DNA of 64,000 nucleotides from Emiliania huxleyi CCMP1516 (taxonomy: Eukaryota). The stretch covers positions 248,001-312,000 of the forward strand of contig NW_005202428.1 of NCBI RefSeq assembly GCF_000372725.1, given 5' to 3'. Within the stretch, counting starts at the first letter, position 1. Each line of letters opens with the position of its first letter. A program made the position numbers and the translations under genes. This document shows, one piece after another, positions 1 through 64,000 of this stretch. The notes below the pieces were generated by a model that ran no database searches, was not told the DNA's origin, and saw nothing but the letters and a program-made list of their open reading frames with translations.

Positions 1-2
1 TG

Positions 3-953
3 GGCGGCGAGCGCGCCGTGAGCGTGTCGGCAGCAGTCAACCACAGCCTCGCCCTCACTGCCGGCGGGGCCGTCTGGAGCTGGGGCAACGGTCTCTTGGG
101 CCCGCTGGGCCACGGCGACGAGGAGGAGCAGTGGCAGCCAAAGAAAGTCGAGGCCTTGATTGGCCAGCGCGTCGTCGCCGTGTCGGCTGGAGGTCTGCAC
201 AGCCTCGCAATAACTGCCGATGGAGCCGTCCGGAGCTGGGGCCATGGAGGCGAAGGCCGGTTGGGCCACGGCGACGAGCAGTACCAGCTGGAGCCCAAGA
301 AGGTCGAGGCCTTTGCTGGCCAGCACGTCGTCGCAGTGTCGGCTGGGTGGCAGCACAGCCTCGCCCTTACCGCCGACGGCGCCGTCTGGAGCTGGGGCAG
401 TGGAGTCTTTGGCAAGCTGGGCCACGGCGACGAGCAGCGCCAGCTGCTGCCAAAGAAGGTCGAGGCGTTGGCTGGCCAGCGCGTCGTCGCTGTGTCGACT
501 GGAGCCGAGCACAACCTCGCCCTCACCGCCGACGGCGCCGTTTGGTCCTGGGGCAGGGGAGGCTTGGGCCAGTTGGGCCACGGCGACCGGCAGCAGCAGC
601 TGCTGCCCAAGAAGGTCGAGGCGTTGGCTGGGCGGCGCGTCGTCGCTGTCTCGCCTGGAGATGCCCACAGCCTCGCCCTCACCGCCGATGGCGCCGTCTG
701 GAGCTGGGGCGGACGACACGGCCTGCTAGGCCACGGCGACGAGCAGCGCCAGCTGCTGCCGAAGAAGATCGAGGCCTTTGCTGGCCAGCGCGTCGTCGCT
801 GTGTCGGCGGGAGATGTGCACAGCTTCGCCATCACCGCCGGCGGCGCCGTCTTCGCCTGGGGCAAGGGCGACGACGGCTGCCTAGGCCACGGAGATGACC
901 TGTCGAACCAGCTGCTGCCCAAGAAGGTCGAGGCGTGGGCGCCGGGGCAGTGA
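3..953 (+). CDS. RCC1-repeat (UVR8/HERC-like) beta-propeller protein, 5' part outside window
   Basis: Six ~52-aa repeats VxAVSAGxxHSLALTADGAVWSWGxGxxGxLGHGD. The frame is open to the window edge. Close paralog of 25465-26937. Confidence 0.9.
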   Translation, partial: GGERAVSVSAAVNHSLALTAGGAVWSWGNGLLGPLGHGDEEEQWQPKKVEALIGQRVVAVSAGGLHSLAITADGAVRSWGHGGEGRLGHGDEQYQLEPKKVEAFAGQHVVAVSAGWQHSLALTADGAVWSWGSGVFGKLGHGDEQRQLLPKKVEALAGQRVVAVSTGAEHNLALTADGAVWSWGRGGLGQLGHGDRQQQLLPKKVEALAGRRVVAVSPGDAHSLALTADGAVWSWGGRHGLLGHGDEQRQLLPKKIEAFAGQRVVAVSAGDVHSFAITAGGAVFAWGKGDDGCLGHGDDLSNQLLPKKVEAWAPGQ

Positions 954-1427
954 TGCAAGGCAAGTTTCCACTCCGCGGGCGTTTGTCGAACAGGTGTGTG
1001 TGCGTGCGAGGCGGCAAGGAGCCGAGGGAGAGCCCCGCCAGTATTTCTTTGTTAGTGCCAGTGCGCGCCAGTCCCGTGCCCAGTGTCGTGCGAGGGAGGG
1101 TGGTAAAATTCTGTTTGAGCTACGGCTTTAGACTTCGATGTTAATAGAAACAAGCGTCAACGCAAGCCAGAGGTACACACAACATGACGCCAAACACACG
1201 ATTGCACACACCGCACCGCCCCCCGCCCCCCGCGACTGCCGCGCCTAGGTGGGAAGGATATGAGGAGAAAAAGAAAGAAAGAAAACGGACAAGCCAAGCG
1301 CCAAGGGAGGGATGGGATATACGACAGCGAAGAAAAGGAATCATTTTTCTTTTTCCGGAAGATGAATTTTCCATTCCATCACGCTCCTCTGCTTCGGTGG
1401 CGCGGGGCTCGGTGTCCTATCCGAGCG

Positions 1428-4400
1428 ATGCCAAAGCCTCTCGCGCCAGGCCCGGTCGCCCTCCCGCTCGTGGGCGCCCTCCCACAGATCGGGCTCGGCA
1501 TGCTCGCGCCCGGCGTCGCCGAGCAGCCGCACCGGCGCCTCGCTGCACTGTCGCAAACGTATGGCGACGTGATGACGGTCAACTTTGGGCGGGAGCCCTG
1601 GCTGGTCCTCTCCTCGCCCGAAGCTGTTCACGAGGCATTTGTGACCAAGGGCGGCGATTTCGCCGGCCGGCCTCAGGTGGCGTCCATGTCGCTCTCCGCG
1701 GGAAGCGGCAGGGCCGGCTTTGGCCGACCGCTGCCGGACGCGGGGCTTCGCGAGCTGCGCAGGGCCGCGTACTCAACGCTCTTCTCGGACGAGGCGGTCG
1801 CCGCCAAGCAGTCCGAACTCGAGGCGGAGGCGCACCTGCTCTCCGACCATCTCCTCGCCACGAGCGGGACAGGCGAGCCTCTCCGGCCGTCGCTGCGCCG
1901 GTGCGTCGGGAACATGGTGCTGCGCTTCGCCTTCTCGTCTCGCGTCCCGTACGCGAGCGAGGAGGGGGCCGCCGCGCCGCCCGCCCCAATCGCAGAGCTG
2001 CTGCGCCTGACCGAGGCAATCTGGGACAGCCTCGCCGCCACGCCCACGACCGTGCTCGACCTGCTCGGTGTCCTAGACGCCGAATACGTATTCATGTACC
2101 CCAACCAGCACTCGAGAGGACGCGTACTCAGCCGTAATCCGCTGTATTCAGCTGTGTGCAGCTGTATTCACTGTCTTCCTCTCCGTTGTATTCACGCAGT
2201 GCTCTGAATACACTGCACAATACCGTCTCCACGCCCTCATGTCGGCGTACTTCCACGTAGGCTCGGTGTGCCGTCCGACAACGCCGCACGCGAGCCGCTG
2301 AGGCGGCTCGTCGGCCAGAGAGACGCCGTGCTCCGGCAAGTCATCGCCGACCGGCGGGCGCAGCGGCGAGGGAGCGCCAGCGTCGCAGCCGCGTCGCCAG
2401 CGTCAGACATGCTCGACGTGCTCCTCGCATCCGACCGTAGAAGCGGAAGAGACGTACTCTAGTAGTCCGACCGGCGATCGAGAGGACACGGGTGCAGCTG
2501 TACTCTCATCTCCGTTCCTCTGCATTCACTGCATTCGCCTCCCTCGTCTTCGCGCGGTGCTCTGAACACACACTGCACAAGACGGTCTTCCCGCCCTGAG
2601 GTTGGTGGGTTCACAAGGCAGGTCTCCGACGGGGGGGTGTCCACCTAGCCTAACCCAGATCGTACCTTGCCTTACCTTAGGCCTCCGACCTGCCCGAGGC
2701 AGATGTGCTCTACGCGCTCGTCGATTTGTTCGTCGCGGGCGAGATCACCCGAGATCACCCGAGGTCACCCGAGGTCACCCGAGGTCACCCGAGGTCACCC
2801 GAGATCACCCGAGATTGTTTGTCGCGGGCGAGCCGCCACGCCACGTACACGCCACCCGCCTGCCACCCGCACCCGCACCTGCACCCCACCCGCCCTTTGC
2901 ACCTGCACCCCACCCGCCCTCTGCACCTGCACCCCGAACCTGCACCCCACCCACAACGCGCCGTGTCTCCGCGCGCCGCAGGCGTCAGCACGGTCTCGAC
3001 AACGCTCGAGTGGCGCCTCCTCCTAGATGGGGACCCGAACCCACCCCCCTACCCCCCTAGTAGCCGAACCTCTCGAGCGCCGCGTTGGTAGGCTCCTCCT
3101 ACTCACCGCGAGATCACCCTAGCCCACCCGAGCTCACCCGAGATCACCGCGAGATCACCCGAGATCACCCGAGAGTAGGCTCCTCCTCCTCACCGCGAGC
3201 CAGCCGCTCGTCCAAGAGCGGGCTCGCTCCGACGCCCTCTGCGCCGGGTCGGGGTACGTCGCCACCGCGCGCCGCCGCCTCGCCTCGCTTCTTGCCCGCC
3301 GCAATCGACGCCCCGGCCCCATCGATGGCCAAGCCCCTTGCCCCCTCACCGCCGCCTCCCTCGCCCCCGCTCCCCCGCCCGCCACCGCGACCCCCCTTTT
3401 GATCAGGTACGTGGGCGCGCTCACAAAGGAGGTGCTCCGCGCTAAGCCGCCGCTCTTATTGCCACGCACGGCGACCGTGGAGACGAGCTTGCGCGGGTTC
3501 CGCGTGCCGAGGGGGTGTGTCGTCTACGTCAACAACTGGGCGCTCGCCCACTCGGAGGCGAGAGGAGCCGAGAGGAGCCGAGAGGAGCCGAGAGGCAGCC
3601 TAGAGGAGCCGAGAGGAGCCGGGAGGAGCCGAGAGGAGCCGAGAGGAGCCGAGAGGAGCCGAGAGGAGCCGAGAGGAGCCGGGAGGAGCCGAGAGGAGCC
3701 GAGAGGAGCCGAGAGGAGCCGAGAGGAGCCGAGAGGAGCCGAGATAGCCGAGAGGAGCCGAGGCGAGCCGAGAGGAGCCGAGAGGAGCCGAGAGGAGGCG
3801 AGAGGAGCCGAGAGGAGCCGAGAGGAGCCGAGAGGAGCCGAGATAGCCGAGGCGAGCCGAGGCGAGCCGAGGCGAGCCGAGGCGAGCCGAGGTGGTTGCC
3901 CGCTGTCCTCCAGTGCCCTCTCCTCCTCTGTCTCTCCCTCTGCCTCTCCCTCTGCCTCTGCAACGGGCGACGGGCGACCCGGCGGCGGCTCTCTCGCGAC
4001 CCGGCCGAGCGCGACGCATGAGCCCGACGCGGCTGCGATAGGCGCACTGGCACGAGCCCTCTGCGTTTCGGCCGGAGCGGTGGCTGAGAGAGGAGCGCGG
4101 CGCGGCGCGCGGCGCGGCGTCGTGCAAGTTCATCCCCTTCTCGGTCGGCCAGCGGGCGTGCCCTGGCGTGCGGCTCGCCGAGGCGGAGCTGGAGGCGGCC
4201 TCACGCGTGCTGCTGCGCTCGCTGCGCTGGCGGCGGGCGGGGCGCCTCCCCGTCGACCTCGGCGAGGAGTACGGGCTCACGCTGGCGCCGGCCCTGAAAC
4301 AGAGCCTTCGCTTCTCGCGGGTCGCGGGGGAGGCGGCCGGCGGCGGCGGCAGCGGACGGCGCGCGAGGGCCGCCGCGCCGACGATGAAGGTGGGCCGTGG

Positions 4401-4641
4401 CGGCGAGAGCGACGGGCGGCCTCGCCGCGCCACACGTCGGCAGCAGATCGCTAGTGTGGAGGAGGCGGGCGCGGTGGCGGGCGAGCGGCTGGCTGAAGCG
4501 GGCAGCGATCGGCGCGGCGGCTGGCGGGCGAGCAAGGCGAAGGGGAACCGACGCAACCGGCGCTACGAGAATCGGCTGCTACGAGGGGCGGTGGGGGAGT
4601 GGACGGGCGGCGAGCCAGATGATGATGCAGATAGCTCTTAG
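1428..4641 (+). CDS. Cytochrome P450, 7 exons (inferred introns 2063-2260, 2427-2680, 2739-2981, 3013-3178, 3254-3406, 3558-4041)
   Basis: Splicing joins the APGPxxLPLVG hinge, I-helix DLFVAG(V)ST, ExxR (EVLR), FRPERW and the heme motif FIPFSVGQRACPG in one frame. The start could be 1362. Confidence 0.88.
2072..2260 (+). mobile_element. ~180-nt introner-like element, copy 1 (P450 intron 1)
   Basis: CCTAGACGC...CACGTAG flanked by the 9-nt direct repeat GCTCGGTGT (2063-2071, 2261-2269). Aligns end to end with 50951-51127. Confidence 0.8.
2436..2621 (+). mobile_element. ~180-nt introner-like element, diverged copy 2 (within P450 intron 2)
   Basis: Shares GCTCTGA..CACTGCACA..GTCTTCCCGCCCTGAGGTTGG and the terminal CAG with the other copies. 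Flanked by GCATCCGAC / GTCTCCGAC. Confidence 0.65.
3559..3890 (+). repeat. Intronic decamer tandem repeat (GAGAGGAGCC)n
   Basis: About 30 visible units inside P450 intron 6. Confidence 0.95.
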
Positions 4642-4701
4642 CTTTGGCGCGCAACACCCATCGGGCAAATGTTTGTATTATTACTATTCGACGGGGACGC
4701 C

Positions 4702-4847
4702 ACCACCCTCGCCCAGGGATCTACAGTGCTGTCTTAAGGTCCGACGGGTTCGGCACCGGGCCGCACCGCTTGGCAGGCGCCGCCTCGGTATACAAAATGC
4801 GCCTGCGCGCTGCGCCGGGCGGACCCTCACAGATCACAGATCAGATC
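4702..4847. repeat. Dispersed repeat family A (other copies 8915-9033 minus, 50208-50277 plus)
   Basis: All three share CTCGGTAYACAAAATGCGCCTGCG..GGCGGACCCTYACAGATCACAGATC. The first two also share CACCACCCTCGCCCAGGGATCTACA. Confidence 0.8.
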
Positions 4848-5079
4848 AACGAACTGTTCGCAACTGAAGCGTCCTCATATTAGTGATCGAGACTCCACTG
4901 TGGTCAGAGCAACGATCTAGACGTACACACAATGCGCGATCGAGACCGCGATCTACGACGTGCACACAACGCGCGAGAGGTGGCGTGTTAGTCTAAGGCG
5001 CCAGAGGCGGATCGGACGCTGGCTCGAGGCTAGGAAATGGGGGCGTCGGAGTCAATCGGAGAGTATGGTACGTGCGGCT

Positions 5080-5574
5080 TCAGGCAGCGGCACTGAGATT
5101 CGCTTCCGCGCTCAGCTTCTTGATAAGCTCCTTGTGTGTGTCATAGTTCTCCACTTCCGAAACGCCCGTCTCGGGGTCAACGTCGGCGGACAGCTTCCTG
5201 GCGAGCTTTCCCTCCACATGCGGGCGGTCCTCAATTTCGCTCAGCTTCTTGATGAGCTCCTTGTGTGTCTCAAAGTTCTCCTCTCCCGCACTTTCGCTCA
5301 GCTTCTTGATGAGCTCCTTGTGTGTCTCAAAGTTCTCCTCTCCCGCACTTTCGCTCAGCTTCTTGATGAGCTCCTTGTGTGTCTCAAAGTTCTCCTCTTC
5401 CTCGACGGACAGCTTCCTGGCGAGCTTTCCCTCCACATGCGGGCGGTCCTCACTTTCGCTCAGCTTCTTGATGAGCTCCTTGTGTGTCTCAAAGTTCTCC
5501 TCTCCCGCACTTTCGCTCAGCTTCTTGATGAGCTCCTTGTGTGTCTCATAGTTCTCCTCTTCCGCGGTCGCCAT
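5080..5574 (-). CDS. 164-aa tandem-repeat protein (6x EENF/YETHKELIKKLS)
   Basis: ATG at 5574, in-frame repeat units, stop at 5080. Confidence 0.65.
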   Translation of the reverse strand: MATAEEENYETHKELIKKLSESAGEENFETHKELIKKLSESEDRPHVEGKLARKLSVEEEENFETHKELIKKLSESAGEENFETHKELIKKLSESAGEENFETHKELIKKLSEIEDRPHVEGKLARKLSADVDPETGVSEVENYDTHKELIKKLSAEANLSAAA

Positions 5575-5881
5575 TGCAGTCCTGAGAGCGATCGAGCCGG
5601 CTGCGCCGTCGTCAAGACTTCGCCGATCCGATGGACGTCCCGCCCGGGGGTTGCAACTCGCGAGTCGCGCCCGCCGGGAGTGCCAGTGCGTGCCAGTCCC
5701 GTGCCAGTGTTGTGCGAGGGAGTTTGGTTGTGAATTCTCTTTCCTCGTGTGTATGCCCTGTGTTCCGCGAGCGTGTGCCCCGTCGTCCATGCTAGGACGT
5801 GTGTAACACTGACTGACTGACTTTGCAGCGGAGAGAGAGGGACAGAGCCGTGCGTGTGCTCTCCTCCAGTCCTCCTCCCTC

Positions 5882-8033
5882 TCAAGTCCACACCCAAAGA
5901 CATGACCCATCCCGTCTCGAACACTCGGCGCGCACGCCGCCGAGGTCCGCAACGAGCTCGCGAGACAGCGCCTCCACGGACAGGCGCGCATGCACCGTCT
6001 CGAGCAGCGCTCGCGGCACCCCGAGCGGACCGCGGTCGCGCAGCAGCTCGGCGACCCCGTGGTCGAGCAGCTCGTGCAGCATCTCCCCCGTGACATTCAC
6101 GAGCGGAACCGGCCGCAGCGCCGAAGTGAGGATGCCTCCGAGGCGCCGCGCGGAGAGGGACCCCGAGGAGTTGGCGCCGGCGCCGCCCACCGCCTCCTCG
6201 ATGGCCGACGTGGCGATGAACAACATCCTAGCAAGTTCAGCTGCGGTTGGCCCATGGCCGTGGTAGACAAAGCGCGCAGCGCGTGAGCGGCTCTTGAGCG
6301 GCCAGTGCACAGCGGACTCGCGGATTGCGTCGAGCACGGCGGGTGGTGGCGGCCAGCGCGGGTACCTGCGGAAGCGGTGTGGGTTGCAGCCCGACCCCGT
6401 CCACGATCGCAGCCGTCCTCCGAGGTACTGCGCCTCTGAGAGGTTGCCCTGCGGCCCTCTCGCCACTGTTGTCAGGGCGTATGCGCGCGCCCGCAGCGCG
6501 CTGGCCAGGTCGGCGTCTGGCCAGAGGCACTCGGCCGCGTACCAGTGCGCCACCTCGGGGTTGAGAGGTGTCAATAGCTCCGCGTTCCCGCGCAGGCTCC
6601 ACGACTCTCTCCCCGTCCGCTGCACGCTCACGTTCCACGAGCCGTCACCGCCTTGGCGCGGCGCCGGATCGAACCCGCGATGCATGTGGTACAGGAGGGG
6701 TGGAAAGGCGGGTTTGGTGGAGCCGCCGACGGCGCGGTGCACGTGCGCCCACTCGCCGCCGATCGTCTGGTTGGGCCCGGAGGGCTCGTCGGTGGGCGCT
6801 TTGAGGCCGTGTATGGCGACCGATAGGTTCGACGGGGCCGTCCATGCCATGCCGCCGGCGCGGTGTGAGTAGTGGTGGACTTTGGTCGCCGTCGTGTGTG
6901 CGACCGTCGCCTCGACGCCGCACATGATGAGCCATTGGCTGAGCTGCGTGTCGCACATGATCGACGCGAAGCTTGTCCCGACGCCTCCATGCGCCCCCGG
7001 GCAGAGCGTTCGCCGTCCCTCGCGTCGCGCCTCCCGCTCAACCTCGCGCAAGTAGGCGCACTCCTCGAAGAGCGCCGCCGCGAGGCTGCGGCCAAAGACG
7101 CCGAGCGGGCCTGTCGGGAAGGGGCCCAGCGTGCTCACCGGCCTCGCCGGCCCGAGACGTGCTCGCCGCCCCTTTCCAGGCTCCTCGGGCTGCCCTCCTC
7201 GAGCCGCCGCCTGCCAGGCACAGTCCCGGCTCACCGCCTGCCACGCCGCAATCTGCTGCGTGGCCGGAATACCGAGCCCGTAGAGGTCGAGGTCGCCAAG
7301 AAAGCAGCCCTGCGAGTTGCGCCTGTAGAGGAGAGGGCCGGGAGGGTTGGCAGGGCTTCCGTGAGGGAGGAACGAGAAGGCGGCACCGTTTGGCTTCGCC
7401 CCGGCACCGCTTGGAGGTCGAGACGCAGGACTCGCCCCCAGGCATGCGAGGCGTGAGCGCGGTTGGCCGCGTCGGCAGCGCCGCCACGGTCATGTGCCCG
7501 TACAACACATTCTCATGCTGCAGCAGGGCGCGCAGCTCCGCCGCGAGCACCTCGAGCTGCACATACGTGTCGTCCTCCGTCTTGCCAATGTACAACGCAC
7601 CGGGCCAGCGAGAGAGGGCGTAGCGCATCCACGAGTGCAGCTTCTCCGTACACGAGCAACAGTTGAAGACGCCCTCACCGTCCAGACCCTCCAGCTCGAC
7701 CAGATCGCCAAAGTGAGCCTCCTCCTCACGAAGCGCCTGGTGCTTGACGCGATCAGCCGCGCAGGCAGCGCCGTGACACCGGTCGAGCTGGGGTAGAATG
7801 CTGCCCACAACAAAGCGAAATACCGTCTCGTTGCGAGTGACGGTTCTGAGCGTCAGCATTGTCTTGCGCACTTGCCTCCTCCGGCCGGCGGCAAAGGGTG
7901 CAGATATCATGCCCATCGCCAGCAGCGGAGAGGGGTCGGCGGCGGGACGGTCGTCAGTGCTCCGAGCTACGGACCGCTCCTTGTGCAGCCCACGCCTGGC
8001 GGGCCAGGGAGAGAGGGGGCGGCGAGCCGGCAT
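5882..8033 (-). CDS. GT31-like (beta-1,3-galactosyltransferase family) glycosyltransferase; intron 7323-7386
   Basis: RRRQVRKT, FRFVVG, EEAHFGDLV and KTEDDTYV (DxD) motifs. A GT-AG intron joins the two ORFs in frame. Start uncertain. Confidence 0.72.
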
Positions 8034-9121
8034 ATACACATTGCGCCGGGTCGCTGACCATATGCTACGGGTCCCAAGTATGGGTTCGGGACGTATTCAC
8101 ACCTGAGGTGTGAACGTGATCCTGGATTTCTCCTTTCAGTGTGTTTCTTTTTCCCAGGGGGAGTGTGCGTACGTCCCAGTATGGATTGGTGGTGCGTGAC
8201 AATGATTGCAGACCGATTGCAGCATATGTGGTGGAGAATCTGCGCGGGCGGTTAAACTCCTCATCTTTATCGCACGACACGCCCCACCTAAGTGTGTGTG
8301 TGTAAACTCACTCACTCACACCCACCTAAGACAAACTGCAGGTAACCTCGAAATCTGCACCTTGGATGGCTGCGCTCCCTGTTTCGCAGCCATCCGTGCT
8401 AAGTAACATGGCTGGAAATTTTGATCTCAGTTGGCCAGACGATTGATTGAGGAGAACCGCCTAGGAGGAGTCGCTGAAGGACGGGTAGTCGTCGATCATG
8501 CGGGGGGAGGAGGAGTCGGCGAGTAGCGGGGATGAGAAATGCCTGAGAGGGTGGGGAGGGAGGCGTGAGGCGCAAGGTGAGGGGCGTGGGGCGTGGGGCG
8601 CGGGGCGTGCGTGGGACGCGAGGCGTGAGGCGCAGGGCGTGGGGCGGGAGGGCGCGGGGGCAAGGAGTTGTGTGTGTGTGTGTGTGTGTGTGTGTCTGTA
8701 TGGGGTAACCCGCGCACGGGGAAGCTTCACGGGTTCGAGTCGTCAAACTAAGCAGCGGAGGTATGCCGAGGGGGACCGGGAGGCGGTAAGTCGTCATCGC
8801 CCGGCGCTGCTTTGCAGCACCATGGCGATGACGCTAAGAGGTTCCTCTTTTCCGCCCCCCCCGCAAGGCGCGCGATACAAATACCAAGAATCGATCGGCA
8901 TGTATGTGAACACCGTGATCTGTGATCTGTAAGGGTCCGCCCGCAGGCGCATTTTGTGTACCGAGGGCGAGGCGGTGCCCGGTGCCGAACCTGGACCTTA
9001 AGACAGCATTGTAGATCCCTGGGCGAGGGTGGTGAACAAACACTCCCTTTGTTCTCTTCTCATAAAATCGGAGGGTCGGCCCACGGGGGGACTTCGTGAA
9101 CTGAAGCGACCCAACGATTTT

Positions 9122-12100
9122 ATGAGTGGCGAAAGTCCACCCTACCACTCTGTAGCCGAACCCAGTCGCCTTCCGATGATGGTGGAAAGGGCGATGGGTG
9201 AAAGGGCGCCGCGCGACGAGGACAGGGGCTCCCGTGTCAGATCTGGCGGCAGCAGCAGCGCACCCTCCCCGGGCATCCTGCTGGCCATCTCGGGTCCCTA
9301 TGCCGAGCGCAACTTCCAGATTCCGGCCGCGGGCGGCCTCATCGGGCGTTCGCGAAAGTGCACGCTCTCGCTGCTGCACGACTGTGAGGTGAGCCACAAC
9401 CACGCGCTGCTGGAGGTGGTGCGCGGCCACCTCTGCATCCGCGACGTCGGCTCCACCTTTGGCACCTACCTGAACGACAAGCGCCTCTCAGAGCCCAAGC
9501 GCGCCTCCGAGGCGCACAAGCTCAAGCCGTGCGACTGCATCAAGGTGGGGCAGACCTGCCTGCGGTGGAGGCCGGCGCAGGTGCTCCGCTCCTCGTTCGA
9601 CGTGTCGGTGCCGCGGGAGCCCATGCCGCTCACCGAGGTGGGATCGACTGTGCGCGCGCGCGCCTCCGCCGGCCCTGCGGCACCCGGGCCGACGCAGCTC
9701 AACTTTGTGGCGAGGCTGCTGTCGAGCGAGGGGCGGCTGTGAACAGCGTCTCTTCACACCTGTTGCTGTGAACAGGCGAGGCTTCTGTCGAGCGAGGGGC
9801 GGGCGGCAGGGCCGGACTCGCTCTCGCGCATGCTGCTCGCCCTCAAGACCTTTGAGGCGCAGCACGTGGATGCGGTCGCGGCGCTCAGAAAGGCGCCGTC
9901 AAAGCCCTTGTGTTGCCGCTGAGCTAGTCCCCTCCCCCGGTCGCCTAGCCTCTGCGCTGCCTGGCGAACGCCTGTATGCCATGCGCGCGGACCACGCTTG
10001 CGTGGATGCGTGGCTGGCAGGCTGACCCGTGTGCGAGGTCACCCGCGCACGGGGAAGCTTGTCGCCCCACCGCAGCACGCCGCACCGCACCACTCACTTG
10101 CACATCACTCACTTGCCGCCGCACGCCTCTGCGCACCGCACGCACGCAGCGCCGGGTGGCCTGGAGCGGGGGGTGCTTGCAGCTGCCCCCGCGTCNNNNN
10201 NNNNNNNNNNNNNNNNNNNNNNNNNNNNNNNNNNNNNNNNNNNNNNNNNNNNNNNNNNNNNNNNNNNNNNNNNNNNNNNNNNNNNNNNNNNNNNNNNNNN
10301 NNNNNNNNNNNNNNNNNNNNNNNNNNNNNNNNNNNNNNNNNNNNNNNNNNNNNNNNNNNNNNNNNNNNNNNNNNNNNNNNNNNNNNNNNNNNNNNNNNNN
10401 NNNNNNNNNNNNNNNNNNNNNNGGCGGTCGGACGCCTCCTTCCCCTGGATGCGGCCGCGTACTGGCACAAGCTGACCGCGCCGCAACTCACCTCCTCCGC
10501 GGCGTTAGGCGTTGCGCACGCCGCCTCCCTCACGCACCCGACCGCCCCGCGAGCCTGTCGGGTTGCCGCGGGCCGCCGCCATCGTCTCCTCTGCTCTAGC
10601 GGCGAGCGGCGCCGCCGCCGGAGCCGGAGGTAATAGTACTAGTAATAAAAATAGTAATCGTGATAGGAATAGGAATAGGAATCGTAATAGGAATAGGCGG
10701 CGGCGGAGGCGGCGGCGTGGCGCTCAGCCTCTACTCTGACGAGCCGGAGGTTGCACGAGATTGCACGAGATTGCACGAGATCACACGAGATTGCACGAGA
10801 TTGCACGAGATTGCACGAGCCTCTACTCTGACGAGCCCGAGGTTCGTGTCCGCGCACCCTCCGTACTCTCTCTCCTCTCCCTCTCCCTCTCCCTCTCCCT
10901 CTCCCTCTTACTCCCTCTCCTCTCCCTCTCCCTCTTACTCTCCCTCTCCCTCTCCCTCTCTCCTCTCCCTCTCTCCTCTCCCTCTCCCTCTCCCTGCCGC
11001 GGCCGTGGGCAGAATGTGCGGCACTCTGCACACTCTCGCCACCGCCGCGGATGCGCCTGCTCGCAGGTAGCGCGGCTGCACGAGCTGGCGCGAGAGCTGC
11101 AGCTTCTCCGCTCCGACGCCGCGATCCTGTGCGGACGAGATTGCGCGAGATTGCGCGGGATTGCACGAGATCGCACGAGCTCGCACGAGATTGCTCGAGA
11201 TTGCTCGAGACTGCACGAGATTGCACGAGATTGCACGAGACTGCTCGAGACTGCACGAGATTGCACGAGATTGCACGAGCTTGCTCGAGCTAGCACGAGA
11301 TTGCACGAGCTTGCACGAGATTGCACGAGATTGCACGAGCTTGCTCGAGATTGCACGAGCTTGCACGAGATTGCACGAGATTGCACGAGCTTGCACGAGA
11401 TCGCACGAGTCGCACGAGATTGCTCGAGATTGCACGAGATCGCACGAGCTCGCACGAGATTGCACGAGCGATCGCACGAGATTGCACGAGCTTGCACGAG
11501 ATCGCACGAGATTGCACGAGCTTGCTCGAGATTGCACGAGATCGCACGAGCTCGCACGAGATTGCACGAGCGATCGCACGAGATTGCACGAGCTTGCTCG
11601 AGATTGCACGAGATCGCACGAGATTGCACGAGCTTGCTCGAGATTGCACGAGCTTGCACGAGATTGCACGAGATTGCACGAGCTCGCACGAGCTCGCACG
11701 AGATTGCTCGAGCTAGCACGAGATAGCACGAGCTAGCACGAGATTGCACGAGCTCGCACAGCGCGTCTGTCGGGGATGCTCCTCCCCGCTTGCGCACAGC
11801 CTCTGAGGAGCCGCCGCCCCCCCTGCTCCCTGGCCAACAGGCGCCGCCCGCGGCTGGCGCCTGGGACATGTCCAGGACACGTCCGCGACATGTCGCCGAC
11901 GCGTTCCGCAGGTGCGACGCCCTGCCTTCGAGCCGGAGGAGAGACGCCTCCACCGCTCCTGCACCGCTCCTGGACCGTCCCGCAGGCGCGACGCCGCGCC
12001 TGCACGCGGGCTGGCGGCGTCCCTCACACCCCCTCCNNNNNNNNNNNNNNNNNNNNNNNNNNNNNNNNNNNNNNNNNNNNNNNNNNNNNNNNNNNNNNNN

Positions 12101-15100
12101 NNNNNNNNNNNNNNNNNNNNNNNNNNNNNNNNNNNNNNNNNNNNNNNNNNNNNNNNNNNNNNNNNNNNNNNNNNNNNNNNNNNNNNNNNNNNNNNNNNNN
12201 NNNNNNNNNNNNNNNNNNNNNNNNNNNNNNNNNNNNNNNNNNNNNNNNNNNNNNNNNNNNNNNNNNNNNNNNNNNNNNNNNNNNNNNNNNNNNNNNNNNN
12301 NNNNNNNNNNNNNNNNNNNNNNNNNNNNNNNNNNNNNNNNNNNNNNNNNNNNNNNNNNNNNNNNNNNNNNNNNNNNNNNNNNNNNNNNNNNNNNNNNNNN
12401 NNNNNNNNNNNNNNNNNNNNNNNNNNNNNNNNNNNNNNNNNNNNNNNNNNNNNNNNNNNNNNNNNNNNNNNNNNNNNNNNNNNNNNNNNNNNNNNNNNNN
12501 NNNNNNNNNNNNNNNNNNNNNNNNNNNNNNNNNNNNNNNNNNNNNNNNNNNNNNNNNNNNNNNNNNNNNNNNNNNNNNNNNNNNNNNNNNNNNNNNNNNN
12601 NNNNNNNNNNNNNNNNNNNNNNNNNNNNNNNNNNNNNNNNNNNNNNNNNNNNNNNNNNNNNNNNNNNNNNNNNNNNNNNNNNNNNNNNNNNNNNNNNNNN
12701 NNNNNNNNNNNNNNNNNNNNNNNNNNNNNNNNNNNNNNNNNNNNNNNNNNNNNNNNNNNNNNNNNNNNNNNNNNNNNNNNNNNNNNNNNNNNNNNNNNNN
12801 NNNNNNNNNNNNNNNNNNNNNNNNNNNNNNNNNNNNNNNNNNNNNNNNNNNNNNNNNNNNNNNNNNNNNNNNNNNNNNNNNNNNNNNNNNNNNNNNNNNN
12901 NNNNNNNNNNNNNNNNNNNNNNNNNNNNNNNNNNNNNNCGTCGCCGCCAGCCGGCGCTCTCCCTCCCTCCGCACCTCTGACCAGATGGCCCTCCTCCCCC
13001 TCTCTCCCGCCAGGCGGCGCTCTCCCGCGCGGCATGCGGCGCCAGCCTCGAGGAGGCGTCGGCTCTGCTGCCCGACGTGCCGGCCTTCCTCGCCGAGCTC
13101 TCCTCCGAGCAAGCCGCCGCCGCCGCCGCCGCCGCAGACGCAGACGCGCCGCCCGTGGGCGGCGCCAGCGCGCGCCGGCGCATCAGGGCCGAGGCCGAGC
13201 GGCTGCTGGCCGCTGGCGCGGCGCCCCCCCTCGCTGCTGCCGCCCTCTCGCGCCCCTCCTCGCCGCCGCTCGGCGCGCCGGCGGCCGACGCGGCCGCCGG
13301 CGGCGAGGGCGGCGGCGCGTTCGGCCGCCGCGCCGATGTCAGCGAGCGGCGGCGGCGCCACTTGCTCGAGCTGCAGCTGCTCTCGCGCAGCGAGTGCGAG
13401 GGGGCGGGGTGCGGCGGCGAGGGCGGGTGGGCGGGCGAGGGCGGCGGCGAGTGCAGCGGCTGGGAGCCGAGGCAGGGGCCGGGGCCGGAGACCAACCGCC
13501 TAGCGGGGGTCGGAGGCGGGGCTGCCGCGTGGATGGGGGGGGTGCCGGCCAGCGCGCCGTTTTGCTGCGAGCGGCACCAGGTGCAGGGCCTCATCTTCAA
13601 CGAATTCACTAGCTGATTCATTGACTCGAATTCATTGACTGCCGCCAGGCGGTGACGCCGACCCTCGACTGCTACGACGCGCGCGAGGAGGGGGAGGCCG
13701 CGCTGCCGGCGGGCCTCGACTGCGCGTGCCTCTGCGCGTCGCTGCAGGGCGAGGCGTGCACGCTCGCGGTGTGGGTGATGGACGAGCGCGCGCCAGCGGA
13801 GGCCGCGCTGCGCGCGCTGCGGCGGCGCGCGCGGCTGTGCGGCTCCGGCGTGGCACCCTTGCAGCATGTGTGGCTGCAGGCCGTGTCGGAGGACGCGGCG
13901 GCGTGGCTGGACGACGCCGGCGTGTCGGGCTGCGGCGAGTGGCTGCTGTGCGCCCACCTGTCGGCCGACCTCGAGCCGGCGGAGGGCGCGCAGAGGCGCG
14001 GCGGCGAGGCGCCGCTGCGCGCGCGTGCCGCCTCTCCCTCCCTCCCCCTCCCTCCCGCGTCGACCTCGCCCGCCCGTCTCCCGCCCAGGCGCTGCGCGCG
14101 TGCCGCCTCTCCCTCGTTCGCGGGCTCGCCTCCCTCCACGCGGCTGGCCTCTCTTGCGGCGGCGCACTCTCCCTCGCCGACGTCTCCTTCCCGCTGCGGC
14201 AGCACACGCCCCACCCGGCGGCGAGCGCCGCCACCCTCTTCCACGGCCCTCTGCGGCCGTCTGCGGCCGCACCGGCCGCGGGCGAGCCGCCCTCCCCTAC
14301 CCCGCGGTACCCGAACCCGCCCTCCCCTACCCCGCGGTACCCGAACCCACCGGCCGCGGGCGAGCCGGCCTGCGCGGCGCTGCTCTGCCTCCGCGCGGCG
14401 CCCGCGGCCGAGGGCGGCTTCGCGGCGGACGTGGCGGCCCTCGCGCCGGTGCTGGCCAGCCTTGGCTCCGGCGAGGGCGGCGGCGCGGGCGGCGACGAGG
14501 GCATCGCCGCGCTGTGCGGCGCGATGGCGCACGCGCAGCCGCTCTGTCGGCCCGCGGCGGCAGCGCTCGCCTGCCACCCCTACTTCACGGAGGGCGCGGC
14601 GACGGCGCTCGGCGACGCGGCGGAGGAGGCGAGCGACAACGACTCCGACTCCGACTCCACGTCGTCTCGCCACTCCGCGCCGCCGCCGCCACCCGACCCG
14701 ACCAGCGCGCAGGCAGCGGCTGTCTGGGCGGCGGCGTGGGCGGCGCGGCTCGAGGCGGCGGAGGCGCTGCCGCCGCTCGTCGTGCGTCTCTCGGCTGCCG
14801 ACGCGGCGTTCGCCGAGCAGGCTGCGTGCGGCGCGAGTGGCGGGCTCGCCCCGGCGGCAGGCGGGGCCGGGAGGGGCGCAGCGTGGTCCTCCGCCGGCCA
14901 CGGTACCCGAACCCACCCTCCCCTACCCCACGGTACCCGAACCCACCCTCCCCTACCCCCACGGTACCCGAACCCACCCTCCCCTACCCCACGGTACCCA
15001 AACCCACCCTCCCCTACCCCACGGTACCCGAACCCACCCTCCCCTCCCCCACGGCACCCGAACCCACCCTCCCCTACCCCGCGGTACCCGAACCCACGCG

Positions 15101-17120
15101 TCCGCCGGCGACGGGGCAGGGGTGCACGACGGGGTGGAGGAGGTATCGTGGGAGGAGGAGGCTGCGGGCGGGCTCGTCGAGCGGCTCCTCGCGCTGCCCG
15201 AGCAGCTGGCCGCCGGCCTCCCCTCCCCCGCCCTCCGGCTCGCCGCCTTCCGACCGCTCGTATTCGTGGCCGAGTCGAGGCGGGGCGGCACGCCGCGCCG
15301 CGCGCTCAGCCTCGGCGCGCTGCCGAGATCACCCGAGATTGCGCGAGATTGCGCGAGAGTGCGCGAGAGTGCGCGAGATTGCGCGAGATTACCCTCAGCC
15401 TCGGCGTTCCGCCGCGTGCCGCGTCTCGGGTTTATCTGGGGCGGTCTCGGCTCATCTCGGCTATCTGGGGCGGCTCATCTCGGCGGCGGGCGAGTCTAGA
15501 CTGAGGGTAATCTCGGGCAATCTCGCGTAATCTCGGGTAATCTCGGCTCATCTCGGCGGCGGGCGAGTCTAGGTGCGCTGCTCGCCGCCTTTTGGCGGCT
15601 CGCCTTGCACGAGCGCGCGAGCGTCGCGGGCGACGTGGCGTCGGGCGACGCGGTGCCGGCCGACAGCGGCGCGGCGCGCGGTTTGCCTCCGCTCCTGCAG
15701 CTGCCCCCGCCTCGCGAGCCGCTCGAGCCGGTGGCGTGGCAGCCGCCGCCGACTCCGCTGCCGCCGGTGGACGTGGTTGATCCGCCGTCCGACGCGGCGT
15801 CCGACGCGGCGTCCGAGGCGGCGTCCGAGGCGGCGCGGCGGAGCGAGGCGGCGCAGGCGCGGCTGGGCGCGTTGCTGCTGCTCTCTCTGGCGCACGGCGT
15901 CCCGCTCCCGCCCTGGCTCGCCACGCCGCCGGTCTGCCGCTCGCTGCTCGGGCGAGGGGCGGCCGTCGCGGACGGCGGACACGCCCCGTGACGCGTCCGT
16001 GACACGTCCCCGCCCCTCTCCCCCACAGGCGGGGCTCGACAGTCGGCCTCTCGGACGCGGCCGCCGCGCGGCCGCAGCTCGCCACGCGCTTCGCCCTCGT
16101 CCTGGCCTCCATCGGCGATGAGACCGACTGGCCGGACTCCGAGGCGCCGCCGCCGCCGCCGCCCGCCGCGAGGCTGCGGCTGCTGCAGGAGCCCGCTGAC
16201 GCTGTGAGCTCCGTGAGCTCCGCGTTCGGCGCGTTGCAGCTGGACGAGGCGGCCGCGGCGGACGCCGCGGCGGGCGGGGAGGCGGGGTGCACGCCCGGGG
16301 GGGTCTGCTCCGAGTCTGCGGCGCCGTGCGACGAGGGGGCGGCGGCGGAGGAGGAGGGAGGGGCGGCGGGGCAGCCCGACCGGTTCGCGCCGTCGCCAAA
16401 GCTGCGCGCCTCCCTCCGTGCGCTCGAGTGGCGGCTGCACGGATGCCGCGCCCGCTCCTGTGCGCGCCACACACACACACCCCTCCGCCGGGGCCCTCCC
16501 CTCGCGCACCCGCGCAACCCCCCCCCCCCCCCAGACTCCCTGTTGATATGCGNNNNNNNNNNNNNNNNNNNNNNNNNNNNNNNNNNNNNNNNNNNNNNNN
16601 NNNNNNNNNNNNNNNNNNNNNNNNNNNNNNNNNNNNNNNNNNNNNNNNNNNNCCCCTGCCCGCGGCCTTCCCCGCCCAAGACCTCGAGGCGCGGCTCGTG
16701 TTTGAGGCGTGGCCCGACGGCGCGCGCACGCCCGCGCTGCTGCTCTCGCTGCTGCGCGCCGCGTCGGACACCTTTCGCACCCGCCTCCTCCTCCTCGTCA
16801 CCGGCCGCACCCGCCCGCCGCCGCGCGACGCCGAGCCGCACCTCGAGCCCGACGAGCCGCACGCGCCGCCGCGCCACGCGTCGCGCCGCCGCTCGCGCTC
16901 GTCCGCGCCGCAGCACGCTGCCGCCAGCTTTGGCGCCACCGGCGCGCCGCTGATTGTCCGCTTCTACATGGCGCAGCCGCCGACCGAGCCGCCGCCGGTT
17001 CGCGTGCTCCGCTCCGCGGGGGTCCTGCTGCTGCCCGAGTACCCCGACTGTGCCGCGCTGCGGGCCGCGCTCCAGCACGCCATCTATCGCTCCCCGGAGG
17101 CGTCGGCGTCCGACCTTTGA
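9122..17120 (+). CDS. Large multi-exon gene (or two genes): N-terminal FHA domain, degenerate kinase-like segment, HECT-like C-terminus; spans three gaps
   Basis: FHA motifs LIGRS, VSHNHA and DVGSTFGTYLN (about 9277-9570). RPAAAALACHPYF resembles kinase subdomain XI. The end VLLLPEYPDCAALRAALQHAI resembles a HECT C-terminus. Continuity across the gaps is unproven. Confidence 0.55.
9737..9775 (+). mobile_element. 39-nt acceptor cassette in intron 9710-9775
   Basis: CTGTGAACAGCGTCTCTTCACACCTGTTGCTGTGAACAG between 27-nt direct repeats (9710-9736, 9776-9802; 1 mismatch). Confidence 0.85.
10196..10422. other. Assembly gap
   Basis: N run. Confidence 1.
11136..11757 (+). repeat. Intronic decamer tandem repeat (TTGCACGAGA)n; shorter array at 10751-10820
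   Basis: About 60 degenerate 10-nt units. Confidence 0.95.
12037..12938. other. Assembly gap
   Basis: N run. Confidence 1.
14899..15097 (+). repeat. 30-nt minisatellite CCCACCCTCCCCTACCCCACGGTACCCGAA (also 14290-14348 and about 57527-57563)
   Basis: About 6.5 units flanked by the direct repeat TCCGCCGGC. Confidence 0.9.
16553..16652. other. Assembly gap
   Basis: 100-N run. Confidence 1.
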
Positions 17121-17539
17121 TCCATGTGTGCGAATTGGTGTGGGAGGGCGCGAGTGGGCGCCAGCGCAGGAATTTTTCCGCGCGTCTCCGGCCGTCAGCC
17201 TGCGTGTGCAAGTGATTTGTTTGCAAAAAGCGGTTGTGTGATTTTTTGTGCGGCACATCTCTGAAGGTACAATGTGCACCGCTGCACCCCGCCCACACGC
17301 CGCACGGGTGAGACTGAGAGCTGAGAGTGAGACTGTCTCTGGACTCTGCCGGCCCTCGGCGCGCCTCGATATCCTCCGCCTCTGTGTCGCATTCGCAGTT
17401 CGCACACTCAAGTCTCAAGCCCCTAGAGCCTAGTCAAGCCCATTTCAATCACTGTCCCGTTCTGTCGTGGAGAGTTTACGTGGTACCAGCAGCAATCGCG
17501 CAGTGTAGTTTAGTGTAGGAGAAGTAGTAGAAGTGGGGG

Positions 17540-18581
17540 GGTAGAGGGCCCACAGCGTCGTAATCTAAAATCTGAGGATTAAGGATTCAGACTTCGCTTT
17601 AGTGAGGCCAAAGTGAGTTTATGGATGGGTGAGAACGATGCGCGACACGAGGAGTCACGCGGACCGAGTCGTCGGGAGGGCGGGAGCGACGGGGATGGTG
17701 ACGGTGACGGTGGCGAGGGAGAGGAAGGGGGTCCATTAACACCAGACAGCGAGAGGGGCAGGGAGGAAAGGGGGAGAGAGGAAGCCAACGGCGATGCCAC
17801 CACCAGCAGGGGACACGATGAACAGGTAGACAACGGCCAAGGCGATGGCGAGGACGGGGAGACACGGGACGATGGCAGGCGAGACGAGGAGGACGGAGGC
17901 GAGGGAAGAGGCAGCGCCACAGTCGACGGAGGCGACAACGATGGAGAAGGGGAGGGAACGACAACGCGCACAGAGGATGAGGATATAAACTGGGACGACG
18001 CAGCGGAGGGGATAGACGAGAGGGAATCGTTCGAGGGACCGGAGGGCTTTCGCGACAGCGACGAAAGGATGACGACGAAGGCAGGGGAGGAGACGGAGGG
18101 GCGACACGCAGGAGGAGCGAAATCGCGAACGGCCCGAGCAGAGAGGGCGACGGCGGAGCACGAGGGAACAACGGAGGCGCTACCGAAGACGCGAACCGAG
18201 GCACGGGCGACGGCGGGGACGGGGAGGGCGACAGCGACGTCGAGGTTGACGCAACGGTATCGAGAGCGCCACCCAAAAGGGGGCGGACAGCCATGGAGGT
18301 CACCGAATGGAGGGCGAACGGCACGATACGAAAAGGCAGGGCGAGGCGGATGGAGAAAGAAGTGCCGAGGAGGCCATGGTGGAGGGGAGGGACGGGAGGA
18401 CGAAAGAAGGGCGAGGAGGACGAGCGGCCCGCACAGGTCGCGAGCAGACAGCGCCTGCTGGCCATTTCGAGACATTCGCAAAGAACGCTAGCTACATGGG
18501 AGGGCTTCGTGAAGGATGGATTGAAAAGCATTCGAACAAAGAAGAGGCGACGGGAGGAACCGGCAGAGGATGCAGTGACGT

Positions 18582-18654
<73 letters not shown>

Positions 18655-18820
18655 CACCCACGCGCACCCACGGCACCGTGGGGCTCCTGTCGCGGTTAGA
18701 CGTGGAGACGCGAGGGTTGCCCCCCCTTGCCCCACCACCTCGTGTGTGTGGAGAAGTTTACCTTACCTTACCTTACCTCGTCGGCGACTTTGCTGCACGC
18801 CGTCTCAGAAGTTTTTTTAC
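17540..18820 (+). repeat. Host repeat (paralog of 56345-56525, minus) interrupted by the retro-like insertion 17676-18777
   Basis: 17540-17675 plus 18785-18820 align with the uninterrupted reverse complement of 56345-56525. Confidence 0.8.
17676..18777 (+). mobile_element. 5'-truncated non-LTR-retroelement-like insertion: ORF remnant, (CA)n, 3' region, (TTACC)n tail
   Basis: TSD TCGTCGG (17669-17675, 18778-18784). The empty site is visible in the paralogous repeat near 56390. The 3' end is shared with other copies. No RT domain in this fragment. Confidence 0.8.
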
Positions 18821-19071
18821 CGCGGAGAAACTCTCTGTCTCAGGTCACTGGGGGCACGGGACTCTGGCGCGGACAGGCACTAACACAGGTATACACCACG
18901 GGAGCCGCGCCAATGTAAACTTCCAGGTGGAGGCCCCATGCAACACCCTGTCAGCGGTCCACCTTCTGGCCCGGAAATAAACTCTGCTTTGTCGTCACGG
19001 GCAAGGATGTATATGTGGTTATGAGAGACGGAGCGGCGCTCCACGCCGCCTCAGCGCCGCTCTCTCCTCCC

Positions 19072-20130
19072 TCATCTGCGGTCGGTGCCCGAGGCGCTGA
19101 TGGCTCCTCCCCCAGCGCCCAGTCCACCGGGAAGCTGCCGTGCGTGAAACCGGGAGAATGCGAAGTCGGTGCCGAAGGGCGACGTCACCTCGTACATGGC
19201 GGCGGTGCCCTCGATCGCGCCCTCCGCCATGGCCTTGGTGGTGAAGCTCCCCTCGATGGGGTAGGAGTCAGTCTTGCCCCAGCGCGGCTCGTCGGTGGTG
19301 AAGGACTGGCCGAGGATACCATGCGGCAAGTGCCGCGCCACGTAGTCGCCCTTGAGCGTGAAGGCAACGTCGAGCCGGTGCGCCGGCCCCGAGGTGGCTT
19401 CGGTCGGCAAGCCGCGAACAGAGGCCGTCCAGTTGCCGACGGTGAAGATGGCGCTCGACATGCTGATCGTGACGGAGAACTCACCGCAGGTCCTATGCCT
19501 ACCCTTCCCCAGAATGAAGCGCCGCCCGCCGCAGGTGCCATTGACGACGCTATCGCCCCAGTTGTTCTCGTTGAGCTCGGCTGCCCAGAAGGAGGCGGTC
19601 GCCGTCTTGTTGTACGCGCCGCTGACGCGCGCCACCACGTGCACTTCGGTGATGAAGGAGCCGTTCACGATGAGCGTCGCTGTTGGGTTGCGCTCGCCAC
19701 CCTTACGGAGCGGGAAGACGGCGTCCTCGGTCTTAAGGTTGAGGGCCAAGCCAGGCGCGGAGAAGAAGGAGTAGATCTGGCCGTTGCGGCCACGAAAGTC
19801 GGCGCGTCCACCGTGCGGGAAGTGAAGATGCGGGTCCTGGCCGACACAATTGCATCCTGGCGTCGGCGCTGGCGTTGGCGCTGGCGTTGGCGCGGGGCAG
19901 CAACAATTGCAACATCCGCAATCGCATCCGCATCCAGATCTGAGATTTGGCGCTGCACAGAACGCCTCCGCAGAGCGGAAACAGAGGGCCCCGTCATAGG
20001 TGGCTGGATCGCCTGTATAGCTAACTGCGTCGGCAAGCTCGGCAAACGTCGCCTCGGCTTCTGCACGACTGATTGCGCCAAAGGGGTAGGACGGAGGTGG
20101 AGGAGGAGCTGGTCGCGGTGTGCTCAGTGA
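19072..20130 (-). CDS. VWD-like domain protein with Cys-rich and (PTPA)n linker; 5' end unresolved
   Basis: The frame reads GCDCGCCNCCCPAPTPAPTP..GQDPHLHFPHGGRADFRG..HGILGQS. It is open to about 20190 with no upstream ATG, so it is spliced or truncated. Confidence 0.6.
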   Translation of the reverse strand, partial: SLSTPRPAPPPPPSYPFGAISRAEAEATFAELADAVSYTGDPATYDGALCFRSAEAFCAAPNLRSGCGCDCGCCNCCCPAPTPAPTPAPTPGCNCVGQDPHLHFPHGGRADFRGRNGQIYSFFSAPGLALNLKTEDAVFPLRKGGERNPTATLIVNGSFITEVHVVARVSGAYNKTATASFWAAELNENNWGDSVVNGTCGGRRFILGKGRHRTCGEFSVTISMSSAIFTVGNWTASVRGLPTEATSGPAHRLDVAFTLKGDYVARHLPHGILGQSFTTDEPRWGKTDSYPIEGSFTTKAMAEGAIEGTAAMYEVTSPFGTDFAFSRFHARQLPGGLGAGGGAISASGTDRR

Positions 20131-20729
20131 CTGCGCCTTAGATGGAGTCGCGGGGACCGGCGGCAGCCAATGTGTGACGGCTCGAACCCGCTAAGCCATC
20201 CCGCAAGCGGAATAGCCCGCCACTCGAACCCGCAAGCGGGCGTACGAACCGCGAGCGGCTCGCACTCGTGACACGCAGGCGTCCGCCAGACGGCGCCGGG
20301 GCTAGGCGACCGAAGAGGAACTACGGCAAGAACCGCACACCACCCGCTGACGAGCGCTCGCGGAACTGGTCCGCGGCGCCCGCCAGGGGCGTGCGCGAGA
20401 CAGGGCTCGAAGCCCTTTTCTGTGAGCAGGGATTCCCTCCGTCAGGGGGGGGATCGACGGCCTTCCAGGATGCTCTTTTCCTTTCACACCTTCAAGCGGA
20501 TCTCCACCCTCTTTTCGCGCCATTTTGCAATCTCCAGTCGGCCACACGATTCTCGAGGCGCCTTTGGCGCGAAGTCAACATCTCCGTCTCCGGCCTGAGA
20601 TCTCGAGGTGCCGATGGCGGCAGCTCAAGATCTCCATCTTCAGTTAAAGATCTCTGAGTTTTGCGAGAGATGCTGTGTGTGGAAGATCTCTGATCGGCAT
20701 CTACGATCTCCACTCAACAAATCTACTGG

Positions 20730-20862
20730 TAAGGTAAGGTAAGGTAAACTTCTCCACACACACGAGGTGGTGGGGCAAGGGGGGGCAACCCTCGCATCTC
20801 CACGTCTAACGACAGGAGCCCCACGGCATTTAAAGTGCAAGGCCCGGAGCGCGTGGGTGAGC

Positions 20863-20920
<58 letters not shown>

Positions 20921-20965
20921 ACGTCACTGCATCCTCTGCCGGTTCCTCCCGTCGCCTCTTCTTTG
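20730..20965 (-). mobile_element. Shorter 5'-truncated copy of the (TTACC)n-tailed element
   Basis: Reverse-complement match to about 18537-18777. TSD TCTACTGG (20722-20729, 20966-20973). Confidence 0.85.
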
Positions 20966-21144
20966 TCTACTGGAGTGTCCCGCAGAGAGAGCTCGATGTA
21001 TGCACCTCCTCCGCCGCTCCGGCAAGATGGCGCTAAAGCCGTAAGAGGTGGTCTCTTTCCCTTTGTATTTGTAGCTTCGCCTCAAATACGGCTTTATAAA
21101 ACCCGCTCCACCAATCATCGAGTAGCTGGCCAGCACAGCACGAA

Positions 21145-21499
21145 CTACGTGTCATTCTTCTGCCGCTCCTTCAGCTCGATCCATCGCGAGAAGAACTCAG
21201 TCGAGCGCGCGCTCTGCTGCCAGAGCAGCGCGCCGTACACGTCGCCCGCCCGCCGCTCGGCCAGCCCCACCCGCGCAGACTCGATCGCCGCGCGAACGAC
21301 GCCCAAGTTGGCCTCGCGCGCGTAGAGCTGCGCCAGCAGCCGCCGGCCACCCGCTTGCGCGCGCTCCCACACGGCTGCGTTGCTCGCGAGCTGCACCGCG
21401 GCCTCTGCGAACGCCTCGCCGCTCTCGGCCACGAGTCCGCCCCACGCCGCGTCGCTCCGCGCATCGCTCTGCGCTCCGCCGCCACGGCCGCCGCCACCG

Positions 21500-21545
<46 letters not shown>

Positions 21546-22703
21546 TTTCGCCGCGCATCCCCTCGGCGGCGATCGGCGTCGCTACGACGGGGAGCCCGTA
21601 CCGCCACGCGTCGACAACCTGTTCACAGCTGCAGGTGTGAAGAGACGCTGTTCACAGGTACGGCTACCTAGCCACGAGCGCCGACCAGCCTTGCCCTTGA
21701 TCCCTGCGCCGTACCGCAGCGGCGCGAGCAGCACGCGCGACGCCGCCAGCACGTCGAGGCTGGGCGCGTAGCCGCAGACGTGCAGGCCCGTGTCGGGCGA
21801 GTGCAGGCGCTGCACCGCTGCCGTTGGGTACGCGCCGTAGATGCGCAGCTGCGCCTGCGGCATCCTGGCGCGGATGCGCGGCCAGATGTCGCTCGCAAGC
21901 CAGCGAACAGCGTCGACGTTGGGGGGGTGCTTGAACCCTCCGACGGTGACGAAGTCTGCGCGCGCACCAAAGCCGTTCGCGCGGCCGTATCCGAAGCCCC
22001 GATCGCCTGGCTGCGCGTCGGGCGCCGCCTCGGCGCAGAAGAAGGAGGCGAGGGCGAGCTTGTGCGAGGGGATGCCGTAGGAGGCGGCGAGCAGCTGCTG
22101 CTCCACCGGCGAACAGACCAGGGTGAGGTCGGAGCGATGAACCGCCGCCAGCTCGCGCAGCAGGTCGCTGCTGCCTGCCGAAGGCGTGTGTGCGAGCGCG
22201 GCCGAGATCGCAGCGTCCGACGAGGCGCCTTGCTCGAGCGTCTGCTCGACGACGAGCTGCCTGCCTCGGCGGAGCGCGTGCATGTCCTGCATGTCGAGCA
22301 CGCGCAGCGCGGCGGGGGCGAGCTCGCGCACCCGGAAAGAGAAGGCCTCCTCGGTGAAGAAGCGGTCGAAATTTCCGACCACGTCCGGCGCCGTGCGCTC
22401 AAGCACTCGCGCGAGCTCCGCCTCGCGGTTGGGCGGGCATTCGTACGCCTGGACGCCGCGCGACTGGAGGCGCTCCACGTATGCGCTCTTGGGCGCCGAC
22501 GACGCCGCGAAGGAGCAGTCGTAGCCCCACCGCTGGAAGGCGTGCAGCAGCGCCTCCGTGCGCACGCCCGCGGCGGAGGAGTCGGGCTCGGGCCAGAGCG
22601 AGGAGAGGAAGAGGCACGAGGCGAGGCGGCCGCCGCTGAGCGAGAGCGTGGGCAAGCGCGCCGCAGCTCGAGCGGAGCAGCGCGTCGCGCCAGCGGCAGT
22701 CAT
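21145..22703 (-). CDS. GT4-like (Glyco_trans_1_4) glycosyltransferase; intron 21619-21689
   Basis: WPEPDSSAAGVR, DRFFTEE, LDMQDMH, GGFKHPPNVDA and LAPLRYGAGIKGK|VVDAWRYGLPVVATPIAAEGM. Contains a poly-Gly insert. Confidence 0.85.
21619..21657 (-). mobile_element. 39-nt acceptor cassette in the GT4 intron
   Basis: The reverse complement reads CTGTGAACAGCGTCTCTTCACACCTGCAGCTGTGAACAG. Confidence 0.85.
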
Positions 22704-23613
22704 GAATGCGATTTCGCGGGCAGATCGAAAAAATTTCGACATTGTCGACGTGGAGGACGAAGGCGACTGGCAAGTCGTGCGAGACTTCGCGGCGGCGCAC
22801 GGCCAGCTCGGGGCCCTTAACGCCTTCCTCGAGTACGCGAAGGGTGCGGTGCAGCACGCCGAGGACATCGTGGGGCCCGAGAGCCTCGAAGGGATCGCGC
22901 GGGAAACGAAGCGAAAGCTGCTCCGCTTCGAAGGGCGGCCGGAGCTTGCGGAACTAGCGACGCAACTAGCGCGGCTGGTGCTACCGCACGTTGGCCTGGA
23001 GGGCAGGCCGGTCGGCGTCACAAGAAGCGACGGCAGCGTTGCGGGGGTCAGCCTGATCGTAACCTTACCAGGGGCGGAGCGACAGCCGTTCCACTTGGAC
23101 GCGAACGTAGAAGACGTCCACTCCGTGATCGTGCCCCTCAGCCAGCGGCGGCTACACGTCGTATCGCGGCAAGAACCGATCATGCTCGGGCCGGGCGACG
23201 CCCTCGTCTTCAAAGCGAGCGAGCTGTGCCATGGCGGCGACGGCCTCGGACAGGGCGAGGACATGAGGTGCGCGCTCTTCTTCTACGTGGGACACGGCGT
23301 GACGGAGGATGTCGTCGAGCAAAGCTTCGAGTGCGAGTGGAGGTCGCTGAAGCAGTGGGCGCAAGCCCTGCCCATGGAGGGGTTGGTGGCGGCGCTGCGG
23401 AAGCTCGAGGTCGGGAAGGTGGGCGAGGTCGTCGCCGAGCTACATGGCCGCTTGCTCACGGGGGACGCGGCGCAGCGGCCCAGGCTCGAGGCGGAGGCTG
23501 CGGCGACGGTCCTGCGCGGCCTCAGGAAGGTGGCGGGGCGAGTAACGTCGCCTCCGGTGCTGGCTGAGGTAGGGGCGGGGAGGTGGCCACCCGGGGCGCC
23601 CATCATGCTGTGA
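22702..23613 (+). CDS. 2OG-Fe(II) oxygenase-like (PhyH-type fold) protein
   Basis: QPFHLD (HxD), SVIVPL, and LGPGDALVF..LCHGG (distal His). Confidence 0.65.
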   Translation: MNAISRADRKNFDIVDVEDEGDWQVVRDFAAAHGQLGALNAFLEYAKGAVQHAEDIVGPESLEGIARETKRKLLRFEGRPELAELATQLARLVLPHVGLEGRPVGVTRSDGSVAGVSLIVTLPGAERQPFHLDANVEDVHSVIVPLSQRRLHVVSRQEPIMLGPGDALVFKASELCHGGDGLGQGEDMRCALFFYVGHGVTEDVVEQSFECEWRSLKQWAQALPMEGLVAALRKLEVGKVGEVVAELHGRLLTGDAAQRPRLEAEAAATVLRGLRKVAGRVTSPPVLAEVGAGRWPPGAPIML

Positions 23614-24025
23614 TCAAGCACCTTCTGCACAACTTCCCGTGTGTGCCGTGGAAGTCAAATCGATGGGACAGAGTATCATTCTGTTTAGGTCTATTGTTGG
23701 CAAAACAAGACACAGAGCTCACACAGAATCACAGCGGGAGGAAAGCGGCGAGACGCAATTCCTGGGGTCCTTGTGGCGGGCCACCCTGTCCAGAGAGGCA
23801 TGGATGCCAATCTGGGGTCTTTCGACCGAGTCTATGAGCCCTGGCCGCTCCCGGTGGTGGCAAGACTGTTTTATATCATTTAATTCATTTAATATTTGAT
23901 CCCAATCACTATGTTTTGCCCGACTCAAAGAGTGGGAGCCGCCGTGTGCCGCGGGGCGTTGTGTCCGCTCGGCGCATTTGTTTAAATTCTCCCGCAAGTG
24001 TAACGACCGACAACGTCGTGTGTGT

Positions 24026-24951
24026 ATGCCCAGCACGCCGCCGCTCGCGCGGCCGCCGCCGGCCGAGAGCGCACCGTACGGTGCGGGAGGTGCAGGTCTG
24101 TTGGCGCCGACATTCGGGCCTGACGGTAGCCTGTACGCTGTTGCCAGCGAATCGGGCGACATTGTATCGGTCGCCAATGCCGCCGTCTTTCCCCTTCTAA
24201 ACACAGGGGGCAACCCAACGGTGTTGATCCCACCTAGTCCTCGCCCTCGCGCGGCCATTACATCCACCCATCTATCGTCGCCGTTCCCGCGCAGGCGGTC
24301 TGTTTTGCGGAGGGCGCGCTGTACGTGTGCGATTGGGCACACCGCGCCATCCTCTGCCGCGGCTCGGACGGTGTGCTCTCCGAGTTTGTGCGCGAGTACG
24401 AGGGCAGGGACCTCCTCGGCCCGTCGGGGATGACGACCGACGCCAAAGGCAACATCTACTTCACGGACTCCGGGCCGCTAGGCGAGACGACGCTGGGCGA
24501 GCGCGGCGGGTCTGTCTTCTCCATCTCCCGAGACGGGCAGCTGCTGCAGCCACTCGCGCTGGGGACGCTCTCCCACCCGTGCGGCCTCGCGCTCGCGCCG
24601 CGCGGCGGCGCCCTCTACGTGTGTGAGCTGCTCGCCAATCGCCTGCTCCGCTTTGTGCAGCGTCCGGCGGGGGTGTGGCACTGCTCAGTCTACTTCCAAT
24701 TCTCCGGAGGCCTCGGGCCGAGCGCTGTGGCGTGCGACGAGGACGGGCACGTCTACGTCGCCCTCTTCGACTTTGCCGGCCACGGCAGTGGCCAAGGGCG
24801 CGTGGCGGTGCTCTCGCCGCAAGGCACGCTGGTCAAGGAGATTGCCTGCCCTGGCGGCGCAGAAGTGAGCGGGATCGCCCTCGACCCGGCGGGCGGCGCG
24901 CTGATCGTCACCGATGCGTCCACCAGCCGCGTGCACAGGCTGGCGATTTGA
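24026..24951 (+). CDS. SMP-30/gluconolactonase-like beta-propeller; intron 24221-24294
   Basis: GPSGMTTDAKGNIYFTDSG, PCGLALAP..LYVCE and GPSAVACDEDGHVYVA blades. In-frame GT-AG intron. Confidence 0.82.
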
Positions 24952-25464
24952 GGGCGCGGCTTCCCTCTACACCTCACCCAAGAGAGGTTTGTGTTCTTTC
25001 GTAATCACAGCGATACTCTTCTTCCCTTGCTCAAGCGTCAAGGCCGGGGGAGCGAGGCCGTGTGTTTAGCGAGTCGATGGCCGTGGTTGACGAGTCGGGC
25101 CTTGCGTTGGCTGGCTCCATCTCCAAATGACAGTGATGATTAGTAGCGAGAGAGACAATAGGGGGCGCGCACAGCGCGGCACAGGGAGTCCAGACTCCAG
25201 AGACGAGAGAGAGACGGTCATCAGAGGTAAATTTCTACACACACGCAAAGTGGGGGCCTTTGGGGGGCTTTTACCCATCTCACAATAGAGGTATCCGTTT
25301 TTTGTGCAACTCCACACCAAGACACAGTGCGAGCGCACAAGAGGCCCCACCGCGCCACGCGCCGTTCAAAGAGTGCCAATATGTGGGCCAATCCACCACG
25401 AACGAAACAACACTTGGCTCAGCCTCAGGCGGGTAATGCGCCCCCCGCACCCACACCCTCCTGC

Positions 25465-26937
25465 TCACCGCCCCGGCGCCCACGCCTCGATCTTCTTGGG
25501 CAGCACCTGGTTCGACAGGTCCTCTCCGTGGCCAAGGCAGCCGCGCTTGCCTTTGCCCCAAGTAAAGACGGCACCGGCGGTGAGGGCGAGGCTGTGGTCT
25601 TCTCCCGTCAGCACGGCGACGACGTGCTGCCCAGCCAAGGCCTCGACCTGCTTGGGCAGCAGCTTCTCCTGCGTGTCGCCGTGGCCCAACAGGCCCCCGC
25701 CTCCACCGCCCCAGCTCCAGACGGCTCCGTCGGCGGTGAGGGCGAGGCTGTGGTTGTGTGCTGCCGACACAGCGACAGCGCGCTGCCCAGCCAAGGCCTC
25801 GACCTTCTTGGGCAGCAGCTGCTCCTGCGGGTCGCCGTGGCCCAGCTGGCCGAGGCCTCCATCGCCCCAGCTCCAGACAGCGTTGTCGGCGGTGATGGCG
25901 AGGCTGTGGCGATATCCAGCCGAGACAGCGATGACGCGCTGCCCAGCCAAGGCCTCGACCTGCTTGGGCAGCAGCTCGCGCTGCTGGCCGCCGTGGCCCA
26001 GCTTGCCAAAGCCTCCTTCGCCCCAGCTCCACACACCTCCGTCGGCGGTGATGGCGAGGTTGTGGTTAAGTCCAGCCGAGACAGCGACGACGCGCTGGTC
26101 AGCCAACGCCTCAATCTTCTTGGGCAGCCACTGGTCCTGCTGGTCGCCGTGGCCCAACCGGCCAAAGTATCCATAGCCCCAGCTCCAGAGGGCGCCGTCG
26201 GCGGTGAGGACCAGGTTGTGGTTAAGTCCCGCCGACACGGCGACGACGCGCGGGCCCGTAAAGCCCTCGACCTTCTTCGGCAGCAGTTGGTTCTGCTGGT
26301 CGCCGTGGCCCAACCGGCCCCCGCCTCCATCGCCCCAGCTCCAGACAGAGCCGTCGGCGGTGAGGGCAAGGCTGTGACTATAGCCAGCCGACACGCTCAC
26401 GGCGCGCTCGCCGCCCAGCGCCGACGGGAGGCGGGTCGGTGTGTTGAGCCGCGTCACGCCCTCGCCGTGGCCGAGAAGGCCTGGAAACTGCTCCTCCTCG
26501 TCGTCGTCGTCGTCCTCCTCGCCCTCCGCTGCCGCTGACCCGCACGACGAGAGCCGCCCCTCGCCGTCGATGAAGAGGCTGTGGAAGGAGCCTGCCGCCG
26601 CCCTCGCCGGCGGGTTGGCCTCGCACAGCAGCGCAACGAAGCACAGCCACCGCACGGCGCAGCCCTCGCCCTCTGGCTGCACCGGCAGCACGTAGCCGCG
26701 CTCTTGCGCCCACAAGCGGATGGCCTGCACCGCGAGCGAGGCGTGAAAGAGGAGCGAGACGGCTGCGACGCGAGCGATGTCGGCGGGGCTTTCGCAGCGA
26801 GAGAGGGCGCGCTCGAGGAGCTCCGTGGGAAGGTCGAGGAGGCGGGCGGGCGGCGGCTTGCTCGGCGAGGGCGCGGCGGTGGAGGCGGGGGCGGCGAGGC
26901 GGCGCGAGCGGCGCGAGCGGCGCGGCGGGGTGGACAT
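25465..26937 (-). CDS. F-box-like + RCC1-repeat protein
   Basis: N-terminal LLDLPTELLERALSRC followed by about 7 RCC1 repeats. Intronless. Confidence 0.9.
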   Translation of the reverse strand: MSTPPRRSRRSRRLAAPASTAAPSPSKPPPARLLDLPTELLERALSRCESPADIARVAAVSLLFHASLAVQAIRLWAQERGYVLPVQPEGEGCAVRWLCFVALLCEANPPARAAAGSFHSLFIDGEGRLSSCGSAAAEGEEDDDDDEEEQFPGLLGHGEGVTRLNTPTRLPSALGGERAVSVSAGYSHSLALTADGSVWSWGDGGGGRLGHGDQQNQLLPKKVEGFTGPRVVAVSAGLNHNLVLTADGALWSWGYGYFGRLGHGDQQDQWLPKKIEALADQRVVAVSAGLNHNLAITADGGVWSWGEGGFGKLGHGGQQRELLPKQVEALAGQRVIAVSAGYRHSLAITADNAVWSWGDGGLGQLGHGDPQEQLLPKKVEALAGQRAVAVSAAHNHSLALTADGAVWSWGGGGGGLLGHGDTQEKLLPKQVEALAGQHVVAVLTGEDHSLALTAGAVFTWGKGKRGCLGHGEDLSNQVLPKKIEAWAPGR

Positions 26938-27463
26938 ATCGCGAGAAAAAGAAAACCTGCGGGTCAGCACACCCCAGCGCGGATGCGAGATGAAGAAGGC
27001 GGCGGAATCTCGAGAAAGAGAAACGCAGTCACTGGTTAACCAGTGGAAATCCCGTTGTCAGCCGTCACGATGCACCCGAAGGGGACCCCAGCGCCGGCAT
27101 CATCAGTGAAGGCACAAGTGTTCGAAGAGAGAGTGGACCTGAGCAATGATATGACTGGGCGGCAAATGATAGCAGTGGGCGTCAGAAGACTCGTCCTTGC
27201 TCGAGGAGAGCTCGGCAGCCTCCGTTGGACCCAACACCGCTCACAAACACAAAAACAATAGGGCAGAACCTGTCGCTCCAGCGAGAGGGCGGCACTGGGT
27301 GGCGCGCGGGGTGGAGACGGCGGGAGATACGCCGGTAGGCGGTAGAGCTCTCGCTGGTTGTCGAAAGGTGAAGAACAGCCAGGCTCGGACACTGGAAACC
27401 AGCGCGGTATGGATGGACGCAGCTCGCAGGAAGCGAAAACAAAACCTTTCGCAGTTATCAGCC

Positions 27464-27570
27464 TAAAAAAAAAGAAGGAAAACAGGCAACCCAAGGGAGG
27501 GATGGGAGAACGGCACGCCGCCACCACACAGGGATTTTAAGGAGAGGGGTGTGCGTCGCCCACCCTCGCC
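27464..27570 (+). repeat. Dispersed repeat family B (copies about 1267-1316, 47975-48042, 48591-48700)
   Basis: Shared AAAGAAAACAG..CAAGGGAGGGATGGGAG.ACGGCACGCCGCCACCACACA. The 1267 copy has only the first half. Confidence 0.8.
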
Positions 27571-27703
27571 AGCTAAAATTCTTCTCCCGCCGGTGTTGCG
27601 GAGCTCCTCGTAGGGCGTGGGAGCTGCCTCGACGCCGCGTGGGAGGCCGGAGCTGTCCGCCGCGTCGGAGGCCGGAGCTGTCCGCTACGACGCGTTCGGA
27701 GGA

Positions 27704-30700
27704 ATGGTGGTGACTCTCGTGGCCACCGGCCTCCTCCTACCAACGCCGGCTCTCCGTCAGCTCAGAAGCGGCGTGCCATTGTCCAGCCTCCTCGATGACT
27801 TGGCGGAGGAGGCCTCAAACTCGTGGCTCATGCGGTTCCTCAACCGGCCAAAGGAGGACGCGGCGCTGCAGTACGAGCAACAGGGGTACAACACGCTTGA
27901 AGGCATGAGCACCCGCCTCGAGGTGGAGCGCTCGCCCATCTCCGAGCAGCCGGTCATGGACTCGGGGGGGTGCTGACCTCTCTCACCCGGCGAGACCCGA
28001 CTAGTCCGGCGGACCGATGATAGGTCATGTTCACGACGAGCCTCGACGGCACCGATCCGAGCTTTGATTTCGAGCGATGGGAGGTCCACCGCTCGCAGGC
28101 CCGGTACGGACGGCTCGTGCTTGGCATCCTCTTTGGGAAAACCACGCAGCGGATCGGCCCGACCGTGCTGGCGGTCTGCCTCTTCTCGTCGCTCGTGTTC
28201 GCATACAACAACGTCTTCCTGGCGGCGACGCAGTTCATCGCGGTGAATCCGCTCTACCCGGAGCTGCAGCTGCCGCTGACGCCGTTCGAGCTCACCGCGC
28301 CCGTCCTCGGCCCGCCGCCCGCCTTCCGTGGCTGATCTCGGCTGATCTCGGCTAATCTCGCGGCTGATCCCGGCTGATCTCGGCTGATGTCGAGCCGTAG
28401 GCTTGCTGCTCGTCTTCCGGACCGACACGGCGCCGCCCGCCCGTCGCCCTTGCCACCTCAGCCCGCCGCCGCACTTTGCCCGCCGCCACCCTTAGCCCGC
28501 CTCCGCCCTTAGCCCGCCTCCGCCCTTAGCCCGCCTTCGCACTTAGCCCGCCTTCGCACTTAGCCCGCCTTCGCACTTAGCCCGCCTCCGCCCGCTCCAG
28601 GCGTACGAGCGCTTCAGCCTCGGCTCGCAGCTCGCGTGGGAGATCGCGGCCCTCTGTCAATTAATTAGCCATCACGTTAATGAAATCAGGCTCGCAGCTC
28701 GCGTGGGAGATCGCGGCCCTCTGTCAATTAATCAGCCATCACGTTAATGAAATCAGGCTCGCAGCTCGCGTGGGAGATCGCGGCCCTCTGTCAATTAATC
28801 AGCCATCACGTTAATGAAATCAGGCTCGCAGCTCGCGTGGGAGATCGCGGCCCTCTGTCAATTAATCAGCCATCACGTTAATGAAATCAGGCTCGCAGCT
28901 CGCGTGGGAGATCGCGGCCCTCTGTCAATTAATCAGCCATCACGTTAATGAAATCAGGCTCGCAGCTCGCGTGGGAGATCACGGCCTTTGTCAATTAATT
29001 AACCATCGTATGAATGAAATCAGGCTCGCAGCTCGCGTGGGAGATCACGGCGAGCATGCGCTCCCTCATGCGGCGGCTGACCGCCTTCACGAGCCCTGAG
29101 CTCTTCTCGGACGGCGAGATATAGCCGAGATAAGCCGAGATGCAGCCGAGATACAGCCGAGATACAGCCGAGGTAGCCGAGGTGTAGCTGAGGCGTAGCC
29201 GAGATAGCCGAGGTGTAGCCGAGGTTGGACGGCGAGCGCGCGGCGGCGGAGGACGTGTCCACGACACGCCCACGACACGTCCACGACACGCCCACGACAC
29301 GCCCACGACACGTCCACGACACGTCCGCGACACGTCCGCGACACGTCCACAACACATCCGCGACACGCCCACGACACGTCCGCGACACGCCCACGACACG
29401 TCCGCGACACGTCCACGACACGTCCGAGACACGTCCACGACACGTCCGCGACACGTCCACGACACGTCCGAGACACGTCCGAGACACACCCCCGCAGGCG
29501 AGCGCGCGGCGGCGGAGGACCTGATCCAGGCGTGCACGCTGGTCCACGGCTGGATCATGACCTCGTACCTGCGCGGAGGGCTCGACCGCCGCCGCTCGGC
29601 GCCCATCGACGAGATGCAGGAGGCGCTGCTGCGCGCCGCGCTCGGCGTGGAGGAGGGGGAGGAGGAGGAGGAGGGGGGCGGCGAGGCGCGAACCGATGCC
29701 GCGGAGCCGGCACCGGCCCCGTCGCCTTACCTGTGGATCTCGGCCATGGCGGTTGGCGTCTCGCAGCGGCTGCCTGGCCTGACGGACCAGGAGCGGCCAT
29801 ATCTCCCCATATCTCCCCATATCTCCCCATATCTCACTGCCCGGCCTGACGGACCAGGAGCGGCCATATCTCCCGATATCTCCCCATATCTCCCCATATC
29901 TTACTGCCCGGCCTGACGGACCAGGAGCGGCCATATCTCCCCATATCTCCCCATATCTTACTGCCCGGCCTGACGGACCAGGAGCGGCCATATCTCCCCA
30001 TATCTCCCCATGTCTCCCCATATCTTACTGCCCGGCCTGACGGACCAGGAGCGGATCGCGATGGACGACCTCCTCACGACGGCGGCCACGAGATTTCTTT
30101 TTCGGACATTTCTTTCTTTTGTGCCGACGGGGATTCTTCCGTTTCTAGGTGGACCACGCAACACCGATTTCTTGGAGCACTTGGGCGCAGCCGATTTCTT
30201 CTTTCTTCGTGCGTAGGTGGCCGCCGACCTCGCAAAGTGCGAGAAGCTCGTCTCGACCCCGATCCCGCTCGGCTACACCCGCTCGTCGGTCCGCCGCCCC
30301 GTTGTGGCCAGGTGGCCTCCCGAGTTTCCCCGAGATTCTCCGAGATCATCCGAGCACGAGTTGGGGCGTAGGTCCGGTTCCTCTGGATCTGGATCACGCT
30401 GCTGCCCTTCGCCCTCTCGCGCACGTTCGCCGACTTCCAAGCCGGCACGTGGTGGGAGGACAAGCCGAGGTGACCCGAGACTGCCCGAGATCACCCGAGA
30501 TCACCCGAGATTAGGCACGTGGTGGGAGGACAAGCCGCTCGCCGAGCTGCCCGTGCTGCTGACCACGATGCTCTTCATCTCCTTCATCTTCCTCTCCATC
30601 GAGGACACACACATACGCACACACGCACACACGCACGCACGCACACACGCACGCACGCACACGCGCACACACGCACGCACGCACGCACGCGCACACACGC

Positions 30701-31085
30701 GCACACACTCCCACACCGCTTCATCCACGCGCACTGGGCCTTGTCGTCTAGACGTGGAGTCGCGAGGGTCGGCCCCCCCTGCCCCAAAACCATGTGTGTG
30801 TGGAGAAATTTACCTTAGCTCACCTCACCGTAGGACATCGCCGTCCAGATCGAGGAGCCCTTCGCCATCCTGCCGCTCCACGTGCAGCACCAGTGGCTGC
30901 TGCGCGACGCCGAGCAGACGCGCTGGCTGATGCGGTACGGCTCGCGGCAGCGAGTCCGCCGAGCAGGCGCGGCGGCGCGGAGGGGCGAGGACCGCGGCAG
31001 GGAGGAAGACAGCAGTGAGCAGGACCGCAGTGAGCCCGAGCGCCCGCCGCCGGAGGCTGCCGTGAAGGGGGAGGTCGAGAGCTAG
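27704..31085 (+). CDS. Bestrophin-like (UPF0187/VCCN-type) anion channel, 11 exons (introns 27953-28023, 28310-28400, 28430-28600, 28623-29023, 29114-29497, 29791-30048, 30082-30216, 30289-30371, 30445-30514, 30604-30833)
   Basis: The spliced product contains LGLLLVFRTDTAYERF, CEKLVSTPIPLGYTR and LSIEDIAVQIEEPF. The hydrophobic N-terminus is compatible with plastid targeting. Confidence 0.85.
28623..29023 (+). repeat. Intron made of six ~67-nt tandem units (exon-start copy + AT-rich filler ending AATCAG)
   Basis: Units end at 28689, 28756, 28823, 28890, 28957 and 29023. Confidence 0.92.
30608..30833 (+). mobile_element. (CA)n/(TTACC)n element copy forming bestrophin intron 10
   Basis: TGTCGTCTAGACGTGGAG..GCGAGGGT..CCCCCCCTGCCCCA..GTGTGTGTGGAGAAATTTACCTTA matches about 18690-18770. 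Flanked by GACA/GACA. Confidence 0.8.
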
Positions 31086-31917
31086 TAGACATGAAAGCAG
31101 TTTGGCAGGCAAAGCAGCCGTAGTTAGCGTGTCTTTGTTGAGGCTTGAGGTTGAGCTCGAGTGTCGAGACACAAAAGTCAAAACATACCGGTTACACCGT
31201 GCAGATGTACTCTACTCTCTCCTACTGGTACTGCAAAACCTGGCCTGCTTTTAGATTTTACTGAAACACACCTTGCGAGGGCGGGCCTGAGCCCTGACGA
31301 TCGAGGGGTCCCGTACCATGCGGAATCGACCCTATCCGAAGTGCTCAAGTGCTCAAGATTTTACAGCGTCAGCCGTCCTCACACAAAGAGTTCGATTAAA
31401 GCCGTACTCTCCCAGTGTGAGTCTGGGAACACCAGCTCGTCTCACCAAAACGCAAAAAACGTTACACCCACACCCACGGCCACGCCCTTGATGAAACTAT
31501 TGCCAAGTCATCTTTAACCGTCGTCTCAAATCGCAGATATACACACTCTCAACACTGTAACGCAATCTTTTTTCACACTCTCAACACTGTCCGTATCTCA
31601 ACGCGTCACAGTCATACCAAAACGCTCTCTCAACCACAAGCCCCAACGGCCACGCCCCACGACCACGAGTCCCACCCAGGGGAGTGCTCGCGCTGTCCCT
31701 ATCGCCCTAACTGATCCTGCGGTGGCCACGCTCGGGCTCGAGAGTCTCACTGCGCGGTCTGCGCGCGTGCCTCGTCGCCAAGCCCCCCCCCCCCCCCCTC
31801 CCCCCTCCAGGTTTATCTCCCAGGCCTGCTCCAGTCTCCACGCGGAGCCTCCAACCAGCGGCGCCGCCGACGAGTCAACTGCCCAAAGACACGAAGCAAC
31901 GAAGCGCACCAAGCGGA

Positions 31918-34450
31918 TCAGAGGTTGTAGGTCGGATAGGCCGTTTTACGATCGTTTGGAGCGCTGACACCCGTCTGCTGGTCGAGCACCTTGTAAACCC
32001 CGTCTCCATGCTCGCAGGAGAAGGTTGGCATGTCGTTGGCGGTGACGGCGCTTGTGATGGACGGTGAGAGCGTGAGAGTGACGACGACATTGGTTGAGGA
32101 GGTGGAGCAGCAGTTCTTGGTGTTGACGCTGCCATCGATGAGCTTGAGCGAGCCCTCACCTGCGTTCCTATCTCCACCCGCGTTGCTGACGCAGTCCGTC
32201 ACGGAGAGCTGTGACCCGCTGCTCTCGTACAGCCGGATCTCGCTCAACTGCCACTGGCTTCGAGCTGTGCCCCCGCGCGATTGGTGAACTCGAATCGGCA
32301 CTTGGACGGAGGCGGGGGAGGTGGAGGTGGAAGGTCCGGGTCGTAGGCCCGCGGCTTCTCGAGGCAGCTATCGGCGACTTTGTCCACGCAGTAGGTCCGG
32401 TCGTCCGAGGAGAACTCCAAATCGTTGCAAGCGACACACTCGCCCTGGCCGAATTTCGGTTGGTGCGTGCCCTCTGGGCAGCGGGTGCACCCGTTGACCG
32501 CGCCGGTGGATGCGTCCGAGTAGGTGCCGGGCCGGCAGTCGTAGCAGCGCTGTGTCCCCCAGGTGTCGGGGTCGTCCTCGTCGCGGTAGACCGCGGTGTT
32601 GAAGAACTGGCCGTCGGGACACGGCTCGCAGGTGTCGCTGCCGAGCGGCCGCACGCCGAAGCCACGGCCGGATCGGCAGGGGAAGTAGTCGCAGCGCTCG
32701 CCGTCGCCGGGCTGCTGGACGTGGTCGGGGGTGCACTCGACGCAGGCGGAGAGCTCGGTGCCGCCGACAAACGGGTGGCCCATAAACGCGGGGCACTTGT
32801 AACACCAGCTTGCGCCGTGGAGCTGTGCACCTCCGTTTGAGCAGACGCTCCCAAAGAGGATCTGGTTCTCTGCGTTGGAGTTGCCGACCACGACGTCCAC
32901 GAATCCGTCCCCGTCGACGTCCGCCACCGAGGTGGAGTAAGTGACCCTGCTCCCTCCAGGGAGGGTGGCCTCGGAGAAGGTCCTCCCGTCCGCGCTCCCA
33001 AAGAGGATCTGGTGCTCTTGGTTGAAGTTGCCAAGCACGATGTCCATGAACCCGTCCCCGTCGACGTCCGCAACCGAGGTGGAGTAAGTGTCCCTGCTCC
33101 CTCCAGGGAGGGCGACCTCGGAGAAGGTCCTCCCGTCCGCGCTCCCAAAGAGGATCTGGTTCACTTGGCCGGCGTTGCCGACCACGATGTCCATGAACCC
33201 GTCCCCGTCGACGTCCGCCACCGAGGTGGAGTAAGTGATCCTGCTGCCAGGGAGGGCGACCTCGAAGAAGGTCCTCCCGTCCGCGCTGCCAAAGAAGATC
33301 TGGTTCACTTGGCCGGCGTTGCCGACCACGATGTCCATGAACCCGTCCCCGTCGACGTCCGCCACCGAGGTGGAGTAAGTGAACCTGCTGCCAGGGAGGG
33401 CGACCTCGAAGAAGGTCCTCCCGTCCGCGCTGCCAAAGAAGATCTGGTTCTCTTGGTTGTAGTTGCCGACCACGATGTCCATGAACCCGTCCCCGTCGAC
33501 GTCCGCCACCGAGGTGGAGTAAGTGAACCTGCTGCCAGGGAGGGCGACCTCGAAGAAGGTCCTCCCGTCCGCGCTGCCAAAGAAGATCTGATGGCATGTT
33601 GACTGCCGACGTTCTCGACGCGCCGTGAGACTGTCAGCGTGCAGGTCACGCGGCAGGCGCTCGCCCCGCAGCCGCACGTGTCTTCTATTGGGGGGCAGAC
33701 GTCGCCACTCGTCTTGTCGCAGATCCAGTCGGTGTACGAGGCGACCCTCGTGTACGCCACCCTGCTCTCGCTCTTTGTAAAGCAGGGCGAAGCTTCAGGC
33801 GGCCCAAAGCTGGTCACGCCGACCAGCACCGCGTTCCCGTCGGCGTCCACCTTGTACAGCGGGCCGCCCGAGTCACCCCGGCGGGCGCCTGGAGCCGTGC
33901 AGATCATCTTGTCGGTGAGCTTCACGTTGAAGCAAAACGGATTGTCCGTCTCTGTCGAGTCGCACGTATCGGAGGCAAAGACCTGCACCTTCTTGTACTG
34001 CGCCGCGCCTGTCGTCGCGTCGCCGCCGCCGATGTTCCACCCAGCAACGATGAGCTCCGAGTTTGGCTCGTTGGTCACCGGGTCGTTGTCAAGGTGCTCA
34101 ATGTGGTCGTACTGCGCGTCATCCGTCAGCCTGATGAGCGCGATGTCGTTGGCCTTGAGGACCTCAACGTCGAGGACGTGATCTTCAGGAAGATTCCACT
34201 CCGTCTTGTATTCCGCTCTCTGCTCGTCCGTCCTGTAGTCCTCGTGCTGAATCGGCTTCTTCTCGTCCATTTGGACATAGATGGCGCATGTCTCGTCCTT
34301 GACAGAGTTCTTCGCGGAATGCAGGCCGACGGCGACCTGCAGCGCACCCGACTTGATGCAGTGTGCCGCAGTCAGGACCCAGCGCCGTCCGATCAGCGTG
34401 CCGGTGCAGTCGTGGGTCCCGGCGACTTGGAGCGAGACGAGGCGCAGGCG
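31918..34450 (-). CDS. Modular extracellular protein: trypsin-like (S1) protease + FG-GAP/VCBS repeats + Cys-rich repeats; exon structure and 5' end uncertain
   Basis: Catalytic triad motifs WVLTAAHC, DIALIRL and GDSGGPL. Five ADVDGDGFxDxVxGN repeats. CxxCPxGxY/F repeats. The parts lie in three frames, so introns or frameshifts are needed. Confidence 0.7.
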
Positions 34451-34738
34451 CGGGTGGGGCTTGGGCGGGGGGCGAAGCCGGGAGCGGCTCGCGGGTTGGT
34501 CCGGTGGGGGGGGCGGGGCGGGGCGGGGCGGGGTGGATCGGGTCGGGGCGGGGCGGGGCGGGGTTGCTCGGGTCGGGGTGGGGCGGGGTTGTGGGGTGGG
34601 GTGGGGATGTCGGGTTGGGGAGTGGGTGGGCGCCGGAGTGGGAGTGGTGTGACTGCTCCTGTGGTGCGGGCGACGGCTTCTGAGGAAGCCGTCGTCCGCG
34701 CCTCACCTGTCGCGTGAATCGTGTCGTGCGACCGCCGA

Positions 34739-35846
34739 ATGAAAATTCTTTACACCGCAGCCGCCATGACCGTCCTGAGGCGACCCGTGCCTCCGCTCCG
34801 CCACATCTCGAGCGAAGCGCTTCCGCCTTCCATTGCTGCCCTCCGCCGCTCGTCACGCTCCAAGCTCCGGCCTCGCGACGCCGCGTCGCTCTCCGCTCTC
34901 TCAGGGATGCCGCCGCTCTGGCCGCAAGTCGTCGACACAGTCTGCTCGGCCGGCGTGCTGCCGCGCAAGGAGCTCTTCGAGGCGTGGGAGGTGGCCGTGT
35001 GCGTCGACGCTGCGTTCCCGGCGATTCCGCTCGTCGCGGACCTGGCTGCTGGCCACGGCCTGCTCGCGTGGCTCTTGCTGCTGCTCGGCGCTCGGCGCGG
35101 CGTCCGCCGCCGGGCCGTGTGCGTCGACACACGCCTCCCTGACGCGGCGCTCTCGCTGAGCGACGCCTTTGGCGAGCGCTGGCCCGAGCTGCGCGGTCAG
35201 CACCAGTACGTCGAGGGGACGTTGGACGCGGTGAGCGCCGCGCCCGGCGAGGCGCTCTTCACGTCGGTGCACGCTTGCGGTCCGCTCTCGGACCGCGTGA
35301 TCGAGCGCGCTGTGGCCAGCGCCTGCCCCGTCGCCCTCGTCCCCTGCTGCCACTCGCTCCGCAAGCAGCCGCCTCCGCCGCCCTTTACTCGCGCGGCGCT
35401 CGAGGCGGCTCCCGCACCACCCACGGGACTGACCGCACACTGGGTTCGGTACTCTGGAGGTATGGTACTAGGTGGCAGCCGCGGTCCTCGGCCAGCCGGC
35501 GGCGATCGACGGCTTTCGGATCGCGTCGCTGCGCGGCCGCGGCTACAGCATCGATCTGCGGCACATCCCGGCCGACATCTCCCCATACAACTCCCTCCTC
35601 CTCGCCACGCCGCCGGCGGACGCCGCCGCAGCGGCGGCGGCGGCCGCCGACGCGCGCGCGTCCGCCGCGGCCTCGCGCGCCGCGGTGGGGTCAATAGAGG
35701 GGAAGGGCCACGGGGGAGGGAGGGGGCGGAAGGCGCAGTGCGTCTCGCACTCCTCGTGCTTTGGGGCGCGGCCTGCTCGCTGCTGCCGCCGCCGCTTCCA
35801 CACACCGAAGAGGCCCCACGCCAGACAGCGCGGGGCACCCTTCTGA
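34739..35846 (+). CDS. Class I SAM-dependent methyltransferase (Methyltransf_32-like); intron 35405-35471
   Basis: ADLAAGHGLL, VHACGPLSD and VPCCH motifs. Confidence 0.8.
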
Positions 35847-37592
35847 GAACCCCTTTGAGAGCAGCACGTTTCTGAGCCCAACGAGAGCTCACGGGGAGAC
35901 GTGAGCTCGGCGACCTCGAGGCGGGGAGTGTACCAGACAGCGGCGTGGCACGTAGGTCCCGGCACAGAAGCGGCGCGCGCGGGAGAGCGGGCCGCGCTCG
36001 CAGTGGCCGGGCGACATACCCCTGGGCGACGGGCTGGCCGTGGCGGAGATGGCGGGCCGGAGGTGCGCCGCCGGGGCAGCACCGCACGTCCTTTGGGTAG
36101 TCCTCCCCCCCCCCCCCCCAAACACCCACCCACCACCATCACCACCACTCACGCACGCACACGCACGCACGCACGCACGCACGCGCGCACGCGCGCGCAC
36201 GCGCACGCACGCACGCGCGCACGCACACGCACACACACACGCGCGCGCACGCACACACGCACACCTCACCCACGCACGCTTCCTCTGCTGAGGCATCCAG
36301 CCCCTCCCCCCTCTCCCTCCCTTCCCTGCCTCAAGGCCCCCGACATGGAGCCGCGACATCGAGGTCTCGGCCTGGATGGGGGAGAAAGAAATGAAGGGAT
36401 TCATCGGTTAACTCGTCCCTTCCTTAACTATCGAGGTCTCGCTCTGGATGGAGGAGAGCGGGCCCGTCACTGCCGCGACACTGCTCACCCTCGCTCGCGC
36501 CGCCGTGGGCGCGCCGTGGGCAGACCGGCGCAAGGGTGGCGGCGAGGGCGGCGAGGGCGGTGCCGGCGAGGGCGGTGCCGGCTGGCGGCCTCACCGCACA
36601 GTGGCGGAGGGGGGTAGCGAAGGCGAGGCCGCGTGGGATGCGGCGGCGGCGGTGGCGGCGGCTGTTGCCGGGGCGAGGGCCGAAGGCGGGGGCGAAGGCC
36701 GGGGCGAAGGCGGGGGCGAAGGCGGGGGCGAAGGCGGGGGCGAAACCACACCCGTCGCCGGCACGGCGTCTGCAGAGGGGGAGGCGAGCGGCGTGCAGAT
36801 TGCGGTGCGGCTCCGCGATGTGTTCCGTGAGCCCGCCGCGGGCCGCCGCGCTTGCTCGTACCGGCGCTCGCCCTCTCCGCGCCTCCGGCCGCCTCGCATC
36901 TCGTTTGCCTCCACCACCACTCGCACGTTTGCTGCCGTAGGCTCGAGTTCCGCGCGGTCGGCCGTCCCATCAGCAAGGGGGACGCCGGCATGTGGCAGGC
37001 GCGTGTGCGGGAGGCGCTCGGCCAATGGCAGCAACTGGAGAGCGAGGGAGGGTTTGTGCTTCGATGAGGCGTTTGCCAGAAAGCGCCAACGTTACGCAAC
37101 TGCCGGCTTTATTAAATAAAAACCAATCGTGGCCAGTCCCGCTATGGATATGCCCAACCCACAAAATGAATACGCATCGCCTTATGCTCTGGTTTCGGGT
37201 GCGTAACACCTGGTGCGTAGACAGGCGCAGTTATCAAAATACAGCAGATATGAAGGCCGGCCCTCACCCCGGACCTGCTCACAGCGCATATTTTCCTTCG
37301 AAACCAGCACAGAATACTTCAATGTTGGCCCTGCCCCGCACTTACGCAGCATAATTTTACCAATTCAGGCCAATGACGACCGTGATACACATGACGTATC
37401 ATGTATCCGCATACGTACCCCCTCCTGGCGCCACAGCCTGGAGGCGCTGACGTACTACGTATACGCATTATGTTTCTGCACTCGCCAAAACGCCCGCGAG
37501 ACGATTGCCTGGCCAATGATTTCAGGCTCCCGCGCTGCCTTGCTCAACGAATCCCAATTGTCAAACTCGCGAGAATCACGTGCGTCCGCTGC

Positions 37593-38348
37593 ATGATGGC
37601 CCCGCCTCGGACCGCGTCGTCAGAGGGCGTTATGCTGATCCCAGCCATCACCAAGAGGAACACGACTGGCTACAAGAACGTGTCCTACAACCGGCGCGAG
37701 AAGAAGTTCACGGCGGAGGTGAATGCTGGCGGCACGCGTGTCCACCTCGGCTACTTCAACACCGCCGAAGAGGCGGCCACCGCTTACGCTCGGTCAGAGT
37801 ACGGCCGCGCCGACGCCGCCAAGCTGCTGCAGCCCCGCCCCGCTCCCACTCCCGCTGGCGCCGAGGCGATACGGCAGGCGGAGAGGGAGGGCCTGACTCT
37901 GGCCACCAGCAGCAGCAACACCGGCTACAAAGGCGTCTACTACCGCCCGAAGGAGCGAGGCAGCAAGAAGTACAAGCTGGAGGAGAGGACTGGTGGCAAG
38001 CAAGTCACTCTCGGCTGGTTCGCCACCGCCGAGGAGGCGGCGCTCTTCTATGCCCGCAGGGAGGCGGGCAAGGACACGCTAGCCAGCGATCTCACTGCGC
38101 CGCCGCTGCCGCCGCCGCCGTCCTTGACCTCTGCGGAGCTGCCAGTGTACGAGCTCAGCATTCTGACGCCTGAGCAAATGGCCGCCAACCCGACATACAG
38201 TCCATCGTCCAATTTGGACTATAGTCGAGCGCGTCGGAGAGGTGTTTGGAGACAGGCTCATGATTATGCGGCAGCCCTAGCACTTGGAGCACTAGCGGCA
38301 GCGCCAACTTATGGCAGCCCTAGCGGCAGCGCCAGTGCGCGCACATAA
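37593..38348 (+). CDS. Protein with two AP2-like DNA-binding domains
   Basis: NTTGYKNV..HLGYFNTAEEAATAY and SNTGYKGV..TLGWFATAEEAALFY. Confidence 0.8.
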   Translation: MMAPPRTASSEGVMLIPAITKRNTTGYKNVSYNRREKKFTAEVNAGGTRVHLGYFNTAEEAATAYARSEYGRADAAKLLQPRPAPTPAGAEAIRQAEREGLTLATSSSNTGYKGVYYRPKERGSKKYKLEERTGGKQVTLGWFATAEEAALFYARREAGKDTLASDLTAPPLPPPPSLTSAELPVYELSILTPEQMAANPTYSPSSNLDYSRARRRGVWRQAHDYAAALALGALAAAPTYGSPSGSASART

Positions 38349-38491
38349 AGGGGGGGGGTGGGGGGGTTAGGGGGTGGCTGTCGAGGGCTATGCCCGAGTC
38401 TGTTGTTACCAGCGCACATACAATCCTAGCCAGCTTATGGCAGCCCTAGCGGCAGCGCCAATTTATGGCAGCTGCCTAGCGGCAGCGCGAA

Positions 38492-38625
38492 GGTAGGGTA
38501 AGGGGTTAGGGTTAGGGGGGGGGTAGGTGTTTAGGGGTTAGGGGTTAGGGGTTAGGGGTTAGGGGTTAGGGGTTAGGGGTTAGGGGTTAGGGTTAGTGGT
38601 TAGGGGTTAGGGGTTAGGGGTTAGG
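38492..38625 (+). repeat. Interstitial telomere-like array (TTAGGGG)n / TTAGGG
   Basis: About 15 units, mostly TTAGGGG. Confidence 0.9.
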
Positions 38626-38640
38626 TGGGCGGATCCGCGT

Positions 38641-38917
38641 CAGACGTATGCGTAATACGTGAGGCGTAACCCTTGCTGGCCGCCACTTCTCAGTCAAATC
38701 CGTCGTGCGTGTGCGTAATACGTGGGACGTAAGCTCCCCCCGGACACCCATGGCGACCGATGCGTTCAGACGTATGCGTAATACATGAGGCGTAACCCTT
38801 GCTGGCCGCCACTTCTCAGTCAAATCCGTCGTGCGTGTGCGTAATACGTGGGACGTAAGCTCCCCCCGGACACCCATGGCGACCGATGCATCAGACGTGT
38901 GCGTAATACATGAGGCA
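38641..38917 (+). repeat. ~126-nt tandem repeat (about 2.2 copies) rich in TGCGTAATAC
   Basis: Near-identical units start at 38641 and 38767. Confidence 0.9.
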
Positions 38918-40360
38918 TAATCCCCTCTCCGCCGCCGTTCACGGTCGAGAGCGTAGTGCATGTGCGTAATGCGTCGGTCATAGGCCCACCCAGCCCCGAT
39001 TTACGATCCCACTGCGTAAGACGTGTGCGTAATACACCGTGCGTAGCGCCCCGAGAGAGCCTCTCTGGCAAAGCTTACATAAAACAGATGCGTGGTGCGT
39101 GGTGCGTAGCGGCCAGAAGGTCGGTGGTAACGATCGGTGCAAGAAGACGTGCGCATAATACGCAGCACATCTGAAATCACCGATCGGGCTTTCTGTCTGT
39201 ACGCGTGAAGCGAGGCGTATGCGTGACGCATCACTGAGCCGCCACCCGGCTTGACACGGCACCAAAATACACGACGTCTCAGCGACGTCCTACGGACCGT
39301 GGGCATGGATGTGCATAAGGTGGCCAATAATTGCGTTAGTGGCTCTTACATATCCATAGCGGGACTGGCCACCTCCCATAAAAACAAACTATCCTACATG
39401 AGAAGGAAGACACCTGGGCCACACCTGGGGAGAATGCGTGCAAATGAATGTGCGCCTTTAATAGAGGTACAAACTACAATACCCTGCGAGTCAGTGGGCA
39501 CAGACCCCGTTGGACCGTGAGTTGACCAGGGGTTGTGCGCCGGGCCCTCCTGCTCGGCTCCAGCCAGTAGACAAGTCTTGTCACTAACAGAGTAGAAGGA
39601 TCTGACCTCGGGGCCGATGTGACCAAGCGCTGGTAGCGTGGTTTGACCTCTCACCCATGGTCTCACAGTGTGCCGGCAGTCGCCGAGCAGTGTCGCTCAC
39701 ACAAGCCGCAGCACAAGTGACTGAGGGCCAGTGAGGGCGAGCCCATCGCTGTCACAGCTGTGGCAGCCGCACAGTGGGCTGTGCTATCTGTGCAGAGCGT
39801 GTGAGCAGCCGAGGAGCTGCTCTCCAGGCTTCAGGCGCAAAGAGCTGCATGCCACCGAAAGCGCTGTCGAGGTTCGCCGAGCGCGGCGCAGGTTGAGGGA
39901 AGCCGCCACAGACGAGCGCGTTGCGCCTGCCCGCCGGGACCATAGGTCGTCCGGCTTTGCCGACGGGCGACGTGGACGGGACACAGGGACGGGCGAACCA
40001 CGTACCCCAACAAGCATGATCCAGAGAACGGCTCGGGGCATTGTACTACATAGTGCGGGACCTGGGGCAGCAACCAACGACCTGGATGGGGACGGGGTGC
40101 TGCGCAACCGACGCTAATGTGTTTATCACAGTAGCCCCGGGACGGGGGGGGGGGGGGCGGGCCTCACCCGGGACTCTCACCCCGAGACCCCACCCCGGGA
40201 CGCGCCGGCTGCGGGTGAGGCCCCACCCCCGGGGCAGTGAGGGGCAGGGGCGGGGCGGAGCTCCTCAGAGTGAGGCCCGCCCCGGGGGCACCCCCACCCC
40301 CCCCACCCCGCCCCCCGGGCACCCGACCCGCCCTCAGCTCTCAGCTCCCCACCACGCAAG

Positions 40361-41448
40361 GTGCAGCGGACCGGCCTGGTGGGCAAGCGGACGATGAAGA
40401 CCTTTGGCGGCTATGGCACCTTCGTCGGAGATATCGTCTCTTACGACCCGGAGACGGGATGTTACCAGCAGGTCACCTATGAGGACGGCGACAAGGAGGG
40501 CTTCTCGCGAGCCTCTGTCCAGGCTGGCGTGCGGCGATTCCAGGCCCAGGCAAAGTATGCGATCCGTCTCGCCGAGGCGCGCTTTTTTGCGTCCGCCTCG
40601 GTAGATGTTAGAGACTTTGTGCGTTTGAGCGCGGCCCACCGGCCGGTGGCGCGCATGCCGAGCCAGAGTCCTCGCGACCGGTGCCAGCGGCAGCGGTCGC
40701 GCGCGGCTGTAGCCGCGTAGGAGCCCTGGGTCGGCCACCGTGGCCACTGCCCAAGGCAGCGGCCACCATGGCAGCGCGCTACGGCGTCTGAAGAAAGAAC
40801 TCGCTCGCCACACACTGGCCGACACTCGCTCAGTCGCTCTCAGGCTCAGACTCCGAGGACACTCTCGCTCAATCACTCAGACTCCAGCTCTCCGACCGGG
40901 GCCGCCGCCTACCAATGCGAAGGCGGTGCCGTGAATGCACCGGCTGCCTGGCGACGGAATGCGGCACCTGCCGCGAGTGCCTTGACCGGCTGCGGTTTGG
41001 CGGTAAGGGGGTTCGCAAAAAGCTGTGCCGCCGTCGCAAATGTCTAAACCCTCAGCTCGCAGGGCGTATCCATGTCGCCGCCAAGCCCGCCGCCGCCGCT
41101 CCCGCCGCCACCGTTTCTGCCGCCGCCCCGCCGCGGGATGCAATGCTGCCGCTGCTCATCCGGCAGGCGCGAGCGCACCTCTCGCGGCTCAGGCGCCTCC
41201 CTGCTCCGCACGGCTACCTCCTCGCCTCCGTCCTGGCGTCCTCCGCCTCCGCCGTCGCCACCTCAGTCTCCGCCGCCTCCGCATCCACTTCCGCCTCCGC
41301 CGCCGCCTCCTCCTCCGTCCCCGCCTCCGCCTCCGCCTCCTCGTTTCCGTGCACGGGCGGGTTTAGGCAGCATCATCCCGACTTGCCAGGCAATGATAGA
41401 CATAATGGGGACGCGCTCAGAATGCTACGAGAGTGGCGCCCCAGTTGA
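40361..41448 (+). pseudogene. Tudor-like domain + CXXC zinc finger, interrupted or rearranged
   Basis: LVGKRTMKTFGGYGTFVGDIVSYD..VTYEDGDKE, a stop at 40720, then RCRECTGCLATECGTCRECLD..FGG..KKLCRRRKC in another frame. Confidence 0.55.
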
Positions 41449-42600
41449 TCAACAGAAGGATCTCATGTGCCAATGCATCAGAGAGAATGCGGATAATATG
41501 TGCCAGCCGAGCCCGGCCGATGGCTGCCTGGCATGCTACGGCTGCCTTCACCCGCCATCGCCACCGCCACCGCAGCACCCCCCGCTCCCGCCGCCGCACC
41601 CACCCGCTCCGCCGCCGTCGCCGCCGCCGCCACCGCCGCCGTCACCGCCGGCATGCCCCTACTCCGCCGTCGTCAACACCGAGACGGAGTGCGATACGGG
41701 TGATTCGTGTGCGTTTCTTTGGCAGCTCGCGCAGATGGACTGTGACGACCTCTTTCACTATTCCTACTGTGGTTGCGAGAGCCTCAGAAGATGCTACAAC
41801 GTGCCAGGTGATACGGAATGGAACGACAGAACGAAAGGATGGTGGGTTACTTCACGTCCTGCACCGAGTGCTACTGCCCAAGCGTTCACAACTCGAAACC
41901 ACGCCTCCGCTTCTGGCCGGAAAAGCCGCAATGCGCTCTGTCGCCGGCTCCAGCGCCCGTGCCAAGTCCCTCACCGAACCCGACGCGCTCGCCCGCGCAG
42001 AGCCCCTCGCCGAATCCCACGCCCTCGCCCTGGCCGGACGGGGATGGGGTCTGTTGCGCACCTTATCAATCTTGGGGACAGAGTTACTACTATGTGCCCA
42101 CATGGCCACTATGTCGGAAGCCGACTGTCGCCTCGTACCCCGATGTCGAGTTTCAGTGCCGAGATGGACCGCATGGGATCTCCTCGGACCATTCTCACAG
42201 TGGCTGCCCACCCAACATCGCCATTCTGCCCGCCCCCCCCCGCCGGCCCCGCCAGCACCCCCATACTTGTGCCAGACGGGAAACAACTTCTTCGACAACA
42301 CAATCGGGCCCCCAGTCATCAGCGGCGGGCGTCCCGCCAACTACAGGTGTTGTGGCGCAATCCACGTCGGCAACTGCGCCAGCCCTCCCTACCCATGGGA
42401 GCAGCTTTGGGGAGGATGGGGGCCAAGTACCGGCGGCGAGGGGAGCTACGGAAACTGCAACTCTGAACACGCCCCGAAAACGGTCCCCTGCAAGAGCTAC
42501 CAGGGAGAACTCTACAACTGCTTCAACTGCAGGATACGGATCTTCTCCCAGCCGATTTCGACGACATCCGCTTTTCCTCGTCGGGCACATCCGTGACCGC
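41350..42600 (+). pseudogene. Frameshifted Cys-rich/Pro-linker extracellular-type protein fragment
   Basis: Protein-like Cys-rich blocks pass through three frames with no evident introns. Confidence 0.45.
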
Positions 42601-42825
42601 TAGAAAGTACGACAGCTCGGATCGCAAAGGAGCCTGGGGTCAGAACCTGTGGATCGTATGCGACGGCGACCCGGCCCAAGGTAGGGGCGAATGCGCCCCA
42701 GTGCCTCCTTAGATTGAGAGAGTGTGATGAGAAGTCATGTGATGAGTCTAACGGGACCCGGGACCGTGTGGGGCTAGTTCCATTTCACAGTGGCGCAGCG
42801 CGAGTGTTGGTAACCCCCCCCCCCC

Positions 42826-43041
<216 letters not shown>

Positions 43042-43150
43042 ACCAGTGGGGGGGGGAACCTCACTCACTCACATCCAGGGCCGGGGAGCTACAGTTATAA
43101 GGCCAGGTGCTCGGCATCGGGTTACGCCGGTTACGGAGCCCACCGCATCC

Positions 43151-43185
43151 ATGTGGAGAAGTTTACCTTACCTTTCCTTACCTTA
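43151..43185 (+). mobile_element. 35-nt 3'-terminal fragment of the (TTACC)n element
   Basis: ATGTGGAGAAGTTTACCTTACC.. between the TSD CACCGCATCC (43141-43150, 43186-43195). Confidence 0.85.
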
Positions 43186-43362
43186 CACCGCATCCCACTC
43201 CCACCCCGGGGTACGGGGGGGTTACCAATATCTCCGGCACCCGTTGTGGGGGGTTACCAACGCGACCCCCGACCCCAGGGTCGGCAGTCGGCTCGCTCGA
43301 CTGATTGTCGGAAGCTGTCGCTCAATCACTCAGACTCCTCTCTCCGACCGGCGCGCCTACCA

Positions 43363-44301
43363 ATGCGAGGGCGGTGCCGTGAATGCACCGGCTGCCTGGC
43401 GACGGATTGCGGCACCTGCCGCGAGTGCCTTGACCGGCTGCGGTTTGGCGGTAAGGGGGTTCGCAAAAAGCTGTGCCGCCGTCGCAAATGTCTAAACCCT
43501 CAGCTCGCAGGGCGTATCCATGTCGCCGCCAAGCCCGCCGCCGCCGCTCCCGCCGCCACCGTTTCTGCCGCCGCCCCGCCGCGGGATGCAATGCTGCCGC
43601 TTCTCATCCGGCAGGCGCGAGCGCACCTCTCGCGGCTCAGGCGCCTCCCTGCTCCGCACGGCTACCTCCTCGCCTCCGTCCTGGCGTCCTCCGCCTCCGC
43701 CGTCGCCACCTCAGTCTCCGCCGCCTCCGCCTCCACTTCCGCCTCCGCCGCCTCCTCCTCCTCCGTCCCCGCCTCCGCCTCCGCCTCCGCATCCACTTCC
43801 GCCTCCGACGGCGCCGCGGCCCTCGCCTCCGCCTCCGCCTCCTCAATTCCGCCCTCGCCCGTCCCCGGCTGCTTCTGCGCCCTCCCAGCCAGCCCGGGCG
43901 CCTTCCAGACCCTCGCCGTCCCCGACGCCGCCGCCGCCCCCGGCGGCACGTTCCATCGCTGGCAGACAGGTATGCTCACACGTGCGATCCCCGGCCCCCC
44001 CGCCGTCGCCGTCTCCGCCACAGGCAGCGCGCGGGGTGGGGAGTCGTGCCGGTCGCCGCTGCGCAGCGAATGGGACGAGCTGCTCGCCCCCGCAACCCGC
44101 GAGGGCGGCGCGGAGGAGACTGGCTCTGTTGCCGCCGCCGTTCCGCTGGCGCCGTTGACTGCAGCCAGCCCCGCACTAGCCGCACCGCTGCTCCCCGCGC
44201 TCGCCTCGACTCTCGCCCGGACTTTGGCCTCCGACGGCGCCGCGGCCCTCGCCGCCGCACCCTCCGCCGCCGCGCCCGGGCGGGCAAAGCGTGCTACTTG
44301 A
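43363..44301 (+). CDS. CXXC zinc-finger protein with Ala/Ser-rich tail (43318-43790 duplicates 40865-41340)
   Basis: zf-CXXC pattern CxxCxxCxxxxCGxCxxC..FGG..CxxRxC. Confidence 0.55.
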   Translation: MRGRCRECTGCLATDCGTCRECLDRLRFGGKGVRKKLCRRRKCLNPQLAGRIHVAAKPAAAAPAATVSAAAPPRDAMLPLLIRQARAHLSRLRRLPAPHGYLLASVLASSASAVATSVSAASASTSASAASSSSVPASASASASTSASDGAAALASASASSIPPSPVPGCFCALPASPGAFQTLAVPDAAAAPGGTFHRWQTGMLTRAIPGPPAVAVSATGSARGGESCRSPLRSEWDELLAPATREGGAEETGSVAAAVPLAPLTAASPALAAPLLPALASTLARTLASDGAAALAAAPSAAAPGRAKRAT

Positions 44302-44682
44302 GGTGAGTATGTGAACGGCGCCTCTTCACGGCACGCGCTGTGAGCAGGTGGGGCGCCATCGTCGACGAGTGGGCAGAGTAGCCTAGATGCCGGATTGCGG
44401 ATCCGTGTACTCCGATTGGCACTCAAACACACATTCAGCGGTATGCAGCTGTCTCCATTCATACAGCGCGTTGGCTCTCGGAATTGCGCTGCACGCACCC
44501 TTCGCATTCCCGCCCTGACTGTGGCATTCTCGTGAGGTCAGGCAAACGAGTTGGATCTGCTGGAGGGGGCCGGTAAGTGCCATGCGGCAGACCCGGCGGC
44601 ACCGCCTTCGCCGTTTCCCTCGCCGCCGGAGCTTGCCCCTCCTTCCCGGATCTCGCCACCGCTGCTCCCCTTTGCATCCCAG

Positions 44683-45393
44683 ATGCCTGGAGGCTCCAGC
44701 ATGGCGACCATGGGCCTCAGCCACAGCGGCCGTGTCGAGAGCTCTGCGCGGAGCCAGATGCACTCGCTGACCCTCGTCTTCTCCGACCCCGACGAGGAGA
44801 TGCTCTTCCGGCGAAACATGCTCACCGTCCTCAAGCGGATTCACGTGGCGGCCGGCGGCTTCGGACTAAGCCTCTTCGTGGTGATGTGGGCTGCATCGGC
44901 CCAGATCCTGCATACGCTCTGGGCGCCCTGGTGTGTCGGGGTTCTGACGATCTTCCTGCTGTACCACGCTCGCCCTGCCGACGGCGACACGGTACGGATG
45001 CTCTTCGTGCTGCTGCCAGTGATCGCGTTCACGGCGAACATTGCCCTCGCTCTCCTGCATGGCCTCGAACCGATCGCCGAGTTTGAGCACGCGGTGTGGT
45101 GCGTGGCCGGTGTGCTGCAACTGGTCTTCCCGTTTCTCCTCGCGAGCCCGCCACGATTCAAGCTGTGCATTTACCATGCAAACTTCGTCGGCTACAGCGT
45201 GCTCACACTCGGCGGCTACTTTGGCGACGTGCTGCGCGCGGCCTGCATGGGCGCCTTTCTGCTCGGCACTTCCCTGACGCTGGGCAACGCGATCGAGCGT
45301 GCCCAGCGGCTCTCGTTCCTGCACGCGCGCGCAGAGGCACGAGCAGCGGCAGCGATGCGCGAGAAGGAGCGCGACGTGGAGCGCGAGGCGTAA
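44683..45393 (+). CDS. Multi-pass membrane protein (about 6 TM) with C-terminal helix
   Basis: Alternating hydrophobic stretches, flanked by TLVFSDPDEEMLF and IERAQRLSFL. Confidence 0.6.
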   Translation: MPGGSSMATMGLSHSGRVESSARSQMHSLTLVFSDPDEEMLFRRNMLTVLKRIHVAAGGFGLSLFVVMWAASAQILHTLWAPWCVGVLTIFLLYHARPADGDTVRMLFVLLPVIAFTANIALALLHGLEPIAEFEHAVWCVAGVLQLVFPFLLASPPRFKLCIYHANFVGYSVLTLGGYFGDVLRAACMGAFLLGTSLTLGNAIERAQRLSFLHARAEARAAAAMREKERDVEREA

Positions 45394-45800
45394 CGGAAGC
45401 TCGAGGTTCGGCTCTTCCGCGGAGCGGGGCAGCCCCACAAGAGCTCCAAGGAGGGCGAGGAGTTGAACCGCCTGGCCGCGGCCATGCCCCCCCCCCCTCC
45501 CTCTCCTCCTCCTGCGCGCACAAGCTCGTTCCTTTTGCGAGCCGGAAAACGGCGGTCTGCATGCACATGCACATGCACATGTCCATGTGGTAGGATATGT
45601 AGGTAGGTATGTTGCGACTAGCCGGGGTCGTCCTCCCGAATCTCACAGTACTCAGTAGAGGTGTGTCGCCGATTTATTTATCCTTTCTTCACTTTTTTGT
45701 CACGCGGCGGAAAACTCTGCGGACGGGGGCGTTGTTTGCGCACACGCGACGAACACCGCTGCACGGGGCCGACAGCGACTGCACGACCCACCGGTCCTCG

Positions 45801-47627
45801 TCAAGCTCTGCGCCCCGCGCCGCCGTCCACGAGGGCCTGCAAGCCGCGCCGTAGCCTCGCCGCCGCCTCTCGCGTCTGCTCGAGCGGCAAGTTGGCGTAG
45901 CAGACGCGGATGTGGCCCGGCGCCCCGCACGCAGATCCGGGGATGAGCGCGACGCCGTGCTCTTCCGCGAGCGTCCGCACCGCGGCCACGTCGTCAGCCG
46001 CGTGCGGCGGCAGCCGCGCCACGAGGTAGATTGCGCCTAGCCACATTCATGCTGAGCTCGTGCGAATCGGCTCGTGAAAAGGTAGCCGCGCCGCGTGGCA
46101 GAGGGCGCCGGAGCCGCCCTGCACCGCGCCATCGCCGAGCGGCGCGAGGGCGGCGAGGACGAGCGCCTTCTGCTCCGCGAGCCCCGCAACGCGCTGCGAC
46201 ACCCAGCCGCGGCCGGCGGCGAGGGCGCCGAGGGCGACCTTTCGTTGGCAATGAACAACGATCCGCCCTGGTTCTGGCGCCAGCCACGGGGCGCCGAGAG
46301 CGGCCAACCTTTTGCGAGGCGATCGACGGGCAGATGGCGATGGTGTCTTGCACCTTCAGCATCTCGGGCGCGAGGGCGGCCGGGAAGGAGACGTACCTGG
46401 TTGGGAAGCGAGCATCATCAGTCACTGTGGATCGCACCTCCGGCGCGAGGGCAGTGACGGAGGCGTCGGACATGGCGGCGGCGGCGGAGGAGGGGCTCCC
46501 CAAGAAGAAGAAGAAGAAGAAGAAGGACAAGGCGCGCGCCGAAGCCCCGCGAAGCCCTCCCCTCTCTCTCTCTCTCTGTGCTACATGTCCATCACCGACT
46601 GCGAATGACGTACTCAATCCGTTCCTTCGGTAGGCCGGGGAGCAGACACGCACCCCACTCGCCAGCCCATCATGCCGAACGCCTTCGAGAAGGAGAAGAC
46701 GTTGATCACGTGCTCGCCGGAGACGCACTCGTGCGGCGCCTTACGGGACGTGTCCGGGACATGTCCGGGACATGTCCCAGAGCAGCGCCGCCCAGCCTCG
46801 CGACTCATCCGCCTCGCCCGCGTACTCGAAGTGCTCGTAGGTGTTGTCCACCACCTGCAGGACACGTGCCGGACATGACCCGGACATGACGCGTGCGGAG
46901 AAGTGCTCCTGCCGGCTGTCCGCCACCAGCCAGACGCCGTGCGACGCGCAGAGCCGGCTCGCCTCGTCCAGCGTACCGCGCGGGATCATCACGCCCGTGG
47001 GGTTGCCTAGGATGCAGAAGCGGTGAATGGTGAATGGCGGAGGAGAGCGCAGTCATGTGTCGCCACGCCGGTGGCGTTGCCAGGGTTGACCAGCGTCAGC
47101 ATCCGGAGCGGAGGCCTATCGCCGCGGGCGCGCGCCTCCAGCTCCGCCCTCAGCGCGCCGATGTCGGGCTGCAGGTCCGGCAGCGAGGGGGGCAGCCACA
47201 GGTCGAGCTGTGAGCCGGTCATCTGCAACGCCATGAGGTGGTTGAAGTAGTACGGTCGGAAGAGGGCGGCGGCGTCGCCCGCGTCGAGCAGCGAGAGCAC
47301 CACGTTCGTGTACGCCTGGTTCGCTCCCGCGGTCACCATCACCTCGCCGCCGTCGATGCCGTTCTCGACGCGCAGCTTCTCCTTGAGCGCGGCGCGCAGT
47401 TCGGGAAGGCCGTCGTCGGGACCGTAGAGGCTGGTGCTCCGCTCGCCCATCGCGGCGACGCCCGCGGCCAGTGCCGCCTCGGGTGGCGGCCAGTGCACGA
47501 TGCCCTGTGCGAGCGAGAGGACGCCCTCCCTGCCACGCAGCATCTGCTGCATCTGCACAATGCAGGGAGTGTCGGTGGCGCGGACGCGCTTGCTGGCCTG
47601 CGTGGCCATGCTGCGGGCGCCACGCAT
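45801..47627 (-). CDS. PLP-dependent aminotransferase class I/II, multi-exon (e.g. introns 47007-47080, 46855-46926)
   Basis: LSLAQG, YGPDDGLPELR, VTAGANQA, NPGNPTG, DNTYEHF, SFSKAFGMMGWRVG (PLP lysine) and HIRVCY. Confidence 0.88.
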
Positions 47628-48780
47628 GCACGCCAAGTGGATCGCGATAAAAGACCTAGGCTTTGCAGATCGAGGCAGCAGTCGAGGAGCAGCAGTCGAG
47701 GAGAAGAAGAAAAACGAGGTCCTACTACGTCAGAAAAACGAAATCCGGTGGGTGAGAAGGATATCCTTTGGCCGCGTTGGGTAGCGAGGATTGGTGTAAC
47801 CCGAGCCACGGAGGCGTGTTTTCTGGCGGCCGACCGTCAGTGCACGGAGTTGCCACTTCTCCGACTGCCCCGGCTAGTTCCCTTGGCTGGAGTGCAGTTA
47901 GCAGCCTCACATCCAGGGCCGGGGAGCTGAGAAGCGCACCCAGCGAGCCGGATGATCGGGATCGGGCTACGGGCTAAAAAGAAAGAAAGAAAACAGACAA
48001 CCCAAGGGAGGGATGGGAGGACGGCACGCCGCCACCACACACACAAGTCCGTTCAGACATGCCACACGCCCCTCGCAAGCGAGGTTGGTAGGCGCCCCTG
48101 GCGAGACCCGCAAGAGATGCCACACCACCCTCGTACCTATACTCCACCAATGAGAAGGTGAAGAGTGTTTGTTATGACCCCCCCCAATGAACATACCAGT
48201 GAGGGAGGGCGAGACGATCGAGGGGTCCCGTACCACGCGGAATCGGCCCTATCCAGTGCTCAAGTGCTCAAGGTGAAGAGATCTTATCGGCCAGGCGGGC
48301 AGGGCAGGCGGGCCGGCGGGGGCGGGGTCAGGGGAGACTATTCCAAGACTCGCGAGAGATGCCACACGCCCCTCGCGCGAGGCAGTTCGCAGAGCACCTC
48401 CTACCCACGCGAGGTTAGCAGCCACCCCTCGCAAGACTAGGGGGCGGCCCCTCACACGACTGCCCAGTGGGCCCAGGGATGGCGGTGGCGAGTCACTCCG
48501 GAGCAGAATAGAGGTGCGCACGAGGCAGGTGGCACAGCACGGCCCACCCCCTTCCACCCCCCCCTCGCCCTTCGCAGCATGTCGGTTCCCTAAAAGAAAG
48601 AAAACAGATATCGCAAGGGAGGGATGGGAGAACGGCACGCCGCCACCACACAGGGATTTTAAGGAGAGGTGTGTGATGCGCTAGCCGTCGCCCACCCATG
48701 TCGGTTCCTTGGGCGTTCACCGTGGCGGAAATTCTCTTTTTTATCGATCGCTTCGCGCCGTCTCAGGCTGATTCGTCCCC

Positions 48781-49873
48781 ATGCTCCACTCCGGCGAGTT
48801 CTGGAAGAGGGGTGGCGCAAAGCACGCCGCCCTCATGCCGAGGCGGTTCACTCCCAGCGACGCCGCCGCGCGCCTCCTGGCATCCGGCCCGGAGCGGGCG
48901 CCGCTCCCCGTGCCACGCGACTGGCAGGCGCTCGGCTGGCAGGAGCTGCTGCTCGCGCGCGGCTGGCTGCGCCGCGACGAGTTCGCGGCGGCCGGCGCGG
49001 CGACGCAGGCGGAGGCGGTCAGCCTCCTCTCTTCGGCGCTCACCTACCCGCTCACCGCAGCGGCAGCAGTCGCGGCACTCTGCGCGCCCTCCGAGGGCGA
49101 GCCGCGGCGGATCTGTCTGGTCGGCGCGCGGGCGGAGGCGCTGCTCCCGCCGCACTTTTGGAGCGAGACTCGCGCGCTCGCCAGCGTCTGCGACGCGCCG
49201 CTCGAGATCTCGTTTGTCGGCCCGCGCGCTGCGCCGCCGTCTCCGCCCGCGAGCGAGGAGCCGGGGCTGGCGCTGCTGCGGCCGTCTCGCGGAGAGCTGT
49301 TCCACGAGTCCGCCCTCGGCCGGGCGCTGCTGCTCGGAGGTGGCGGTGGCGGCGGCGGCGCGGCGGGCGGCGCGGCGGGCGGCGCTGCGGGCGGCGCGGC
49401 AGCGGCCGCGTCTCTCGCCGTCAGCGCCTCGAAATCGGGAGGGCTGCTCTCGACGGGGCGGCCGGCGGGGGGAGCGGGCGCGCCGGCGCCCCTGCCCGAC
49501 GCGTTCCTGCTCTTCAACCCGGGGCTCGGCCAGCCCGGCTGGGAGCGCGCGTGGTCGCCGACCTTGACGTACCTGGACATCGTCTCTTCACACCCACTGC
49601 TGTGAACAGGAGCGCGCGTGGTCGCCGACCTTGGCGGCGCTCTCTCGCGCGCGCCGGCCCGTGATCTTGACAGCCTTGGGCGAGGAGGACGCGCGGGCGG
49701 ATGCCGCCTTCTACGCCCGCTGGCTGGAGGAGGAGGGGGGCGACGGAGGCGGGGGCACCGCGCCGGGCGGGCTGCGGTACGCCTCCAACCCGTGGGCCAG
49801 TCTCGTCAACACGGCGGCGGCGGGGGGCGCACCGTCGCGCGCGAACGCGCTCGTCGCAAGCTACACAGTGTGA
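48781..49873 (+). CDS. MSS51-like C-terminal domain protein; intron 49543-49609
   Basis: LTYPLT, LVGARAE, SFVGP, PDAFLLFNPGLG..W.PTL and NPWAS motifs. Confidence 0.65.
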
Positions 49874-50330
49874 CTCGAGTCGGCCGTGCTGTCATTGTGC
49901 GTCGTTGTGCGTGCCGGGGCCCAGAGCCATTCCAGCAGGAGAATATCTTGTTGGGTTGCACATCGATGCGTGTGTTGAGCGACGTTTGGGTCGTCCTCCG
50001 GGTTCGCGTGTCTGTGTGCCACTTGCAGAGCGTTTGAGGCGCTTTTGCCACTTGCTGGAGCTCCTAGGTAGGCCTTGTTTGGCCCGCAGGGAAGGAGGCC
50101 AATTTGGGGGGGATAGTACCCCCGCCCCTACCGGGTACCCTAGAGCCTGCGCGCGAGTCCCTCTTCAACGACGCCTCACATTATATATATTTACACCGGA
50201 CCTGCGCTCGGCACCGGGCACCGCCTCGGTATACAAAATGCGCCTGCGGGCGGACCCTCACAGATCACAGATCACACCGGACCTCACGCGCCCCACCGGC
50301 CGCCCGCGTATGTGCACGTGTGCAATGTAT

Positions 50331-51870
50331 ATGTCCACCTCCGGCGCACACGACGGCACGACCACCATCACGGTGTTCTTCGAAGGCACGGCCAACCCGA
50401 TACGGCCCGTCGTGACGCAGATCGGCGAGCTGTTTGCGCTCTGCGATGCGCTCGACGTCACGGATCCGCAGGTCGCAGCGGGCGAGGCGAGCCATCTCAA
50501 GATGGGGTTCGATGGCTGTGGTGTCGTCGCGGGCCTGCCAGGTGCGCTCTTTGCATTCGGGCTCGCCCCGCAGTGCGACGCGGTCGTGGCGCGGCTGGAG
50601 GCGCTCGCCTCGTCCTCAGAGGCGTGTCGGCAGCGTCTGTCGGTCAACGTGCTCGGCCTCTCCCGGGGAGGCATCGCGGCGCTCCAGCTGGCGAAGAAGC
50701 TGGAGTCGGCCAGCACCGCGCTGCGCGACCGGCTCCGCCTCGCGCTGCTGCTCTTCGACCCCGTGCCCGGTAACCTCGTCTTCACGGCCCGCCACCTCGA
50801 CTTCCTCGCCGCCGTCGGCATGCCAGGCGTCCTCACCACGGCCAGCGGCGTCTTGGACCTCTCCGCCTCGCCGGTGTCATCAGTGCTTGCCGTGTACCCG
50901 CACGAGCCGCTGCCCGACATCGCCTTCCACGCACCCCTCCTGCCCGCCAGCCTAGACGCGGAATACGGATTCACGTCTTCCAACCAGCACTCGAGAGACA
51001 CGTCTCCGCTGTTTCCGCTGTATTCCGCTGTGTTCACTGTACTCCTATCCGCTGTATTCATGCGTCGCTCTGACCACGCTGCACACCACCGTCTTCCCGC
51101 CCTGAGGTTGGCGTCCTCAGCACGCAGGCCCGCCTACCCGCCCGCCGCGGAGGTGGTCGAGGACGCGACCCTCGGCTGCCACCAGGGAGCCCTCTACCCC
51201 GTCGGCCTCACGCGCGGCTCGCCCGTCGCCGCCGCGTGCCGCCTGTCCGCCCACCGGCTCGTCGAGGCGCTGCGTGAGAGAGGGACACGGCTGCGGCCGG
51301 CCGCCGGCGGCGGCGGCGCGTTCGCCTCCGAGTGCCTGCGCGATTGCGAGGCGGCGCTGCGCGAGCCAGAGCGGGCGAGCCGCCGGATCGCGCATTGCGC
51401 CGGCGGGCGATGGCGCCGAGACGTGGCCGAGATGTGGTCGGGTCGCCGTTGCGCCCGGGGCTCTCCTCCTCCCTCTCCGCCTGCTCCTCCTCCTCCCCCT
51501 CCTCCTCCTCCTCCTCCTCCTCCCCTCCACTCACACCACCTCCCTCCCTCCCAAGGCCCGGCCGGAGCGACTGTGCGGCGCGCGAGGTCGGCGCGCCTCC
51601 TCAACCGCCACCACCTGTGAACAGCGTCTCTTCACACCTACTGCTGTGAACAGGTCGGCGCGCCTCCTCAACCGCCACCACTTGGAACTACTCGCCGCCG
51701 AGGCGCCCGGCGAGGCACGCGCGCGCGTCGAGGCGGCGGTGGCGCAGCCCTCGGCGATGCCTCTCTTCCTGCTCTCGGTGCAGCGCGGCGGAGGCGAGGG
51801 CGGGGGTGCATCAGCCGCGCAGCGGCAGGCGCTGGATGCGCTGGCGTGGCTAGAAAGGAGGGGAGTCTAG
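50331..51870 (+). CDS. Alpha/beta-hydrolase-fold protein (GxSRG type); introns 50942-51127, about 51407-51555, 51587-51653
   Basis: VFFEGT, FDGCG, VLGLSRGG nucleophile elbow, LFDPVPG and GCHQG. Confidence 0.7.
50951..51127 (+). mobile_element. ~180-nt introner-like element, copy 3
   Basis: Full-length similarity to 2072-2260. Flanked by GCCCGCC(AG)/GCCCGCC(TA). Confidence 0.8.
51615..51653 (+). mobile_element. 39-nt acceptor cassette in intron 51587-51653
   Basis: Lies between perfect 28-nt direct repeats (51587-51614, 51654-51681). Confidence 0.88.
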
Positions 51871-52887
51871 CGTCAGCGGAGGACGAGACGGTGGCGGACG
51901 AAACAGGCGACGTGGCGTGTCTTGAGAGACGGCCCTCTGACTGTCTGAGAGAGATTTGTGAGCTCTTCCGTGTGCGGTGTGTGCGCACGCGTCTTTTGAG
52001 TCGTAGAGCTTTACCTGGCATGTAATTTTATGTACGTGTATCCGGTGCGTATCAAGGGGCGCTACACCTCTGGGGGGGCACCGACCACCGGTGGACCCCC
52101 TGCGCAGCACCAGCGACCAGCCCACTGCGGAAACGCGCGGGGCCCCGGGGCTCCACTAGTCTTTACTAGCACAAACTCCAAATAGAGGGGGCAGATTTGG
52201 AGATCTCGAGGAGTACACATACAGCGGATAGACCCTCTAACCATCAGAAAACTCCGACCTGATCGGTCGTACTGACCGCCGACAGATCTTCACTCCAGAC
52301 AGCAGACACGAGACCCAGGCCGACGTCTGCACGCGGCCGGCCGGGCGAGAGGCTTGACACGATCCGACCCTGCGAGACCCTGACGCTGCTGCTCTAGCTA
52401 TCAGACATGCACTGCTGACTGCTGCCACAATGTGCGACCGGTGCTGGCCCACTTGGCGGCCTTCCTTGGGCCAGGTACCAATTTTGTCGAATTTATTTCA
52501 AAATCTGCAGGCGCGGAGCGCCTGCGAAAATTTTGAAGAAATTTGCAGTCGGGCCTGATTTTCATCAAGATCTTTCAAATTTGCGGTGTGGAGTTGGGGG
52601 ATGGGGGGTGGGTTAGATTAGGGTTATTATAGCATACTAGAGGTCCCCTGCGCGGGCCCCGCCCCCCCCCCTCCTGGGGGCGGGGCCCTTGCGACGGAGA
52701 AGAGGCCAAAATTGTACAGCAGCAGACGACGGACAACGAAGCAGTAGAGGCTTGCTAGGATAATTGTAAGGCCGCCGTCAGCCGGGTTTAGATGTGTCGT
52801 TTTCGCGGGGAGGTGCCTTAGTGCCAGGTGCACCACTCACACACACACACACCAGGTGCACCACTCACACACACACCAGAGAGGCCA

Positions 52888-55352
52888 AAATCACCCCGTT
52901 TTTGCCCATTTTCGGTCATCCGTCAAAATATCTGAAGATCTGACCGGGGGATTCTCCCCAAACCTTGCTCAGCTGATCCAGCCTGGGGGGAAGGCCAGCC
53001 CTGGGCAAAGAAACCAGCACCTCATCGGGCTTCCCTGAGCGTCACAGCTCGGTGATCGCGCCGGCCGGACACCACTGTAACGTCCGTTCCGGGCATTTGA
53101 ACGCGACCTTCGGGGGCAAAGACATGGGCTCTATGGCTCAGACTGGACTCCTCTTGGTCCCTTCTGATGCCCTAGGCCACACCTGGGCCTTACCTGGGGT
53201 CCTAGGGGCCGGGCAGGGTTTGCCCCCCCCAACTGGCCCGAAGAACCTTAACCCTCCTACGCAGATGGTTTTGCGTGATTTTGGCCCCCCCGCCCCTAAC
53301 ATTATGGCCGACAGAGCGGCTGGGAGGCTAATGTTAGGGGCGGGGGGGGCCGATCTGGTGTCCAGACCAGGGCTCGGCGCCATGAGCAGACGTATTTTGT
53401 CGTATCTGCGTAGGAGGGTTAATGGGCAAAGTCGGCGAAATCGAAAATGCCTGTTTTCTCGTTTTTCGTGCACTACCGGCCACAGCCGTGCCTCAGGCAT
53501 CCAAGTCGGGCAACATGCGGGCGGCACGGGACCGGAGGCTTGGCCCTAGGCCGAAGAAAGGGTATGCGAGGGTGCTCGCGAGCACCAAAGCCACTTGCGG
53601 CATTCGCCAGCAATCCCTGCTGCACACAAGAAGCGAGCGGTCCGGACGTCTGGCGGCCACTGAAGGCAATCGCACGGTGGGGGAGGCGGTCCGCGTGTTA
53701 CGTACGTCTTTGAAAAGTGACACCGTCGCTAGTTTACCGGTCGCCGAGTGAATTCGGACCCGCTCGAGTCGCTGCGAGGAGCCCTCGGGAGTGCCTCGGC
53801 CGGCTCTAGCAGCGACGCACACACTCGCTACTGCTGACTAGTCGCGCCGAGGGCGGAGAGTGACTCACACGTAGCTTAATATGTCAGCGATGCAGCTCGC
53901 ACAAGGGCGGCGGAGCCGAGGGCAGCGAGTGTGGTGGCGGCGACGGCTGGTGGCCGGCCCGACGGTGCCTCGGCGCGTAGCACACCTATAGGCGGTTTCG
54001 TCGGCGGTTCCGGTTCTGCGCGCGCTGGCGACGGCGAGAGGGACACCGGGTAGACCCGGCGCGACCGTGTTGGCCGAGGGCGGCGGCAGCGGGCGCGACA
54101 GAGCTGGTGCTGCCGCGAGCAAGACGGCAGCGACGCGCGGCAAGCCGCACGCTGCCATGGGCGAACCTAGCGCATGAGCCGTCGAATGGCCTACGACACG
54201 GGGCGAGGAGCGGCTCAGAGCTCGGCTGAGAGTGTCGCACAGCTGGCGCCAGCAGCAAGCAGCTCACCTACAGAGAAACGCGTTTGAGTGACACACTAGC
54301 GAGAGATCGTCGAAGCTCGCAGACGCTGTTCACCTCGAGATCACGGCGGATTGCTTCGCATAGTACCTATATTCTTTACTTTGGACTGTGAATGTGATGT
54401 TCCACACCTCATTCAAATGCTATTCACACCTCATTCAAATGCTCTTTTCATTCAAATGTTACTCCATCTACTGTGGAACATCACATTCACAGTCCAAAAT
54501 CATGCATTAGAAGAGTATATAGGGGGTATATCTTTGATTAGAGATTCATTTAGGGCTGATGCAACCTCCGACTCCCTTCCCGTACATCCAACTGCTCCCG
54601 CCACACCCTTCTCGGACCATCGCGCTGCTCTTCGCGCGAGTAAATACATGATTTCGCGCCTTCTGGAACGCCTGCTGATACCGTCTTCCCGGCAGCCGGC
54701 AGCCTCGATACGGCCATCTCGACGACAGAAACGCGGCCGAGATCACTCGCAGACGAGTCGTGCGTGTGTGTGTCGTCGATCGCCGAGCTAATCGGTGGTC
54801 TCGCGCCGCTGTTGAAGCACACACTCTGCGCGAGCACCTCGCTTCATCATCCTCGCCGGCACAGGACGCGTCACTGGTACTGCTCGACGAGGCCGAGATA
54901 ATGCGCGAGACGGGTCGGAGGCCGCTATCTCGCACCCAGCTGTGTCGCCATCGCGCTCAGTATGGCCGCCTGTGCACGAGTTGGTCGCGTGGCGGCTTTA
55001 CGGATGAGTCGCGGCGATAATTTGTTATAGGTCCAGGTGATAGTCCTGGATGGGCAATGCATACGCCTCACTGGGCCTTAGATCGCCCGACCGCGTCCCG
55101 GTGCTCTGCCGTCGGATTTGTGACTCCGCCGCACTGGATCAGCTGAGCAAGGTTCGGGGAGAATCCCCGGACAGATCTTCAGATATTTGACGGATGACCG
55201 AAATCACCCCGTTTTTGCCCATTTACGGTCATCCGCGTCAAAATATCTGAAGATCCTACCATAGGATTCTCCCCAAACCTTGCTCAGCTGATCCAACCTG
55301 GGGGGAAGGCCAGCCCTGGGCAAAGAAACCAGTACCTCAACCGGCTTCCCTG
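52888..55352. repeat. ~150-nt direct repeat (52888-53039, 55201-55352) with adjacent inverted partial copy (55134-55203)
   Basis: AAATCACCCCGTTTTTGCCCATT..CCTTGCTCAGCTGATCCA.. occurs twice, plus its reverse complement. Confidence 0.85.
54380..54498. mobile_element. MITE-like element with 27-nt perfect inverted repeats
   Basis: TTTGGACTGTGAATGTGATGTTCCACA and its reverse complement at 54472-54498. AT-rich. No clear TSD. Confidence 0.55.
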
Positions 55353-58300
55353 AGGCTAGTGCCATTTCACTCTGACACGCTAATCTTGAAAACGTCTCCA
55401 ACGGAGCTCCGTGTTGCTTCCAGCGCCCTCCCCCGCGCTTCCTGCGGCCATGGCCGATGATCCTAGGAAGAGAGGTCATCTGGCTACCGCGAGAGCGACC
55501 CAACTCGTCGACATCGTCCGATGATGGTGCCGCAAAGTCAGCCTTCGGAGGCTATCGTGGGGTGGAGCCGGCAGTAGCCGTGACATGTGGTTCCACCACC
55601 CCTCGTAGGCTTTGCCTCTGACCGCCACCGTTCCCAGGCTGCCTACTGGGATGGAAAGGAAGGCTCGGCGAGCGTATAGAAGCGTGCTCGACCTCGTCGT
55701 GGCAACCTGTACGGCAGCGCTGGTAGGCGCGATGAGCGTCGTGCCACCTGACCCGAGACAGGTCGCAGGCGTCGTACCGAGCGCGTCGAGACCGTGTCCT
55801 GATGTGGTCTGCACGGGTGAGTCACGTCGGCGTCAAAGGAGCGACGTGTGACCTGTCAGAGCTTGATCTCTGATCTCAGCGGCGTCGAGTCGTCTCCGGC
55901 GCGCAACAAATGTACCTCCCCAGGACGCGCAGAGGCAGCTGCGACCCCGCCGAGTAGACGGCGGCACACCGCGCCACCTGCTGTGTGCCGCCGTCTACTC
56001 GGCGAGGTCGCAGCTTCCACTGGAAGGCACCGAGAGGTACATTTTTCGCGCAATGGTCAAAATCAAGGTTTTGTAACGCGGGCTGTGCCACAGTGAAATG
56101 GCACTAGCCTGAGCGTCACAGCTCGGTGATCGCGCAGGCCGGACACACCACTGTAACGGCCATTCCGGGCCAACAGCGCTGCGACCGCGAAGTGGCGGTG
56201 GACATGCTCCCATGTCGCCGACGCGGCGCCGGAGTGGCCGGCGCTGCTCGCCGCGACCACGACGGCTACTCTGATACGGGGTCTCTGGGCCGACCCGTCC
56301 TACCCGACGGTGGCACTCTTCCACGTCTCGCTCATGACACATGAGAAAAATTCTGAAACGGCCTTGGAGTGCAGCAGAGTCACCGACGAGTCGGTCCGCG
56401 TGCCTCCTCGTGTCCCGTACCGTTCTCACACATCCATAAACTCACTAAGGCCCCACTGAAGCAAGCCCTCAATCCTGAATCCTCAGATTTTACGGGGTAG
56501 ATTAGGACGCTGTCCACCCCCTATCAGAACCCTAGGGGTACCCCAAGTTTCTGAACGCATGCCGAGACGCTCTATATCTCACTCGAACTGTGAAGGGGAG
56601 GGCGGAGGGGCAGCGGTGGAAACGCTCCACACCCACACGGCCGGCCACACCTGCGCCCGTCCCCCCTCGAGCCCCACACGCACACGGCACGGCGGCGGGG
56701 CCTATCCCGCGCGAGGAGGGCCCGAAGAGAAGAGCTGGTCGATTCGCTCTGCGGCAGAGCCGTCTGCCGGCGCAAGCAGCGGCTGCTCGTCCGCCTAACG
56801 AGTGAGTAGGGCGGCTCAGGAAAGGCTTGTCGTGAAACGCATGCTGGGCCGCCCGCCCGCCCGCCCGCCTCTTCGCCCCTTTTCCTACCCCTCCGCCGCC
56901 CCCGCCCCCGCCGCCCGCTCGTTGCCTACAGGCAGAGCAGCCGCGACGAGGTGCAAAGGCTGAGACTGGCGCGACCCTTCCCCCCCCGCCCCGCCCGCAG
57001 GTTGCCTCGCCCTCCTCCTCCTCCTCCTCCCTCGCCCCCGCCTCCCCCTCCTCCGCCGCCTCTCCCGCCTCCCCCGCCGCCTCCCCCGCCGCCTCCCCCG
57101 CCTCCTCCGCCGCCTCCGCCTGCCCCGCCTCTCTCCACTCATCCCGCCGCCCGCGCGTCGCCGCGGGCTCCGCCAACACCGGCTGCGTGAGCGCCGGCGC
57201 AATCGGCACTTGCTCCCTCTCGGGCGGGGACAGGTCGCGGTCCACACGCGGACGCGGCGGCGCTGCCTCCGGCTCTGGCGGAGCCCCGTCCAGCCGACCA
57301 ACCACAACCTCGCCCGCCTCGGCTGCCTCCGCCGCCACCCCTGCCGCCGCTGCGGCGTCGAAGCGGCCGCTCAGCGCGGCGGCGGAGGCGCGAGCGATGT
57401 CCGCCAGCGGCACCATCACCGGCACCTAGCCACGAGCAAGGTAATCACACCACCAGCTGTGAACAGGCGCCACCGCCGGCAGTTAGCCACGAGCAACCCC
57501 CACCCGCAAACCCGCACCCTCGAGGCCCACCCTCCCCTACCCCCCCGGTACCCGAACCCACCCTCGAGGACCACTCCCCGCGCTGCCTGCCAGCGGCCAC
57601 CGCCGCACACACCCGGCAGGGCACGTCTAGTACAGTCGAGTACAGTCTAGTACAGTCTAGTGCAGACACGAGGCACTACTAGCAGAGCCGCACGCACCCC
57701 GCAGGGCACGTCTCGCATCTCGACGCCAACAGCCCCGTCGGCGTCGGCGGCGTCGCCCGTCAGCGGCGAGCGGGAGTACCGTCGGTGGTTTCGTCGGAGC
57801 ATCCACTGCCTGCGAGAGTAGCCGAGAGTAGCCGAGAGTAGTCGAGACTAGTCGAGACTTAGCCGAGATGGGCCCGTCAGCCGTGGCTTCGTCGGCGCCG
57901 TGACACACACAGGTCAGAGTGTGAGAGTCGTGCAGTGCGCCGTGCATCGCATGAATACACGAAGACGGTGCACACAGCCGAGGAATGCCGAGTCAGCGAC
58001 ATTTGTGCAGCCGAATGCAGCCGAGGGCGCGTCCCCGCGCGCGTGCCAGCTGGAAGACGGCCGGTGTGAAAGACAGCACGAGCCCGCACTAGCCCGCATT
58101 GTCGCTTCTAGAGGCCTCTGCCGGAGAGCGCCGCCGCAGAGCAGCGCCGCCAGCGCCACGAGTCCGAGGAGGGACGGGGAGGGGATCGTCTCGGCGTCGA
58201 GGCAGTCGACGCGCCTGTACACGTCGCCTGCGAGCAGGCCGCAGGCGGAGGTCTGCAGGCCGGGAGCTGCAGACGCTCTCTCTGGCCGCAGGCCGGGGTC

Positions 58301-59010
58301 TGCACACGCTCTCTCCGCCGCTGCTCTCGCCCGCAGCTCTGCCGAAGCAGCGCGGGAGGAGCCGAGGCGCCCCGCGGTGAGCACAGAGAGGCGGGAGGCG
58401 TCTCGGAGGAGTCCGGGCGCACCGAGCTGCTCGCCGCCTCCAAAGAATGCTGCCTGGAGCGGGCAGTTGTTCGCCCGGTTGTCCGTTCCGCAGGAGCCGT
58501 CGCCCTCGCAGAGCTCGCCTCTCTCAGTCCGACGCGAGCAGCCGCGACTGTAGGACCGGCGGGCAGAAGCGGGGTGTCAGGCTGTGTGATCTCTGGTGTG
58601 GCGGCGGGCGGTGCGCGCGGATCGGCGCGCGGGCATCAAGGAGGGCTGGGAGCGAGCCGTGGCAGCAGCTCGAGCTGTGCCGGCGACGGACAGAGCTCGG
58701 GGTCGATGAGCTCGAGGCACGTGCGGCACGAGTAGCCGTTCGCGCAGGCGGCGCAGGGCAGCAGCCGAGTGTCACGCCACATATTAGGGTCGTATGGAGG
58801 GCGTCTTGGTGGGCGCGGGCGGCTCGGCCTCCCTGGCGCCGGCTGTATTTATTGGCACTGGCCTTCTTTTATTCTTTTATTTTGAGCTAGCCTTCGATGT
58901 TCGGACAGGTATTTTTCTTCCCCTGTGCTATAGCGCCGGCTCACACATCCGCCTGCCGACCACAGACTCTTGTTACCAAACCTCAGGCCGTCTGCCTTCG
59001 ATTCGCGAGC

Positions 59011-60423
59011 ATGGCAGCGAGCGTATCACTGCCGATGCGTGAGCCGTGCTACGTCGCGGTCGGCGTCATGACCGTGCCTCACTACCGGAATCGGCGCGAC
59101 GCCGCGAGGCAGACGTGGATGACGGGCAGCAACGTCGGCTCGACGGTGGTCGTCCGGTTCCTCATCCGCGCTGGCGGCTTGCATCCGGACGTGCTTGCCG
59201 AAGCGAAGCGGGAGCAGGACGAGCACGGTGACATGACGTTCCTCCCAGTGGCATCGGAGCACGGCAGCCCGCCGCAGCGTGGGCGCGTGCTCACGCTGCA
59301 CGCCTGGACGAGGCGTGCGACCGCGGTCTGCCCGACGGCGCGGTGGGTGAGCAAGGCGGACGACGACGTGTACATCGTCACCGTGGACTGGGAGGCGCAG
59401 CTGCGGATGATCGCCGCGGGACGCGAGGGACGCGCCATGCTGCACGGCAAGGTTGTGTGGCACAACTGGAACGTTAAACACTTTGTGCCGCACTCGTTTG
59501 ACTACAGCTACAACCCGGACAACTGGAGGCGCGTCATCGACTACCTCGGCGGCGACGAGAGCAGGGCGCGCTTCCCGGACGAGCGCCGCCGCTTTGAGCT
59601 CTGCAGGACGCACGGGGCCCGCCAGTGCGAGTGGTGCCCTGCCGAGGCAGAGTGCACCGGCCCGTTCTAATCAGTTAATTACTGAATGAATCAATGAACT
59701 CATTAGGTGCCCTGCCGAGGCAGAGTGCACCGGCCCGTTCTAACCAGTTAATTACTGAATTAATCAATGAACTCATTAGGTGCCCTGCCGAGGCAGAGTG
59801 CACCGGCCCGTTCCCCTTCCCCACGGGCTGGCTGATCACCATGTCGGCGCCGCTCGCGCGCGCCCTCGCCGGCTCGCCGGCGGTGGCCGCGGAGGTGGCC
59901 CGCGCGGAGCGGCTGACCCGCTCGTGGGGAGGGCCTCTCGTAGAGGACGTGTGGCTGGGCTCGGTGTGAACGGCGTCTCTTCACACCTGCTGCTGTGAAT
60001 AGGCCTCTCCTGGAGGACGTGTGGCTGGGCTCGGTGGTGCACCGGGCGCTGGCAGACTGGCCGGTGCTGTGGGTGCAGATGGACTTTGCCCACCAGTTCA
60101 ACGGCGACTGGCCGGCCGTGTGCCGCGCCGAGAAGCGGCCGCGCAGCTGCGGCTACGAGTTCAACACCACCGTCGTCTACCACAACAAGCGGACCCGCAA
60201 GGTGCACGCGCACGTCGCCGGGGAGGCGGGCGCGCACGTGCCGCCGCAGCCCGCGCTCAAGTGCGCCGCGTCCGCGGAGTGGCGGTACCTCAACCACCAC
60301 ATGGCCAACTTTGCGGAGTACGTGCGCCGGGAGAGACGGCCGAGCGGCAGCGGGCTCTGCGTGCTGTACGAGCCGCGCTTCCTCGTGCCGCCCAAGCACA
60401 ACCGCCTCTTCCACCACCCGTAG
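59011..60423 (+). CDS. GT31-like glycosyltransferase; introns 59634-59779, 59933-60002
   Basis: RRDAARQTW, VRFLI, EQDEHGDM, SKADDDVY, PFPTGWL and EDVWLG. Confidence 0.85.
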
Positions 60424-60655
60424 GCTTTAGCACCTCCGCAACGCACGCAAAGAGGGGCTCGGTGAGTGTGGGAAAATAAACCCAGACACCAGCTGCCGTG
60501 ATAGTTTGCGGGGGGGGGGGGGGGGGGGGAGGGTTGTTGCCATGGCCCATGCGGTGTTGGGTGGGTGGCCTGGTGGCTGGCCGGGTTGCCGCGCTATAGC
60601 CTACGGCTCTATAGCCTAACGCGCTTAGGCACAAAACCTACCTCTTTATTTTTAG

Positions 60656-60675
60656 GTAAGGTAAGGTAAGGTAAA
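60656..60675 (-). mobile_element. Tail-only insertion of the (TTACC)n element
   Basis: GTAAGGTAAGGTAAGGTAAA between the 13-nt TSD TCTTTATTTTTAG (60643-60655, 60676-60688). Confidence 0.8.
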
Positions 60676-60769
60676 TCTTTATTTTTAGAGCTAGAGGGCT
60701 GCCGGCGGGTGTGAGTAATTCTCTCTCAGCCCCCATCCCCGGAACGCGATGTGTTGTCAGTGAAGTTCC

Positions 60770-61597
60770 TTGTGGAACACGTGGACACACCGCGCACGTC
60801 CCCCGCGCCGATCGACAGATCTTGTCATGACGATATCGAAACCCACGAGTCTGAAGGTCGAGACGCCGCAGTCGACGCGCCACACCGAAAAGCTCTTATG
60901 GTCTCCCTGTGGCGATGGTGCGTGCAAGGCGGGCACCCCTGGCAAGGGCGGTGCCACCCTGATGGCAATGGCCTTCTTCTACCGGCTGCGCAGGCGGAGC
61001 ATGCAGCGGCTGCAGGAGGGGGATAACCGCAGCCGCGCGTGGCGGGACATGCAATGGTCGGGGCGGCAGTACAAGGCCAATCGACACGGCGTGTGTGGCC
61101 TCTTCGTTGGCGAGTGGGGCGAGCGTAACCTCCATCTTCGGTCTGATGGCATCGTCTACGAGCACACGAGTGATGACCCGAAGCCCAAGGAGATTGCGTT
61201 CTCAGAGATCGCGTTTGTGAGGGCTGTCCGGGGGTTGCGATCACATCGGTGGCTGATCAAGGTGCAGCACGGCCCCGACTACCTTTTTTCCGCCGCCTCA
61301 CCCAAGGCGCGCAATGCCTGGGTTTGGTGCGTGCGCAACAACGTCGAGGCTGAGCGGCGCAGGGTCGCGCTCATAGCGGCACAGGAGTCGGTGGCGTGGA
61401 GGCGCGTGCACTCCTTTGGGTACGGCCCACAGCTCCTCGACTCCAGCCTCGCCGCACCCGTCAAGTGCCGCCCGATCACGGCCTTACCCAAGCTGGCAGA
61501 GGGCCTGGCTGAGGGGTGTCATAGGTGTGGAGCGTGTGAAGGGTGGGAGCGGCCTGCCTCTCGCTGTCGGGCGCAGTCGCATTCTTGTGGTGAGTGA
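60770..61597 (+). CDS. PH-domain protein; ends uncertain
   Basis: G..YK..W.ERNLHL..IVY..EI.F.EI..YLFSAASPKARNAWV.CV, ending in the Trp-containing helix typical of PH domains. Confidence 0.6.
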   Translation: MWNTWTHRARPPRRSTDLVMTISKPTSLKVETPQSTRHTEKLLWSPCGDGACKAGTPGKGGATLMAMAFFYRLRRRSMQRLQEGDNRSRAWRDMQWSGRQYKANRHGVCGLFVGEWGERNLHLRSDGIVYEHTSDDPKPKEIAFSEIAFVRAVRGLRSHRWLIKVQHGPDYLFSAASPKARNAWVWCVRNNVEAERRRVALIAAQESVAWRRVHSFGYGPQLLDSSLAAPVKCRPITALPKLAEGLAEGCHRCGACEGWERPASRCRAQSHSCGE

Positions 61598-63161
61598 GCT
61601 GCTAGGGCCGCCCGCTGCCCCCGCACGCGAATTGTACACTCGTTTTTGCCATGTCCCAGTGCGCCCACGCGACACGGAGAGAGAGGTGCTGGGCTGGTTC
61701 ACGTATCACGATGCGGGCGCTTTTTTACACGAAATTCAAGCTTGAGAGGGCACAGGTGACAAGGCTCACAACCCGGGGCTGCTCCGCGCCATGTGCATGG
61801 CGTTCGAGTGAACGCCGTGCAGGCAGCCCGTGCCTTTTGGTGTACCCCGTTTGTGCCGCGTCCTGTGCCCCCGAGTTCATTTTATAGCAAATGTCGTGCG
61901 AGGCGTGAACCGCGCCATTCGCTCTCACCTGGCAACCCTGTCTGCACGTCTCGCGCGCGCGTGAACAGGGCTCCAGGCCCCAAATGACGTGTGAGTGTTA
62001 GATTTGTTTGGTATTGCTAAAAATCCTCCTTTTATAGAGAAGACGTCTGCAACAAAACGCGAAAAAAAGGGTACTATTAACAACGAAGGCGCTCTCAAAA
62101 AAAAAGGCAAAAAACGCTCGCTATCAGAAGTCGTCCTTGAGCGCCTCACACAGACTCGGTCGCATTGCAACCACCGTGGCGCCTGCTCGAAAACCGGGCC
62201 TACCACCGCTCTCTCTGCCTACCACCGCTCGAAACCCACCCTCTCTCTGCCTACCACAGCTGTGATCACTCGTCAATACTGACCCGCTCGTCAAATACAC
62301 ACCGCGCTCTCGTCTCTCGCCATGTTCCGTCGGTCGAGCCAGCTCTCGCGCTTCGCCCGTCCGGCCTCACGGCAACTGCTGTCACAGCCAGTCCCACCGT
62401 CGCCGTGGCAGCACACTGGGCAGACCACTGACCGTCATACCTGGCTACTACCCAACTTCTTCCTCTGCCTCATGTGCGGCGTCCACGCGTACCGCCATTA
62501 CTCCCGTGGCAAGACGGTGCCGGCAGCGGCCGTTCACCACCTTCTGCGAGTTTGCGTGATGGAGCTCCATGAGCGGCACCATCACGGGCACTCGCGCTGG
62601 CACAACATCCAAGCGAGTCTGTTGCAGTGAGCATGAAGGTAGAAAGGCGGGTGAGCATGAGTGATGAGACCGGCCGTCTCGAGTGTGTCTGGACAGGAAC
62701 TGTGTCATTGCGTGCTCTCTCGTGTCACGGGATTCAAGCAAAAAAGATAACTGACTCGATGTCTTGTGTCTCCTTTTACCAGGGTGACGGGGTCCCGGGA
62801 ACCAACTTGAGCAACTAACTACGAGACCCAGCGCTGTGCGGTCACCGGGGTGGCGGTCAAGCTCGCGACGGGGTAAATCTGGTGCGTCTAGTATCACTGG
62901 TGGGCTGGGTGTGCAGCAGCAGCGCTCAAAAAGAGGCAAAAAGCTCGACAACTGTTTTGAGTGTCAGCTTTCTCGACGCACCGTCCTCGACCCCGCCGAA
63001 AAGCTGGCTGGTGGTCGCGCGCGGCGCGTCGGCGCGGCTCCTCAAACTGGTCGGGCACCTCGGCTGGGTCCATCAGCACGAGGCCAGCCCCGTCGGGCAG
63101 CCCCGCGAGCGCATGAAGCCCCTCCGAGAGGCGCTGACATATTCGAACGCAAGTCATCTAT

Positions 63162-64000
63162 CTAGACCGGACGCGGAACCATCCACATCATCACTGGCTC
63201 GCGGCAGTAAGGGCACTCTTGCATCAGCTCAGAGCATGGCCCGCAAGCACACAAGTGCCCGCACGGAACCGCAGCATGCGACTTGGCTCTCGCGAAACAC
63301 ACGATACACGTGGTCTCTCCCCCCATCGTGGACTCGGGGGCAGCCGGCCGCCCCGTGTCGAGGCCGGCGTCGGCTAGTGAGACGGCAGCAAACGGCTCGG
63401 TGACTGGCAGATGCTGCTCCGCCGCCTCTCCCGCCTCTGGCTCGATCAAGCGCTCGATGGCGCCGACCCGCTCCTCGAGGCTGCCCTCGGTCGCCGCGCC
63501 GAGGCTCGCCTCCAGCCGCTCGACACGCAGCGGCAAGTCCCCGCCTCCGCCGGTCGACTCGCTGCTCACCGCCTCCTCGCACCGCGACACCCGACGCGCC
63601 AGCGCCTCCTCCGCATCCACCTCTGACCGGCGCAGCGCCTCTGCCAGCTCTGCATTCTTGCGCAGCGCCGCCTGCTCTGCCGCATCCGCTCGCTCTGCTG
63701 CCTCGCGCTCCGCCCGCCTCGCCGCCTCCTGCTCAGCAGCCAGCCGCGCCGCCCTCTCCTCCTGTGCGCGAACCTCTGCCGCAGCCTTCGCCCTCCGCTC
63801 CTCCTCGAGCGCGAAAGCAGACGGCGCCTTCTTGGCCTTATTGTTCTTCGCCTTGGCCTCCTTCTTGGCCGCCGTTGCCTCCGCCGCCTTTGCGCGCCGC
63901 CTCGCCTTCTCCTCCTCAGCCCTCCTGTCCGCAGCCTCCTTCTCGCGCCGCGCCGCCTCTGCCTGAGCGGCTTTGCGCGCCGCCGCGGCCGCCCGCTGCT
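63162..64000 (-). CDS. Coiled-coil protein with C-terminal C3HC4 RING (E3 ligase-like), 5' end outside window
   Basis: CIVCF..AAVPCGHLCACGPC..ECPYCR with a charged Ala/Glu/Arg/Lys-rich region upstream. Confidence 0.85.
   Translation of the reverse strand, partial: QRAAAAARKAAQAEAARREKEAADRRAEEEKARRRAKAAEATAAKKEAKAKNNKAKKAPSAFALEEERRAKAAAEVRAQEERAARLAAEQEAARRAEREAAERADAAEQAALRKNAELAEALRRSEVDAEEALARRVSRCEEAVSSESTGGGGDLPLRVERLEASLGAATEGSLEERVGAIERLIEPEAGEAAEQHLPVTEPFAAVSLADAGLDTGRPAAPESTMGGETTCIVCFARAKSHAAVPCGHLCACGPCSELMQECPYCREPVMMWMVPRPV

Follow-up and report, generated by a model that had tools for sequence, protein, structure and literature searches.

To our knowledge, the origin of most new introns cannot be traced. 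Introners have a described mode of action: a target duplication provides the donor, the inserted element provides the acceptor, the mRNA is restored seamlessly and GC or GA donors are tolerated, at least in the available passages of PMC9860276 and 10.1101/2020.10.14.339549, and the introns described here behave in the same way. For the bloom-forming alga Emiliania huxleyi, the Gozashti 2022 supplement lists 653 introner elements in 5 families with mean lengths of 70, 70, 37, 37 and 37 nt, and the Gozashti 2025 supplement lists 3 families, one of them annotated '10bp terminal direct repeats, co-opt 5' carry 3''. GC donors, at 56-65% in this species, have been ascribed to genomic GC content (PMC4028052); PMC2784329 yielded nothing on intron structure. 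Here, a window of 64,000 nucleotides from E. huxleyi CCMP1516 (contig NW_005202428.1; coordinates are window positions, forward strand unless stated) was found to hold two intron classes, one formed by a ~180-nt element with a 9-nt duplication and the other comprising ~70-nt introns in which the start of the next exon is copied over ~30 nt, ahead of a ~40-nt acceptor module.

A sequence-only reading of the window had proposed that most introns begin with a copy of the start of the next exon. All nine duplications that it cited were reproduced: exact copies of 6 nt at 3254 and 27953, 9 nt at 2063, 23 nt at 30445, 24 nt at 49543, 28 nt at 51587 and 34 nt at 59634, together with mismatched copies at 9710 (26/27 nt) and 59933 (32/34 nt). 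Its statement on first bases also holds, G opening each of the 16 downstream exons in the P450 (6) and bestrophin (10) models, and the next exon begins with G in 32/33 introns of a curated set that does not take in every window intron. The word 'most' drew more modest support. When these 33 introns were compared with 1024 mismatched intron/exon pairs, a control that the same reading had suggested, 19 exceeded the 99th percentile used as the pass mark and 14 did not, including the GT4 intron it had named (score 3, no significant copy) and 0/3 passing in the gene located at 57-58.8 kb, where one exon begins with T. At least four exact bases are common to the intron start and the next exon in 20/33 introns, and long copies (score of at least 20) occur in 7/33; shared stretches of 3-6 nt are often at chance level. 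The proposed division of labour, in which the copied exon start provides the donor and an insert provides the acceptor, is supported, one bestrophin intron (29791..30048) being different in that its GA donor and its acceptor both lie within the duplicated segment; it has a minisatellite insert, and its exact cut is ambiguous.

The duplication lengths had been read as a single continuum, which does not hold because the 9-nt duplication is that of a classic element, here called F2; the long class is tightly constrained in length. F2 is ~180 nt long, its inverted ends are imperfect and its duplication is fixed at 9 nt (7/8 copies with both ends; 10 left ends found); on its structure it is an ordinary MITE-type introner. 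It forms P450 intron 1 (2063..2260), in which the duplication gives a GC donor, the element occupies 2072-2260 and the junction agrees with the E. huxleyi protein P0001; it is also present in P450 intron 2 (2427..2680), where the sequence places it, with its 9-nt duplication, on top of an older ~60-nt unit, and at 50942..51127, with a 7/9 match between the copies. Of the remaining P450 introns, the third (2739..2981) has 3 nt in common with the next exon, a chance-level match, and an internal 10-bp minisatellite; the fourth (3013..3178) consists of two stacked units with a decayed 12-nt copy; the fifth (3254..3406) pairs its short copy with a GT donor; and the sixth (3558..4041), with 3 nt in common and a minisatellite, is retained in P0001, its spliced form being taken from homologues.

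Within the ~70-nt class, one recurrent acceptor module is here called F1. It follows the exon copy in the FHA-gene intron (9710..9775, 66 nt) and at 51587..51653 (67 nt), both read from the DNA by itself, and in a GT31 intron (59933..60002, 70 nt). A diverged F1 is found at 49543..49609 (67 nt, GA donor) and another, with a weak upstream copy, approximate boundaries and a place outside the curated set, at 44280..44348. The GT4-gene intron (21619..21689, reverse strand, 71 nt) combines F1 with a decayed copy, and a shortened F1 lies antisense to the local gene at 57410..57496, with a ~30-nt duplication (24/30) across an existing acceptor. Several unrelated inserts, as had been claimed, share this layout. 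A bestrophin intron (28623..29023) holds six tandem units of ~67 nt, each a 28-nt copy plus a 39-nt AT-rich module; a GT31 intron (59634..59779) holds two tandem 73-nt units, again ending in a 39-nt AT-rich module; and bestrophin intron 30445..30514 (70 nt) has a 10-bp minisatellite module. Bestrophin intron 27953..28023 is 71 nt long, and five of the six aminotransferase introns (46037..47080, reverse strand) measure 70-74 nt, with decayed copies of up to 28 nt and 4/6 above the 99th percentile. In neighbouring DNA, 152/554 direct repeats are anchored at AG|G (51 and 77 in controls), 112 of the 152 with a unit of 60-79 nt, and many unrelated modules have one layout. Ten of 14 modules besides F2 have no second copy in the 273 kb compared, own tandem copies excluded, and most therefore cannot be called families on 273 kb.

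The splicing of these introns is supported from several sides. The P450 and bestrophin models translate with no internal stop codons, the reading frame being restored by carried or co-opted splice sites; five P450 junctions agree with P0001, and both GT31 junctions agree with homologous proteins. RNA mapping, which the sequence-only reading had put forward as a check, gave joints in contigs from runs presumed to be RNA for at least eight bestrophin introns (27953..28023 and 30445..30514 among them), at least three aminotransferase introns and at least three further introns; for the window F1 introns there was none among the joints listed, and contig ends fall at 49609 and 60002. The RNA joints thus concern non-F1 units, and F1 junctions are supported by homologous proteins and contig ends. 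The names GT4, MSS51-like, hydrolase and bestrophin are that reading's labels, Pfam giving no family for the GT4, MSS51-like and hydrolase ORFs; two other gene labels, SMP30 and ABC-F, are presumptive. It had also proposed a search for intron-less alleles. None was found at any site, and the sole allele pair (L020) carries the GT4 intron; homologous P450s appear to be without these introns. In full-length P450 homologues on contigs of up to 41 kb each junction peptide is present once, which suggests that the P450 introns may have been gained in a lineage-specific manner.

F1 was followed into marine metagenomes, where 123 of ~380 stretches were scanned and most loci came from few assemblies. 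Similar intron sequence was found at no fewer than 109 unique sites in diverse, unrelated genes. Long copies are present at 75/109 sites compared with 0/2152 shuffles, matched copies measure 8-36 nt at most sites, and gapped alignment makes the copy significant at 97/109; a G directly follows the intron at 103/109. The introns are 68.9±3.1 nt long, with 27-36 nt between donor and module core at 84/91 sites. The module itself is 39-41 nt with nearly constant ends, a fixed AG-terminated motif at its 3' end and termini that are direct rather than inverted repeats of 10-12 nt. Similarity between sites is limited to the last ~40 nt of the intron, the first ~30 nt being locus-specific, which makes F1 a poorer fit to the usual introner search rule of whole-intron similarity and not to the introner mode of action. 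The right junction is precise. At the left, the exon copy stops abruptly and gives way to foreign filler (filler identity 0.27, 16 sites), microhomology of at least 3 nt is seen at 11/67 sites against 6.4% expected (p=7e-4), and the 5' segment is equally long in 35 full (30.6) and 32 partial sites (30.8). Tandem units occur at 11 loci and flipped-core variants are also found.

By codon score, 73/84 scored F1 sites are sense to the coding strand; these calls are noisy where the flank is an older intron, and antisense cases were therefore judged by eye, giving 5/109 sites, 3 without a G start, in which the copies begin with C, T or G. Since antisense insertions exist, G|G probably reflects filtering by splicing and not the place of the cut. 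In two cases a whole intron, from donor to acceptor, brings another locus's 5' segment: L035/L048 from L059 (75 nt, 96%) and L033 from L025 (69 nt, 96%). L035/L048 may reflect gene conversion of an existing intron, and the assembly may be chimeric at L033, which sits at the end of a contig. Intron length modulo 3 is unbiased (35/29/31), the intronic copy shows no clear drift to the donor consensus, the F1 pattern has no match in viral contigs and Rfam gave no match in 5 loci. The window contains no intergenic F1 copies, which is weak evidence because ~69% of it is genic by rough count.

In 29/33 window introns the donor and the next exon agree in their second base (p about 1e-6). This agreement links donors of the GC and GA type to the duplication, as had been suggested for the GC donors, and offers a mechanical, testable account of the unusual donors of E. 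huxleyi.

We favour, tentatively and at a little short of an even chance, an origin of many ~70-nt E. huxleyi introns, exon copy and acceptor module together, through retrotransposon-type machinery supplied in trans, which would copy a short module into two nicks ~30 nt apart. The AG end of the module would be joined first and precisely, the other end would be resolved through microhomology to leave 0-16 nt of foreign filler, and fill-in would duplicate the target, with insertion in either orientation. In exons, a copy would survive if its duplication starts at G|G followed by C, T or A, so that it can serve as donor, and if the unit exceeds a minimum of ~63 nt; antisense copies would survive if the duplication itself contains AG|G. 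The long direct repeats would then promote tandem expansion and precise loss, and F2 would form introns separately in the classic manner. F1 shows the retroposon hallmarks of variable duplication, precise 3' junction and ragged 5' junction with microhomology. PMC9977147, in the passages available, reports duplications of variable length for LINEs and Penelope-like elements. Against this reading stand two insertions with no obvious length floor (L085 and window 57410), which still have ~30 nt, the 14/33 window introns that show no significant copy, the failure to find an intron-less allele and a filler that does not co-vary with the internal module variant. Of the staggered-nick insertion put forward earlier, the staggered cut fits the ragged, microhomology-rich left junction; target-primed reverse transcription fares less well, F1 having no poly(A) or simple-repeat tail and Pfam finding no reverse transcriptase, endonuclease or transposase among the 30 ORFs scanned in the window and the 74 scanned out of 225 candidates close to F1 copies. 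A wider proposal is possible, if appreciably short of probable: one process, tied to no single element family, would duplicate ~30 nt of exon and insert any ~40-nt acceptor module from existing introns, would have built most E. huxleyi introns with donors inherited as the exon's first bases, in place of an effect of genomic GC, and would leave repeats that allow tandem expansion or precise loss.

Two other explanations are unlikely, to the same degree. An HUH (Replitron-like) transposase could mobilise F1-type modules, as non-autonomous elements, in the form of single-stranded DNA, giving one precise end, one fuzzy end carrying parental flank and a variable duplication. According to the available passages of PMC10288648, Replitron-1 of Chlamydomonas carries short direct repeats at its termini; one of its ends is precise, the other is fuzzy and stems from the flank of the parent, and its duplications vary. 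F1 shares the direct termini and the variable duplication; the two whole-intron copies with foreign 5' segments, the tandem arrays and the flipped-core variants point the same way. However, filler does not co-vary with the internal module variant as inheritance of parental flank predicts (permutation p=0.45), hairpins are not significant in F1 (z -0.3 to -1.8) and are no stronger than shuffles in two other modules, antisense copies have no fixed target dinucleotide, and the AT-rich and minisatellite modules have no termini in common with F1. The same passages place the signatures in Chlamydomonas only and haptophyte Replitrons in just two species, and no Rep partner was found among the 30 window ORFs and 74 ORFs near F1 copies. 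Alternatively, host repair of staggered double-strand breaks might insert ~40 nt from the 3' end of another intron, selection retaining spliceable products with no dedicated transposon machinery. Such repair agrees with the microhomology and foreign filler seen at left junctions and with the single layout of many unrelated, often low-complexity modules, and in Daphnia break repair accompanied by flanking repeats is an accepted route according to the available part of a review (PMC3443670); yet a single 39-41 nt module with nearly constant ends at so many sites is not predicted by random capture, nor does the precise right junction favour it.

It is improbable that the spliceosome reverse-spliced the 3' end of an excised intron into a sense-strand G|G, with reverse transcription and end joining to finish. 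The precise AG|G junction, the excess of sense sites, the donor-to-acceptor span of the two whole-intron copies and the post-splicing catalysis known in yeast (available passages of PMC11146597) agree with it, but the plain form of the reaction gives no duplication and antisense insertions with ~30-nt duplications are present. Still less credible is a reading in which the copies are no insertion scars and stem from tandemly duplicated exon DNA, or from the adjoining exon having later converted old introns. Intron 29791 does draw both splice sites from its duplicated segment and the arrays indicate active local recombination, but the intron 3' end matches the end of the previous exon above the 95th percentile in 2/33 introns, one strongly (several boundaries being one base off), a module present in many dispersed copies makes up the 3' part and the homologous P450s appear to lack the introns. 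That every case is a cut-and-paste MITE introner with a short fixed duplication is true of F2 and scarcely tenable overall, since published introner duplications are 3-9 nt (PMC9860276, available passages) and F1, with direct ends and long variable copies, has the features of neither MITE nor DDE elements, which contradicts this origin for F1.

The ~30-nt copy plus module is likely the scar of a mobile insertion, which would account for intron gain without gene damage. Introner searches seek whole-intron similarity and 3-9 nt duplications; as the first 30 nt are copied from the intron's own locus, such introns would be missed or mis-bounded by these searches and by gene predictors. From the long repeats at their flanks one would further expect natural populations to show precise loss and length polymorphism of these introns.

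Replitron-1/N1 has in common with F1 the pairing of a precise and a fuzzy end but is 0.9-3.6 kb long with a fixed RG target, and the passages available from PMC10288648 do not report intron formation. Non-LTR and Penelope-like retroelements produce variable duplications and the latter also 5' truncation and partial tandems (PMC8557442 and PMC9977147, in the parts available), whereas F1 is ~40 nt, tail-less and partner-less among the ORFs scanned, and its total unit length is tightly bounded. Break-repair introns of Daphnia and introns from tandem genomic duplication likewise have direct repeats at their ends, but the former combine short repeats with unique inserts and the latter are wholly exon-derived with both sites from AGGT, while here a recurrent module gives the acceptor. 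Published introners, in the available passages, have fixed 4- or 8-nt duplications and often inverted ends, a type that F2 alone fits; here the duplications are ragged, run to ~30 nt and take up almost half of the intron. For the E. huxleyi families of Gozashti 2022 and 2025, duplications are given as '?' (unknown), 'N' (absent), 2 or 4 nt. The distance between the inner GT of F1 and its AG is 37 nt, and on this length the published 37-nt families are likely F1 cores taken for GT-AG introns. Introner families of E. huxleyi are already known; the long duplications are new.

Introns that begin with a copy of the start of the next exon are real and are widespread in the Emiliania huxleyi lineage. 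All nine duplications cited in the sequence-only reading were reproduced, while its broader claim that most introns copy the next exon held for 19 of 33 curated introns, whose scores exceed the 99th percentile set by 1024 mismatched intron-exon pairs, and not for the other 14. The curated introns are a subset of those in the window and come from ten genes, whose models translate without internal stops, one training fragment excepted; the set leaves aside the FHA gene's later introns, the gene at 43-45 kb, the methyltransferase gene and some of the 57-kb gene. Long copies are present in 7/33, the next exon begins with G in 32/33 and the second base of the donor equals that of the exon in 29/33 (chance 0.47, p about 1e-6). 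Donors are GC (20), GT (10) or GA (3), and 13 introns measure 66-74 nt with none shorter. A 14-nt stretch at 28310-28323 is a decayed copy of the next exon; its five mismatches are all intron C against exon T.

Splice joints were drawn from contigs of four sequencing runs (three studies), which are guessed to be RNA. At least eight bestrophin introns and at least six in the 45.6-60.5 kb stretch are joined in these contigs, bearing out the proposed junctions there, but no joint among those listed falls on a window intron of F1, the family in which a ~40-nt acceptor-bearing module lies behind a ~30-nt copy of the next exon's start; contigs start at two such introns (49609 and 60002). In each of the four runs, contig depth is very high over the intergenic repeats at 47590-48700, 50070-50570 and 55540-56530. 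A UniRef E. huxleyi protein matches the first P450 exon at 99%, and the E. huxleyi P450 protein P0001 agrees with five P450 junctions, each duplicated segment being present once; it keeps the sixth intron as read-through and lacks the heme-binding end of the spliced model. Both GT31 junctions are single-copy in three homologues. Likewise, each P450 junction peptide occurs once in full-length homologues (505-642 aa, from contigs as long as 41 kb), which are probably intron-less genomic genes, and a related cluster includes a Chrysochromulina tobinii protein. Among E. huxleyi alleles none lacking an intron was seen, and the GT4 intron is present in metagenome locus L020.

Elsewhere in the window, no introns were seen in the RCC1-repeat genes at 1-950 and 25465-26938, which have 156-bp units; the second gene is a single reading frame throughout. 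A duplicated segment (40900-41340 and 43320-43800) has a CXXC zinc finger match in its second copy, and ORFs on the reverse strand at 32247-34702 carry trypsin and FG-GAP repeats, the latter with several minor Pfam matches.

The F1 module is 39-41 nt long with direct ends of 10-12 nt. Its pattern has five matches in the window against none in shuffles, and diverged copies are also visible at 49543 and 57440. A metagenome scan yielded at least 123 loci (~380 estimated), most from few assemblies; 143 matches, four in the window, were reduced to 109 sites by removing 16 without the usual right end, seven with short flanks and 11 that duplicated a site already counted. G lies next downstream at 103/109, the downstream sequence has a long copy upstream at 75/109 against 0/2152 shuffled pairs, and 97/109 exceed the 99th percentile in a gapped comparison. 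In the 91 sites scoring at least 8, intron length is 68.9±3.1 nt, the donor lies 27-36 nt from the module core in 84, G precedes the donor in 81 and donors are GC (45), GT (30), GA (9) or other (7). Because the coding background after GG differs (C 51%, T 13%, G 18%, A 18%; n=426), GT donors are over-represented and GG under-represented, as a splicing filter predicts.

Both orientations occur. By codon score 73/84 sites are sense. Visual inspection classed 5/109 as antisense; their ~30-nt duplications contain AG|G or reach across an older acceptor, and three have a first base other than G. A sixth case lies at 57410-57496 of the window. The left junction, where copy meets module, is abrupt. 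Among 67 strong, non-tandem sites the copy extends to the module in 35 and ends early in 32, yet the total 5' segment is equally long (30.6 vs 30.8). Decay as the cause of early ends is rejected, since the first 14 nt of partial copies are no more diverged. The foreign filler bears no relation to the exon sequence (identity 0.27, 16 sites with at least 4 nt) and does not covary with the internal variant of the module (p=0.45), and left-junction microhomology of at least 3 nt occurs at 11/67 sites (6.4% expected, p=7e-4). Tandem units are present at 11 loci. Two F1 units are whole introns of a different locus: that of L035/L048 matches L059 (75 nt, 96%) and may reflect conversion, and that of L033 matches L025 (69 nt) and may be a chimera. 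Core-inverted variants at L036, L073, L080, L009 and L097 have short inverted repeats flanking the core and an unchanged AG end direction. In L009 (2300-2963) and L097 a ~360-bp tandem repeat with several F1-like motifs, a possible origin of F1, lies next to an ORF with an HRDC domain. Degenerate telomere-like repeats follow farther on in L009, and the window has an internal G-rich telomere-like array at 38500-38625.

The same layout extends beyond F1. In a 273-kb survey, where the F1 share is inflated because loci collected through F1 were included, 152/554 direct repeats have AG|G as their anchor; two positional controls gave 51 and 77, and random sequence gave 2. The unit is 60-79 nt in 112/152, and in 48/80 of those not flagged as F1, a list that is not free of antisense F1 copies and coding repeats; their modules include AT-rich, 10-11 bp minisatellite, telomere-like and unique sequences. 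Plain tandem duplication is rejected because the 3' ends of curated window introns do not copy the end of the previous exon. Stacked units, in which an acceptor AG is directly followed by a new G[C/T] unit (2427-2680, 3013-3178 and 30082-30216; L002, L032, L075, L114), could form recursive splice sites. A dispersed ~65-nt intron-like family is seen at 35406-35472 and in L006, L021, L029, L035, L048 and L078. A (CA)n-ended family with short repeats at the opposite end (18536-18780, 20723-20966, 30721-30833; L002, L045, L048, L052, L116) forms an inverted pair around the 18.9-20.2 kb ORF and supplies the last bestrophin intron.

Duplication lengths had been treated as one variable class, but the 9-nt case at 2063 belongs to a separate family, F2 (156-189 nt), and is a classic MITE-type introner given its imperfect terminal inverted repeats and 9-nt duplication (7/8 copies with both ends; 10 left ends found). 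For F1-type introns, we suggest that the target would be cut with a stagger, the AG end joined first and precisely and the other end settled through microhomology, with selection for a minimum size and for G|G[C/T/A]. Retrotransposon-type copy-and-paste, compared with variable-duplication retroelements (PMC9977147, PMC8557442), is tentatively ranked first, although it falls short of even odds. An HUH route (compare Replitron-1, PMC10288648) and host break repair (compare Daphnia, PMC3443670) are each unlikely, and to the same degree. No mobilising enzyme was found in 104 ORFs from the window and near F1 copies. Reverse splicing, compared with yeast post-splicing catalysis (PMC11146597), is very improbable.

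Introner duplications are given as 3-9 bp in PMC9860276, whose main text lacks 'Emiliania'; its supplement lists at least 653 E. huxleyi elements in five families (70, 70, 37, 37 and 37 nt), with duplications marked '?' or 'N'. The supplement of PMC12130899 has three families with duplications of 2, 4 or NA, PMC4028052 ascribes GC donors (56-65%) to GC content, and PMC11782384 describes 4-30 bp repeats near introns generally, with 'huxleyi' absent from the accessible text. Comparison also covered 10.1101/2020.10.14.339549, 10.1101/051292, PMC11282704 and PMC2784329. Titles and abstract openings held no description of ~30-nt duplications in haptophyte introns; most subscription papers, among them the 2013 genome paper with its supplements, and the supplements on bioRxiv fall outside that scope and may hold a prior mention. 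Introner-type gain is a known process, and these introns resemble introners in that the donor is co-opted and the acceptor carried by the insert. What sets them apart from described introners is that the duplication is long and ragged, the unit keeps a constant length and the modules are many and unrelated.

Follow-up and report, generated by a model that had tools for sequence, protein, structure and literature searches.

The Introner surveys record intron families of unknown mechanism in Emiliania huxleyi, and their entries for this alga note no long duplication (PMC9860276, PMC12130899). Table S6 of Gozashti 2022 lists five families for E. huxleyi CCMP1516, three averaging 37 nt and two 70 nt, with the TSD given as '?' or N (PMC9860276). 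Dataset S2 of Gozashti 2025 describes fam24 as 5 copies of 70 nt, of class Unknown, with '10bp terminal direct repeats', a co-opted 5' and a carried 3' splice site and a TSD of 2 (PMC12130899). Transposition of introns through reverse splicing or through intron circles is the subject of a preprint (Ares 2024) and has been treated for fungal Introner-like elements. How new introns originate is not settled; propagation through RNA has been put forward, but with no clear footprint. Here we follow up an initial annotation of a 64-kb window of E. huxleyi DNA (the whole stretch analysed), in which the same 39-nt cassette had been noticed at the 3' ends of introns in five unrelated genes.

Results

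Cassette copies in the window

All five copies were found as described, each ending in AG with G as the next base (Table 1). The 39-nt copy in the FHA gene was used as reference. A sixth, diverged copy, which the initial annotation had missed, lies at 44309-44347. A duplicate of the downstream exon precedes the cassette, with 26/27, 30/31, 26/27 and 32/34 identities, counts that take in a few bases of chance run-on, at four sites; at the site in the GT4 glycosyltransferase gene it is decayed, as had been noted. The 11-nt 3' motif of the cassette occurs 11 times in the window, against 1.0 expected, a number reached in 0 of 100 shuffles; the 13-nt core alone is less decisive, with six matches and as many in 2 of 100 shuffles. 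A partial copy had been read as antisense. It is instead on the plus strand, behind a duplicate of its own (25/30 identical) that seems to run across a stop codon; by a codon score of 11.4 versus 6.0, which discriminates weakly, the gene there probably lies on the plus strand too, with the copy in sense orientation.

Table 1. Cassette-bearing inserts and other duplicate-plus-filler features in the window
Position	Strand	Feature	Parts	Mismatches to reference cassette
9710-9775	+	GC-AG insert, 66 nt, putative intron, FHA gene	duplicate 9710-9736; cassette 9737-9775; exon copy 9776-9802	reference
21619-21689	-	GC-AG insert, 71 nt, GT4 glycosyltransferase gene	decayed duplicate 21658-21689; cassette 21619-21657	2
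28622-29051	+	29-nt duplicate and AT-rich 38-nt filler	67-nt period, six units	
30444-30537	+	10-nt tandem filler	70-nt GC-AG unit	
44303-44347	+	GT..AG stretch, 45 nt	diverged cassette 44309-44347, without long duplicate	10
46037-47080	-	aminotransferase gene EMIHUDRAFT_53483	six RNA-joined introns (RNA joints)	
49543-49609	+	GA-AG insert, 67 nt	duplicate 49543-49566 (24 nt); 4-nt spacer; diverged cassette 49571-49609	8
51587-51653	+	GT-AG insert, 67 nt, putative intron	perfect 28-nt duplicate 51587-51614; cassette 51615-51653	2
57410-57466	+	57-nt insert	duplicate 57410-57439 (30 nt); 5-nt spacer; 5'-truncated cassette 57445-57466	
59633-59813	+	35-nt duplicate and AT-rich 38-nt filler	two units	
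59933-60002	+	GC-AG insert, 70 nt, putative intron	34-nt duplicate 59933-59966; cassette 59964-60002	4

Pfam identified the hosts of the copies at 9710 and 21619 as the FHA and GT4 genes and gave no informative match for two of the five host genes; the galactosyltransferase ORF upstream of the 59933 copy may be the host of that copy. At 49543-49609, contigs of X11, for which RNA is on record, and of X1 carry an exact joint that skips the 67 nt, and the insert is retained in X5 (DNA-like) and X3. The insert is cleanly removed in RNA at this site, the sole one tested, with the proviso that an empty allele would look alike. Removal also restores protein motifs at two further sites, among them the GT4 gene, where a motif uninterrupted in the homologues P0023 and P0028 is regained. 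In the FHA gene the cassette brings in an in-frame stop, and taking out the insert restores the frame. The GT4 insert is found in the metagenome allele L012, and the allele L121 is identical to the insert at 51587-51653; inserts are present in L012, L121, X3 and X5, and no empty site was seen in DNA. A read comparison over 16.6 kb was swamped by other joints; among the joints listed, which left out 196, none was at a cassette site, and the comparison is uninformative on splicing there. The metatranscriptome X13 yielded unspliced pieces and no joint among those listed. Introns of E. huxleyi are abundant in RNA data, with reads along the length of 89% of 535 inspected introns (PMC4028052).

Geometry of the cassette in metagenome contexts

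The cassette is shared far more widely than by five genes: one metagenome scan returned 129 distinct contexts, or 96 unique sites once alleles and arrays were collapsed. The copy number in the genome is probably in the thousands; read depth was taken neither as copy number nor as expression level. Cassette patterns had 0 matches in viral contigs and 0 in prokaryotic genomes. When flanking duplications were tabulated, the 5' half of the unit was a copy of the downstream exon in 93 of 118 testable contexts, against 8 of 1165 controls, a pattern like that of Daphnia-type intron gain by double-strand break repair; an ungapped duplicate was absent from 25. Duplication of the target is thus the rule, which does not agree with insertion of whole introns by reverse splicing. 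Perfect duplicates span 14-34 nt in 25 of 26 copies (44 nt in the remaining one), not the short, fixed length left by TIR DNA transposons or MITEs, and make up about 40% of the intron. The unit is followed, at the exon copy, by GC (53), GT (54) or GA (5) in 112 of the 118 contexts, and retention of the insert would break the protein in 35 of 37 cases. Like Introners in the broad sense, these inserts are similar copies at unrelated loci and, going by the joint at 49543-49609, are apparently removed as introns; only the 3' ~39 nt are common, the 5' halves being locus-specific, and similarity does not run from end to end. Cassette arrays sit within a MITE-like repeat in L010 and L064.

Units are 59-78 nt long in these 118 contexts, with a mode of 67-69 nt. 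The proposal that the narrow length range reflects a minimum intron size stands in part. Where perfect duplicates are only 14-19 nt, units still reach 67-68 nt, the insert being longer. The three shortest units (59, 61 and 63 nt) lie behind acceptor-like sequence, but a group test for shorter units behind existing acceptors, in a group contaminated by eight array units, was not significant (p=0.11).

A fixed 3' end and a variable 5' end

The cassette is not a discrete 39-nt unit, as first proposed, since its 5' end varies, giving 34-53 nt among 26 perfect copies. When copies were found by the core alone, with the 3' end not required, 24 of 26 separate copies ended AG|G. Together with the exon duplicates and the joint at 49543-49609, this bears out the view that the module is dispersed and non-autonomous and brings the acceptor, with the donor coming from the duplicated target. 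The combination of fixed 3' end, variable 5' end and variable duplication is also that of SINEs or truncated LINEs. The duplicate begins at the first base past the AG in 49 of 56 cases and within 2 nt in 55 of 56, so that the donor exon is not carried along. The supposed 10-nt terminal direct repeat turned out to be a 10-mer belonging to a partial second 29-nt unit. The internal TTCACA/TGTGAA complementarity gave no hairpin better than shuffles in six sequences (z -0.2 to -1.6). A longer parent ending in the cassette, as had been envisaged, was found in none of 118 contexts; no upstream sequence was shared beyond 23 nt among 6876 non-allelic pairs; Rfam gave no real match and one chance match (E 0.7); and no reverse transcriptase was found in the 27 window ORFs scanned. 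Typical copies have no terminal inverted repeats. The exception is L062, in which two 3' ends face outward, with the terminal motif inverted at both ends and a 5-6-nt flank repeat.

Cassette copies are biased to the sense orientation. Two of them, L050 (HECT) and L038 (aminotransferase), are antisense to Pfam-confirmed genes, and there too the AG end is flush with the duplicate; as the copies are antisense, this AG cannot be an acceptor. The pattern by which L038 was ascertained takes in the AG end. Just these two were counted as antisense because the calls for L035, L087 and L075 looked like sense genes on inspection and the codon model is weak (49543-49609 scored slightly better antisense).

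L066 and L020 have additional bases at the 5' end, which agree with the ends of the duplicates in L057 and L087 and include an identical variable 4-mer. This 4-mer, seen in 25 variants, is the same in both members of five of the nine pairs that share at least 15 nt upstream (expected 1.2, p=0.002). As the 5' end sometimes runs into the duplicate of another locus, copies appear to be made from copies. Some arrangements resemble the products of jumps, among them the outward-facing ends of L062. In L024, L108, L051 and L050, 3'-terminal 15-25-mers lie head to tail, each with an AG end, and in L032, L056 and L018 one whole foreign G..AG unit lies between two cassettes; such whole units occur only inside double copies. 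Some 5' junctions show microhomology.

Other fillers with the same geometry

The exon-duplicate geometry is common to many fillers beyond the cassette, which the initial annotation had also missed. Unique AT-rich, telomere-like and 10-11-nt tandem fillers are arranged as in the cassette inserts (examples in Table 1). In EMIHUDRAFT_53483 the introns 46037-46108, 46239-46308, 46397-46653, 46855-46926 and 47007-47080 each open with a copy, now decayed, of the exon that follows and have non-cassette fillers; cassette-like geometry is seen in five of eight RNA-joined neighbouring introns. An AG end as a mechanistic feature of non-cassette fillers is unsupported: in 65 non-cassette duplications, an AG end lacking a donor was no more frequent than chance predicts (18/65 versus 30%), so that selection alone can explain the AG there.

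Discussion

The cassette probably derives, by copying, from the tails of introns already in place. Our preferred reading, to which we give a tentative probability of about 45%, is that it spreads by synthesis that is primed at a staggered break and takes the 3' end of an excised intron RNA as template, spliceable products then being selected. A DNA break would leave 3' overhangs of about 28 nt, from which one 3'-OH would start reverse transcription of an excised intron at its 3' end. Some 34-53 nt would be copied, the copying at times continuing into the duplicate of the donor or jumping to another 3' end; the copy would join the other overhang, sometimes via microhomology, and fill-in would duplicate the target. 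Selection would retain duplicates starting G|GT, G|GC or G|GA and a length reaching about 65 nt. Every new intron would be a new template, and slippage or unequal exchange could later build arrays of 67-73 nt. In favour of this relay from intron RNA are the fixed 3' end flush with the duplicate, also in the two antisense copies, the variable 5' end, the long variable duplication, the sense bias, the exact removal at 49543-49609, the signs that copies were made from copies, the jump-like products and the abundance of introns in RNA data (PMC4028052), and the geometry fits target-primed reverse transcription.

Several observations weigh against an RNA template. Other fillers (AT-rich, telomere-like, tandem) have the same geometry, and tandem arrays could act as DNA donors of foreign units. 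The antisense evidence consists of two loci, one ascertained by an AG-containing pattern; 25 of 118 contexts have no ungapped duplicate; and the one RNA joint could reflect an empty allele, although no empty site was seen in DNA. Selection alone can account for the AG ends of non-cassette fillers. No reverse transcriptase was found in the 27 window ORFs scanned, and the RNA data are contigs, the free AG end being putative.

The main rival is DNA-templated repair of a staggered break, in which a polymerase, by theta-like end joining or strand invasion, copies ~40 nt from any template, other cassette loci included, or adds filler de novo; selection for splicing would then account for the AG end, the orientation and the length. 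We regard it as possible, if rather unlikely. It accommodates many unrelated fillers, some unique or telomere-like, under one geometry, the microhomology and the AG-only ends that are not enriched in other fillers; DNA donors fit relay copying and foreign units equally well, and Daphnia introns at staggered breaks with 4-12-bp repeats provide a precedent (PMC4202315). It does not predict the flush AG ends of the antisense L050 and L038, the outward-facing pair of L062 or the in-phase tandem 3' ends, and it would at times lead to tolerated in-frame carry-over of donor exon, of which none was seen.

A master RNA (a SINE or a tandem LINE 3' tail) giving 5'-truncated insertions by ordinary target-primed reverse transcription, which corresponds to the longer parent of the initial annotation, would likewise yield the fixed 3' and variable 5' ends and the variable duplication. 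Cassette words are deep in X11 RNA contigs (summed 14,241 versus 108 for host exon), a poor measure that intron retention could explain. We think a master RNA improbable, as upstream sharing stops at 23 nt, many donors are indicated by the 25 4-mer variants and by 5' extensions peculiar to each locus, and the best Rfam E value is 0.7. Very unlikely in our judgement is a classical DNA Introner or MITE mobilised by a transposase, or one-ended transposition that starts at a terminal repeat: L062 and the arrays within a MITE-like repeat point that way, but typical copies lack inverted ends and a fixed 5' end, and their duplications of 14-34 nt are variable, versus 3-9 bp in described Introners (PMC9860276). 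That the inserts are polymorphic insertions or assembly artefacts rather than introns is hardly credible, for although RNA support exists at one of five window sites, where an empty allele would look the same, and X13 gave unspliced pieces, the inserts recur in independent assemblies (L012, L121, X3, X5), have donor-like starts, would mostly break the protein when retained and restore protein motifs when removed.

Copying of intron tails would be an undescribed route to new introns. Each young cassette intron records its target in the duplicate and often its donor in the 5' overhang of the insert, so that chains from donor to recipient can be followed, probably at thousands of loci, in an alga that has been sequenced, can be cultured and has many strains. 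Surveys that require end-to-end similarity or seek short duplications would undercount this route. A genome-wide intron factory, in which excised spliceosomal introns have their 3' tails reverse-transcribed at breaks with overhangs of 14-34 nt and any intron could give rise to others with no transposon involved, is conceivable but doubtful. If real, it would have made a large share of the ~70-nt introns of E. huxleyi, and the GC majority among donors would follow from their being copied exon sequence. Donors are reported as 56% GC, 40% GT and 4% GA (PMC4028052), and copied-exon donors provide an explanation of this GC-AG majority other than genomic GC content, and one that can be tested.

As to known systems, the cassette resembles non-LTR retroelements and SINEs, whose target-primed reverse transcription gives a fixed 3' end, 5' truncation, variable-length duplications and template jumps, but it has no A-rich tail and no master element among the contexts scanned, the templates being apparently ordinary introns. 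Rogers reportedly proposed in 1989 a model in which tandem duplication at AG|GT sites creates introns; L050, in which an AG|GT inside the duplicate serves as both splice sites, is akin to it, whereas most copies get their acceptor from inserted foreign sequence. Like Introner elements, the cassette forms dispersed similar introns, the element bringing the acceptor and the donor being co-opted from the duplication; by description, fam24 and the cassette may be the same family. The cassette differs from Introners in its duplication of 14-34 nt, in sharing only the 3' half, in its variable 5' end without TIRs and in a copy number probably in the thousands, versus 5-308. With reverse splicing, as portrayed in the sources named above, our proposal shares excised intron RNA as source, but there whole introns are inserted without duplication, and here the 3' part only, with the target duplicated. 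As in the intron gains at staggered breaks reported for Daphnia pulex, the repeat has a copy at the end of the intron and another in the exon, with filler between; the Daphnia repeats are 4-12 bp and their filler mostly untraceable (PMC4202315), whereas those of the cassette are 14-34 nt and enclose a recurrent filler from other introns.

Cassette copies in the window and in metagenome contigs

All five cassette copies reported for the window by the initial annotation are present, each ending in AG followed by G. A near-perfect exon duplicate of 24-34 bases lies upstream of four of them; at the copy in the GT4 glycosyltransferase gene it has decayed. Removal of that insert (21619-21689, minus strand) restores a glycosyltransferase motif that is uninterrupted in the homologues P0023 and P0028. 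We found an additional, diverged sixth copy at 44309-44347, and the 11-mer at the cassette 3' end occurs 11 times in the window against 1.0 expected. The partial copy at 57445-57466, previously taken as antisense, maps to the plus strand, is accompanied by a 30-nt duplicate and probably runs sense to its gene.

A scan of metagenome contigs for the cassette returned at least 123 loci, with 144 matches and 129 distinct contexts among the matches listed. Eleven contexts close to contig ends were left out, and 118 were analyzed (96 unique sites; alleles and array units included). The flanking duplications extend beyond the window: in 93/118 contexts among the matches listed, but only 8/1165 mismatched controls, the cassette is preceded by a copy of the sequence after it, and G precedes this copy in 83 of the 93. 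Unit length is 59-78 nt, with a mode of 67-69 (118 contexts, same matches). Because the scan pattern demanded an AG end, flank copies were counted separately by the core alone, and 24/26 end in AG|G. These core-only copies occur once per 7.6 kb in gene-biased contigs, and the window has 5 copies in its 64 kb. Given a haploid genome of 98 Mb (PMC10290126), such densities suggest, as a rough figure, thousands of copies. A simple and weak codon model, applied to the matches listed, placed 59/73 sites in sense orientation (37/40 among strong calls), with intron phases of 22, 9 and 6; by the same model 35/37 inserts, if retained, would stop or shift the reading frame.

Anatomy of the insert

In gapped alignments thresholded at 99% of controls, 56 of 88 non-array contexts passed among the matches listed; the duplicate begins at the first base after AG in 49/56 of these and at most 2 nt away in 55/56. 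The 3' end of the cassette is thus precise. Its 5' end varies: the unexplained insert is 34-53 nt long in 26 perfect duplicates, and duplicates of 14-19 nt still yield 67-68-nt units. What had been described as a 10-nt terminal direct repeat belongs to a second 29-nt unit, of which it is the final part: the 10-mer has a G before it in 90/118 contexts and an A ahead of that G in 45/118 (matches listed), and the similarity extends to 15-25 nt at loci L024, L108 and L051. Despite its internal complementarity, the cassette folds no better than shuffled sequences. At locus L041, a tandem repeat has 11-nt units similar to the cassette core, and the 44309-44347 copy looks like a hybrid of both; judged by sequence, the 29-nt unit may have arisen from such a hybrid.

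Splicing

Exactly 67 nt (49543-49609) are skipped by a contig in sequencing runs X11, which is on record as RNA, and X1, for which no kind is recorded. At this site, the cassette is joined to the downstream exon in X5 (DNA-like), the likewise DNA-like X3 covers the whole site including the insert, and X13 (metatranscriptome) yields unspliced pieces and no joint among those listed. The stretch ends GA..AG if the gene is on the plus strand, and a minus-strand GT..AG reading fits the same joint. Since an empty allele would give an identical joint, splicing is unproven, although it is the simplest interpretation. Exact removal was seen here alone among the five window sites. In X11, the summed depth of cassette words (49577-49611) is 14,241, whereas the host exon has 108. 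Any one of three sources could account for this: retained introns, stable lariats or a master RNA.

Over 93% of its length, the exon at 47079-47639 matches EMIHUDRAFT_53483 from Emiliania huxleyi CCMP1516 at 100% identity. The database protein models P0085 and P0084 read through or mis-splice the introns of 46855-47080, in line with the known annotation trouble in this species.

Copies apparently made from copies, and unusual copies

Extra 5' bases at L066 match the end of the L057 duplicate, and both loci have the same version of a variable 4-mer, one found in 4/118 contexts among the matches listed; those at L020 likewise match the end of the L087 duplicate. Among the matches listed, the 4-mer is common to 5/9 pairs with at least 15 nt of upstream identity, against 1.2 expected (p=0.002, the pairs not being independent). 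Three loci (L032, L056 and L018) carry two cassettes each, the foreign 5' half between them making one whole G..AG unit, and L062 has two outward-facing cassette 3' ends. The L050 copy, which lies antisense in a HECT gene, consists of 15-nt cassette ends in a row; removing 91 nt at AG|GT within the duplicate makes the HECT domain contiguous (positions 3-67, a weak hit, then 69-224). The L038 cassette is antisense in an aminotransferase gene. Although antisense, both terminate at AG flush with the duplicate.

Tandem arrays at L042, L047 and L050 have 15-nt units similar to the cassette's final 15 nt. At L010 and L064, a MITE-like terminus related to that in the window is followed by tandem arrays of cassette units.

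Same geometry with other fillers

The window and loci hold 65 local duplications with fillers other than the cassette (AT-rich, telomere-like or 10-11-nt tandem). Of these, 23/65 combine AG with a start in G[TCA], against 12.5% at random; donorless AG ends show no enrichment in this set (18/65 vs 30%). A copy of the next exon starts 5/8 neighboring RNA-joined introns, all five in one gene, and at most 1/118 controls match. At cassette sites, GT and GC follow AG equally (GT 54, GC 53, GA 5, other 6; 118 contexts among the matches listed), yet in five coding stretches of the window GC is more frequent than GT after GG (138 vs 34), which implies that cassette sites co-opt the donor and that selection favors GT.

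TTAGGG-type fillers lie between long duplicates at L037 and L068, and their sequence suggests telomerase-type additions at the same type of break. Many fillers are 10-11-nt and 30-nt tandems, several between 20-30-nt duplicates.

Tandem fillers and other features of the window
Coordinates	Strand	Feature
1-950	+	156-nt repeat array, presumably RCC1-like; paralogous and inverted to 25465-26420
2740-2815		Tandem filler
3550-3890		Tandem filler
10750-10819		Tandem filler
11130-11760		Tandem filler
14294-14347		Tandem filler
14900-15098		Tandem filler
18536-20966		Inverted arms (103 and 83 nt, 99-100% identity, ~2 kb apart); possible intact TIR element
25465-26420	-	156-nt repeat array, presumably RCC1-like
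29230-29490		Tandem filler
29797-30027		Tandem filler
32247-34702	-	Trypsin domain, then FG-GAP repeats
37275-37285	-	Cassette-like 3' end of a 67-nt GT..AG stretch otherwise unlike the cassette; 8-nt duplicate
42774		15-nt MITE-like terminus, shared with 55356-56107, L010, L046 and L064
47324-48985		Very high-copy repeat (contig depth, X3)
50094-50647		Very high-copy repeat (contig depth, X3)
51756-53417		Very high-copy repeat (contig depth, X3)
55080-56741		Very high-copy repeat (contig depth, X3)
55356-56107		750-nt MITE-like element bounded by the 15-nt terminus in inverted orientation

A possible mechanism

The inserts combine a fixed AG end, a variable 5' end, a long and variable duplication, sense bias, relay-like sharing and one exact removal. 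We tentatively favor an RNA template, the excised intron (probability about 0.45). A staggered break with ~28-nt 3' overhangs would be primed on an AG-ended template, most simply excised intron RNA; 34-53 nt would be copied, with jumps now and then, followed by joining and fill-in, and selection would act for a donor and for ~65 nt. TPRT geometry, template jumping and polymerase theta form the general background to such readings, and the Rogers model reportedly describes intron gain. DNA-templated repair plus selection is the main alternative and somewhat less probable. That the cassette is the tail of a master SINE or LINE is unlikely: a master RNA could account for the depth in X11, but the longer parent element once proposed was not recovered, the longest common upstream run being 23 nt among 6876 non-allelic pairs (among the matches listed). 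Transposase-driven insertion is improbable. Least probable is that the inserts are not introns; the cassette insert is real, abundant and intron-forming in E. huxleyi, with removal seen at one site.

Comparison with known systems

A search of largely open-access literature, which did not include the 2013 genome paper, yielded no description of E. huxleyi introns with long duplications of exon sequence. Five CCMP1516 Introner families are listed with duplication "?" or N, and described Introners have duplications of 3-9 bp (Gozashti 2022, PMC9860276). One listed family, fam24, is classed as Unknown; its entry gives "10bp terminal direct repeats", a co-opted 5' and a carried 3' splice site, and a 2-bp duplication (Gozashti 2025, PMC12130899). 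By description, fam24 may be the cassette family. The cassette motifs were absent from the 14 supplement files searched, and any claim of novelty is limited to these files, the authors' sequence repository lying outside them. GC donors have been attributed to genomic GC content (Feldmesser 2014, PMC4028052), and the intron gains given for Daphnia have repeats of 4-12 bp (PMC4202315). The cassette insert works like an Introner, but differs from one in end-to-end similarity, TIRs and short duplications, none of which it displays.
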